Below the pieces are notes generated by a model. The model was not told where the DNA came from, did no database searches, and was given only the letters and a program-made list of their open reading frames with translations. A stretch of DNA of 64,000 nt from Chiloscyllium plagiosum (Eukaryota), in assembly GCF_004010195.1 (NCBI RefSeq), contig NC_057729.1, positions 29,349,142-29,413,141 of the forward strand, written 5' to 3'. This document shows, piece by piece, positions 1 to 64,000 of the stretch (position 1 is the first letter of the stretch; every line of letters starts with the position of its first letter). Made by a program: the position numbers and the translations under genes.

Positions 1-135
1 GGGGTTGGGGGGGTGGTGTTGGGAGGCCGGGTGGCGGTGTTGGGAGGCCGGGTGGCGGTGTTGGATGGGGTTGGGGGGGTGGTGTTGGGAGGCCGGGTGG
101 CAGTGTTGGACGGGGTTGGGGCAGTGTTGGGGCAG
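1..135. repeat. G-rich ~21-nt minisatellite (ggcggtgttgggaggccgggt / ggcggtgttggatggggttggg variants)
   Basis: About 6 imperfect tandem units are directly visible. They account for the repetitive ORFs 5..235 and 13..219. Confidence 0.85.
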
Positions 136-296
136 GATCTCACGCGCTGTGTGCTGCAACAGTCTCCTGAACGAGAAGCAGACTTTAAAAACTCCGAGCC
201 CCAGAGGAAAGGCATTTAATCGGTTAACCAAATAATCGATTTTCCGAATGAAATAGTGCCTGCCCATCTCGTTCAGATAATCGAGGTTCCCCTGTA
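136..296. mobile_element. Right end of a Tigger/pogo (Tc1/mariner)-like non-autonomous DNA transposon
   Basis: Ends ...gataatcgaggttcccctg-TA. The reverse complement CAGGGGAACCTCGATTATC resembles Tigger-type TIRs and is followed by a TA target dinucleotide (295-296). The left TIR is outside the window. Confidence 0.55.
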
Positions 297-1465
297 CCAG
301 GTTATCACTCTTTCATATGTAGGGAGGTACTTACAGAGCTATCAATGAAGGTACGGAGACAGAGCCAGGAACTTGGTGATGGGGGCAGGAAGGGAGATGT
401 GGGTGGGGAAAAGTGAGCAGTAAAAGACAAAATTACAGAGATGAAGCAAGTCACCAAAGTGTCTGAAACTCTGAGTGGGTTTTGGGCCAGGACAAGGTTG
501 AGTGATTTAAATGCATTTGCTAATTTAACTTTGGGGAGCATGATATCTTAAGATTTGAGCCTCAGCTACAAGCCGTTGGTCAGTTAGTTGCTTGGGGCAG
601 GCAACAGCGGCAGCTGCAGCAAGCCAATGGACAAAGGAGAAAATGTGAGTAACCAGAAGGTGAGGGCCAGCATTAAGGCACGGCTCACTTATGTCAGTAT
701 AGAAGATTCTGAAAGTCACAGATTACTTCCAAAGAAGTAACAAGGAACACAGAATGGGGAGGCAGAGATGGCAACACTTAGGTTAAAATAGATTAAAATC
801 CAACAAACTACACATCACTTCATCCTACAAAAAATTGTTCAGAAGTTCAATTCACAAATTGGTCCCAACGTCCTATCAGGGAAATTACCCATCATAATTT
901 TCAGAGATTGTTAGCAGAAAATTGAAACATTATATTGAAAATGTACATATTTAGTAAGATGTTGTGAAATTGTTAAGACTTTTTTCATAGAAACTGTGAG
1001 GACAGTCAAAAGACTGAGGTGTGTCAGAAATTTTGTAACTGAAAATAATACAGAGAAAGATGGCAAGTAGGGGAAGGAATGGCCAGCAAGATTCCTACCA
1101 AAACAATAATGTCTTTTATCCTTTCAAATAAAAACACTTCCTGCATTGCATTTTTTTTTCATTTTATTCAGACACATCCTTGGGTTAGGTTTCTCTCACT
1201 CCTTCTATCTGCTTTAAACTGCAAACAAATTCCACGGTTTTGTGTGTTTCATTTCTTTCATTCATGTCAGTGAAGATGCCCTCCCAGTTTAATGCAGTGA
1301 AAATTAATGTTAAACTGCCGAAAGGAGAATTCCTACACTGATTCAGCTTTCTTTTCACTAGATAATGAAATATTGCCAAATAAACTTTTCCATTCTTGTG
1401 AACAAGTGAAAGCTTAGAAAATATTAAGGTATTTCAACTTGATATGAAAACTCTTGCAGAAATTA

Positions 1466-1580
1466 TGTGGTGCAGTGGTTGTGCCCCTGCCTTGGAGCTA
1501 GAAGTTCTGGGTTCAAGTCTCACTCCAGGACTTGGATGCTCAAGGAAAGTGCATCATGCTGCAGATGAACAGGTTATGTA
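1466..1580 (+). mobile_element. Degenerate tRNA-derived SINE head
   Basis: A-box-like TGGTGCAGTGG and B-box-like GGTTCAAGTC at tRNA-like spacing. A related fragment lies at ~3260-3310. Confidence 0.4.
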
Positions 1581-1947
1581 ACAACTTGCAAATATTTCCC
1601 ACATTTGACAAAAGTGTATATTAATGAAAGCAGGTGAGATACATGGTCAGCTTCCTGATAGATATAAATTGGAGACTACTATTTCTATCTATACCTCCAG
1701 GCTACATGATGCTCGTATAACAAAGTGACAGTGGTCATACAAACTAAGGTTCATTGGGGTGGGGTTGGAAAGGCTGGTTAGTTCAGTTGGCTGAACAGCC
1801 ATTGTGGATCAGATGGTGCCAACAGCACAAGATATAGCTCCTCGTTCCAGCTAGGCAAGCTTTTGCAGTACCCATGTTGGAGATGTTAGGTACAACCTGC
1901 CTTTGGGCAGGAAACTAAAGAAGATAAAAGATCTTAGTTTGCTCAGC

Positions 1948-3035
1948 TTCATAGAGCCATACAGCACGGAAACAGACACTTCGGTCCAACCAGTCCATGA
2001 TGACCATAATCCCAAATTAAACCAGTCCCACCTGCCTGCTCCTGGCCCATATCCCTCAAAATATTTCTTATTCATGTAATTATTCAAATATCTTTTAAAT
2101 ATTGCAACTGTATCTGTGCCCACCACTTTACCTCGAAATTCATTCCAAACACAAACCATTCGGTGTAAAGAAAACCCCATGTCTTTTTAAAAACTTTCTC
2201 CTCTCACCTTAAAATTATGCCCATAATCTTGAAATCTCCCTTCCCTAAAGAAAAGACACCTGTCATTGACCTTATCTATGCCCCTTGTGATTTTATAAAC
2301 CTTTACAGAAGTCACTCCTCAATCTCCTAATCTCCAGTGAAAAATGTCCCAGCCTCTGCTTATAACTCAAACTCTCAGTTCGCAGATCATCCTTGCAAAT
2401 CTTTTCTGAACCATCTCCAGCTTAATACTATTCTTAATATAACAAAGTGACTGGAACTAGGCACAGTAATACAGAAGAGGCCTCACCAATGTCCTGTACA
2501 ACTTCAACAGGACATCACAAATCCTTTACTCAAAGACCTGAGCAATGAAGGCCAGTGTGCTAAATCCCTCTTAACCATCCTGTCCACATGTGATGCAAAC
2601 TTCAAAGAATTATGTATCTGAATCCCTGTCTCAGTTCTACAACACTACCCTACTTTAAGTTGTATTAAATTTTGTTTTATCAAAATGCAATATCTTACAT
2701 TATCCAAATTAAACTCCATCTGCCTCTTCTCAGCCCTTTGAGCCAACTGATCAAGATCTCTTTGTAATCTTAGATAACCTCCTTCATTGTCCTCTATACC
2801 ACCAATTTGGTGTCATCCGCAAACGTACTAACCATATTCTTTAAATCATTCACATAAATGACAAACAAAAGTGGACCCAGCACTGAGCCCTGTGGAACAT
2901 CGCTGATCACAGGCCTCCAATGTGAAAATAACCCTCCACCAGCACTCTGTCTCCTGTTGTTTGGCAAATTTTGTATCCAATCAACAAGCTCATCCTGAAT
3001 CCCATGCAATCTTACTTTAATAATCTTATTGTGCC
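1948..3035 (-). mobile_element. CR1 LINE 3' fragment (degenerate RT and 3' UTR)
   Basis: Translated motifs [19 protein letters not shown] and VWNE..KVV....FKR.L; 3' UTR ends in a ctatg-type tail. Confidence 0.9.
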
Positions 3036-3746
3036 TACATGATTCCTTGTAATAATATGAAATGTACCTCAGAAAGGTCATTCACCAGTTCACTTACTGA
3101 TTATTGTTGTTAATTGATCTTGTCAGGGCAACAGAAAGAATATTATAATTGGCCTTAGCATCCCTAAGGTAGGACGGAGAATATCAGCAAATATTTCCAA
3201 TCCTGATTGTTCTCCATTGACCTGAATACAAAAGTCATTGGGTTTTTTTGTGTTTGACTTGTAGTGCAGTCCAGGTTTGAGTCCACACCAGGACTTGATG
3301 GCTGCAGAAAGTAGATTCATAACTTTGCCAACAATGTTGATTATCAGCTTGTAAATTCTTCTAATGTGCCTGATGGCAGGCAGTCCCCTAGTCACCCACC
3401 CCACACAAGGCAATGGCAATCCTCTTAGTATGCTACCCATACACATAGATGAACAGAAGTCCATGACCTAAGAGCATAGGACAGACAGATGAAGACCACT
3501 GTTCATCAATATGAGGATAGATTTGAGATGATTAATGACCACATCTACCTCGACACTCCATGTTCAAACATCTGACGGGTATTCACTGTACACGAACAAC
3601 TTGCATGAGATGCTAAAGTGCTGCTGGGACCCAGGCTTCTATACCCCAGCATCAGTCACCATTATCAGGAGACTTAGATTTGAAAACTACAAAAATGCAT
3701 ATGTCGAATTTACTTTTCGCCAGAGTAAAAATAGAAGTCCCCTTAC

Positions 3747-3851
3747 CTGCAGATGGTTTTACTCGTACTTTATACCCCTGTCTGTTTCCATCAACCTCTT
3801 TCCATTTCATCTGCAGTCTATCTTCAGACAGAACAGTTAATTTCAATCTCC
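3747..3851 (-). CDS. COL20A1: Collagen XX alpha 1, second coding exon (start of first fibronectin type III domain): (G)RLKLTVLSEDRLQMKWKEVDGNRQGYKVRVKPSA(G)
   Basis: 105-bp phase1/phase1 exon. Acceptor tttgtacaattag|GG, donor GCAG|gtaagg. The peptide matches the COL20A1 N-terminal FN3 signature (human LRLAVLPEDRLQMKWRESEGSGLGYLVQVKPMAG, from memory) rather than COL14A1 or COL12A1. Confidence 0.93.
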
Positions 3852-4499
3852 CTAATTGTACAAACAAAATAATTAAAACAAAGTATTTCAAGTAAATATA
3901 TCAGCATGTTTAAAGATGTAAATAAATGATGAGGATTAAATGTTACTTGAACAACATATTAATATAGCATGAGGATGAGTCTTGAGTCCAGAAGTGTATC
4001 ATGTTGCAAAACTTGGGATTCTATTCACCTATTCCACACTGCACTTGTAGGACGGCTGGATAACTTGAAAGCTGCAAAGTAAATTGCTCCCATGTGAAAG
4101 TTAGTAAGTTTTCAGAGCCTGGGCATTAAGCTCCACCATTCATGATATGATGACAAAACTTAGCAAAAAAACAAAGATAATTTGGAAATGATAAAGTGCT
4201 TCAGAGGGCGGAGCAAGGGACAGAAAAGATGGGTCCTTAGCATCTCCTGTTCCCATGTTTGGATCAAACAGAACAGAATGGTGCAGCACACAAGTAGGTC
4301 AATCTGTGTATTGAGTCTGCATCAGGTTTTCTCCAAGATAAATGCAGTTTATCCTACCACCTTCTCCCTGCTCTGCTGTGTCTTAAACATTTTATCCAAT
4401 TTCCTTTCGAACACCAGTTTGCATCTTCTACTGCAAGTTGAGTGAGGGAGTGTATTCCAAAACCACACTTTATGTAAACGTTTTTCCTCATGTTGCTTT

Positions 4500-5245
4500 T
4501 ATAGAGTCATAGAGATGTACAGCACAGAAACAGACCCTTCGGTCCAACCCGTCCATGCCGACCAGATATCCCAACCCAATTTAGTCCCACCTGCCAGCAC
4601 CCGGCCCATATTCCTCCAAACCGTTCCTATTCATATACCCATCCAAATGCCTCTTAAATGTTGCAATTTTACTAGCCTTCACCACTTCCTCTGGCCGCTC
4701 ATTCCATACATGTACCACCCTCTGCAGGAAAAAGTTGCCCCTTAGGTCTCTTTTATACCTTTCCCCTCTCACCCTAAACCTATGCTGTCTAATTCTGGAC
4801 TCCCCCACCTCAGGGAAAAGACTTTGTCTATTTATCCTACAGATGCCCTCATGAGTTTGAAAACCTCTATAAGGTCACCCCTCAGCCTCCGACGCTCCAG
4901 GGAAAACAGCCCCAGCCTGTTCAGCCTCTCCCTATAGCTCAAATCCTCCAACCCTGGCAACATCCTTGTAAATCTTTTCTGAACTCTTTCAAGTTTTGCA
5001 ACATCTTTCTGATAGGAAGGAGACCAGAAATGCATGCAATATTCCAACATTGGCCTAATCAACATCCTGTACAGCTGCAACATGACCTCCCAACTCCTAT
5101 ACTCAATACTCTGACCAATAAAGGAAAGCACACCAAACGCCTTCTTCACTATCCTATCTTCCTGCGACTCCACTTTCAAGGAGCTATGAATCTGCACTCC
5201 AAGGTCTCTTTGTGCAGCAGCACTCCCTAGGACCTTACCATTAAG
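4500..5245 (-). mobile_element. CR1 LINE 3' end, relatively young
   Basis: Near-intact ORF2 C-terminus (LERVQKRFTRMLPGL...LFSLERRRLRGDLIEVFK...RGNFF.QRVV.VWN) plus 3' UTR and tail. Confidence 0.95.
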
Positions 5246-6503
5246 TTTGTTTTTTTTTGCCAGTCAACCTTTGAAATGGTCCGTCTAATTCTCAATCATA
5301 CCTTCAGCCACTGGAAGCATTTGTAATTCAGCCTATAATAGTATATACATTTATTCATGATTTTATTCAATACTGTCAAGTCCCCTTGTATTTTTTGGTT
5401 CTAAGGAGAATAATTCCTGTAGTTGCTCATCCCTGCAGCTACACCAGTAAAATTATTTTAAAGTCTCCACAAAGTCTTCAAACCCTTCTTCCACCAAAGA
5501 ATTGGAAACCATAATCTCAGGGGAACCAACTGTTTTATATGAGTTCAACAAAAACATTTCACTTTTGTGGTTTATGTTTCTATTTATAATGGCCATTGAA
5601 AGTACAGGTTCTAGCATGATGGCTTTACAACCATGGTATTGTCAAATAGTTGCATAATTTGTTCATATCATTTAAAAGATCAACTTCTTGGAAACTGGCA
5701 CTATAACAAAATATATTTTAGAGACTTTTCTTAGATTTGCTGGAGAGGCAATTTATTGGTTTTCAGGAGCTACTAATAGACCAATAGGTGGCAATTAGTG
5801 AGTAATGATTGGAATGAGGAAGGAAGTGGAATGAAATTGGGGAGGGGGAAGAGAGGAGGCAGCAGGGGAAAGAAGGAGGGTAGTGTAAGTGTAGAGCAGG
5901 AATGAAAAAGCTATAAATTGAGGGGAAAATAAAAAGAAAAACTGCAAGATGAGGAGGCTAAAAAGGAAAAGATAATTGTTTAAAATTTTCCATGAAAGAA
6001 TACTCAATTAACTGGGAACTGGGAAAACCTGATGTTACTGAGATGTTCCTTGTAAGTTAAAGTGAAATCTCCAGTTTAGGACTGCAACCGTAGGAAGAAA
6101 ATACAGTGATTGTTATTATGATGAACAATTTGAAAATTGTTAATCTTAAATCTGAGATAGAGATCTGAAAAGCAGTAAAAGAGTATTAGCTCCCTTATTA
6201 AAATGTTCCAGTTTTGGTTTGTTGTCACTTCACCAGTCTGTGAAGTCACCAGTCAGACCCTAACAACAAAAATATAAGAGAATAACAATACTGATTTGAT
6301 GAGAATGACCACTGAATTGGACTTGAGTGATCAGAATTAATATTCTACTCTCTGAGCGTCTATCTGACATCATGCTCTGGATAAGTGAGAATTTTATTCA
6401 ACTGAATATTGGTAAGAGAAATGATATTCTACTTTAAGCCTGGCCATAAGTTCAAAAGCTGAGAGACACACACTCAAATCCCTTCCAGGTGCTCACTCAG
6501 GTT

Positions 6504-7118
6504 TGTTATGCATCAGACCAGAATCCCTCAAAATATTTTAAGAAGGTAGCTCAGACTCTAACTTTTTCTTATCTTAAGGCAAATGTGAAGTGCTGTGTTC
6601 CAGAATGCAATGTTACCGATCAAACATTAAGCAAAAACACCATTTATTTAAACACCATACTTAAAATACAAACAAAACATAAAATAACAACTCTTTTGAA
6701 AAACTTAACTGAATAATAGACTCAGTAACGATTACTAATTAACTGTTCCAAAATAGTAATATCCCATGCACACACCCCTTGGTAAAAAGGCAAATTCAGA
6801 CACAGATTCTCACATGCAGATCTCTAATCCAAGAGGAAAAGGACATCAAGAGAAAATTCACAGAAAGTAACAGCCAGGAGACATTTACTGAAACTTTCAA
6901 TTCTGTTGAGACCCTAACAGCGCCTGATGCTCCTGAAAAAACAAAACTCAGAAATCTGGATCTGAGAGAGCAGGTCACATCTATTCAAGTTGTTAAAAGA
7001 AAGCTAAGGCTTTCCAAGCTGCTTACTCAGGTGGTCTTGGTAGACTGCTCGGTGTCTCTGTCTTACAATTTCTCTTTTAAAGGATGAAATAAGCTCTTAA
7101 AGCCACAGTATCATCACA
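6504..7118. mobile_element. Solo LTR (615 bp) with 4-bp target-site duplication
   Basis: Begins TGTTATG and ends CATCACA (TG...CA termini, 6/7-bp inverted). Flanked by GGTT at 6500-6503 and 7119-7122. Confidence 0.75.
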
Positions 7119-7404
7119 GGTTCCCCCAAACTTATATTCCATTCATACACATTCTTATCTAACTTTATCTTTCAATATCTTTCAATCTTCCCTTTCCTTC
7201 TTCCACAATCAGCAGAGCATTCAGTCATCTTTCTTCCGTATAGCCAAAATGTCTTCCTTTACCTTTTGCTTTCCTTGCCTTAAAACTTCTCTATACTTTA
7301 AAAGCTTCTTCTAATCCTCTTATTCACTCTTGCTTTTCGTCATGCAGATGAAACCCTACAATTTATTTCCAATGCAGACTAGTCAGCATTTCCAAAGAGG
7401 AAAT

Positions 7405-7738
7405 GGGCGGCACGGTGGCACAGTGGTTAGCACTGCTGCCTCACAGCGCCAGAGATCCGGGTTCAATTCCCGCCTCAGGCGACTGACTGTGTGGAGTTTG
7501 CACGTTCTCCCCGTGTCTGCGTGGGTTTCCTCCGGGTGCTCCGGTTTCCTCCCACAATCCAAAAGATGTGCAGGTCAGGTGAATTGGCTATGCTAAATTG
7601 CCCGTAGTGTTAGGTTAGGGGTAAATGTAGGGGTGGGGTATGGGTGGGTTGCGCTTCGGCGGGGCGGTGTGGACTTGTTGGGCCGAAGGGCCTGTTTCCA
7701 CACTGTAAGTAATCTAATCTAATCTAATCTAAAAAAAA
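7405..7738 (+). mobile_element. Full-length young HE1/V-SINE-type SINE
   Basis: tRNA-like head with A/B boxes (TGGCACAGTGG, GGTTCAATTCC), central GTGTGGAGTTTGCACGTTCTCCCCGTGTCTGCGTGGGTTTCC block, retained CpGs and an (AATCT)n tail. Confidence 0.92.
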
Positions 7739-10197
7739 AGGAGTCATTCCAGATTCAAAGCATTAACTTATTTTCTTTCTACAGATGCAGTCAGAACTGC
7801 TGAGTTTCTTGATTACTTTGTTTTTATTCCAGACCTATAATAGCTTAGATTTTGCATTAAAAATTACAGTAAGGCTATTAGTGATCAACATTCTGGTATA
7901 AATCGGGCAGAAAGTTCCAATATCCGCATATGGGTACTGACCTGTTCCTCCAGTAACTCCATTGTAGCAGCAGACATGTATGGTTACCTTCCTCTCAATT
8001 TTCTTTCAAATGCAAACATGCTTGTTTGGTGGAATCTTCCCAGCCCCTGAACAGCGGGGACACTTTGGGAAAATCATGAAATTGGGTGAGATATCCAGCA
8101 AGAACCTTTTCAATACTGAGAGCAAAATGTCTCATTTTCCAATTAAGTGTTGATTAGCAAGTCAAGAATCTCACTTGTGAGCATGGAAAGACTTCTTCTC
8201 TTCGATTATCATTATGAATAGCTTCATTATAATCTAATCTTGCCTCGTTAATACACAGACTCCCATTCTGTGTTCAATGGAAACTAGATGCTGAGAATTC
8301 CCAAGTTAGAGCAGTTACCTGGTGACTCCAGCTCGCTGCTTGCTCCTCCAAAGCTCCATCTTGAACATCTAGCATCAGTATATCAGAGCACATTTCATGA
8401 GCAGTGACTGCATGAATCACATGTCTATGAACACTGGTACCCGACATGTACGGATCTCACCATAAGCATTATTCACATCTCTGATCCACTTCTGCACTTC
8501 AATCCAGAACTTCAGAGTGCATTGGGTCCTCTCATTGGAATGTTGCCAGGACATTTAGAGCACCCAGCTCATGGACTGGATCAGTGTACATCTCAGGGAT
8601 CCTCATTTTCTCTCTTAGCGCTCACTCAATTTGTGCCCACTTTGATGCTCACAGCATCCCTGCCTTACCATTTTTTTGTGCTTCACCCTCTCAGCCAGAG
8701 CTTAAAGGCTCACAGTATTGCAGTGTTGCTTTGTCTTTCAGCTCAGTCACAAAGACAGGCAGCTTGTAATAGTTATCAGCAGTCACCAGTCAAGGGAGTA
8801 AACACATTGCTGTATGGCAATGTGCGACATCACACCTACACCATATGCCAACTATGTACACATACTTCACATGTGCTTGCCATATCTCAGAGTCTAAGGG
8901 GATTCATCCTTAGTCAAATCAAAGGAGATACCCTTCAGACAGGAGGGTCCTGGCTCAGTAATCCAAGGGCAGTACAGTGACTGCGGCATAGTCAGTTGAC
9001 TGCTCAGGGTGACCAGAGTCAGGGGCTTCAAACCTCTATAGCCTGGGCAATGGACCATGGTCAGCCCTCTGGATCCAGTGTAATCAGTCCAGGGAGTCAT
9101 TGGAAGTCAGCTGGAGAGCTATACAGAGATCAGTCATGTGTCCGGTCAGTAACCATCTGGGCTTTAAGGGCATGGCCAGTCCTGAGTTCATCCGCTACAA
9201 CTCAAGGGAGGCCACTGCTATGGGACGGAAGCTGGGGAAATTAAATTGTGGGAATTGGACGCAGCATGCTGGGATAAAAAGAGAGGATTATAAGGTGGGG
9301 GGGGCAACTCAATATATAGGGAGAGACAATAGAGCACAGAAGGGAAAGAGGTAATGTACGAGTAGGGAGGAGGATCACCAACAGGTCACAGCAGTCTGAC
9401 TTCCGGAAGGGCCTCAATGCGCTACTAGATCTGACCCGTTTACTTGATATGCCTGGGACTGGGAAGGGGCAGGGTTGGGAGTAGGACATTTAATGGAAGG
9501 ACGGGTGGGGACTTGGAGAAGTTCAAAGCCTATTGTGTTTATGAGGAGATCTACCATGAAAAGAATGTGTACTTTTGGGGGTTTAATCAATAATCAGAGG
9601 GTGAGTCTGAGACCACTGCTCAAGGAGCAACCACTGTTTCTGCCATTGTGCTGTAAATAGCAACAGCAACAGCATAGTGGAATTGAGGATGGGTGCCACC
9701 TTATGTGAAGTGGTGGGGGTAAGTGCCTTGCAGTGGAACCTGTTGGTCTTGGAGTTTTGGTTGGGTCACTCTGGGAGTGTTCATGTCGGGAGAGTCTAGT
9801 CATGCTGAGCATGTCCTGCCCAGTGACAGATGCAACATCCTTGGTTTGACCTTCCGCAAGGCTGAGGATCGCAGGCAGTGAGGGAGAGGTAGTGGTGGAA
9901 GGCTGAGCCACCTCCCAAGTGTCCTGAGGAGACTTCAAGGAGGCCTGTATGTGACTCCTTCTCCAGCTGCATGCCTACTTGGCACCACTCTGTCTCCGGG
10001 AAGAGACACCTGGAGTGAGGGTCTAGGACCCACACCCCTTATTGCCTTGCTGTTGGTGCTAAGCATATCTAGCAGACTTTGAGGCTGCTGGACCTAGCTG
10101 GACCTACCAGCCGCACCCTATCCATGAAGGCAGCCAGACGATCACATGCCCAAGGCCACAGGGTCTCAACAGTGTTACTGCAATACTGCAACTTTAA

Positions 10198-10452
10198 GGG
10201 GAGCATGGTGGCTCAGTGGTTAGCACTGCTGCCTCACAGCGCAAGGGACCTGAGTTCGATTCCAGCTTTGGGCGACTGTCTGTGTGGAGCTTGGACATTC
10301 TCCCATGTCTGCATGGGATTCCGCTGGGTGCTCTGGTTTCCTCCCACAATCAAAAGATGTGCAGGTCAGGTGCATTGTGGTGGATTACTCTTCAGAGGGT
10401 CAGTGTGCACTTGTTGGGCCAAATGGCCGGTTTCCACACTGTAGGAAATCTT
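10198..10452 (+). mobile_element. HE1/V-SINE copy (diverged, internally deleted)
   Basis: Same head and central block as 7405-7738. Confidence 0.88.
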
Positions 10453-10707
10453 TATGTCAGGTTGCCTGCTGCTCCTGTGTCTGCAAGTGCAGGCATTGCA
10501 ATTGCAAATCGCTGACACCATGGGGTCCTCACTTGCCTAGCACTAATCAAATTCCACGTCTCCAGCAGTCCTCGAATGTCAGTGACCTGGGGCGTTTCTT
10601 CCTCAGCCAGCTGCAAGACATGGCAGTAACATTCTCACCAACAAATGCTCTAATCTGGCTAATGTATCCTCTGAGACCTCAGGAACTGTGTTAGGCAGCT
10701 TTGCAGG

Positions 10708-10790
10708 TTCAAAACGTATGGCGCTGGAAAAGCGCAGCACCTGAGGAGTAGGAAAGTCAACATTTCGGGCATAAGCCCTTCATCAGGATT
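10708..10790 (-). mobile_element. PLE terminal-repeat (pLTR) fragment with hammerhead core
   Basis: Reverse complement contains CTGATGA-A-GGGC-TTAT-GCCC-GAAA. Homologous to the 15670, 19840, 38460 and 47491 elements. Confidence 0.7.
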
Positions 10791-12779
10791 GCCCTCTCCT
10801 TAGCCCCTCCCAGGGCTATTTTCTCCTGTAATGAAAGAAAAGATGGAGCTGGGTGAGATGAAATTGGGTGGCACAGTAAGACAGGGGAAAAAGTGGTGAA
10901 GTGACCCAAGGGAGTGAGAGGCTGGGCAGAGTGAGTATGCTGGGGGACGGGGTGTCAGAGAGTGAGTGAGAGAAGATGTTTGCATGCAACAGTGAGAGAG
11001 GAAGAACAGAAGCCTTAGTGGAAGTTGGGTGCAGTAACATAAAAAGAGTGTGATGTAGAATAGAAGGTGAGATAAAGCAAGCATGAGGTGAAGGAGATCG
11101 CACTTTCTCTGATAAAAGTCATTGACCAACTTATGGTACAGCTGTGGAGATTGCACCTGCCCAACTGGCAACTTTGGACCAGGCTGGCTGGATCTGGGGG
11201 TTCATGGTATTCTCTGCTGGCCCTCAGGAGAAGAAGTTGGCTCTCCACCACATCGCTAATCCACCAGGACTTCCAGGCCCTTGTCCATAATGTGGGGCAC
11301 CAATGGTCTTGGGGAAATGTTACAAACTGCTACTGAGTACTTGACCGGGTGCATATTGGTCTTTTACTCAAAACACCGATGCCAATAATCCCGAGATGTC
11401 CTGACAATGACAAGTACTCCTGCATATTGTGAGTGAGAGAATCAAACTAGCATAGATAAGCAGACACCATAGAACCATGGTACATAGTTAATGAGATGAA
11501 TTTGCAATGATAGTGCAAGAAAACTGCTGAGTCTCACAAAGAGAAACCTTCTGTGAAATTTACAAATGATACTCAGCTGATTTCTGGTAAGATATAAATT
11601 GTTACGTATGTCTAATATTTTCTGTACTTCATTCATGATGTTTTTAATTTTAATTGATGTCTTATTATTAAAGAAATAAGTTAAAGCCCCTACAATATAA
11701 TACTGTACTGTAAATAACAAAAGCATCTTTATCATTGCAGATAATGATGAACAACCACAAATCGCTTCCAAGTGGAACAGCTGTGCTGGTCAAGACCGGA
11801 CTGCCTGGAATCATTATATTTTGCTCTGTGATGAAGGCTTCAACCTTCATAAACCTCATTAGCATCTTCTGGTATTATCTTTGTAGTAGTGAAACTATAA
11901 TGCAAGAAGAAAGGCATATGCTGGGGCAGTTGATCTAAAAAGTGCTTTGTTGCCGCATTCCTCATTGAAATGAATACTGAATGGAACCAATAATTAACAA
12001 CTACTGGTATTTACTTTAAATTCACTTTTATCCACAATTATAAGATAGATTTTATACAAAAATGCTAGTCATTTTTCTATTTCCTGTACAGCATCCACTA
12101 AACTTTTAAATGACAGAATCAAAGTGAAGATCACAAAGAGAAGTTCATATTGCACATATAAGACACATTTGTCCTGTACATGAATACAGAAATTGTCATG
12201 CTGTTAAATGGTTTGGAGGGCACAAGAGAATATTGCACAGATATTATGAACAATTGATGTTATTCAACACTAAGATACTAAAATTGTTAATATAACAGCG
12301 TGAGCCCAACAGTGAATTCTAATATCATAATAAGATTTGAACACAGACGAACAATAATCTTGTCTGTGGGTAATAGTCACATTTCTTATGCAGCATGCAT
12401 CCATTGAGCTTTAAATTTTATACTGTTTTGATTGGAATTTGCCATAAAAATGACAAATAAAGTAAAGCATGACTAACAGTACAATTTTCTCGTTCTACTT
12501 TAGAATACTTTAAACACTTGACAGAACTTTGTTAAGTTGTGAAATTCTGAAGGAAACTGGATTCAGAATAAAATGTGTTTTTTGGCCTTAATTTTTTAAA
12601 AACTTCTTTCAGAAAACAGCAGTCACCCCTGGTACTGAACATTATCAGTTATCTATATTATCTGATCCATTTAAGTAAAGTTGCCTTGTATTACTTCACA
12701 CACAATACATTATTCTCCTCTAATTGGGCATTGAGAGATCATTGATGATGTTTTTAATTTTAATTGATGTCTTATTGAA

Positions 12780-13190
12780 AAAGGAGGATCTTATGAGACT
12801 TGACAAGATAGATGCAGGAAGATTGTTGCCCCTTGTGGGAACGTCTAAGACCAGAGGGCATAATCTCAGTAAAAGCGACTGATAGGCAAATAATTCCCTT
12901 ATTGGGAATGAATTTCTAAATTCCTGTGTCAGTAAGAATAGACACAAAAGGAGGAATATTTTCTGGCAGATGGGAATGAATCTGTGGAATTCTTTTCCAC
13001 AGTTGACTGTTGAGGCTGGATCATTAGGTATATTCAAGGTGGAGATAGACAAATTTTTAATGAGTAAGAGAATCAAGAGTTATTGGGAGAAGTCAGTAGA
13101 GTTGAGGATTGTCAGATAAACCATGATCTCATTGAATGGCAAAACAAGACTGAATGACTTACTTCTGCTCCTACATCTTATGCTCTGTCT
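12780..13190 (+). mobile_element. CR1 3' fragment (old) containing a 54-bp non-CR1 patch
   Basis: CR1-type 3' motifs (gaatctgtggaattc, ttcaaggtggagatagac, ccatgatctcattgaatggc). Confidence 0.8.
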
Positions 13191-13284
13191 GCTATTATGA
13201 TTCATATACAATATAAGTTTGTATACCTACAGTGAATGATACATAAAAGGCTAAGGACTTTATGGCTTTGAAACTTGTATTTTG

Positions 13285-13850
13285 CTTTCCTACCAAGGTC
13301 CAAAGATGTGCTGGTGAATTGGCCATGCTAAATTGCCCATAGTGTCCATGGATGTGTAGATTAGGAGGATTAACCATGGGAAATGCAGGGTTAATGGGAT
13401 AGGGTAAGAGGGAGAATTTTTAGAATTAGAATCCCTACAGTGTGGAAACAGTCCTTTCGGCCCAACAAGTCCACACTGACCTTCCGATGAGTAACCCACC
13501 CAGACTCATTCCCCTACTCTATATTTTCCCCTGACTAATGCACCTAACCTACACATCTCTGAACACGATGGGCAATTTAGCATGGCTAATTCACCTCACC
13601 CGCGCACCTTTGGATTGTGGGAGGAAACAAGAGGACCCAGTGGAAACACACACAGACACGGGAGACTGTGCAAACTCCACACAGTCGCCCAAGGCTGGAA
13701 TTGAACGCGGATCCCTGGCACTGTGAGGCAGCAGTGCTAACCACTGAGCCACAGTGCCACCGCATAAGTAGGGGAGTAGGGTAGGATGCTGTTTGAAGAG
13801 TTGGTGTGGACATGTTGGGCTGAATGGTCTGTTTCCACACTGCAGGGATT
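13285..13850. mobile_element. Nested HE1/V-SINEs: a minus-strand copy (~13420-13765) inside a plus-strand copy
   Basis: The plus-strand SINE body (13285-13415) resumes at ~13770-13850 on the far side of a complete reverse-oriented copy. Confidence 0.8.
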
Positions 13851-14149
13851 TTATGAATTTCCTGGAGAGTTTTTTTTCCTGTACATATGAAAAAGGCAGG
13901 AGAACAATTTGGCGAAAGATATTTTGGCAAAATGGTCCTAGAATTAAGCTCAAGGCCAGGTAGTTAGGTGATAGACAGACCAAGGACCTGATCCTAAACA
14001 AAAACCATTATACATGGCTTGGGTGGCAAGCTGAGCTGGAGGCTGAATTAAAGACAGCATGTCACATCAGGGAAGAAAAAAAAAACTCCTCACACAATCT
14101 ATTCCAGCTAATACACCTGTTATTTGCATTTCTTTGCACAGGATCTTCT

Positions 14150-14800
14150 GATTTGATCAACTGTGACAAAAAGAGGGTGTGACTAGGAGTGAAGCAGGTA
14201 AGGGCCTCCAGAAAGCAGAAGCACAAGAACTTCAGCCTTTGCAATTGTCCAAAATGTTTGAGGTTCTTTCATTTTACACGGATGAAAGATGAGCTTGTGC
14301 ACTGTGACGGTGTTTTAAAAGAAGTTATTTAACTGATTTGAGCATAAAGAAATGGAGTGGTATTAGAGTATAGAACAGATAGATGGATTGACACTGTTCT
14401 CTGCAGCAAAGAGCATGAGTTCAGACAACTTTGTTGCTTACTTAGAGGCAGGGCTCAGGACACTTGCTCACGCTGGGAACTTACAGTGGGATGAGAAGGA
14501 TCCAGTTATTGTGATCCACGTAGGTACCAATGACATAGGCAGAACAAGAATTTCTGGAATGTTACCTGAACAATTCACAATTCACTATATGGTAAGCAAA
14601 GATTCAAGAAATGAAAATGTGACCTAAAATTGTGTGTGAGAAATAGGTTGTGGTTTGGGGGACATTGCCATCAGTAGTGAAGGATGTGGGATCATCAATA
14701 CCTGAATGATACTCAGATTGGTATTCAAGCAAACCACATAACTAAGGAAATGGAAAGGATTTTAGACTAAATACTGGGAGCAAGTGATCAAATTTGTACT
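14150..14800 (+). mobile_element. Degenerate CR1 5' region (ORF1 SGNH-esterase-like remnant)
   Basis: DPVIVIHVGTNDIGR motif in ORF 14388..14627, typical of the CR1 ORF1 esterase domain. Confidence 0.7.
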
Positions 14801-15669
14801 GATGTAAACTGAGTAGAAACAAAGGAAGACAGAAAGTATTTATATTGGAAATGATAAGCAGACAATGACAGGAAGGGATACACTGTACAAATCTAAAGGC
14901 AAATCAACAGAGAATATTAGAGGTTATAAAAATAACAAGATGGTTTTAATGCTCCCTCATCAGAAACAATTCTGCTTTTGGAGTAGGTGACAGTGGAGTC
15001 ATTTGTACGAAATCAAGCCATGGATTTTGATCATTATGCTGGTCAGAACTGGCTGAGATTAACATGTTGCCCACGAGTCATTTGTGCTGGCTTGGCTGGA
15101 ATGCCAAAAGTGTCACATTCCAGGAAATGATGAGTTTACCTCTTCCTGTCAATTGCTGGGCACAGCAGCCACTTGTAGAATTTGACAAGGTCCATTTTTT
15201 TAAAAAAGAATTTAAACATATTAATCTTGTTTATTTAATAAAAGATCTCTCTCTTCCTGTCCTCTGGGCATTACAACCACTGGATACAAACATTAAAGGT
15301 AAAGACTGCATATGACACCCTTATGCAAATAATTCTCTTAGAAGGAATGAATTTCTAAATTCCTGTATCAGTAAGAATGCAAACTGAGAACCAAAAGATT
15401 GCAAAAGCAAGACAGGCAGTTGAGATGCTGATGATTCTGAACTGCTTCATAAATCCTAACCCTTTCTCCATCACCCTCACAAACCAGACACAATAGAAGA
15501 TGAAATGGTGAAGGAAGTCAAATAGCCAAGATTGATAAAAGGCAATTGAGAATGGGCAGTGTCTCCTCTTCAGACCAGAGGGAAGAAGGTGAGGATGGGA
15601 GTGAGATGCAAAGACCGAGACGTTTCTGTTGTCACAGGGTGGACAGCTTTGGGACAGCTGATTTCTTGA

Positions 15670-15865
15670 TGTCAAAAGAGTGTGGCACTGGAAAAACAAA
15701 CAGAGCCAGGCAACATCGGAGAAGCAGGAGAATTGACCTCCTGATGAAGGGCTTATGCCCAAAATGTTGATTCCCCTGCTCCTCCGATGCTGCCTGACCG
15801 GCTGTGCTTTTCCAGCGCCACACTCTTCGACTCTAATCTCCAGCTTCTGCAGTCTTCACTTTCTC
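15670..15865 (+). mobile_element. Fold-back mini-PLE (inverted pLTR pair) with decayed hammerhead core
   Basis: Inverted arms. 12-bp TSD CTGATTTCTTGA at 15658-15669 and 15866-15877. Core CTGATGAAGGGCTTATGCCCaAAA begins at 15741. Confidence 0.8.
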
Positions 15866-16089
15866 CTGATTTCTTGAGGTTGCAGGGTACATCCATGGAT
15901 CTTAATGGAAGATCAATGCAAAGAAAGGAGCCCTGATTGACAGCATACCAGACCTAGATGTAGCTCTAACAGCAGCTGTGAGGCTAAGCAAAACTGTAGC
16001 TGAGAGCTTGGGGGAGGTATGCATGTTAACTGCCAGTTACATGGAATTATCCTCAAAAGGCAAAGTAACTTTATTCCTCAAACGAGGCA

Positions 16090-16488
16090 TGGAGTGTCAG
16101 AGGCTGAGGGGTGACCTTATAGAGGTTTATAAAATCATGAGGGGCATGAATAGGATAAATAGACAAAGTCTCTTCCCTGGGGTGGGGGAGTCCAGGACTA
16201 GAGGGCATAGGTTTAGGGTGAGAGGGGAAAGATATAAAAGAGATCTAAGGGGCAACTTTTTCGCAGAGGGTGGTACATGTATGGAATAAGCTGCCAGAAG
16301 AAGTGGTGGATGCTGGTGCAATTACAACATTTAAAAGGCATCTGGATCTGTATATGAACAGGACGGGTTTGGAGGGATGTGGGCCAGGTACCGGCAGGTT
16401 GGACTAGACTAGGCTAGGCTATCTGGTCAGCATGGGTGAGTTGGACTGAAGGGTCTGTTTCCATGCTGTATATCTCAATGACTCTATG
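16090..16488 (+). mobile_element. CR1 LINE 3' end
   Basis: RLRGDLIEVYKIMRG...RGHRFRVRGERYKRDLRGNFF plus 3' UTR. Confidence 0.93.
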
Positions 16489-16849
16489 TGAGGGAGATAG
16501 ATTTATAGTGTTTTTAAGGAATATAGGAAATCCTTTTGCTGGAGAAGGCCATTAGGTTTCAACTCATTGGTTGAAACCTAAAATCAAGGTTTTAGTAGAT
16601 GATATTGGAGTTGGGGGGGGGGGGGGTGCATGGAATGGCATACATACACATTCCTTTGTATCATATGCACCCAGATGCCTGGATTAGTAACTGTAAGAGT
16701 TGTCCATAGTTTGCAATTTTTTCTAAAGAATGCCATACATGTCAAATTATGTGGAAAACTGCATCATGCAATTAAACCAGTACCTCTAATTCCCATATCA
16801 GTTTGAGGAAGTATTCAGTTGGGTGTTCCACAAAATAGTCACATTTCAA

Positions 16850-18540
16850 ATGTGAAAGAAAAAAATTGAAGGGGAGGATCCACCATTTATTCTTAACTAA
16901 ACAAAAGCTAAGGGTAGTGTCAAATTTAAAGGTAAAGCATAAACACCAAAGGATTGCAGGTCAGAAGACTGGAGGGGATTTTAAAAACAGTAATGAATGG
17001 CTAAACAATTAATAAGGAGGGAAAAAAATTAGTGAAAAAGGTAGATCAAACAATAAAAACAAACAGTAAAAGTTCCTTTAGATGTTTAAAAAAGATAAGT
17101 TAACAAAGTGAATCTTGGTCCTATAGAAAGCTCCTGGGAGAATAATGCAACACAAGGAGATGCCAGATGGAGGAAATAGATACTTTTCATTGATCTTCGC
17201 AACAGAAAATACAGATATACCTATAAATCGGGAAATAGAAGACAGAAAGTGACTTAATAAAGTTACAATCACAATGGAAGCGGTACTGAGCAAATTGATG
17301 GAATCGCAGGCAAATAAGTCTTAATGAACATGTTAGGCTCTTCAACAAGAAAACTTATGAGATAGTTGGATGAGTTGGCTTTAATTTTCTAAAACTCCCC
17401 CGATTTAGGCAGTCAACCTGGTTTTGTAGGCAAATCATATTTAACCCATTTATTGGATAATGAACCACCAATAAATGTTCTCTATGTACTTAGATTTCCT
17501 GAATGCATTTTAAGAGGTACCATATCAAAGGTTAACATGGACAATAAAACTCAAAGTATGGGGGCTAACATGTTTGGTTAGCTAATAGGAAATAACAGGC
17601 TTAGATGGGTAATGCCCTAGTTAGCAAGATATGGTAAATGTTGTGTCACAGGAATTAGATTATATTTATATGAACAACTTGGATAACAGGGTAAATGTAT
17701 GTTTATTACATTTGCTGATGAAATGAAGTTTGGTAGGAAAGGAAGTTGTAACAAGGACCTGGAGACGCTACAAAGGGATAAAGATAGGTTAACTACTGGG
17801 CAAAGAGATATGGTCAATGGAACAAAATATGAAATTTTCCATTTTGACAGGAAGAATAAAAAGCATAAAATCAAAATGCTGACAGTTTGCAGAGCTCTGA
17901 GATGCACAGGTATCTGAGCATCCATGTGCACAAATCACAAAAGGACCATACGCATGTAAAGCAAGTAGTTTGGAAAATTAATAGTGTTTGCATTTATTGT
18001 TAGGGAAATTGAGTATAAAGGTAGGAAGTTTATGCTTCAGTTATACATGGAATTTGTGAGACCATATCTGCAGTACTATATACAGTATTGATCTCCTTGT
18101 TAATGGAAGGATGAAAAGGTGCATTGGAAACGATGTTTATTGGATTAATACATGAAATGGGTAGGTTGTCTAATGAGGAAAGATTGGACAGGTTAGGACT
18201 GTATTCCCTGGAACTTGCAGGTTACATATGGAGAGGAAGTTTCCTCTTGAAGAATCAAGACGATGGGGTCACTGTCTAAATAAATAATTCATTTTAGGCA
18301 AGGACTAGGGAACTTCTTCTTTTCTCTAAGAGAGTTGCGAATCTTTGAAACTATTCAAACTGTGAAGAAGCAGAGGCATATGTCTAATGTAGAGATTCAT
18401 AAGTTCTTAATAAATCAGGTGGTGAAAGATTATTGGGGTAGGCAGGAAAGTGGAATACCCAGATCAGCCAAGATCTAACAGAATAGTTGAGCAGGCTTGA
18501 AAGACTGAGTGGCTCATCCCTGTTGCTAATTCATATACTC
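16850..18540 (+). mobile_element. Old degenerate CR1 ORF2 fragment
   Basis: FADEMKFG (YADD-type motif remnant), gagaccatatctgcagtact and 3' UTR remnants. Confidence 0.75.
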
Positions 18541-18722
18541 AAACATTGCAAACAGCTATAGACATCCTGAGTGCTCACACAATTGGTCATAAAATCAAAT
18601 AGGTTTTAAAGAAAGAGAAAGTATCACCAAATACCTGAAAAGCACTGACATGTATAAATGTATTCAGAATTGATTTATGAACTATGCTTAACTATTTGTT
18701 CTCATACTTATAAGACAAGTAC

Positions 18723-18798
18723 CTTGTCCCTCTGCTTGACTGATCAGATGAAGCAGCATGATTACAGAGGTAAGAACACAGCTCTTTTCCAAGTTCAT
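18723..18798 (-). CDS. COL20A1: Collagen XX alpha 1, first coding exon (signal peptide MNLEKSCVLTSVIMLLHLISQAEGQ-G); whole exon 18723-18823 including 25 nt of 5' UTR
   Basis: GCC-ATG Kozak context, hydrophobic core and A-x-G cleavage motif. Acceptor tttccttcctatatatag|G at 18823. Phase-1 donor CAAG|gtactt joins the 3851 exon in frame (G+GG = Gly). Confidence 0.85.
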
Positions 18799-19128
18799 GG
18801 CAAAATCAGGAAACAGCCAAAACCTATATATAGGAAGGAAATAGATTGAATTAATTTTTAACTGACTATAAGTCTTGATAATTGATACATAAAAGAGATT
18901 TAGATACAATCTGATTTTTCAAATAGATCACCTGCAATAAATAACTTTACTGCTAACAGAAAATGGAGATTTCCATCCACTAACATTCCTGATTCTAAAT
19001 CACTAAAGGTATAGGTAATAAAGAAAGAGGCAAATTATAGAAAATAGCAGCCATTGGTTAGAAGGGGAGGTTGGCAGATGTACTAAGTGGAATGCAACAG
19101 TATTCAGTATTGCGACATTAATTCGAAT

Positions 19129-20688
19129 TTGCGATTTTTGAGAAGATTTGTAGCATAGGTTCAGGTTCAGGTTCTAAGTTTGCTCACTGAGCTGGAAGGT
19201 TTGTTTTCAGACTTGTCATCACCATACTAGGTGACATCATCAGCAAGCCTTCAGTGAAGCACTAGTGTTTTATGTCTCACTTTCTCTTTATGCTTGTTTG
19301 GGTTTGTTGTTGGTTTCTTAAGATGGGTGATATCATTTCCGGTCTTTTTCTCAGAGGATGGTACATGGGGTGCAAATTGATGCATTTACTGATGGAGTTC
19401 CTGTTAGGCCTCTAGGAATTCCCGTGCATTTCTCTTTTTAGCTTGTCCTACGATGGATGCGTTGTCCCAGTCAGAGTAGTGTCCTTTCTTGTCTATATGT
19501 AAGGATACTAGTAAGAAAGGGTCATGTCTTTTGGTGGCTGGTTGGCGTTCACGTATCCTAGTGGCTAGTTTCCTGTCTGTTTGTCACAGTCCTCGCATGG
19601 TATTTTGTAAAAAGTGTTTGTTTTGCTGGTTGTTTATAAAGGGTCCTTTAGGTCCATTAGCAGCTGTTTAAGTGTGTTGGTAGGTTTGTGGGCCACTATG
19701 TTGCCAAGGGGTCTGAGTAGTCTGGAAGTAATTTCAGAGATGTCTTTAATGTAAGGTAATGTGGTTAGAGTTTCTGGGTGCATTGTGTCTGCTTGTTTGG
19801 GTTTGTTGTTGAGAAATCAGCGGACTGTATTTATTGGGTCAAGAGCGTGATGCTGGAAAAGCACAGCAGGTCAGGCAGCATCCGAGAAGCTGGAAAATCG
19901 AAATTTCAGGCATAAGCCCTTCAGCCCAAAACATTGATTTTCCTGCTCCTCGGATGCTGCTGACCTGCTGTGCTTTTCCAGCACCACACTCTTGACTCTA
20001 ATCTCCAGCATCTTTTGCCTGTGTTTATTGGGTACCCTTTCTTCCTGAATATGCTGTTTAGGTATTTAGCTTCAGCTGTTCAAAGTTCCTGAGTGCAGCA
20101 GTGTGTTGTGGCTCATTGAAATAATGTCCTGATGCAGCTCTGATCATGGATTATTGGGATGATTGCTTCTGTAGTTAAGTATTTGGTCTGTGTGTCGTTT
20201 GTCTATCGACGCTGGTTTGAAATTTTCCATTAACTGTTCATTCTACTGTGACATCTAAGAATGAGAGTTTGTTGTCGTTCTTCTCCTCTTGTGAATTTTA
20301 TGCCAGTAACGATATTGTTGGCGTTGGTGTAGGTTTTCTCTAATTTGTTCCATTTTGTGTCATCCACATAGCGGACCCAAAGTTTGTTTTGGATAGTTGG
20401 GAGGGCTATTGTTCAAGTCTCTGCATTACTGCTTCTGCTAGGAAACCTGCTATTGGTGATCACATGGGTGTTCCGTTAATTTGTTTGTAGGTCTTGTTAT
20501 TGAATATGAAGTGAGTGATGAGGCACAGGTCCACTAGCTTGAGGATGTTGCCTTTGCTGATAACATTGATGCTGTCTGGTGTTTGTGTCCTTGGTTCCTC
20601 TAGTAGTGCAGTAAGTGTTCTTTGGTCAGGTTGGTGTTAATTGATTGTGAACAGGGCTGTTATGTCAAAGGAGACTATTACTTCATCC
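19129..20688 (-). mobile_element. Penelope-like element, left arm of a ~3 kb palindrome (carries the full 3' tail)
   Basis: Reverse complement of ~20797-22140, with an extra ~45-nt terminal tail at 19129-19175. Interrupted by a mini-PLE at 19840-20018. Confidence 0.9.
19840..20018 (+). mobile_element. Fold-back mini-PLE nested in the large PLE
   Basis: Inverted arms tgctggaaaagcacagcaggtcag / ctgacctgctgtgcttttccagca. 15-bp TSD ctgt(a/g)tttattgggt at 19825-19839 and 20019-20033. Confidence 0.85.
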
Positions 20689-22145
20689 AGAAGCCAAGGA
20701 ACTACACTGAAAACTGAAATACCTAGGAGGAGATTCATGCCACTCCATTCAATCCATCAAAGAATTCCTCAACACCAAAGACACCAAGATAGAAGAGGAT
20801 GAAATAATGGTCTCCTTTGACATAACAGCCCTGTTCACAATCAATTAACACTAACCTGGCCAAAGAAACACTGACTGCACTACTAGAGGAACCAAGGACA
20901 CAAACACCAGACAGCATCAACGTCATCAGCAAAGACAACATCCTCAAGCTAGTAGACCTGTGCGTCACCACCCACTTCACATTCAATAACAAGACCTACA
21001 AACAAAATCAACGGAACACCCATGGGATCACCAATATCAGGCTTCTTAGCAGAAGCAGTAAGGCAGAGATTTGACCAAACAGCCCTCCCAACTATCCAGC
21101 CCAAACTTTGGGTCTGCTACGTAGATGACACCTTTGCGATTACAAAACGGAACAAATTAGAGGAAACCTACAACACCATCAACAATATTCTAATGGCATA
21201 AAATTCAAAAAAGAGGAGGAGAACAATAACAAACTCACATTCCTCGATGTCACAGTAGAATGAACAGTTAATGGAAAGCTTCAAAGCAGCATCTATAGAA
21301 AACCAACATACAGAGACCAAATATTTAACTACAGAAGTAATCATCTCAATACCCACAAACTGAGATGCATCAGGGCATTATTTTAATGAGCCACAACACA
21401 CTGCCACATCCAAGAACTATGGACAGCTGAAAGAAAAATACCTATGTAGCATATTCAGGAAGGACAGGTACTCAATAAACAAAGTCCGCCGATTTTTCAA
21501 CAACAAACCCAAACTAGCAGATACAAGGTGCCCAAAAACTCTAGCCACATTATCTTACATCAATGGCATTTCTGAAATGACTTCCAGACTACTCAAACCC
21601 CTTGGCATCATGGTAACCCACAAACCTACCAACACACTTAAACAGTGGCTAATAAGCCTAAAGGACCTTATATAAACAACCAGCAAAATGAATGTTATTT
21701 ACAAATTACAATGCAAGGACATTAACAAACACTACATCAGATAAACAGGCAGAAAACTAGCCACCAGGATACATGAATACCAACTAGCCACCAAAAGACA
21801 TGACCACTACCACTAGTATCCTTACATACAGATGAGAAAGGACACCACTCTGACTGGGACAACGCATCCATCGTAGGACAAGCTAAACAGAGACAAGCAT
21901 GGGAATTCCTAGAGGCCTGGCATTCTAACTAGAACTCCATCAATAAACACCTCAATTTGCACCCCACCTACCATCCTCTGAGAAAAAGAAATGGAAATGA
22001 GATCACCCACCTTAAGAAACCAAGACACATAACGGGATATAAAACCAGTGCTTCACTGGAGGCTCACTGATGATGTTACCTAGTATGGTGATGAAACTTC
22101 TGAAAACATGGCTTCCAGCTCAGTGAGCAAACTTACCACTTGAAC
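20689..22145 (+). mobile_element. Penelope-like element, right arm (pseudogenised RT + GIY-YIG endonuclease + pLTR)
   Basis: Motifs SFDITALFT, NGTPMGSPISGFLAEAV, WVCYVDDTF and FLDVTV, then a GIY-YIG-like NVIYKLQC...HYI...GRKLATRIHEY...WEFLEAWHS region. Contains stops and frameshifts. Confidence 0.92.
22064..22103 (+). ncRNA. Minimal hammerhead ribozyme-like motif in PLE pLTR (decayed)
   Basis: TCA-CTGATGA-T-GTTACC-tagtat-GGTGAT-GAAAC-TTC-TGA. The mirror copy at ~19207-19243 has GTCACC...GGTGAT and GTC at the cleavage triplet. Confidence 0.6.
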
Positions 22146-23469
22146 TAATTCGAATACATGTATGACTTGAACTTCAATGGGCAAATTTGCAGAGCCTGTA
22201 TGAACAAAAAACAGGACTGCATACTTACTTAACTAATAGGAACTGACATTTTGATTCCTAATGGTGGGTTCAAATGTAGAAATCAATGAATGGTTAGTCC
22301 TAATGCCATTCTTTGGCAAGATCTTAACATTTGTATGCCATGATCTGAATACTGATTATATTAAAACATTTGGTAATTATTTCTTACTTTCAAATTATGA
22401 CATAAGAATTCCTTAATACCTGGTTCACATTCATTTAAAGATGGGTGGGCAGCTTTGTGCAGCTGTGCCGGAGGTCAACAGTTTTCCTTGTTAAACTACA
22501 GCATGAGAGGAGCAGAAGAACAGAGGTGCAGGTCCAAAGGGGAGTCAGGGATGGGGAGTATGGTGGCAATGGGGAGGGGTTAGAGCATGGAGGTTAGATC
22601 CAAAGCAGGATAGAGGATGGGATCAGGGACATAGATACATGAAATAAGGAAAGTCTGGTGGAAATAATCAAAGTAAACAATAGAAGGCCTCATGGGTTTT
22701 TTTCTGCACTGTCTAGACAGGTGTTCATCTTAGGTTGTTGGCTGGAAGATGCCTTATAGGAAGTTCACTTACAACATTTCAATAATGAATGTGTTCTTGG
22801 ACAATCTTGTTAACAGTGCACAGAAACAAGGGCCATCTTTGTCTTTAAATTCAACAGAAAGTCAATGCAAAAACACAACATTGGTTGAAAGAGACAGTCT
22901 CCAGAAGATGTGCAAATGAAGGCATAAAGTAGATATAATTTAATTTTTAAATAAAATTGTGTCTTCTGTCACATTACAAAATAACTCGTCTTTGTAAACC
23001 TCGTACAACATCTGTAGCTGGCTTTGACATCTGCAAGGCCGAATTTTTCTGCTTGCATTAGCCCAGGGATTCAGAGTTCAGAAATACCTAACATCCATTC
23101 TGACAATTTCCATTGATGTATTCACTTTCCAAACACATGCCATGTTTTCCTCAGTTTCTCCAATTTCTAATTTTTTTCTCCAGTATCTTGAATTCTTTAG
23201 CTGTTGCAGAATTATTTGCCCTCTCTGCAATCTGAACAACATCCATTTGAATTGTGCTTATCTTTGCTGTTCCTTTTAGATGTCACATTGTCATATCAGA
23301 GAGCAGGTTTGGCACAAATATAGTGCACACCAAGTGTGAAGTGGTAACCTTGGCATCACGTGTTCATGTGTGCAGAAACACGGAACTGAGGAGACACCTC
23401 TAACAGCATTATTCCATGGATAGAATCTTCTCAGCTGTCATGTGATGAGAAATTTGTGAGAATGTGATA

Positions 23470-25800
23470 AGCAAGAAAAAGTCTCATCCACAATGTTGAG
23501 AAAAATGTTTGATTTTCCCCTTAAAGTTTCAGCAGCTTATGAGAATCTCACCAGTAAGCATTATGATCTTATTTCTCATTTATCTGCATCTCATTATTTG
23601 TAATTCTTACCTTATTTAAATGCAGCTCACAGTCTCCTATGCAGTGAAGAACTAAGTGTTGCCAATGCCTGAGATAAAAGTCAGAGTGGCTACCTGATGG
23701 ATGAAGTTCAGTAGTTGTTTCTCTAGAACTCCATGTTAACCAACATTACGCTCCATGAGAATCAAGCACCTCCAACCACTGACCATGGATGTCAACAGCA
23801 GCGAAACAACCACCTCACCACATCAGTTTAGCCAGTCTTGGATTTCAACACTTCACTACTGCACTTTGGAGCTCACTAACACTTTATTGTGCAATGTTCC
23901 TGTCTATTCACTTTGCATGCAGGAACACAAACCCATCTCATGCATCTGTGCAGGATACATCTTAGGGCTCTTAGCTCACATCCTTGGCACCCACTCACAT
24001 TGAGCTTACTTGGATGCTCATACAATTTCGGTCATGCCTTTTAGAGCATTTCATTGTAAACTTTCGTGAGACAAAGCCGGGCAGTTTGTCGTGGTAGCCA
24101 GCACTGAAGTCAAATGGGTGGACATGATGGTGTATGGCATTGTGTGACGTCATGGCACACCTACAGCATATGCCAGCAACTTATGCAACTAACACATTGC
24201 ATGCTTTGACCAAATAGCCATGTCTGAAGGGGGAGCTACGGTCAATCAGGGTGCATGGCAATATTCAGTCAGGGGCATCATCCGAGCTCAGTCAATGGAT
24301 TGGCCACAGTCACTCAGGCATTTGGTGTGATCAGGTCCTAGGGATCGGTGTCTTTCTAATCTGGAGCATCAGTCACAGTCATTTGCTCCAGGTCAAGCCC
24401 TACCTGTCCAAGGAGTACAGGTCATAGAATCATAAAAGTTGTACGGCATAGAAACAGACATTTGATCCAACTTGTCCATGTCGACCAGATATCCTAAATT
24501 AATTGAGTCCCATTTGCCAGTAATTGGCCGATATCCCTCTAAACACTTCATGTTTATACATCCAGATGCCTGTTAATATTGTAATTGTATTAGCCTCCAT
24601 CACTTTTTCTGGCAGTTCATTCCATATATGCATCACTGTCTGTGTGAAAAAGTTGCCCCTTACGTCCTTTTTGAATCTATCCCTTCTCACCTGAAACCTA
24701 TGCCCTCTAATTTTGGACTCCCTTAGCCCGGGGAAAAGATCTTGATTGTTCACTCTATCCACGCCCCTCATGATTTTATAAACCTCCAAAAGGTCACCCC
24801 TCAGCTTCCAATGCTCCAAAGAAAATACCCCTGCCTATTCAACTTCCCCTACTTCCATCAAGGAGCTGAGGGGCAAGGGATTGGATCATGCTAGTTGGGA
24901 CTGTCCTCATAAGTCAGTCCAGGATGTGGGCCACGATTAGTCCTGGGATTTGGCAGTAGACATCAATAGGGTTATCAGGGACAGTACATGCTGGTTCAGA
25001 GAAAGTGGGAAACTCAAGTATGGGTATTGGAGGTGTCCTGCTGGGGGAAAATAAGAGTGAATGGGGCTCAACTCCAAGTATATTGGTGAGATCTAATAGA
25101 AGATAGAAAGGCACAGGTACTGCATGAGGTGATTTTTAAAAGGGCAACCACTCTCACTTCACAATGGACAGTGGATAATGACAGTGGGCATACCAATGCA
25201 TGGGACAAAATAGACATATTGATTGTCAAATAAAAGGGTTGTACAGTAACATGTGAAGCCTCAAAGCTGTTGGGGTGTCACGGACAGGTATACAAAAGGC
25301 ATAATGAAGAGTGGACAGCAATGTTGACTTTCAAGTGGAGCCTGGATTATACGCTCAGGAGCACGACCCATATACCATCTTCTACCAAGTTTCATGTGCA
25401 CATTTAGAATGAAAGTAACTGCCAGCACATTCACAGAAGGCAGAATGATTTCTTTTTTTTGTCTACAGAGGTGGAGTGGCCATGTTTGCACAGAGGCAGA
25501 TAGAAAGTTAATTGAGCATGAGACAACACCCACCCTTAAATGAGTGTGTACAATCTTGTAAAACACGCAGGTATAATCAAACTTTGCAACAAGAGAAGTG
25601 TGCAATCTGCTTAACTCTTAACTGCTCTCTGAAATGCACAAAAGGGGGAAAAAAATGAATGAAATTGGCATTGATGAAGCACTGGAAATGAAAATGGCAA
25701 AACGTCAACCCTGCAAAGTACTTCTCACTGATATCTTGGGGGAGTTCACCAAAATTGGGAGAGCTAGCTCACAGCAATTCACTGATTCATACCTTACACA
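23470..25800. mobile_element. Second copy of the ancient Harbinger-like relic, interrupted by CR1
   Basis: Shares blocks with 8040-9240 (gtatggca.tgtg.gac.tca...cacctaca.catatgcca; gaatctcac...agcat). Confidence 0.4.
24420..24850 (-). mobile_element. CR1 LINE 3' end
   Basis: KLRGDLLEVYKIMRG...RGNFFTQ...WNELP plus 3' UTR. Confidence 0.92.
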
Positions 25801-26039
25801 ATGCCTCAGACAACACCATCACCATCCTTGCATTTGGCCTGCCCCACTGACAGGACAGACACAGCAGAAATGCCAGCAGTGACATTAGGTCAAGAGGGAG
25901 TTGCTCCGAAGTTCCATACATGCCGATTAACTTGCCGATGTATTGATTTCGAGTTTTGGAAATTGAAGTTGTGCGCTAAAAAAAAAAATTAGAGGGAGTA
26001 TTCCCTAGGAGTTCCCATAACATTGGCTCTGGCTGCCAT

Positions 26040-27800
26040 GTAGTCTCATGACATCAAGTCAAACATGGACAAGAAAACCTCCTGCTGATTACCACGTACC
26101 ATCACCCTAATGTATCAGTACTGGTCAGGTCAGATCAGGTCCTAAAGTACATAGTTGTTCGATTGGATCTGCTTGCAGCTGGTGAGGGAACCAACAAGAT
26201 GGAAAAACATACTTGACCTCACCTTCACCATCTGGCCTGCTGCAGGTGCATCTGTCCATAACAGAATTGCTAAGAGTGGCCACCGCAGTCCTTGTGCAGA
26301 CCAAGTTCCATCTTCACACTGAGAATACCATCCATTATGTTGTGTGACACGATCACCATCTTAAAGGGGACAGACTTGGAACAGACCAGCAAATCAAGAC
26401 TGGGCACCTATTAGGCACTGTGAGCCATCAGCTAGAATTTAACTGTACTTAAACACAATCTGCAACTTCATGGCCTGGCATATCCGCCACTTTACCATTA
26501 CCATCCTGGTTTAATTAAAAGTGCAGAATGGCATGCTAGGAGCAGCACCAGGCAGACTGGAAAATGAGGTGTCAATCTGGTGAAGCTACAAAACAAGACT
26601 ACTTGTCGGCCAAACACAAGTAGCAACTGAAAAAAAAGCTAAGCAATTCCTCCACCACCAACGGGATCAGATCTAAGCTCTGCAGTCCTCCCACATCTAG
26701 TCACAAATGGTGGTGGAAATTAAACAAGAGGACACTCTACAAATATCCTCATCCTCAATAATAAGAAAACCCAGCAAAAGACAAGGTTTAAGCATTCGTA
26801 AAAATTTTCAGCCAGAAGTCCTGAATGGATGATCCATCTTGGCCTCCTTTAGAGGTCTTCAGTATTAAGGTTGCCAGTCTTCAGTCAATACAATTCACTC
26901 CACAAGATGCATAGAAATGACTAGAAGTACTAGGTACTGTAACGGGTATGGACCCTGATAACATTTCTGTGATAATGCAGAACTTGTTGTTTCAATACAG
27001 CTACTTCACTGACCTCTATATGGCAATGTGGAAAATTGCCCAGGTATTTCCTGTTAAAAAAAAGCAAGACAAATTCAACCCACCAATTACTAACCCATCG
27101 GTTTACTCTTGTTCATCAGTAATGTGATGCAAGTGTCATCAACACTGCAAACAAGCAGCATTTGCTTACAATAACCTGGCCACTAATGCTCAGTTTGGGT
27201 TCTGCCAAGGCTACTCAGCTCCTAACCTCATTATAGCTTTGTTTCAAGAATGGATAAAATAGCTAAATTCCAGAGGTGAGGTGAGAGTGACTGCCCTTGA
27301 CATGAGGGCCACATTTGACCAAGTGTGACATCAAGAGGCTCTAGCAAACTAGAGTCAATGAGAATCAGGGAAAAATACTCTGGAGTCTTACTTGGCACAA
27401 AGAAACAAGCTTGTCATTGTTGGAGGTTAGTCATGTCAGCTCCAGGAGTACTGTCCTAGGCCCATCTTCATCTGCTTCATCAATGACTTCCTTCCATCAG
27501 AAGTAGAGATGTTTACCAATGATTGCATAACATTCAGCACCATTCAACATTCTTCAAACAATGGACCAGTCCACAGCCAAATGCAGCAGGATTCAGACAA
27601 TATCCAGATTTAGGCTGATAAGCGACATGTAGCATTACACCACATTAGGTACAAGGCAATGACCATCTCCAACAAGAGAGAATCTAACCACTTTTTGACA
27701 TTCAATAACATCACCATTACTGAATTACACACTAACAACATCCTGGGGGTTACCATTGATCAGAAACTGAACTGGACTAGCCATATAAATACTGTAGCTT
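26040..27800 (+). mobile_element. Degenerate CR1/L2-clade LINE ORF2 (endonuclease end plus RT)
   Basis: Remnants of ILDL.LT, WKIAQV.PV.KK.D..NP.NY.PI.LL, QFGF and LGVTIDQKLNW motifs. Confidence 0.82.
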
Positions 27801-27869
27801 CAAATGCTGAGCTTTTCTAGCAATTTCTATTTTTGTCTCTGATTTACAGCATCTGCAGTTCTTTCAGTT

Positions 27870-28135
27870 TTACCCAGCCTTTCCAGTCTATTTTTTATAC
27901 CTCAAACCCTCCACTCTCAGCAACATCCTGGTAATTTTGTTTTTCTGAACCCTCTCCAGTTTATTAATATCCTTCCTAAAACAGGGCAACAAGAACTGCA
28001 CAAAGTACTCCAGACCAGGCCTCACTAACGTCCTGTACAACCTCAACGTAATGTCCCAACTTCTACACTCTGAGCAATGAAGGCAAGCATGCTAAACACT
28101 TTCTTAACAACCCTGTCTACTGGTGACACAAAGAG
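27870..28135 (-). mobile_element. CR1 fragment
   Basis: Homologous to the 4900-5170 region. Confidence 0.8.
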
Positions 28136-31100
28136 GATATAGCTTGCAAAACTGGAATATGGCAGGACAGTACATGATGGAGCAAAGAGGTTATAAAATC
28201 CAGGAGATAAAGTTGGCAGGCAGGAGCATGGTGGAGAGGACCCGGACAGATGTAAGGTGCCAAGGTAATTTGGGTCCCGTTTCATTCATCAGGTTCTAAA
28301 TCCTTGCTATTCTCATAGTACCAGAACAGAGAATCTCTCTTAATGTACCAGATACTGGCCTCTCCACTGTTCCTAACCTTCTGTTCTCTTATCGGAGATT
28401 CTTCCTAGGAATTACCATTGGATGTCTTTGAACACCCATTTCTCAGTACCATAATTGTCTCAGATTACCTTCCACTGTCTCAAAATCACCCTCAGTGTTA
28501 AATCAACTGATCCCTCTCAGCTCAGGAGAAGTCTCTGTAGTGTTCCAGACCGGAATTCCCCTCAAAATGATGCTGTACTCTTTGTTGGACTTAAGTTGAT
28601 GCTGATTTTCACTCATACAGTTTATCACATCATCTGAACGCTTCATTTCATTTCTGGCCTGTAATATTCTCCTGCAGCTTTAAAGTTGATTTGTCCTAAC
28701 ATTTCAGAAGATTTTGTCCACAAGAAAAAAAAACACTTTCAACCAGCTGAATTTTGTCTTCCAGCTTTTTGTTAACCAGTTCCATTACTGTTCAGTATTT
28801 AAAATTTCTGCTCCTACTGAAAAGTAGTTTATCATTTAATGTGGAGTGTTAGGCCAGTCCTCTCAATGACCTCAATCATACAAGGCATAGAAATGTGTAG
28901 CGCCAGTATATTTATCGATTTATGAATACCTTGAGTTGTTTCCTTATGTCAATTCACTTTGTATCTGTTTCTCAGCAGTTACTTGCTTCACAGTCACGAA
29001 AATCTTACAATACATTGTTAGTTTCTCATTTGATTTCTTAAAAGGACTGCAGCTGCACTACAAACTCTGTAAGACGTGTCCAATTAAAAGGAAACCTAAA
29101 TGCTTTTTGAAACTGAGCCAATAATGTATTGATATTTCAGGAAAAGTGTATTTGTATATTAACATGGATCATTGTAATACAGAAATACATTACATGATAT
29201 GCTATTCAGCAATTTAGGAGCCGAATTGATGATAACTGAAACTGTTTTTACACTTTTTTTGAATCTTCCTTTTGGTGTGTACAATTACCTCAATACCCCC
29301 TGTATTACATTCAGTAATTTTCTGTCCAAACCCTCCCTCTAGTTTGTTTCATCCTCTTTTGTTTTAAAGAGTTTTCTTAAGGAACAACCCTTCAATCACC
29401 AGCCTTAATCTCTTTGTGTTCAGACTTTACCACAAATCATAATGCACTTTGTTGTTAGAACATAAAGCTTACTTATAACTCAATAAGAGTCTTGCCTATA
29501 AGATATATTTCCTGTAAATTAAGATTACAGATTGTCATATTTCTTGTGTTATTGGCATTATACAATAACTACAAATTAAGTAGTGTGGATTCAGTTCACT
29601 TAAATAAGTCTGATCTTTTCAACAGGTCAGCCTGCAACTTGCAATTTCCAGTACCAATGTATGCATTCCTTTCTACCATTAAATGGGGTTTTGTGGTGTA
29701 CTGTTAATGTCCTTACCTCTGTGTTCACATCCCACCTGCACCAGATGTGTGTTCTCACTTGTCCTCTCTTTGCATGTTTCTCCTTGATGGCAGTTGGGCA
29801 TGTGGTGTTGTCCTGGTTCTTGGCTCACTAGCATATCCAGTTCTTAAAGTAATAAGTGGAGTACAGATTTCAACCACAGTGAATTGGGAGGGGAGGTCCT
29901 TTTTAATTTATTGTCTTCACTATTGAGTATTTGTGCCCTTTTTCAGTTCACCAGAAGTTGGCTGGTAAATAATTCCTAAACTATTCTACTTAAAATAAAT
30001 AGTCGATACTTAAAACATGGCAGGATAGCTCATTTGAGTGGAACGTAGAGCCTATGGAATGTGGAAAGTCATAGATGCGCTTTAATCGAAAATGAACACA
30101 TTTTTAGGAAATATCACTGTCTGCATGCTTCTGAACTGTACATGACAACTGGTAATACAATTTCATTCTGGGCCTTGGTTCACTAGCATGTCCATCACTT
30201 AACACAACGCATCTTTTAAAATGACACAGATAAAAGTTAAAAACAGCAAAATATAATGCACCAAGAGAACTCATAAAAATTACATTTTCAACTTTATAGA
30301 TCAATGATTATCATAAAAATATTTTCAGCAGTACTGCTGGTTGAATAGCAAATGTATCAACAGGTTATTTATCATTACTTATTGAGGGTCAAAAGTCAGT
30401 CCATATGTATGATTCTAATTGTTGCAAACCTTTGTGTTCTGTTTGTTCGGCTGTTCGACATTGGAATATAAAACTTTGTTCTTCATATTTTCCTGGTCTA
30501 CTCATATATCCATAATTAAGAATTAATAAGCGGTATTTCTTACATTTCCCTATTGACAATAATGCCCATTTGTTAAGGACATTTGGCTGAGGAAAACTGA
30601 CCGAGACCTCTTCCACAATAGTGAATGAACATCTTATTCTCTCTCAAGTATTCAGATGCTTTGATGTTGCTCCAATTTAATAAATTAAGAATCTCTACAT
30701 GGCTTTCAAGAACTTGGCTCACTTTGGTTCTTACAACTCAATTGTTGCATAATCATTAATATTATGATTGATAACTTCTCTTTCCGTGCTTGTTTTTAAT
30801 TTTTCATTGCTTTTATTGACTGAAAATATTATTTGTGTTTTTAAGCCAGTTTCCAGTGATTAAGTAGTCCAGTTTGAATGTAGAAATATCTTCAAACCTA
30901 TTCAATTTTAGATATTCTTCAGAAGAAATATTTCCTTACCATTAGTGTTGTGAGATTATGTGAAATATATCACCAGAGATAGTGGTTGAAGCAGAAACCA
31001 GATCAAAATTTTAAAATAGGTTAGAAAGGTTATCCAGAACTGGGGACAGGGCAAGTGGAACTAGTTAAAACTATGGGATTAAAACTGATTAGATAAGAGG

Positions 31101-34100
31101 ATAAACATGAAAAGTAGACCAGTTGCAATAACCAACCTGTTCTTGTGTTGAAAATCATCGGATTTATTAAATTGGATTCCTTATTTACATTGGAGTAAGG
31201 AATGTTATTTCTTTATACTCAGATTGGTATTGTATAGCAATAAAGCTATACATTCTATTTATGTTACAATGTAAAAAGGTATAATTATTTCTTTGGAATT
31301 GTGATGTGTCAGAATTATTCAAATAAAACTCTTGAAAAACTTCCTACAAAAATAATTCCCATTAAAAGATCATTTTCAAGCAAATTTGTAAACATTATAG
31401 AATGTTTCATCAAAAAAGTAACTGATTTTGCTAAATTGTACATGCTTGGAGCAGAAAGCAAGACCTACTGAAAAGATATCTAGCTGCATACAAACTGTTA
31501 CTGCTACCATTGGCATTAAGATAAATGGTTATACTTCACTGGTGTATATCATGAGATGATATTTGTATGACATTTTATAACTTCACTCCATGGAGAGGTA
31601 CATATTGTTTGAAAGTCATGATATCAAATAAATTGAGATGCAATAAAGCAAAACAAAGCACTTACTGTGAACAAAAACACTTGCTTTCAGTAAAATGTTG
31701 CTTTTTAAATTCAGGTTAATCATTCTCATTTTGATTGCTTTTTTCTACCAATTCCACTAACAAGCAACAATCTTTCTTTTAACAGTAAGGCATCCCAAAT
31801 AAAGCAATTCAAAATGGAAAACTAGGGCTTTCCTTGAGTGTTTATATGTTAGAAAGTTGTTTTTTTAAAAAACATGTCCAGCGCTGTTTTATCACGTAAG
31901 TATGCTCTATGGTGCAACAGTGATTCAAATGGAAGACAACTTATGCTGATCTACACTCAAGTATCATAATCATAATCAGTATTGCTGTCTTAGAACATGG
32001 AAAATTATCAGATGCCCCCGCTAGAAAGTATGTGCACACACCTTCCAGAAATGGATATGACATCTGGCTCAACTGCAATATTCTCTGCTCCACCTCCATT
32101 CTAACTACCTTCAATACTCACTATCTAACTTCACACAAAAAGGCTCTGGTCGGCAAAAGAATTTGAGGTTACTGAAATCAATTCCTGACATAAATTACAC
32201 TCAGGAGAGGAGAAATAATTTGGAGGTTTATAAATATGTGGAGCACTGCAAAGCAGTGGTTTACAATTTTCTGCACCAATACATAGCCTCACATTATGTA
32301 AGTACAGGTCACTGATAAGAGCAGCAGACTGACTGGTAACCTGTATAGCTATATTGAATCTTTGAGGTTTTTTATGATATATAGTAACTTTTGGAAGATT
32401 AAAAAAAACTTACAATAAATCAGTAAGTGTTTTCAATCTAGGCATGTGAACATTTGCAAAGGATATTATCTGCCACAGTACTTACTTGTAATATAGTCAC
32501 TAAACATTCTTATTATTTTATTACTGGAAAACTTCCCTAAAGTGCTCATCACGATGACTGTTTTACAGCAGCAGCAAGGGAAAGGGCAACAGATCTGTTC
32601 CTCACATTTAATGCTTCCTCAGGCACCATTGTACAGATCTCACATCTCAGCTTTTACTACATTAATGGGAATTTGACTTATTACATTTCCAGACGTATAG
32701 CTAAAAATGGTTAGTAAGTTATTTAAGGAAATGCTCCATTTCAGAATCTACAAAAACACCTGCATTTCAAACATTTTCTGTACAGATTGCTAACAACAAA
32801 GCTTATACATTATACAATAAACTCCCTAACCATAGGACTATTGCTCCTAGCTAAAGCATGTTCCTACATGTGGATCTTAATTATATATAAACAAACCCAT
32901 GCTAAAAGTCAAACTTATAAAGAATTTGACTTATTTTTCACTCTGTAAATATTCACTTGATGCAAAACAGAATAATTGTCCAAAGTGGCTTTGATTTTTC
33001 TAGTTATCATTTGAATGAAGAACATAATTGAAAAACTCAGTGTTGAAGGTAGCCATTTTCTCCATTAAGTAAGCCATAGAATTTTCCTTCATGTTGAGGG
33101 TAAAATGCTTTAGTATAGAATGGGCATCCCTGATGCCATTATCATCCTGCTGAGCAAGTTAAATCAAAATTACCATTGTTCATTATCACATTGGAGCATA
33201 TCTTTTTTATAAGCAGGCAACTAAGTAAGGCTACTGTTACCTAAATCTGTTGCAACACAATTGTTTCTAGATCAGAGCATCTAGTTTATAGTTTTACACA
33301 GTACAATGACTACACAAAAATATTTGAGGGTAAGAGACTTTAGGACTTCATAAAATTGGGAATGCTGCTATATATTCCCAAATCTTCCCTCATCCATCCC
33401 ACCACCCTAATCCACAGAATTTGGTTTGACTGTGAATCCTTCCTCCTAACTCAGTGACAGCTCTGTACATCTATGCATACAAACCTACACAGATACTCAG
33501 TCTCAGCCAGTATAGTGACCAAAAACATTTCAATGTTTGTAAAGTGTTTAGTGTACATCTTGAGAATGCTGTAAAACCTGAATTGATAATGTACTTGAGA
33601 AATGTAGGGATGATTTTATGAGGCTCCACTCTAACACACAACCTCACTGAACTCCCAAGTCTAGTACCCTTGACACCTGCAATCAATCTCCCTGCATTAT
33701 AAACTGAAGTGAACATGAGGATGCTGCTCCAATCTCAATATTACATCATTTAGAAGCTGTAAAAGGAAAATGCCATGAGTCAAAAGGAACAGCCTTATAA
33801 GTATAAGGCAGGGTGTAATTAATCCTTAAGCAGTTTCAATTTTAACAACGGAAATATAGAATAATAACTTTCCAGGGAGATTACAGATTTAAAACTACAC
33901 GTGTGAAAATTCTAACGCCATAAAGCTCAACATCAAATCATTATTTCGCTCATTTAAACATGCAAATACAGTACCAACATCCTATCGACACCTTAGAAAC
34001 AAAGTACTTTCACTGTTCTTGTGTCATTTTTCTTATCATAAAGACATTGGAAAGTACACAAAAAAATCAGATTACGTGCGAAATAATTATTTCAATTCAA

Positions 34101-34422
34101 AGTTTCAATTCTTTTTCCTTATTTGATTGTTTTGCAATGTTGTCTTCAAAAAAGCTACTTGCTGCATATATAAGATAGTTGCACCCCATTACAAACATAT
34201 AATTTATTCCCTTAACAAATCAACTACTATTAATCTGGGGGTAATTTCCGGTACAAAAACAATTCTACCTGTTGGAGCACTGATGATTCCTGGTGTCTGT
34301 GTGATCTGATGCTACATATAAACACGGCTTCCACTGCAGAGGGAGTATTTGCAGCTGACAGATTCACACAACTCCTTCCATAGCTCGTTTATTCAATGAT
34401 ATATGCCTCACACGGTACTTAC

Positions 34423-34900
34423 TGAAGTGAGGTTTGAATCCAGAATGATCATTCCATTTATGATCTGAAGTTTTCCTCACACTACGATGCATAGGGGTGT
34501 GACATGCACTCGGTAACATTTGGTGTAGATCTGCCCCCTCGGTGACGAATCAGCGGATTATTAACCCTTTCAACACTGAAGAACCTATTTGTCCCGAAAG
34601 AAATCGTTTCCGAACGTGTTTAGAAAACTGAAGCAAAATTCTAATGGGACACATTAGTGAAGTGTAACAAACCATCTGCTAAGGATGCAAATAACAGTAA
34701 TTATGGATATTTGTGTCATTCCTGATCGTTTCTGAAGTTTCCAATGTTTACACTCTCCCAGAAGGATCACAGTTTTCAACAGACTTTACCCGGTTACCTG
34801 GCAACCACATGGCCCGCTGCAGAAATATCCTAATTTCTTCACTAATTCGCATATTATTCTCGGAGACCAGTCCCGCCCAGGGAAAACTCAATTCAATTGT
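34423..34900 (-). promoter_or_regulatory. Candidate COL20A1 promoter / non-coding exon 1
   Basis: Consensus donor CTTCA|GTAAGT at 34423/34422, locally elevated CpG (34500-34880) and a GC-box-like TGGGCGGGAC at ~34870-34879. Sits at the end of a repeat-poor block, upstream of an exon that has an acceptor before its ATG. Confidence 0.4.
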
Positions 34901-35107
34901 GAACTAAACAGCTCACCTAAACAATCCAAATGACTATTTTCCTAAACATATATTCTTAGCTATTTGGTAAATGAATGCATTGCGAAAGACAACCCGAGAA
35001 AACTCTGAAAACATTTTTTTAAACTTACAAACTGGGCAGTTAAAATGGCAGCTAAACTTACAGATGGATGAATTAGTAACTTTAGAAAGAAACATTTTTC
35101 TCATTTT

Positions 35108-35440
35108 TCCACGGGATGTGGATGTATTTATCGCTCAACCTTAATTGCCCAGAGGGCACTTAAGAGTCAACCACATTGTCGTGGGTCTGGAGTCACATAG
35201 GCCAGACCAGATAAGGATGGCAGTTTTCTTCCCTAACCGTCATTAGTGATCCAGAGGCTATTTTTCTCCTCCCTAACAATTGGTAATGGACTCATGGTTA
35301 TCATTAGACTCTTAATTCCAGATTTAAATTGAGAGAAAATTCCACCGTCTGCCATGGCAGTGTTTGAACCTGGGTCCCCTGAACATTATTTGGGTCTCTA
35401 GATCAACAGTCCAGCAATGATACCAATAGGTCATCCTCTC
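35108..35440 (-). mobile_element. tRNA-derived SINE (DeuSINE/SacSINE-like)
   Basis: Reverse complement has a GGTTCAAAC B-box, ...ccttatctggtctggcctatgtgactccagacccac... and a LINE-like tail. Homologous to 61400-61738. Confidence 0.75.
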
Positions 35441-35489
35441 AACCTTCAAGGAAGCAACTAACTGATAGAAGGGCAAAAGCATCTGGGGA

Positions 35490-36340
35490 GATGGATGAAT
35501 AAACCAATAAAAGCAAGTTAGAAAAGTCATTAGGATGGATTAAGAAGCTTAATCTGTGTTCCTTAGAGTTTTGAAGAATGTGGGATACTACATTTAAATT
35601 TACATAATTCTTACAGGGCATGACAGGGTGGATATAAATGGGATATTTCTCCTGGCTGGTGAGTCTAAAACCGGGAGACATATTTTATTCTCAGGATGGA
35701 AGCCAGCTATTATAAGTCTGTAACAAAGAAGAATTCCTTTACTCAGGGTGGTGAACTTTTGGAATTTCATAGGGCAGTGAAAGCACAATCATTGAACCCA
35801 TTCTGACAGAAATCAATAGATTTCTGGAGATTGATGGTATCAAGGGATGTGGAGATAGTCCGTGAATGAAGCATATACAAGATGGGGAAAGAATGAAACA
35901 AAACAGAGCGAGAAGGTTACAAATATCAAGGAAAGATGGAGCTATGTTTTCACATAAGAAAACAAAACATGAGTGAATGGTTGGATATTTTAAAATTAGG
36001 AATATGTTGAACATGGTAGATATAGAGAGAACATTTCCACATGATGGACCATTCACAACTCAGGGCCATTAAGACCAAATAATTACTAATAAATCCAATA
36101 AGGAAATAAAGACAAATGTATTTACTAAGAATGGTTAGATTGAGGAACTCATTACTGCTGGATATGTGTAAGACAACAGCTTAGATCTTTTCAAACAGAA
36201 ACAAGATGAGTACATGATAGAAAAGGAAATCGAAAGACACGGTCTAAGGATGAGATTTGCTGGATGGAATGAGGAAACACGTTGAATATTAACATCAGCA
36301 TCAACAAATTGGTCTGATTTTGTGTCATACATTTTATATA
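35490..36340 (+). mobile_element. Old CR1 3' fragments
   Basis: ctttactcagggtggtgaacttttggaatt and related CR1 3' motifs. Confidence 0.65.
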
Positions 36341-38459
36341 ATGTTATGTAAGTGCTCAGCAAACTCAAGTGTAAAGTAGTGTATAAATTTGAAACAAACC
36401 ATAAATATTGAATAAATCTCCCATTGCGAGCACAATTAAATCCTATTAAGTCACAATCAAAGAACATCGCACTGTACAATATTAAATAGATTAAGTTGCT
36501 ATCACTCCATCAGAGGAGTGAACTGGCTAGGATTGCAGGCAGGTTTTGGGTTGTGGATGCTGGGAAGAGTTTGGCTAGTGTAATAGGCTACTGTTGATGT
36601 GTCAATGAGTAATAGAACAGCAAATGAAACAATGTTGGGGAGGGGGATTCTTTTTGTGTTTCACATTTTGTCTCCTCCTCTCTCGGGGCAGAAATTGGCT
36701 TAAAGGATCCTTAAATCCTACTTGCCATCCGCATGGAGGTCACCTACTAGCAGAACACCAGGGAGACAATGCTGTAGGAAGACTTTGAGGCCCCCTCCCT
36801 GTTTATCTGTCTTCTGCTGCAGGCAGCAACACTTCCACAATGGTCACCCAGCTGTTGATTCTATTTTTGAATTTAAAAATGTAAGAATTTGGAGAAAAGC
36901 TGCCTTCTCTTTCTCTTTCTCTTAGCTGATATGCAGATTTTATTTTCTTCCGAGCTGGAGGGCCATCTGTTGTTTCTCCAGTTTCCAGAGTCTGTCCACC
37001 ATTCTGAACTCAATGACAAGCTCAGCCTTTGCAAATTTAGGAAATATCAGTGCTGGGTGACAGTTTCCCATGCAGTGCAGATTTATAACACCCATTTGAC
37101 TCAAGGTTCTTACCCAAAGGGCAAAATCCACATTTTTTGACTTCACATTACTGCTTTTTGTAAATTGTGATACCTGAGATTTCTTAGCTTAAAGGTACAA
37201 TCCTGGATGTGCACTTTTGGTGACCCTACATCAAAGAGAAAGAGAGATATATTAAGAAACTATTCAGTGAAGAACAATCAGGATGAGTCCAGGTCTTACA
37301 AGATTAATTTCCAAAGAGATTCAAATGGCCTGAATTTATTTTTGCCAGAGGAAAGATGAATGAGAGGAGACATAATATATCTTCAAAACAATGAAATGAA
37401 TAGATAAGATTCAAGTATAAACATTGAGCATAGCATTAGAGGGCAGATGTACATTAATACAAGTTTCACATCCTTGAAGCAAGTTTAATGTTAGAAATAA
37501 AATCATGTTCCCAATGGGATAATGAAACTATAGAATAATGTTCTGGCTTCAAGTGAATTCATTCTATGCAACTGATACCTTTAAAATGCTCTAATATCCT
37601 AGAAGAAGAAGAAGACATTAGGTGTTACAGGGCAAATAATAGCACTTCTAGATTTATTTTTCAGATGGGGAAAGGAACAATATTCCTAAAGCAACAGTGG
37701 CAGAATTTGCAGAAATTTAATATTTACCCATGGAATTTGTATAAACTGAATACACCAAATAGTTTTCTATGCTCCAAAATACCTTATATTTTGCATATAT
37801 AGTTTCTAAAATAATTAGTGGGATAATAGGATCAATTTTCAGGGAATGTCTGAATGAAATAGTGAAAAATAATCTGGCAGAGTAGATTTAAGGAAACTAT
37901 CCAGGATTGAGTTGCTTCTGGGACCGATGCTGGGATGTAAGCATTTCCTAGCTTGTAGAGATGGGCCTGTTTAGGGTTTGAAGCAGGAGAGAGGCAGATA
38001 AGAGCTCTGCGTCAGTGCTATATAATGTAGCAGCATGTTTGGATTATTGCTATATTATTATATATTTAAAGCCCAGGAGTGGGAGTTGGTGTCAGTCAGG
38101 TCTCTGGGTGTTAGAGGTGATAGTTTTACACTTAGGACCAGTTGTTGAGGGAATGTTAGATCCAGGGAGTTGGAGTCTGAGTTTGGGAAGGGTGATTTCC
38201 AGTGTACTTGAGTGCTGGGGGTGGAGAGCTGAGGGTTGGATTGGGAGTAGACGCAGTCAGAAATGAAAGTGGTAGTCAACTGCCTGTTGAGAGATCAGGG
38301 AGGCGGGGTGTGAGGTCTGAGTGGTGGTCAGTGGCATTTTGTGACGTACAAGCAGAGTTCTTTCTAATTTTCTCTGAGGCTCCTGCACAGCAGCGGCTTA
38401 CATACCGCAGACCTTAAAGGGAACATTGCTCACAAGATCTAGGCCACATAGTCACTCAA

Positions 38460-38645
38460 AAAGTGTGGCAACGGAAAAGCACAGCCGATTAGGCAGCATC
38501 CGAGGAGCAGGAGAGTCGACGTTCCAAGCATAAGTTCTTCATCAGGAGTCTCCTGCTCCTTGGATGCTGTCTGACCGACTGTGCTTTTCTACAGCCACAC
38601 TTTTTGACTCTGATCTCCAGCATCTGCAATCCTCACTTTCTCCAT
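38460..38645 (+). mobile_element. Fold-back mini-PLE
   Basis: Inverted arms. 12-bp TSD ATAGTCACTCAA at 38448-38459 and 38646-38657. Decayed hammerhead core on the minus strand (~38520-38545). Confidence 0.82.
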
Positions 38646-38772
38646 ATAGTCACTCAAGTCTATTCTGCCATTAAATGAGACCATGGCTGACCTGTAACCT
38701 AACTCTACCTTTAATGACATCCTTAAATACCTCTTCATACCTGAAATATATCAATTTCAAATATAAAATTGA

Positions 38773-39044
38773 CAGGTGGCATAGTGGCTCAGTGGTTAGC
38801 ACTGCTGCCTCACAGCACCAGGGACCTAGGTTCAATTCCAGCCTCAGGCGACTGTCTGTGTGGAGTTTGCACATTCTCCCTGTGTCCGCATGGGTTTCCT
38901 CCCCCAATCCAAAGGTGTGCAGGTTAGGTGAATTGGCCATGCTCAATTGCCCATTAGTTAGAGGGAAATGGGTCTCGTTGGGTTACTCTTTGGAGGGTCG
39001 GTGGGACCTAAGGACCTGTTTCCACACCGCAGGGAATCTAATCT
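38773..39044 (+). mobile_element. HE1/V-SINE inserted into a minus-strand CR1 remnant
   Basis: SINE head, central block and (AATCT)n tail; AATTGA occurs on both sides. Confidence 0.88.
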
Positions 39045-39593
39045 AATTGATCGAGCATCAATTGCCTTCTTTAAAAGAGAATTTCAACTTCTGTCACCTT
39101 TAGTCTATAGATATATGTTTCTTAATTTTACTCTGAAAAGGTCTAGCTCTTTTTAGTGTATGCTTACTAGCTGCAGTCTTTAGATGTAGCTCATTTGTTT
39201 ACTAAAAAGGCAACAACAGTGACGGACAAATACAGTCAAAATGTTATTTAGCTATTCACATTTATTTCAGATTCTGCAATTTTGTTCACAGCTCCATCCC
39301 TTGGACTTGTGCAGTAATAGCAGTCTTTACCAACAATATTCCAATTCTATTGTAGGACTCTCACGGATATATTTTCTATGAACATTTGAGAGGTTCAACC
39401 AATGCTAAGAAATTCAACCACTTTCTCTTCAGCTGTCCTCAAAAGTTTCTGAAGATCAGATAATAGGAAAAGATATAGACATGAAATGGTTAACATCCCC
39501 AGGAAGTGGGAGTGGAATGAGACATCAAAACATTGACACCGACACCAGAGAGAAACTGAACATACAAACGTGGCAAATGTTTAGTGGAAAGCC

Positions 39594-40128
39594 AGAGTCA
39601 TAGAGATATACAGCACAGAAACAGTCCCTTCAGTCCAACTTGTCCATGCCGACCGGATATCCCAAATTAATATAGCCCCATTTGCCAGCACCTGGCCTCT
39701 ATTCCTCTGTACCCTTCCAATTCATATACCCATCCAGATGCCTTTTGAATGCTGTAATTGTACCAGCCTCCACCACTCCCTCTGGCAGCTCATTCGTTGC
39801 ACACACCCCCCTCTGAATGAAAAAGGTGCCCCTGAGGTCCCTTTTAAATTTGCACCCCCACCCCCACCCCACAGCACCCCCCTCTAACTCTGGACACCCC
39901 ATCCCAAGGAAAAGGCCTTATGTATTTACCGTATCCATGCTTCATGATTTTATAAGATCACCCCTCAGCCTCTGGCGCACGAGGGGAAACAGCCCCAGTC
40001 TGTTTGGCCTCTCGCTATCACTCAAACCCCTGGCAACGTCATTGTAAATCTTTTCTGAACCCTTTCAAGCTTCACAACATCCGTCTGATAGGAGGGAGGC
40101 CAGAATTGTACACAATATTCCAAAAATT
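39594..40128 (-). mobile_element. CR1 LINE 3' end
   Basis: KRDLRGTFF...NELPEGVVEAGTITAFKRHLDGYM plus 3' UTR. Confidence 0.9.
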
Positions 40129-40379
40129 GCAATGGTTCTGTTGGGTAATGGCAATTTAATTCCAAAATGTTAATTCCTTCATGAGAAGGGAATAATTGGC
40201 AATGTAGCTGTGAGAGGTCCCTTGTGGAAGAGTGAAGAACTGAGTGAGAGAACTTTCCATTATGATGGAGAGCAACAGAGTTGATACTGAGTCTGGGGAC
40301 TTAAATCTAAAGCAAGGAAATTATAATGGCAGAAGCACGAACAGGCTGCAACAAATGAGGGAACATTATTGAAAGAAAT

Positions 40380-42562
40380 GACAAACATTTAGATAGCACC
40401 TGGAGGAACTGCAATAGTTGTCCCTTAAACACAAAAGATGGCCCAGCCATGGCTAACAAGGGACATTATGGTAGTACCGGATCCAAAGAAGTGGTGTACA
40501 AATTAGCTAAAAAATAAAGCAGCAGATCTGAAGACTGGAAGCACTTCAGATTTCAACAAAGGGATTGATTAAAAAGGGGAAAATGGGGTATGTGAAGACA
40601 AAAAAAGATTGGTGAAAACAATTACAGTTAGAAACAGGCAAAGTTCTCATGTGGAACAAAGAGATGGCAGACCAATTAACCACATATGTTGCTTCTATCA
40701 TCACAAAGGAGGGCACAAGTAACATCCCCAAAATGTTGGGGAACACATGGTCCATTGAGAGCAGGACTGAAGGAACTGAGTTGTTGTAGGAAAATGGTGT
40801 TAGAGAAATTGATGGGATTAAAAGGTTACAAATCCCCAGCACCTGGTAATCCACACCCCAGACTATAGCCCGAGATGCATAATGCAGTTGTCGAATTTGG
40901 GCTGATCTTAGGACTTCTACACTTAATGGTAAGGTCTTTGGGAGTATTGCTTAACAAAGAAACCTTGGAGTCCAGGTTCATAGCTCCTTGAAAGTACATT
41001 AGGAAGTGCGGCAGACATAGTGGATTCATGAGTTACAATATTCCAAAATTTTCTGGACATGAGAAAGATTCATTGAGTTTATTTAAGACTGAGATAGGTA
41101 GGTTGTTGATTGTCAAGGTGATCAAAAGTTATGGGGAGAAAGCGGGAGAATGGAGTTGAGAAAATTGTCAGCCATGATTGACCAGTTAGTTTAACACCTG
41201 TTGTTGGGAAGATGTTCGAGCCAATTATCAAGGAAGCAGTATCAGGATGTTTTGAAAGTCAAAACTCCATCCATCAGAGTCAGCATGGTTTAATGAAGGG
41301 CAAATCAGGTTTGACTACATTCTTCAAAGATATAACATGCAAAATGAATAATGGAGATCCTGTAGATGTAATATATCTGGCCTTCCAGAAGGCATTTGCT
41401 GAAGTGCCACTCAAAAGGTTAATTTGTGAAGTTGGATCATATGGGATTTGGGGTGATTTATCAGCTTCAATAGGTGACTAGCTGATGGGCAGAAGGCAGA
41501 CAGTCCAAATCGATGGCTTTTTTCTGGATGGCNNNNNNNNNNNNNNNNNNNNNNNNNNNNNNNNNNNNNNNNNNNNNNNNNNNNNNNNNNNNNNNNNNNN
41601 NNNNNNNNNNNNNNNNNNNNNNNNNNNNNNNNNNNNNNNNNNNNNNNNNNNNNNNNNNNNNNNNNNNNNNNNNNNNNNNNNNNNNNNNNNNNNNNNNNNN
41701 NNNNNNNNNNNNNNNNNNNNNNNNNNNNNNNNNNNNNNNNNNNNNNNNNNNNNNNNNNNNNNNNNNNNNNNNNNNNNNNNNNNNNNNNNNNNNNNNNNNN
41801 NNNNNNNNNNNNNNNNNNNNNNNNNNNNNNNNNNNNNNNNNNNNNNNNNNNNNNNNNNNNNNNNNNNNNNNNNNNNGTGGCCTATTATCTAAATGGGGAG
41901 AGACTTTGGGGTGCTCTGGTGCAGAGGGACATGGGTATCCTCATTAATGAGTCACAGAAAACTAGCATGCAGGTACAGTAGATAAGAAAGAAAGTGAATG
42001 CAACATTGGCTTTTATAGCTAAAGAAATAGAATATAAAAGGTAAGGAAATGTTGCTGCAACTATACATGGCATTGCTGAGGCCGCACCTGGAGGATTGTG
42101 CCCAGTTTAGACCCTTATTTCCCCTCATATGGTTATGGTAGGGGATTTAACTTTCCAAACATAGACTGGGACTGCCATAGGTTTAAGGATTTCGATGGAG
42201 AGGAATTTAAGTGTGTACAAGAAAATCTTCTGATTCAGCATGTGGATGTACCTACTAGAGATGGTGCAAAACTTGACCTACTCTTGGGAAATAAGGCAGC
42301 TGACGGAGGTGTCAGTGGGAGAGCACTTTGGGCCAGTGGCCATAATTCTATTAGTTTTAAAATAGTGATGGAAAAGGATAGACCAGTTCTAAATTGGAGG
42401 AAGCCTAATTTTGACAGTATTAGGCAAGAACTTTCAAAAACTGACTGGGGGCAGATGTTCGCAGATAAAGGGACGGCTGCAAAATGGGAAGCCTTCAGAA
42501 ATGAGATAATAAGGAGTCCAGAGACAGTATATTTCTGTTCAGGTGAAAGGAAAGTCTGATAG
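40380..42562 (+). mobile_element. Cluster of CR1 ORF2 fragments (EN and RT) spanning an assembly gap
   Basis: SQHGLMKGKSGLT...VDVIYLAFQKAF (RT); FNFPNIDW...PTRDGAKLDLLLGN (APE endonuclease). A short inverted CR1 piece lies at ~40870-40995. Confidence 0.88.
41533..41876. other. Assembly gap (N run)
   Basis: Run of N. Confidence 1.
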
Positions 42563-43062
42563 NNNNNNNNNNNNNNNNNNNNNNNNNNNNNNNNNNNNNN
42601 NNNNNNNNNNNNNNNNNNNNNNNNNNNNNNNNNNNNNNNNNNNNNNNNNNNNNNNNNNNNNNNNNNNNNNNNNNNNNNNNNNNNNNNNNNNNNNNNNNNN
42701 NNNNNNNNNNNNNNNNNNNNNNNNNNNNNNNNNNNNNNNNNNNNNNNNNNNNNNNNNNNNNNNNNNNNNNNNNNNNNNNNNNNNNNNNNNNNNNNNNNNN
42801 NNNNNNNNNNNNNNNNNNNNNNNNNNNNNNNNNNNNNNNNNNNNNNNNNNNNNNNNNNNNNNNNNNNNNNNNNNNNNNNNNNNNNNNNNNNNNNNNNNNN
42901 NNNNNNNNNNNNNNNNNNNNNNNNNNNNNNNNNNNNNNNNNNNNNNNNNNNNNNNNNNNNNNNNNNNNNNNNNNNNNNNNNNNNNNNNNNNNNNNNNNNN
43001 NNNNNNNNNNNNNNNNNNNNNNNNNNNNNNNNNNNNNNNNNNNNNNNNNNNNNNNNNNNNNN
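42563..43062. other. Assembly gap (N run)
   Basis: Run of N. Confidence 1.
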
Positions 43063-43604
43063 TTGTCACACACGGCTCTTTCTTAGGCAGTCCTTCAAGA
43101 TGAAGAGTGATTTACTTTTACTCCAGTTCCAAAGATTCTCAAATGGCCGGTAAGTGCAACATGCAATCTGCATACGCTGCCACATGCAGGTTGGGTGATG
43201 CTGGAAGGGTCAGACAGATGAGTTCTTTGGAGTTATGTGCATTCTTTCTGATATCCCGACTTCACCTCTAAATGTTTCCATCAACATCTCATATGTCTTC
43301 AGTGCCTTCCGAAATGAATCGCCTTTATTCTGACTGGTCATAAGCCAGAAGGGATGAATCAGTGGGAATTTTGACCTCCTCAGGCATGTTCTGAGAACAT
43401 TACTAAAAGTATTTCCGCTGTCAACCTGGGATTTTCCTACTGCATCAAGTATTCACCAGAAGTCTGGTTTCAGATGTACAAACCACATGTCCTACCCAGA
43501 GAGCTAGCTTGGTGCACTTGCATATGCACTTTCATTTATATGGCGAATTCTACGAGTGTTCCTTACCCACATAATGTATTTCACGTGATCTTTAAATCTT
43601 TCAT

Positions 43605-43928
43605 AGGAGAAACAGAATCTCTACGGTGTGGAAGCAGTCCATTCAGCACATTGAGTCTGCACTGATCCTCCAATGAGCATCCCATCCACTCCCACCCCTG
43701 TATTTCCCATGGCTCACCCCACCTAGCCTGCACAATATGGTCAATTTAGCATGGCCAATCCTCCTAACTTGCACGTTTTTGGACTCTGGGAGGAAACTGG
43801 AGCACCTGGCAGAAACCCACACAGACACGGGAAGAATGAGCAAACTCCACACAGTCACCCAAGGCTGGAATTGAACCCAGGTCTCTGGAGCTGTGAGGCA
43901 CCAGTGCTAACTACTGAGCCATTCCATG
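43605..43928 (-). mobile_element. HE1/V-SINE
   Basis: Reverse complement of the SINE head, central block and tail. Confidence 0.88.
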
Positions 43929-46900
43929 TCGGACCTTCCACCCAGAGAGTCCAGAAAAGAGAAAAACTATTCACAGTCACAATCTATAAAACAGTAATTT
44001 CTTTTAGATATGAAGACTTACAGTACATATTTAATGGGAAATCTTATAATGCTGTGGATAGTATCTCAGCTTCAGAATATGGCCAAAAACCTGCAATTCA
44101 TTCCATCACATGCCAATGGCACATGGCAAAAAAGGGGAGGCTTTTCTAATCAGATGTGATGAAAGGAGCCTCTATGACCACCATGCATAGCTCTACAACT
44201 TAAATGCATTTTACCACAACAAGCCAGCACTGTCTCCGCTACCTGTAATACACAATTGAAAGTTTATCTATCTTTTCGTTGCATTTGTAGCATTTAGAAC
44301 TTTTCATGCTTTTTGTGAGAAATCATATGGCTCTTGGGCTGCTGTATTAAAGACATTAAAACTAAATAAATGAAACATTATGCTGTTGCTGAATAGGCTA
44401 ATTTAAATGCTTCTCCCTCCCTCCAAATATATCCCTCACAACATCAAGCCAAACTTAAGAACTGTACTGAAACACACAAAGAAGGAAATTCTAATTGCAA
44501 TTTGTTTTGCAAATCTTGACTAATAAACAAAATGGTGGTCAAGTTAAATTCTTCCACTTGTTTTACCACTTGAAAGCCCAAATATGTAGCAACTGATACT
44601 GAAGTATTGCTTCTCATGCAATATTATTTGTCACTGAAACTGTGGCAAGTTGAGAGGTAACAGAATTCTAGTGAGAAAGTGCCATTTAGTTATAACACAA
44701 CAGCTAGTATTGGACATGAATTTCATCATGGAGACATAAATGTAAATCTTAAATAAAATGCCCTGCAATAAATATGATATTTTAATTATCCCACATCTCA
44801 ATGGTGACAATATTGATACTCAACTGTGTGCACTTTGGAATGTTGTGAAAGGTTCTTTTAAAATGCAAATGCTTTCTTCTGCACAACTGCAAATGACAGA
44901 TGTACATCTTAACTCTTCCGGCTTCTGCAGTTTGTCCTAAATGCATTGTCTTCTCTTGGGATAGGAACACAATATTTCAGAGTCAAGACATGGAGAATGT
45001 ATACGTGCTGCTGTGAAAGACATACTCGTTATTGATCGTGTTGAATTTCAATATGACAATGACTTCACAGCCCACATTGAAGTCTCTGGAAAGCAAACTG
45101 CAACAACACATGGAGCTATTAGTTTGGTATCTGCAGCCATTGTGATAGCAATTTGATCCTGCATGGCTATAAGCTGAGAATTCATAACCTCAGTCTGAGC
45201 ATCCACAACAACACTTGGATGTTAAGTGATGTCTGCTTATGTAGTAGAAGCTGAGACATTGGCCATCGGGTACCCAATCATGGTTGGGTTCATGCGTGCT
45301 CTCCATTTCACTATTGGAAATGATGGACTTCAAGCTCTGTGTGAAGCCCTAAGCCAAGCTGGAGCCAGAACCTCAGTGCACCATTACTGTGACAGCAACT
45401 TTTCTAGCAGGCCATCCATTGGACTAAACATTTCTGGGTCCGTGCCCATCAACCTACGATGGGCATCAACCTATATCGTGACTTCTCAGAATCCAATGCA
45501 GCAGAACTCATGGGCAACCTCACTTTTTCGGAAGCTGACACCTGTGACAACCTTTCTCCTGACAGGACTGCAGTCCATTCAGGCCTGGTGATTTACCTCA
45601 TGCAGATATTGCCTCTGTGATACCCCATAAAGTACATATGGTGTCAGAATCTTAGCTGGGGCGATCAGTATTAAACTGAGTGTTGACAACTCTTGCAGTA
45701 GTCTTTTATTCCTTTGGGCCTTTGTTATTCTGCATCACTGGCTAGACAAGTTCCAGTTGTTGGATATCTGAAACACTAATTGTACAAAGGCATAATTGTG
45801 GTGAGGAAAGAGGACAATAGCAAAAGGTGCACAATTTCATCAAATGCAGCTTGTAAATCACAACATATTGCAGAATGAGGGTGACATGAGATGTAAAAGA
45901 GTGAACTAAGCAGGAACAGACCATTATCCTTGATGGTTTTGGCTCTTCCTCTGAAATATTAGTATGTTTTTTTTCCCCTATAGATGCTATCAGAGCATTT
46001 GCATTAACTCTACTATTTCAGATTTAATATATCATTTTCCTTTGATTACAGGTTTAAATATAGTCAGAAAACTTGCAAATAACTTTGAGCTTGTGGCTTA
46101 AGCACTAGAGATAGAGGAGCTGAAACAATAGAAGAAAGGAGATAGCAGCAGAAAGGGAAAAGAATGACAATGTAAGCCCAAGAACTTATATTCACAACAA
46201 AGGAGCACACCAGTCTAAGAAACATGCAGCCTCTCACAAATAGCATTCAAAGTTATGGTTCCTAAATAAACAGTAAAAATTCATCACTGACAAGTGAGGA
46301 AGAAGTTTACCAAGGTGTAGAGCTCATAGCAAGAGCTTGTATATAGTTTTTTTTTTAACAGTGGGAGATTACCGTACTGTAGCTATCACAATGTCCTGGC
46401 TGATCAGGAGATTATCCTCTGCTCTATCACATAATTTTCAGGTTGACTATCAAACTGTTCTGCACAATAAAAATTACTCAAATATTTACAATTGAAATAA
46501 TTCTTGGTTAATTTAACAATGTACAATGGCTTCTGTCTCTTGATGGAGCTTCCAAGAGAAAAGTTCAAAAAACACGTCAAATAAAGGTATGTGTGTCCAA
46601 TGATGCCACCATGAAAGCGAAGGTACATGTGTATGCATGCGTGTGATGATGTCACCACATGATAGAAGTAGTGCATGCCCAGAGAACTCGTTTTTCATAT
46701 GTGCAAACTCAGCCTGTCAACAGAGGGTGCTATTTTATTATATCACTAAGATATATGGAAATACACAAGCACAGACTCGTGAATTTCAGTAGATGGATGC
46801 ATTCACAATATGTCTTTATTTGATCAGGTGATAGGAGTGTTGCTGATAAGGTATATGTTGCCCAACCCTAATTGTCTTTGAGTAGATGTTAATGAGCTGT

Positions 46901-46939
46901 CTCATTGAAACTTTGCCCATGCAGTCGGTTAATACACAT

Positions 46940-47058
46940 GATTTGGAGATGCCGGTGTTGGACTGGTTAAAAATCACACAACACCAGGTTATCGTCCAAC
47001 AGGTTTAATTGGAAGCACACTAACTTTCGGAGCGACGCTCCTTCATCAGGTGATAGTG
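46940..47058 (-). mobile_element. pLTR-like fragment of a further PLE family with an intact hammerhead core
   Basis: Reverse complement reads ...CAC-CTGATGA-A-GGAGC-GTC-GCTCC-GAAAG-TTA-GTG... at ~47018-47052, with a perfect 5-bp stem II. Confidence 0.7.
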
Positions 47059-47059
47059 G

Positions 47060-47440
47060 CAATTTGTTAGGGAGGGAGTGCTAGAATTTTGCCCCAGTGA
47101 CAGCGAGGGAATGGCAATATATTTTCAATATATGCAAGGATGATGTGAGGCTTGGAGGAATTTGCAGATGGATGGTGCTCTCGTGCATTGGCTGTCCCTT
47201 GTTCTTCTCAGTGATAGAAATTTCAGGCATAGAAGGTACTTTAAAAGGAGCTTTGGTGTGTTGCTGCAGTTCATCTTGTATACGCCACTCAATTTTGCCA
47301 TAACATATGTTGTGCCAGTCAAGCTAGCTGCTCTCTCTTGGATGATGTTGAGCTTCTTTCAAATTGTTGGAACTGCACTCTTCCAGACAAGTGGAGAGTA
47401 TGCCATCACATTCCTGACTTGGGTCTTACAGATGGGGCAA
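47060..47440 (-). mobile_element. CR1/L2-clade LINE 3' fragment
   Basis: Homologous to 55650-56130 and 63720-64000. Confidence 0.7.
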
Positions 47441-47490
47441 GGTTTTGAGATCAAGAGGTCCATACGTACTTTACCTTTACATTTCATTGT

Positions 47491-48065
47491 TTAGATCAGA
47501 GTGGTGCTGGAAAAGCATAGAAGGTCAGGCAGCATCCGAGGAACAGGAAAATCAATGTTTCAGGCAAAAGCCCTTCATCAGGAATAGAGGCAGGAAGCCT
47601 CCAGAGTGGAGAGATATATGGGGTGGGGGGGGTGGAGGTGGCTGGGGAGAAGGTAGCAAAGAGTACAATAAATGAATGGGGTTGGNNNNNNNNNNNNNNN
47701 NNNNNNNNNNNNNNNNNNNNNNNNNNNNNNNNNNNNNNNNNNNNNNNNNNNNNNNNNNNNNNNNNNNNNNNNNNNNNNNNNNNNNNNNNNNNNNNNNNNN
47801 NNNNNNNNNNNNNNNNNNNNNNNNNCTCTCTGACCTATCACCTTCATCCCCACCCCCATTCACCTACTGTACTCTTAGTTACCTCTCCCCAGCCACCCCC
47901 ACTTATCTCTCCACCCTGGAGGCTTCCTGCCTCTATTCCTGATGAAGGGCTTTTGCCTGAAACATCGATTTTCCTGCTCCTCGGATCCTGCCTGACCTGC
48001 TGTGCTTTTCCAGCACCACTCTGATCTAAACTCTGGTTTCCAGCATCTGCAGTCCTCACTTTTGC
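47491..48065 (+). mobile_element. Young fold-back PLE-derived element with a central gap (47686-47825)
   Basis: Near-perfect ~190-bp inverted arms. 17-bp TSD CCTTTACATTTCATTGT at 47474-47490 and 48066-48082. Hammerhead core CTGATGAAGGGCTTTTGCCTGAAACATC at 47939-47966, mirrored at ~47554-47581. Confidence 0.88.
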
Positions 48066-51000
48066 CCTTTACATTTCATTGTCAGGAATCCCTCTGAAAA
48101 TGTTTCAAGCAAACATTGGTTACATTTTTTCCTTTTTAATTACTTAATCGATTGCTGATTTTGCTAATTAATTCCACATTTCAAAACTGCAACTTGCTAT
48201 GAAACAAATAGAAACATTTCAGCATTTTACCATTTGTGACTTTAGTACAAACCCTCTGCTTCCAATGAGAGCTGACCAGAAGAGGTGCTAAAATTGCACC
48301 TGACCATATGCTCCCAATCCTTGACAGCATTGTAACACACATCATTTCAAAAGACAGATGGGCCATTACACAAGGGCCTTGCCCAAGACAGGTGAGAACG
48401 GCCAATGAAATTCCAAAATCCTGGTCTAATTTCAATCAGATTACAATAATGTTGCAAATATTAGGTTGGTGCATGATGCCAGCCTCACTAAGGAAACCTA
48501 GAATCCTGGAGTAGCATATTTAAGATTCTCAAATGCTTTGGGAAGGTAAATATTGATGCATTATTTTCATTAGTTGAGGAACCAGCAACTGGGGCATACA
48601 AGTTAGATAAAATTATAAATATAAACATTGCCTTAGGATGATCACCAGGTTAGGGAGATTGGGAGCATTATTTTCACATAAAATTAGAATATAAAATGCT
48701 TCATCACAATTTGCTATTGAGGCAAAAAAAGTAACTTAATAGGGATTTGGATAAGCATTTGTGAAGAGAAATTTGGAAGAATAGGATTGAAAAGTGAAGA
48801 AATAAGGTTAGGATATAGAACTTCAGTTGAAGAATTATTAATGCTATTATAACTTAAATCAATTAAAAAGTTTTAATCAGAATTAGGTACATTTTTTATT
48901 TGGTAAGGCTGTTAAAGCTTATATAATTAAGACATGGAAAATAGAACTAAGATACCGATCAACCAGGATCTACTTGATAAGGGGTCAGGTTCAGACGTTT
49001 GAATGTTGACCTCTTGCTTCTATGCTTCAATACAGTTGGAAGCACAGCAGATCAAATGAATAACACACATGCCAATATTCTAGCACTGGGTCTCAGAAGC
49101 AAAAGTTAGCAGATGGATTTGAGGCCACCTCCTACCAGCATTTGCAGGTAGTAAGGCAAGAGTAGAGCTCACCGTCCAATTTTAACTCCCTCTCTTTGCT
49201 GTCTAATCAATTTTAGGTGGGGTAATAAAAGAAAATTCATCTCTTAAACTCTTCTGTTGAGTTTTATTTGTGGTTATTTGTTGCACTTAAAATGATCAGA
49301 CCAAGGAGAACTTCATTGTAATATAAATTGGACATGATCCATTAGGATGAAGTTCACTATAATAAATGACCATTTGCTGACAGATATTTTTCTTACTTTG
49401 TGCTAGGAATGTAATCATGCCTCTGATAAACTAATTTAACTTTTCTATAACTAATGAAATCCTGTCAATAATCTGCACCAAGGTGAAAAAAGCACTGAAA
49501 CTGAACATGAGCTCCATAATCATTTTTAGATTCCATTTTATTTAACACATTCAGTGGTACAAATTTACAACTCATCTGCAAAAATTTCAACAGAATTATT
49601 TCAGAAATCTTATTATTGGTGAATTTAGTCATTTAGCAATGATTGTACAGATCTGAAAATTGTCAAGGCTATTGTCAACTATATTGCTGCTTTAGTATCA
49701 ATGAATGGTGACTTTTGGTTCATGGTAATACAAATCTGGTTTTGTACTCAGATGCCAGGTCCGAAACTGCCTCCTGGGAAGACAACTGCAAAACAGTGTA
49801 AAACCCTTGCCAAGAATCAATTTCATATTGCTTAGGCTTTATAGCCTAGAACTGAAAAATGTTCTGCTTAATCCATTAGATCTCTTCAGCCCTTTGTACG
49901 TAGTTTTGACTCATTTAAGATGACTTCTTTCATGGTGTCTTATCAGAAAAGTAGCCAATGGAGGATCAGGCCTCTCTTTGGCTCTAATTCCCTGACTCCA
50001 GTCAATATTCCATGGCATAAATGTGAGACCTATTGGTTGTGAACAACAGTCTTTTGTGTCTAATGTTATCTAATGTTGTGAAATGTTAAAAAACAAATTA
50101 ATTAATTGACAGTATTAAAACTACATTTGGTGCATAACACTTAAAATAATAATTTAAACAATGATTATGAATGTATATTCCCTACCTCATAACATTGACC
50201 ACACTTAAAACACACTTTATTGACAATAAAGTGATTAGGGACATCCTGAGGTTGTGAAAGTTACAATATAAATGTAAATCCTTTTTTTAAAGAAAAAGCT
50301 CTTGATTAGTATGACCTTCACCATACTTTATGGACATTTAAGTTAGCACTTAGATCTGTTGCAAACTTGTCTTTTTACCTTAATTCAGAAAACTGTAAAT
50401 TAAAAATAAAACACTGCAGATACTTAAAATCAGAAATAAAAACAGAAAACATTGAGCATATTTAGCCAGTCAGGCAGCACTTGTGGACTGTTATAATCTC
50501 TATACAAATCAGTAACATTCAGAAAGATATTCAAATATCCGGTGACTGAGTGGAAGAAATATATGACAAGATTTTAAGTCTTATGGCCTCTGCTATAAGA
50601 AATAAATTAAAAGCAATATTAACTAAACACTACTCAGTACCCAACTGATAATCTAATTCATGAAATGTTTCCCATTTAACTGTTAAAGCAGTTGAAAATT
50701 CTCACCAGATCCATTTATTCTGTCCCTTAAGTGGATACTTAATTCTCCAGAAGCAACCCAAAGCTATTCTCAAAACTCGAAGGCTGACTTCCTTTTGCAT
50801 TTCAAGCTGGTTAACTTCTAATCCCAGAACCGACCTCCACAGTGAAGCAGCAGTTAGAGAATCTTCTCTCTAGCTGAACTAGTGACTCTTACAAACTCAT
50901 TTAAATCCTCATGAAGCCAGTGCCTTCATTCTTTTCATGAACTCCCATATGCATTTTGGCGGTGACTGACAAGGCCAGCATTTTCACCGCTGATGGAGGA

Positions 51001-51389
51001 TGAGCTGCCTCTCTTTCTGTACTCCCTCATACAGACTCTTGCAGACTGTCCCACCTGTGAAATTCAGGGGATAACTTAAAGAAATTCCTATTACCCAATA
51101 CCACAATGTCCTCCGATGTACTCTAACTCTCTCAAAGACAATCCTCCATTGCAGCAAGAATCGCATGAATCTTGCAGCCATACAAATGCCAATTAGCTAC
51201 ATGACCTCTAACTTGAAACTAAATAAACTATTTAAAATAAAATCATTTCACAAAACTTGACATTCCCAATATCTTCCTGAATTTTAGCACTAACAGGCTA
51301 CCACCAAATAATGATTTGGAAACTTAACCCACAAATCAAATATGACATCAGATGTGAATTATTTCAGACTGTTTTCGGGGAAATGGATG

Positions 51390-51900
51390 GATTTGGTAGC
51401 TAGAAAATGGAATTTCGAGGAAGAAACTAAATTTTTGTACTCAACCTTCCCAATATTTAAATGGAGTAAATGTTTGCTCATCCAGTACTGTACGTCAGGT
51501 AAGCAGTCTGCTAACAGTGAAAGTGGAAGACTCAAGAGAGTGAGGGAGAACTGAATGCCGGAGAACATGTGAAAACTATGAAGCATCCCTACAGAGCTGC
51601 AAATGAATGGAAATTAGGAGAAAGCAAAGATAGAACCATGAGAGATACCAGAGGTTACGATGTACGAGTGGCTGAGAAACATTGCAAGAGATACTCTGGC
51701 TGCGATATGACAGATTAGAATGCAATTGATGAAAATATGCCATCCAACTGTATGACAGGGAGAGAGGTGTTGGTGAAGGACCGTGTGGTCAACTGTGTCA
51801 AATGCTACACACAGATCAAGAAGGATGGTGAGGAATAGTTTACCTTTGTCACAGTCAAATGGGCAATCATTTGTGACTTTGAAACCAACTATGTAGGTGT
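51390..51900 (-). mobile_element. Old L2 LINE RT remnant
   Basis: Reverse complement of ~51785-51828 encodes LLDLCVAFDTVDH (L2 consensus LLDLSAAFDTVDH). Also YWMSKHLLHLNIGK.E in ORF 51359..51586. Confidence 0.75.
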
Positions 51901-52119
51901 GATGAACTGGTCAGAAACTTGTTTGAAAAGATTCAATTCAATGTAAGGGATGTAAACATTAGAGTTCCATGCAAGATGAAGGTGGAATTGGAAGAGGCAG
52001 ATAAGTTGGATATAGGATGGTAGTTTGCAAATACATAAAGATCAATAGTTTTTTTCTAAGAACACTATTAATAACAGATTCAGAGAAGGAAAACACTTCG
52101 AAAGAAAATAATTAACTAT

Positions 52120-52732
52120 ATTAGTCATAGAGTCATAGCAATGTATAGCATGGAAACAGACCCTTCAGTCCAACTCAACCATGCTGACAGGATACTCTGA
52201 GTTAATCTAGTCCCATTTGCCAGATTTGGCCCATATCCATCCAAACCCTTCCTATTCAAATACCAATCCAGATGCCTTTTGAATGTTGTAATTGTAGCAG
52301 CCTTCATAACTTGTTCTGGCAGCTTATTCCATACATGCACCACATTGAAAAAATTGCCCCTTAGATCTCTTTCGAATCTTTCCCCTCTCACCTTAAACCT
52401 ATCCTCTCTAGTTTTGGATTCCTCTACCCTGGAGAAAAACCTTGAAATATTCACCCTATCCATGCCCCTCATGATTTCATAAACCCCTATATGACCACCC
52501 CTCATCCTCCAATGCTCCAGGGAAAATAGACCCAGCCTATTCAGCCTCTCCCTCTGGCTCAAACCATCCAACCAGGGAGACTAGAATTGAACGCAGCATT
52601 CCAAAAATGGCCTAATCAATTTCCTATATAGTCACAACACGACCTCCCAACTCATATGTTCAGTGCAGTGATCAATAAATGCCTTCTTCACTACACTGTC
52701 CGCCTGTGACTCCACTTTCAAAAAACTATGAA
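52120..52732 (-). mobile_element. CR1 LINE 3' end
   Basis: RERLNRLGLFSLE...RDLRGNFF...VWNKLP plus 3' UTR. Confidence 0.92.
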
Positions 52733-54518
52733 GCTAGTTCACCCAAAGGTGACTAATAAGAAGACCAGTAAGGGAGGTTAGCTGTTCTGCAGTTTGGTGG
52801 GAATAGGGTCAAGGGAGCAGGCAATGTGTCTGACGGATATGCTTCACGAAGACATGAAGGGAAATGCAAGAGAAAGTAGAGAAAGATGGAAATTCAGAAC
52901 TAGGTAAGTGATGAACTTGAGGAGGTCTGACCCAGTGAGTTGGTAAAAGGGAGTGAGGCAGCACCTACAGCTGATTGGATGCTTTGATCTTAGTGACAAA
53001 GAGATCCATGAGCTCATCGCAGTTATTCTTGGTGGTGAGGATGTAGGAGATGGGGAGACAGGAAACATCAACTATCTTTCTCTCCATAGATGCTGCCTGA
53101 TCTGCTGGTATGTTTCCAGCATTTTCTGCCTTTGTAACTTGCATAGACATGATTGCAATATTTCCCTTTACATTTTCCCTTTTCTAATCTCGAATGAATG
53201 TAGCTTGGCTTTATGGATCAAATATCTTTTTTCTCCAAAAGCTACTAGAGGTTTTAGGCATTTGGCAATTTAATATAGAAAACAGCAAAAAAGACTGTCA
53301 TAATTTGGCACTTATCTCACTCATTAAAGAGTTACTTACATTATTGCCAAATTCTAAAATATTATAAATACCTTTGTACTTTCCATGAGTCAGTGTTTCT
53401 ATACAATGGCACTTTAAAATTGCTGAATAAATTTTGCCCGAGAGCACATGTATTGTGTGAAATGTCTTTGGTGGCAGCTTGAGTTTCTTTCTCATCAACG
53501 AATTGGGATGTGACCCGCAGAAGTTTACATCAGTGAAAAGAACATTTTATAAAAGAAAACATACAAGCTGCCTTTGACCAGTAGTCTTATATCTAGGAAG
53601 ATAGAGAGGCATCTTTGTAACCATAACTATTCCTTTTACAGGATTGTTAAGCAGGGCAATGGAAATCCTAATGTAGCACCAAATGAGTGCTCTGTGAAGG
53701 GAGGGTAAAGCACTGCTGGTTTTGGAAGAAACTAGTTTAAACCCAATTCTGCTGGTTCCATGTTCAGATAAGCATGGATTGTTTTCAATGGTGACATGGA
53801 AACTTGGACAAGAGCCAGCTTTTCATTTTAGTAGGGAATCGTGACCTTGGAGCTTCCGATCTGGCCTGGCTCCAGCCTTCTTTCAGTGGGAGGTCATTTT
53901 GTTTCTTGTTAAGTGTCACATTCCAATAGAGATTACTGGACAGGCTTTTAAAACAGTATAAAGGTATACAAAGAGGTTTAATTGGATCTGTAAGAACTGC
54001 AACTCTAATTCCTTACCACTTTAAAAATGTTGGTAAATCCTTTGAACAATGTCAGTATAACCTACATCTTTATCGAAGGTTAAAAAAGATTCATAAATAT
54101 ACAATAAAGACAGATCAAATGTCTGTAAAGTTTCTCAGCAAGTGGATATTAGCTTAGAAATTACCTTATGTGCTGACAAATACTTCACACAATCACATGA
54201 CAGAACAAATGAGAAATATCATGCGAACAGTGAAGCCTTTGTCTACTCCAGGTACATTGTCTCAAATATGGTATGGATTTTGGATCACCAACTAACTCCT
54301 TCACACTGGCGTCACTAAAACAGCTAATGTCGCTCCCCTAAAAACAACTGAGAATATTGTAATCAGAATGTCCTCAGCAGTGGAACAAATCGTTTTGTGT
54401 CCAGAGGATAGGGAGGACCAAGGAGAGACACATTTTACAGTGCTACAATGGATTTGGGTTTTATGTGTGCACAATGCTTGCTGACTCTTGTCCTCTGGGA
54501 TCAGCCCAAAATGTCCTC

Positions 54519-54524
54519 TTTATT
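54519..54524 (-). terminator. Candidate polyadenylation signal (AATAAA) of the DEPTOR-like gene
   Basis: First minus-strand AATAAA I found downstream of the stop, ~220 nt away. More distal signals exist (e.g. 50216-50221). Confidence 0.3.
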
Positions 54525-54744
54525 TCACATGCTTACTCTATTTCAGGGGCTGCGACCAAGGGAAAATATCTGAATTTTTTCAAAATTCCATTTGATTCGA
54601 TATGATTTTTTGCATACCAGATTTGAGACACTATACCTACATTTTCATGAATAATGATTTCTAGCTTAAAGTATTTGAAGGCATTTGCTTTCTGAGAATA
54701 GTTGTGAAAATCAACCAGCTTATTGCTCAATTGAACACATCTCC

Positions 54745-54870
54745 TCATTCAATTGCTTCCATAACTTCCATCACTAGAGTGCGGGGTCCAGTCATGATAA
54801 TGTTGCTGACTGTTTTGTAGTCCAAATTCATGACATGCCTGCTGTTCACAGAGACAACAAACTGTCTGAC
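54745..54870 (-). CDS. DEPTOR: DEPTOR-family (DEP domain-containing mTOR-interacting protein-like) terminal coding exon, PDZ C-terminus: VRQFVVSVNSRHVMNLDYKTVSNIIMTGPRTLVMEVMEAIE*
   Basis: Acceptor tcttctgttttcctacag|GTC (phase 0), 41 codons plus TGA. Closely resembles the human DEPTOR C-terminus VCQFVVSVNGLNVLHVDYRTVSNLILTGPRTIVMEVMEELEC (from memory). Absent from the ORF track because it is short. Orthologue versus paralogue is unresolved. Confidence 0.88.
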   Translation of the reverse strand, partial: VRQFVVSVNSRHVMNLDYKTVSNIIMTGPRTLVMEVMEAIE

Positions 54871-55639
54871 CTGTAGGAAAACAGAAGATAGATGTTAAAA
54901 CTGTGTCTATATTAATACAGAATGTATGTCAGCTCTCAAGATGCAATACTAAGCTATTTCCGCCTCCTTTCTTCATTCAGCTTGTAACTGAACCCCCACA
55001 TCAGCCCACCTATTGCAATGACTGTCAGGCAGATAAATAGCATCTGCAATATGCTAGACATGAGAACAAAACATCACAGTTCCTTTTACATAACATCTGA
55101 CCGAACAGGGTATTAACCAATCAGATTGGGGCATTGCAAAATGATCACCGCAAGTTCTAAAAAAAGGGTGCTTCTTGACTCCAGGGTTGTTGGGGAATGG
55201 GGTGGGGGGGTGGAGGGTGGAGCAGGCAACAGGAGGCAGGGCATGGCAAGAAAATGTAAGCTTTCATTTCACTTTTTGTGTCAGCTTTGACATTGAGTCC
55301 ACTATTCTCACTTACACTTGCTTGTTTGAACCTGTGTCATGTCAGGAAGGCTCTCCAGTGCATTACTGCTGCTGAGTGTCTTTCTCCTGATTAGCAGGAA
55401 TATGGAAGCCAGTTTAAATAATTAAGGCTACAAGTCACGACAAGATCGAGTGTCCACTGACATCTTGTCACCTGCCTGCCCCCCCCTCCCCCCTCCCCTC
55501 CCCCTGCATCTAAAAGCTGATAGTTGTGTATTGGTTGTTGGTCTGCAGCAACATGGTCCTGCAGCATTGGGTCAGAAGTATTAGGAGACCACCTACCTTT
55601 TCTCACAGTGTTAAATCCAAAGTCACCTGTTTCATACTT

Positions 55640-56450
55640 GGTTCCTTGTCATACCGATTGAGAAGGTGGTGGTGAGCTGGATTGTTGAACCACAGCTGTC
55701 TTTAGGGTGTGGGACACCCACAGCGATATTAGAAATAGTTCCAGGATTTTGATCCTGAGACTGTAAAGGAACTGAGATATCACTCCAAGTCAGGGTGGTA
55801 TATGGATTGGAGTGAAACTTGCACATGGAACCTGCAGGTGGTGGCGTTTCTCTTATCCTTGTAGATAAAAGAAATCGCACGTTTAGAAGCTACTATCAGT
55901 AGAGCCTTGTTGAGTTGCTGCAGTGCATTTTGCAGGTGGTACGCACTGCTGCTGCAATGCATCAACAGTGAAGGGAGTGACCGCTGCAGGTTGTGGATGG
56001 GATGGCAGTCAAGTGGGCTACTTTGTCCTGCATAGCATTAAACTTTGAGTTGTTTTGGAGTTACACTCATCCAGGGCAAGTGGGGAATGTTCCATCACAC
56101 TCCTGACTTTCACCTTGTAGGTGGTGGACAAGCTTTGGGGAGACAGAAGGTGAAGAATTCTTAGCCTTTGACTTGCTTTTTTTAGCCACTATATTTATAT
56201 GGCTGATCCAGTTCAGTTTCTGGTCAATGGTGATCCCTGTATGCTGATATTGAAGGATACAGCAATTATATTGACATTTAATTCTATGGGGCAATGGTTA
56301 AATTCTCACTTGTTGGAGGCAGTTATTGCCAGACACGTGTGACACAAATAGTACTATCAGTCTTGATGTTGTCCAGATCTTGTTGCTCACGGTCATAGAC
56401 CTCCTCAGAACCTGAGGCATTGTGAATGCTACTGAACACTGCAATTACCA
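55640..56450 (-). mobile_element. CR1/L2-clade LINE 3' portion
   Basis: GITIDQKLNWISHIN motif; same family as 26040-27800. Confidence 0.82.
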
Positions 56451-58269
56451 GGAACTTTTCTATTTTTGACCTTGACTCTAACTGAAAAGTTCTTTGTTTA
56501 TATCCATGAACTCATCTTCCATATTATTACTAGAAATTTGATATTTCCAGTCAATATGAAGATTAAAATACCTGTGATTACTGTATTATCCTTCTTCTTG
56601 CATCTCCAACTTCCTGATTTATACTCGATCCAACACTACGATAATTGTTAGTGAACTTATAAACTCTCTTTAGATTTTATGTGATGATTCTTATTTGTTT
56701 AAGTTGGAATAAAAGAGACTCCAGCTAATTTAAATTTAAACTTTATTGATTTATGTTGTTTGGAGATAGAACTCTAATTTTATGAATTTTGTATTTGTAG
56801 TTACATTCTAATATAGCACTATCAAATACCATGTTGGATCATATATTCAAGTAAAATTTCTGATTCATTAACAAAGAACAACAAACATAAGGCTACATTT
56901 TGGAAATATTTAAACCATTTTGAGAATTATCTCCAGATGCGTGTGATCCCTAACTGTATTTCATTACCAGCTGTAAACCATAGTTAGCACACAAGCTTCA
57001 TAAATGTTAATGTAAATATAATATCAGTTGCAATAAAATATCTGGCTATTGAAGTTATTGCTTCTGTTTTTAATTGAAGTACAAGATTAAAACTCCTAGA
57101 GGATGAAGTTCCTAGAACCGCAGTAAAAAATTATACCCTCAAGGATTGATGAAGATAAAATCAAGACACTTGAAGTTTACTACAAATCCGTCCATGCCTT
57201 GGGTTACTGATAAAATCAATGGACTGCTTAAGACTATGATCAAAATATAAATATATTAAATAGTTATTTTTGATACAGATACTGCTGAATGATTAAATGG
57301 CTTGTTAATTCTGAGCCCAGTAGTACTATGTGGTGCCCCACCAGTGCCAACCTATAACAGTTATTGACAGTGGCAAAGTATCCTTAAATCAAGGAATTTT
57401 TTGGGGGGGAAGGGGGTAACAGAGATAGGACATGATTATGGAACAGCAAAGATTTCTTTGCATTTCTGCAAACCAGTACAGACATCCCATGAGAGTACAG
57501 CACAATGGAAGTCATAGTATAAATTGCAGATGCCATAATTTCTATGATGTCTCGAGACCATACTAATAGCATTGGCCACAGTATTCAGATAATTCTGAAC
57601 ATTTGTTATAAAGTCCCAACATCATCCATATAGTCAGCGATGCAGTGGAACAATGCAGCAGTCCCCATAGAGTCTCCCTTCCCTGATGTCACCTAAAGAT
57701 TTGCTATCCAGGAGCCATGACCTGTTAACGTCATACTCAAAAATGGTGAAGTTGAAATTTGTGAACACATGAAAACAGAATCGAATCTCAAATGCAAACT
57801 AGTGGTTTTAAAAAAAAGAAACCCAACAGTAACACAGTTCATACAGGAGGTGGAGCAGTCGAGAGATACAGGTGCAAAGATGTGCATTGAAGCAGATTAT
57901 TAAACAGATGAGATATCTTTGGAAGATAAATGAAGATCAATGATGGATTCAGTGGAGTGCAAAAGAATATTACTTTGCATTTACCATCTTTTGGAATAAA
58001 ATATAATATTCTCAATATTACAGCTTGTGAAAATCCATTTGTGGGTAGCACAAGGTTTTCTATAAATATGCAATGCGTCATCAATGGTTACTACTGAAGC
58101 TGAGTCAAACATATTTTAGGGGGACCAGAGTGAAAATTTGAGGAAAAATATATTAAATGTATAGAAAGACAGACAGCAGATTAGCACAGGTAGTTATAAT
58201 GAGCAAAACACAATGGGCATGATGCCCAAATAGTCTCCTGCTGACACTTCAGAGTCCACAAAACGATAA

Positions 58270-59235
58270 CCTTGTTTTTTCTTTTCCCTTGATTTTACAG
58301 TTGACCTTCATAAGATCATAAGAATTGGAAGGAGTCAGCTATTCAGCCTGTTGAGATTGCTGTGCCATTAAATAAGATCGGATTGTGATCTCAACAAGTT
58401 TACAAAACAAAAATCTGTCCAATTCCTCAGTTTTCTGTGGAAGTAAATTCCAAAGAGTAATAACTCTCAGGGAAGAAATTTCTTCCAATTTCAGTTTTAA
58501 ATAACAAATCCCTTAGTTCGATTCTGAAGAGGAGTTACTAGACAAAATGTTAACGCTGCTTTCTCGCCATAGATACTGCCAGACTTGTTGATTTTTACCA
58601 GCAATTTGTTTCTGATTTCCAGCATCAACATTCTTGGTTTTATTTTTGCCCTAGATTTATGCTCCCCATAAGACAAAAAAAATCTTCTCACCACCTACAT
58701 ATCAAGCTCAGTACCCAGTTGGGGTTGCAGAGCTCCGAAAAGTGGACAAATCTTTTGGGAGAAAAATTAATCACATGGGTGACCAATCAGATGAATACTA
58801 CCTCCAAATGTGGGACTGAGAGATTTTGAAAGGACCCGCTCCTCCAATCATACAAGTTCCTTCCTGTTTGGATTTGTTGCTGATTGGTTCGATCTTTCTA
58901 ATGTCCGTAAAATTATTTGAAGGCTTCTCTATTTTTATATTCCAGCCCTTCTGCAATCAAGGCTGTCATTCAATTTGCCTTCCTAATTACATAGCTGTAA
59001 GCTCAGTGCTACCCCTTTGTGATTGATGTGTAAATACAAATCCTTCTGTACTGCAATATTCTGCAGTCTCTCATTCTTTCTGCCAAATTGGATAATCTCA
59101 CATTTTCCCATATGATATTGTAATTGTTATACCCACTCACTCAATCTATCTATAGCCCTTTGCAGACCCTTTGTAACGTCCACACAAATTACTTTCCTGT
59201 TGACTTTTGTATCATTGGCAAATTTGGCTCCTTTG
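58270..59235. mobile_element. Mixed old CR1 fragments with a PLE pLTR-like piece (~58520-58650)
   Basis: AKFANDTKV...LQRAIDRLSEW on the minus strand; ctgaagag...aaaatgttaac...ctgccagacttg...ccagca on the plus strand. Confidence 0.6.
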
Positions 59236-60039
59236 TAGAGATCTGGCAAAAAAATATATATAATCTGATGAGGACGAAAATAAAATCTGCTTATCTTCGA
59301 AGCAGTAAATGCCAACATCAATGGTTCTGCATAGTTTTGTTGCACAATATAATTGCAATTCATGGATGTATAGAGAGATTTAAAGCAACTGAAATATTAG
59401 ATATATTCACGATTATTTCTTGTTGGTTGTTCTTAAAGTATCAAACTAAAAGATTTGTTTGAGTCCAGTCTTTGAACAGCTGATAGAGGCCAAGAAGAAC
59501 CTTCAATGGCTACAGAGAAATGTCCATTAAAAAGAAATAGATTTCATTTTAAAAAGGTGGAATAATTTTGATTTAAATGCAACGCAATAAAATATATACA
59601 AGCCAGAATACATGGTCACACCTTCTTTAAACCGAATACTGAAAGCCTGGAACTAAAATACTGGTCACCTTCATTTGTCATTGCTTGGGACATGAATCTA
59701 GCTCTCTCTGGTTAATACGAGGCTAAAACAGGTTTGCCTTTGATATTATTCTGTAAGTCCATTATTCAAAGAACCAATAAATAAAACAAAACAAAACACC
59801 ACATCACGCTTGTTTAATTTTAGGGCAATTTCTTTTTATCTTCAAAAAAGAGTATTTTCAGATTGGTTAAAACTACCTTGGTCCTTTCATACCCCAATTT
59901 AAACGTTAAACAGATTTTAAATGGCCAGATACTGCACAAAGAATATCAATGAGGCAATCAATGGAAGAAATCAAATTATAACTTACAGCATTCACATATT
60001 CACAGCTAAATATGAAAATCTGGAAGTTTCTGTCCAGTT

Positions 60040-60405
60040 TGCTGCAATGTTCAGTAGCAGCAGCGTGGATTATCCACAAGATGCATTGCAGAAATTTGCC
60101 AAAAATCCTTAGATACCACCTTACAAACCCATTATCACTTCCATCTAGAAGGACAAGGACAGCAGATACACTTGCAAATTCCCATCCAAGACACGCAACA
60201 TCCTGCCTTCGAAATGTATTGTTGTTCCTTCCTTGTGGCTGAGTCAAAATGCTGGAATTCCCTCTCTAACGGCTTTGTGGATTTACCTACGGGAGATGGC
60301 CTGCAGCAGTTTAAGACAGCTCACCATAACCTTTTCAAGGGCAACTGAGGACAGGCAATAAATAACATATGAGTGATACCATTGCCCATGAGTGAATAAA
60401 CAAAA
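60040..60405 (+). mobile_element. CR1/L2-clade LINE 3' end
   Basis: cacaagatgcattgcag...gtcaaaatgctggaattccctc...gcagcagtttaagacagctcacc...gaataaa tail. Confidence 0.75.
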
Positions 60406-61399
60406 ATGACTGCCCAGCTCCTCCATGAGTTGCACTAGTCCTTTATTGATACATTCAGCATTAAATCAATGGACATATGTGAAACAGGAGCACATTTGCA
60501 AAAAACATACAAGGAAAGGCCAGGAACTGATGCCATCAGGACTAAGTGAACTCTTAACTGTGCATTAAGTCTAATCAGTGAAAAGCAATGGCTGATGAGC
60601 CTGTCCACTAATTGGGAAACCGGTACCAATGCCTTCTGGCCGTTTCCATGCGACATTCAAACAGACAGCTACCATCAGGGTTTCCCGCTCTATTATGTGC
60701 AATTCCCCTCACTGGATGGATTTCCTATCTCTGCAAGCTGCTAGCCAATCAAAGAATGACATCTCCTTAGGAACAGTAGGGTCACTGAGAGTGAGGGTCA
60801 TTGCTCATACTGTGGGAATTCCAGGGTACTGTGATACTTTGGAAATTCACGTTGAAAGCGGCTGGAGTGGGATTGCCAGGACCAGTCAGGGATGAAGATT
60901 CCTGTGGGTCCCACCCTTGCAGCTGGCAGGTCTCTGGACAGTACAGCTGTTTAGGTGGAACTCAACCAACAGGCCACATCTTCAAATGCACTGAAACTTT
61001 TCTGTAAAGTATTTGAATTTACAGTGACTACCTCAAAAGGAATACTGCTTCAGGATTACAAGTTTTAAGACTTATTATGGTGAAAACCAAATGCAAGGTT
61101 GACTAAACATCATCTAGTTCGCGCCTAGAAATCTAAACTACAGAAAACATGATACTTATTACTGTCTTAGAGCGACCAATAACCCTACATCGACAAATAC
61201 TGCGCACACTGAACACACTAATCTGTACAGTTCTCAAAGGGTTCCACTTTCCAACAGATTCCTATCTGCACCCCACCTCCCAACTTCATCAAGTTGTAAC
61301 GTTAAGTTAGCATCATCAAAAGAGCTTCCCTCCGTTTTCCTAACTGGTGAAATAGAATAACAGCACATTCCCCTTTGCTGACAACACTATCTTTTTAAA

Positions 61400-61738
61400 A
61401 ATTCATTTACAGGATGTGGGCATCATTGGCTAAGCCAGAATTTATTGCCGTCTCTAACTACACAGAGGGCAGTTCACAATCAACCAGGTTGCTGTGGATC
61501 TGGAATTACATGTAAGCCAGATTAGTTAAGGATGGCCGATTTTCTTCTCTGAAAGACATTCATGAACCAGGTGGGTTTTTCCAACAATTAATGCATGTTT
61601 CATAGTCATCATCAGACTGTTGATTCCACATTTTTAATTGATTCCAAATTCCATCATCTGCCATGGTGGGATTTGAACCCAAGTTGCTCAATCATTATTG
61701 GGATCACTGAAGTAATAGACTAGCGCTACTACCACATT
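61400..61738 (-). mobile_element. tRNA-derived SINE (DeuSINE/SacSINE-like)
   Basis: Homologous to 35108-35440; GGTTCAAATCCC B-box on the minus strand. Confidence 0.75.
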
Positions 61739-61792
61739 GCCTCCCCAACCTCTCATCTTTCTGAGAGGCCTCCCCAACCTCTCATCTTTCTG
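61739..61792. repeat. Perfect 25-bp direct duplication (gcctccccaacctctcatctttctg x2, 4-nt spacer)
   Basis: Units at 61739-61763 and 61768-61792. Confidence 0.9.
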
Positions 61793-63714
61793 TCCCAGAA
61801 ACAATGAATGTCTATCCACAGCTCTTGCTTTCTTTTTATAGGTGTGAAATATAAGTATATTTTGATACCCTCTGCTGTGCCCCTCTTATCTTCATGGTTA
61901 CCAAGTCACACAGCCCTTGTGTAGAGTAGAAACCATAGTAAATCACATGATCCTTTTCATTTTCCCTTTGCACCTTGAATTAGAAACAATCCAAATATAT
62001 ATATTAATTTTGTAAAACTTTGCATCTGTAACATGCCTGTCAGTGTTCAGTGTTTTTTGCCCATGTGATGTAACTATGCTTGCTGTTGGTTGGATAGCAA
62101 CTATGGGAGGATGACACCCTTAAATTGGCACTTTTTGTTCTCAATTGATCACTGGGCAGGAAGGCTGTCCTCAAAACTTTCCACCCTGAGCTTAAATTGT
62201 GGGAGTCAAGGCGGTATGGGGACTCCACACGACTCAATCCCACCCCATTATACTATCCTTCTCCTGCCTCCAAGTTGATGCCCAGAAGGAGCATTAATTT
62301 TGATACAACCTCTCTGATGTTGAGAATTGACTTTGCATGTGTGAAGTCTCCTTCCTTGGATATTTAATTATTGCTGTATATGTTTTTAAACTTCTCTCTC
62401 CATCTCTTATATCTTTCTATTTTAATCCTACTTTCCTTTTGCTGACATTGTTCTTGCTTCAACAATATATTAAATATTCTAACCTATACTTCCTAGTTTA
62501 TGTTTCAGTGAGAATTATTTAATGTGACTGGTTGAAGAACCCGGTCCACACATGCTATTGTTATCCACAAAAAGCAGGTTGTTACTCAGAGGTTTATGAA
62601 ATATTTGCAGGCATCCAGTAGTTGAGTGACTGGCAAGCACCTTCATCACTGACCTCAATATCCAGGCCAATGTCCCATAGGTTCATCTTTATAAATTGAA
62701 CAGGGTAAATCAATGTTTATGAATCCAAAATTGGACATGGAACATGACTGGTAATGTTTAGCTGTTTTAAACAAATTGTTAGAGTGCTATTGCAATCTGA
62801 AACAAATCCAACTTTCCTTCCAGTATTGGAATGTTACAATATTGTTATTCATAAGTATTGCCAAAAAAAACATGTTGTCAAAGCTATTTGTTTTGAACTC
62901 ATCAGGACATTTTGCAAGAGTATAAATTCTCAGGGAAACCAGTACTTATATACAACATGAGAAGACAGTGCTGACTGGTTGATAATTAAGCTGTGGTAGA
63001 GGCAGTGCCACAATACATCAATTAACACTGCATAAAAATTAACAGCCAGGATTTGTTCAATTTTAAACTAGGCAAGTTGACTTTAATTGATCTAAGTTGA
63101 TTTTAGATCCTGATGCCCTTTCAAAAGAATGCATGCGCATAGTCTGACGTCACCTTCTGCTCCTGTACTCAACTGTTTCTCTGTTTATTTTTCCATATTA
63201 CATTTTATTCCAGTCAAAATATTAAAATTGATTTACATGTTCACTTTTGCATTTTTAAATTTTGTGCCTACTCTCTTTACCTCAAGATGTAAAATTCCTC
63301 CTGATCTATGATTCTGTGGACACCAATTATTCATTGCTCAATAATAGCTACTTAGTTGACTACAAGAACTGCAAGAGTCATAATCCTTCGGAGGAAAGGA
63401 AATTGGGATTAAAGCCATTTATCAATGCACTCAATAGAAATCAGTTTATGTCCACTTCAGCTATGGAGTGCCAAACTGATTTGACTTAATTTTAGCAAAC
63501 AGAGAGCCATGCAAACCACAAGTAGATTTATGGTACTTGTTCCAGCTGCATTTTTGTTGGCATTCCTTTCAATAGCTACACCAAGTGTTTCTAACCTGTC
63601 TAGCAAAATGGATAAGTACTATGTCAGTACGAATGAGTTCAAATAAACAGAATTTTTAAAATCAGAAGATGTGGCAAGATGCCAATTCTGGGTGCTGTGC
63701 AGTTTTATTCTAAC

Positions 63715-64000
63715 TGTAATGAGGCATGGGCATTGCTGGCTCAGCCAGCATTTATTTCCAGTCCATAATTGTCCTTGAGAAGGTGACAGTGAGCTGTAGT
63801 CCAGGTGCTGTAAGTATACCCACAATGCAGTTAAGAATGGAATTCCAGGATATTGACACAGTGACAGTGAAGGATTGGTGATACAGATAAAAATCGAATG
63901 GTGTTCCGCTGGAAGGGGATGAGGAATATGCAAGTAATTGTACTTCCATGCATCAACTGCCTCTGACCTTCTATACACCCGAGGTCACAGGTATGGAAGA
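63715..64000 (-). mobile_element. CR1/L2-clade LINE 3' end
   Basis: Reverse-complement homologue of 60040-60405. Confidence 0.72.

What the first reader, a model, noticed from the sequence alone, without database searches (positions are those of the whole stretch)
3747..54870. DEPTOR-like gene directly upstream of COL20A1: a probable retained second DEPTOR (ohnologue)
Seen: a terminal exon encoding a DEPTOR-type PDZ C-terminus (54870-54745) lies on the same strand, upstream of COL20A1-type exons, with no other gene recognised between them. Established: human DEPTOR sits immediately upstream of COL14A1 on chr8q24 in the same orientation; COL20A1 (chr20q13) is a FACIT paralogue of COL14A1; humans have a single DEPTOR. 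Inference: this locus is the sister block from vertebrate whole-genome duplication, so the gene is a DEPTOR paralogue lost from the human lineage rather than DEPTOR itself. Sharks would then have a second candidate mTOR-binding regulator.
Basis: partly seen in the sequence, partly recalled or inferred. Interest (0 to 1): 0.8.

Follow-up and report, generated by a model that had tools for sequence, protein, structure and literature searches.

The report
Second DEPTOR gene lacking destruction tag
This shark has an intact, apparently transcribed second copy of DEPTOR, a brake on the mTOR growth kinase; the copy is shared by many jawed vertebrates but not listed at this position in humans, and it keeps the mTOR-binding surfaces while lacking the tag that lets mTOR destroy ordinary DEPTOR.

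Summary
Confirmed and extended. Window 54870-54745 (-) is the last exon of an intact 9-exon, 397-aa DEP-DEP-PDZ gene. Contigs from three studies look spliced at this exon and carry a 5.2-kb 3' UTR. The genome has a second locus on C4, head-to-head with DSCC1, 67% identical, which groups with human DEPTOR. The window gene lies between ARFGAP1 and COL20A1; a human gene list shows only MIR4326 there. It is not a shark speciality. Its clade (100/99) includes sturgeon, bichir, teleosts, coelacanth, amphibians, reptiles, birds and platypus; echidna and a partial opossum model also belong. A shark-only duplication is rejected (p=0.0002). Databases already hold it as 'DEPTOR-like' or si:dkeyp-97e7.9, but no paper on it turned up in my searches. 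New here: the mTOR-contact patches are kept, while the beta-TrCP degron is absent from 43 of 43 paralogue linkers and present in 94 of 100 canonical ones. Loss in placentals is likely but not directly tested.

The parts
54745..54870 (-). Exon 9 (last coding exon, 41 codons + TGA; C-terminal half of the PDZ domain) of the DEPTOR paralogue. Exons 1-8 lie outside the window at G000:C20:29,479,838-29,431,312.
49512..54744 (-). 3' UTR of about 5.2 kb, interrupted by repeats near 51.7-52.9 kb
   Evidence: contigs of three runs cover 52456/52506/52515-54872 and 49512/49522/49636-52170 at depth 18-25
49537..49542 (-). AATAAA poly(A) signal, 15-25 nt before the contig ends of two runs
   Evidence: function inferred
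54871..64000 (-). 3' part of intron 8 (27.3 kb in all)
   Evidence: exon 8 ends at C20:29,431,312; depth 0-4 in 56.6-58.5 kb
18723..18798 (-). COL20A1 first coding exon (ATG, signal peptide), GT donor; an AG acceptor 25 nt upstream suggests a non-coding first exon
   Evidence: (92% to P0164 residues 1-26)
3747..3851 (-). COL20A1 exon encoding the first half of the N-terminal FN3 domain; the gene continues below the window to about C20:29.21 Mb

Best explanation
The gene is a functional ohnologue of DEPTOR ('DEPTOR2'; DEPTOR-like / si:dkeyp-97e7.9 in databases). It arose when an ancestral DEPTOR-FACIT collagen block was doubled in a vertebrate genome duplication before the shark/bony-fish split. 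One copy gave DEPTOR and COL14A1, the other ARFGAP1-DEPTOR2-COL20A1. It was kept in most jawed vertebrates and probably lost in placental mammals. SHOWN: intact gene, separate clade, gene order, transcript-like contigs. INFERRED mechanism (about 0.65): like DEPTOR, it docks on the mTOR FAT domain through its PDZ domain and the linker stretch before it, and damps Rheb-driven activation through the tandem DEP domains. INFERRED difference (about 0.55): it lacks the SSGY[FY]S beta-TrCP degron and the S265/S293/S299-Pro sites, so active mTOR should not trigger its destruction. It would be a more stable brake, set by transcription rather than by the mTOR-driven degradation loop.
For: Nine coding exons with AG/GT ends and the same phases (2,1,2,1,1,1,0,0) at both loci, 1194 nt, no internal stop. 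67% identity between the two shark proteins; 93% to the catshark DEPTOR-like protein. Careful tree of 45 rows: 21-row paralogue clade 100/99; C4 gene with human in the canonical clade 81/84. All chondrichthyan copies as one clade rejected, p-AU 0.00018. ARFGAP1 exons 61-63 kb upstream on the same strand (34 of 36 residues match human ARFGAP1). Adjacency to COL20A1 recurs elsewhere: gene models fusing DEP exons to COL20A1 in garter snake (P0277) and opossum (P0287, 81% to platypus COL20A1 helix); consecutive locus tags in cobra; equal contig lengths for both genes in two skates and bichir. KCNQ and NKAIN members on C3, C4, C20, C27. Contact patches named in PMC8439649 and PMC8439657 are kept against a mammalian DEPTOR: 304-308 5/5, 309-325 15/17, 338-342 5/5, 358-362 4/5, DEP1 68/84 against 69/84 for the shark's canonical copy. 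Strict degron 0 of 43 vs 94 of 100; S293-Pro 0 of 43 vs 100 of 100 by the pattern used.
Against: No binding or stability data. The exact interface residues mutated in PMC8439649 are in a figure supplement I did not see. DEP2 (44/75 vs 55/75) and PDZ (62/82 vs 73/82) are more diverged, and S358 is G in 14 of 16 paralogues. Canonical DEPTOR is 13.2 Mb from COL14A1 here, with no collagen in the 180 kb downstream, so the sister-block argument leans on the human DEPTOR-COL14A1 adjacency, which I recall and did not check. KCNQ2-like and NKAIN4-like genes are 29 and 2 Mb away: linkage is at chromosome level. The canonical clade has only 81/84 support, and lamprey joining it is not rejected (p 0.37), so first versus second duplication round is open. 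The collagen tree could not be rooted; in the first VWA exon chicken COL20A1 is closer to the C4 collagen (60%) than to the C20 one (53%). Degron rows are not independent (many birds and isoforms). In the column view 4 of 21 paralogue rows do keep S/T-Pro at 293, and a wide pattern finds G-centred look-alikes in the linkers of 4 of 13 informative paralogue lineages.
Confidence: 0.85

Rival explanations
1. Same age and orthology, but made by a segmental duplication of the DEPTOR-collagen block in the jawed-vertebrate stem, not by whole-genome duplication.
For: Only two copies were found. The flanking genes beyond the collagen differ (DSCC1 on C4, ARFGAP1 on C20). The tree dates the event but cannot give its scale.
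Against: C4 and C20 share KCNQ and NKAIN paralogues with C3 and C27. PMC6354393 (passages) treats the human chromosome 8 and 20 regions around CHRNA2/CHRNA4 as a 2R paralogon; its chromosome 8 gene is not shown there to be the DEPTOR region.
Confidence: 0.07
2. The paralogue is a real protein that no longer acts mainly on mTOR; it uses its DEP domains and free PDZ groove as a membrane scaffold for other partners.
For: Loss of most mTOR phosphorylation sites (S265, S286/287/291, S299). More divergent DEP2 and PDZ C-terminal half. Long branches in frogs and teleosts. Apparent dispensability in placentals.
Against: The FAT-groove stretch 304-308 is identical to human in the five paralogues displayed, and the PDZ contact loops are nearly so. 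DEP1, the main DEPt-mTOR surface, is as conserved as in the canonical copy.
Confidence: 0.25
3. It binds mTOR and is still turned over on mTOR activation, through a non-consensus degron or another ligase.
For: The linker stays serine-rich (9-19 Ser in 13 informative lineages), keeps S244-Pro and mostly the RRSS basic motif. beta-TrCP tolerates variant degrons (recalled).
Against: No conserved replacement motif: the segment varies freely among paralogues while it is nearly fixed in canonical DEPTOR.
Confidence: 0.3
4. A shark-specific duplicate, a pseudogene, or the only DEPTOR moved next to COL20A1.
For: RefSeq-type labels are confusing: several paralogue members are named plain 'DEPTOR' and shark COL20A1 is named 'collagen XIV-like'.
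Against: Two complete loci; p-AU 0.00018 against a chondrichthyan-only clade; open frame; transcript-like contigs; both copies in platypus, penguins, caecilians, coelacanth and paddlefish.
Confidence: 0.01

Closest known systems
Human DEPTOR (DEPDC6; PDB 7OWG, 7PE7-7PEC)
   Same: DEP-DEP-linker-PDZ layout; best PDB match of the catshark orthologue over its whole length (E 1.7e-180); mTOR-contact patches conserved.
   Different: Separate clade; no SSGYFS degron, no S265-Pro or S299-Pro, S293-Pro mostly lost; sits between ARFGAP1 and COL20A1, not beside DSCC1.
Database entries 'DEPTOR-like' / si:dkeyp-97e7.9 (e.g. XP_028927160.1 platypus, XP_038606660.1 echidna, H3AWB2 coelacanth, H2MFW2 medaka)
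   Same: These are the orthologues: same clade, same missing degron.
   Different: Automatic annotations only, some named plain DEPTOR. No paper found that describes them.
Canonical DEPTOR of the same shark (G000:C4:111,904,102-111,829,751)
   Same: Nine exons, identical phases, 397 aa, 67% identity.
   Different: Carries the degron and priming sites, lies head-to-head with DSCC1, and is 13.2 Mb from its collagen partner.
PREX1/PREX2 DEP-DEP-PDZ module
   Same: Same domain order; next-best PDB family (E about 1e-35).
   Different: Part of 1,600-residue exchange factors; far more distant than DEPTOR.

Membership tests
DEPTOR family | Tandem DEP domains, linker, C-terminal PDZ in about 400 aa | tested here: met
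   Gene model; Pfam on the 93%-identical catshark orthologue: 2 DEP stretches + PDZ
DEPTOR family | Shared exon structure with canonical DEPTOR | tested here: met
   9 coding exons, same phases, 7 of 9 exons of equal length at both shark loci
DEPTOR family | Conserved mTOR-contact surfaces (linker 304-325, PDZ 338-342 and 358-362, DEP1) | tested here: met
   5/5, 15/17, 5/5, 4/5, 68/84 against a mammalian DEPTOR; regions
DEPTOR family | Binds and regulates mTORC1/mTORC2 | not testable with these tools
Canonical DEPTOR orthologues | Nests with human DEPTOR in the tree | tested here: not met
   Separate 100/99 clade; the C4 gene is the orthologue
Canonical DEPTOR orthologues | beta-TrCP phosphodegron SSGY[FY]S with S293/S299 priming sites | tested here: not met
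   0 of 43 vs 94 of 100; site-by-site view; motif defined
Vertebrate whole-genome-duplication ohnologues | Duplication after the amphioxus split and before the shark/bony-vertebrate split | tested here: met
Vertebrate whole-genome-duplication ohnologues | Copies on paralogous chromosomes | tested here: met
   KCNQ and NKAIN on C3, C4, C20, C27; COL14/COL20-type pair on C4/C20. Only three families tested.
Vertebrate whole-genome-duplication ohnologues | Local sister blocks: DEPTOR adjacent to COL14A1 as DEPTOR2 is to COL20A1 | tested here: inconclusive
   13.2 Mb apart in this assembly; human adjacency recalled only
Vertebrate whole-genome-duplication ohnologues | Assignment to the first or second round | tested here: inconclusive
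   Lamprey outside both at 85/89; lamprey + canonical not rejected, p 0.37; lamprey + paralogue p 0.016
COL20A1 (downstream gene) | Closer to named COL20A1 than the genome's other collagen of this layout is; next to ARFGAP1 | tested here: met
   First FN3 exon 83% to chicken COL20A1 vs 36% for the C4 gene; 260/401 to Callorhinchus COL20A1 vs 177/401 to the C4 gene; ARFGAP1 upstream
COL20A1 (downstream gene) | Rooted tree with COL12A1 and named COL14A1 | tested here: inconclusive
   No named COL14A1 or COL12A1 was held; the two outgroup candidates were other VWA genes

The most novel reading that the evidence does not exclude
Most jawed vertebrates, including chicken-like birds, frogs and teleost fishes, run two DEPTORs: the known one that active mTOR destroys through beta-TrCP, and an unstudied, naturally degron-free one that acts as a lasting brake or buffer on mTORC1/2. 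Placental mammals lost the second. The mutual-antagonism switch described in human cells would then be only half of the ancestral circuit.
Probability: 0.4. Interest if true: 0.65.

Novelty: new variant of a known kind. Interest (0 to 1): 0.45.

Why it matters
DEPTOR is treated in the papers read here as a single vertebrate gene whose level mTOR controls through a degron. A second, conserved copy without that degron is a natural experiment that separates binding from turnover. It could also mask or confuse deptor knock-outs and expression studies in fish, frogs and birds, where several databases name the paralogue plain 'DEPTOR'. The finding is modest as biology so far: hidden ohnologues lost in placentals are a common class, the gene is already annotated, and its function is inferred from sequence.

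Tried and rejected
PDB search with the collagen FN3 exon alone gave nothing useful. A whole-protein collagen search of the genome was swamped by VWA repeats. Rooting the collagen tree failed: C3:40.2 Mb and C3:42.17 Mb are other VWA genes (vitrin/cochlin-like and COL21A1-like by my recalled reading); a four-VWA gene at C9:6.1-6.3 Mb may be COL12A1 but was not read. PTGIS and SLC35C2, fused to COL20A1 in bichir and wrasse models, were not found in 100 kb upstream of the gene, 80 kb downstream of COL20A1, or the window. The run search listed no holder on record as RNA; that blank is no evidence. The one raw RNA run laid (X17, about 2% read) gave depth of about 2 or less over the exon and UTR, inconclusive. 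A first exon assembly had two boundaries off by one base, corrected. Three canonical fragments scored closer to the window gene by single-HSP BLAST but carry the canonical linker. In one search the skate and coelacanth rows were not captured properly and are left out of counts. Ten paper searches found no account of a DEPTOR paralogue; the library lacks most subscription journals. Earlier-findings look-ups were empty. The Atlas search only returned DEPTOR clusters. No structure or complex was predicted.
Full report
OBSERVATION. The window is G000:C20:29,349,142-29,413,141. Its collagen exons are 88-100% identical to a Chiloscyllium punctatum protein over most exons, so this is probably a related bamboo shark. 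On the minus strand, 54870-54745 follows a pyrimidine tract and AG and encodes 41 residues and a stop. The peptide matches human DEPTOR 369-408 at E 2.3e-12. Collagen exons lie downstream on the same strand at 18798-18723 and 3851-3747. Of 350 open frames of 40 aa or more between them I scanned the 150 longest; 3 gave sub-cut-off Pfam hits, two of them reverse-transcriptase fragments. No intervening gene was found.

THE GENE. The peptide finds two loci in the genome. The catshark orthologue maps all nine exons on C20 and eight on C4; the first C4 exon was found in fetched DNA. Both genes have nine coding exons with AG/GT ends, the same phases, 1194 nt and 397 residues without an internal stop. 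They are 67% identical. I laid 4 of 24 listed runs. In three contig sets from three studies, none on record as RNA, a 3.5-kb contig follows the genome from about 52.5 kb to 54872 and has 1,122-1,205 further letters that lie elsewhere. Exons 1-8 sum to 1,068 nt, so splicing to them is inferred from the length; those letters were not shown. Depth is 18-26 down to about 49,512, next to an AATAAA at 49542-49537, and 0-4 in the intron at 56.6-58.5 kb. The raw single-cell run was inconclusive.

WHICH COPY IS WHICH. The C4 last exon is 100% identical to shark proteins named DEPTOR; the window exon is 98% identical to a whale shark 'DEPTOR-like'. In a careful tree of 45 selected rows the window gene sits in a 21-row clade at 100/99 with skates, sturgeon, paddlefish, bichir, four teleosts, coelacanth, caecilians, two long-branched frogs, lizard, alligator, birds and platypus. 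The C4 gene sits with human in a 19-row clade at 81/84. Lamprey is outside both at 85/89. No canonical teleost, gar or hagfish row was included. Holding all chondrichthyan copies together is rejected (p 0.00018); lamprey with the canonical clade is not (p 0.37); the opossum fragment joins platypus. Echidna shares the platypus cluster. None of the named paralogue rows is placental, but the search that found most of them was seeded by one shark exon, so this is weak evidence.

GENE ORDER. On C20 the order is ARFGAP1, the paralogue, COL20A1, all on the minus strand. A human 20q13.33 gene list reads NKAIN4, FLJ16779, ARFGAP1, MIR4326, COL20A1, CHRNA4 (PMC5024517, one passage; PMC4243240, one passage, lists ARFGAP1 and COL20A1 together). 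Remnants in human were not searched. Adjacency to COL20A1 recurs in garter snake and opossum (fused gene models) and cobra (consecutive tags). On C4, DEPTOR is head-to-head with DSCC1. A COL14A1-type gene runs from about 98.62 Mb towards MTBP at 98.27 Mb; that name rests on recalled sequence and the MTBP neighbour, as no named COL14A1 was held. It is 13.2 Mb from DEPTOR on the same strand, and no collagen lies in the 180 kb below DEPTOR. KCNQ and NKAIN members lie on C3, C4, C20 and C27, the pattern expected of a four-fold paralogon. PMC6354393 (passages) calls the human 8/20 CHRNA2/CHRNA4 regions a 2R paralogon. The collagen's identity as COL20A1 rests on the first FN3 exon (83% to chicken COL20A1 vs 36% for the C4 gene), on 260/401 identity to Callorhinchus COL20A1 and on ARFGAP1. 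One VWA exon points the other way (53% vs 60%), and the tree could not be rooted.

HOW IT LIKELY WORKS. PMC8439649 (abstract, Results, Discussion) describes a PDZ-plus-linker anchor on the mTOR FAT domain and inhibition by the DEP tandem, mainly DEP1. PMC8439657 (passages and one section) maps PDZ residues 338-342 and 358-362. Against a 409-aa mammalian DEPTOR the window gene keeps 304-308 at 5/5, 309-325 at 15/17, 338-342 at 5/5, 358-362 at 4/5 and DEP1 at 68/84, equal to the shark's canonical copy; DEP2 and the PDZ as a whole are more diverged. mTOR binding is therefore inferred, about 0.65. PMC5237168 (passages) gives the degradation route: mTOR primes S293 and S299, the degron SSGYFS is phosphorylated, and beta-TrCP binds. 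Of 193 proteins assigned by best reference, 61 fell to the paralogue and 132 to the canonical group; 43 and 100 had a readable linker. The strict degron was in 0 of 43 and 94 of 100. Rows are redundant, but the contrast holds lineage by lineage: 15 of 15 jawed canonical lineages have it, and no paralogue lineage does, though 4 of 13 informative ones have G-centred look-alikes under a wide pattern. S265-Pro and S299-Pro are absent from all 21 paralogue rows aligned; S244-Pro is kept; four rows keep S/T-Pro at 293. The lamprey linker has a partial look-alike, which hints at loss in the paralogue rather than gain in DEPTOR. Escape from mTOR-driven turnover is inferred, about 0.55. The figure supplement listing the interface mutants was not seen and bears on the binding claim.

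KNOWN OR NEW. The gene works like DEPTOR by prediction and belongs to the family, but it is not the DEPTOR orthologue. It is already in databases as DEPTOR-like, si:dkeyp-97e7.9 or plain DEPTOR. Six searches aimed at a paralogue (listings only) found no paper on it, in a library that lacks most subscription journals. The name 'DEPTOR2' is mine.

VERDICT. Observation confirmed; interpretation supported with a wider range and one failed local check. A real, apparently undescribed ohnologue that differs in a defining regulatory motif. Interest 0.45.

Noticed in passing
G000:C4:111.83 Mb vs 98.62 Mb: Canonical DEPTOR and the COL14A1-type gene are 13.2 Mb apart on the same strand; they are neighbours in human (recalled). 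Rearrangement or scaffolding error.
   Followed up: partly
window 18798-3747 and P0164, P0184: Shark COL20A1 is about 1,860 aa with two VWA stretches, against about 1,470 aa in birds; probably why it is labelled 'collagen XIV-like' in many sharks.
   Followed up: partly
P0287 (Gracilinanus agilis, XP_044515581.1): Opossum gene model joins paralogue exons 2-5 to COL20A1 triple-helix exons. Annotation across a gap or a real deletion; bears on when the gene was lost.
   Followed up: partly
P0078, P0125, P0130, P0146, P0143, P0289: Six canonical DEPTOR rows (four named sheep or yak, two unnamed) have Gly at degron position 287.
   Followed up: no
P0443, P0446, P0448: Amphioxus, abalone and Lingula have full-length DEP-DEP-PDZ proteins annotated as DEPTOR-like, although the papers read call DEPTOR vertebrate-specific.
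   Followed up: partly
P0291, P0449: Frog members of the paralogue clade evolve very fast (branches 1.0 and 0.5).
   Followed up: no
L011:1507-1611 (exon 8): This shark has Leu-Ser where catshark, skate and most paralogues have Gly-Arg just after the PDZ 338-342 loop.
   Followed up: no
window 4600-5260, 16000-16360, 24500-24830, 39700-40300, 41180-42560, 52130-52580: Degenerate LINE-type reverse-transcriptase fragments; SINE-like repeats at about 46.9-48.1 kb draw very high contig depth.
   Followed up: no
G000:C9:6.12-6.26 Mb: Several VWA exons close to COL14A1 in sequence; possibly COL12A1, not read.
   Followed up: no
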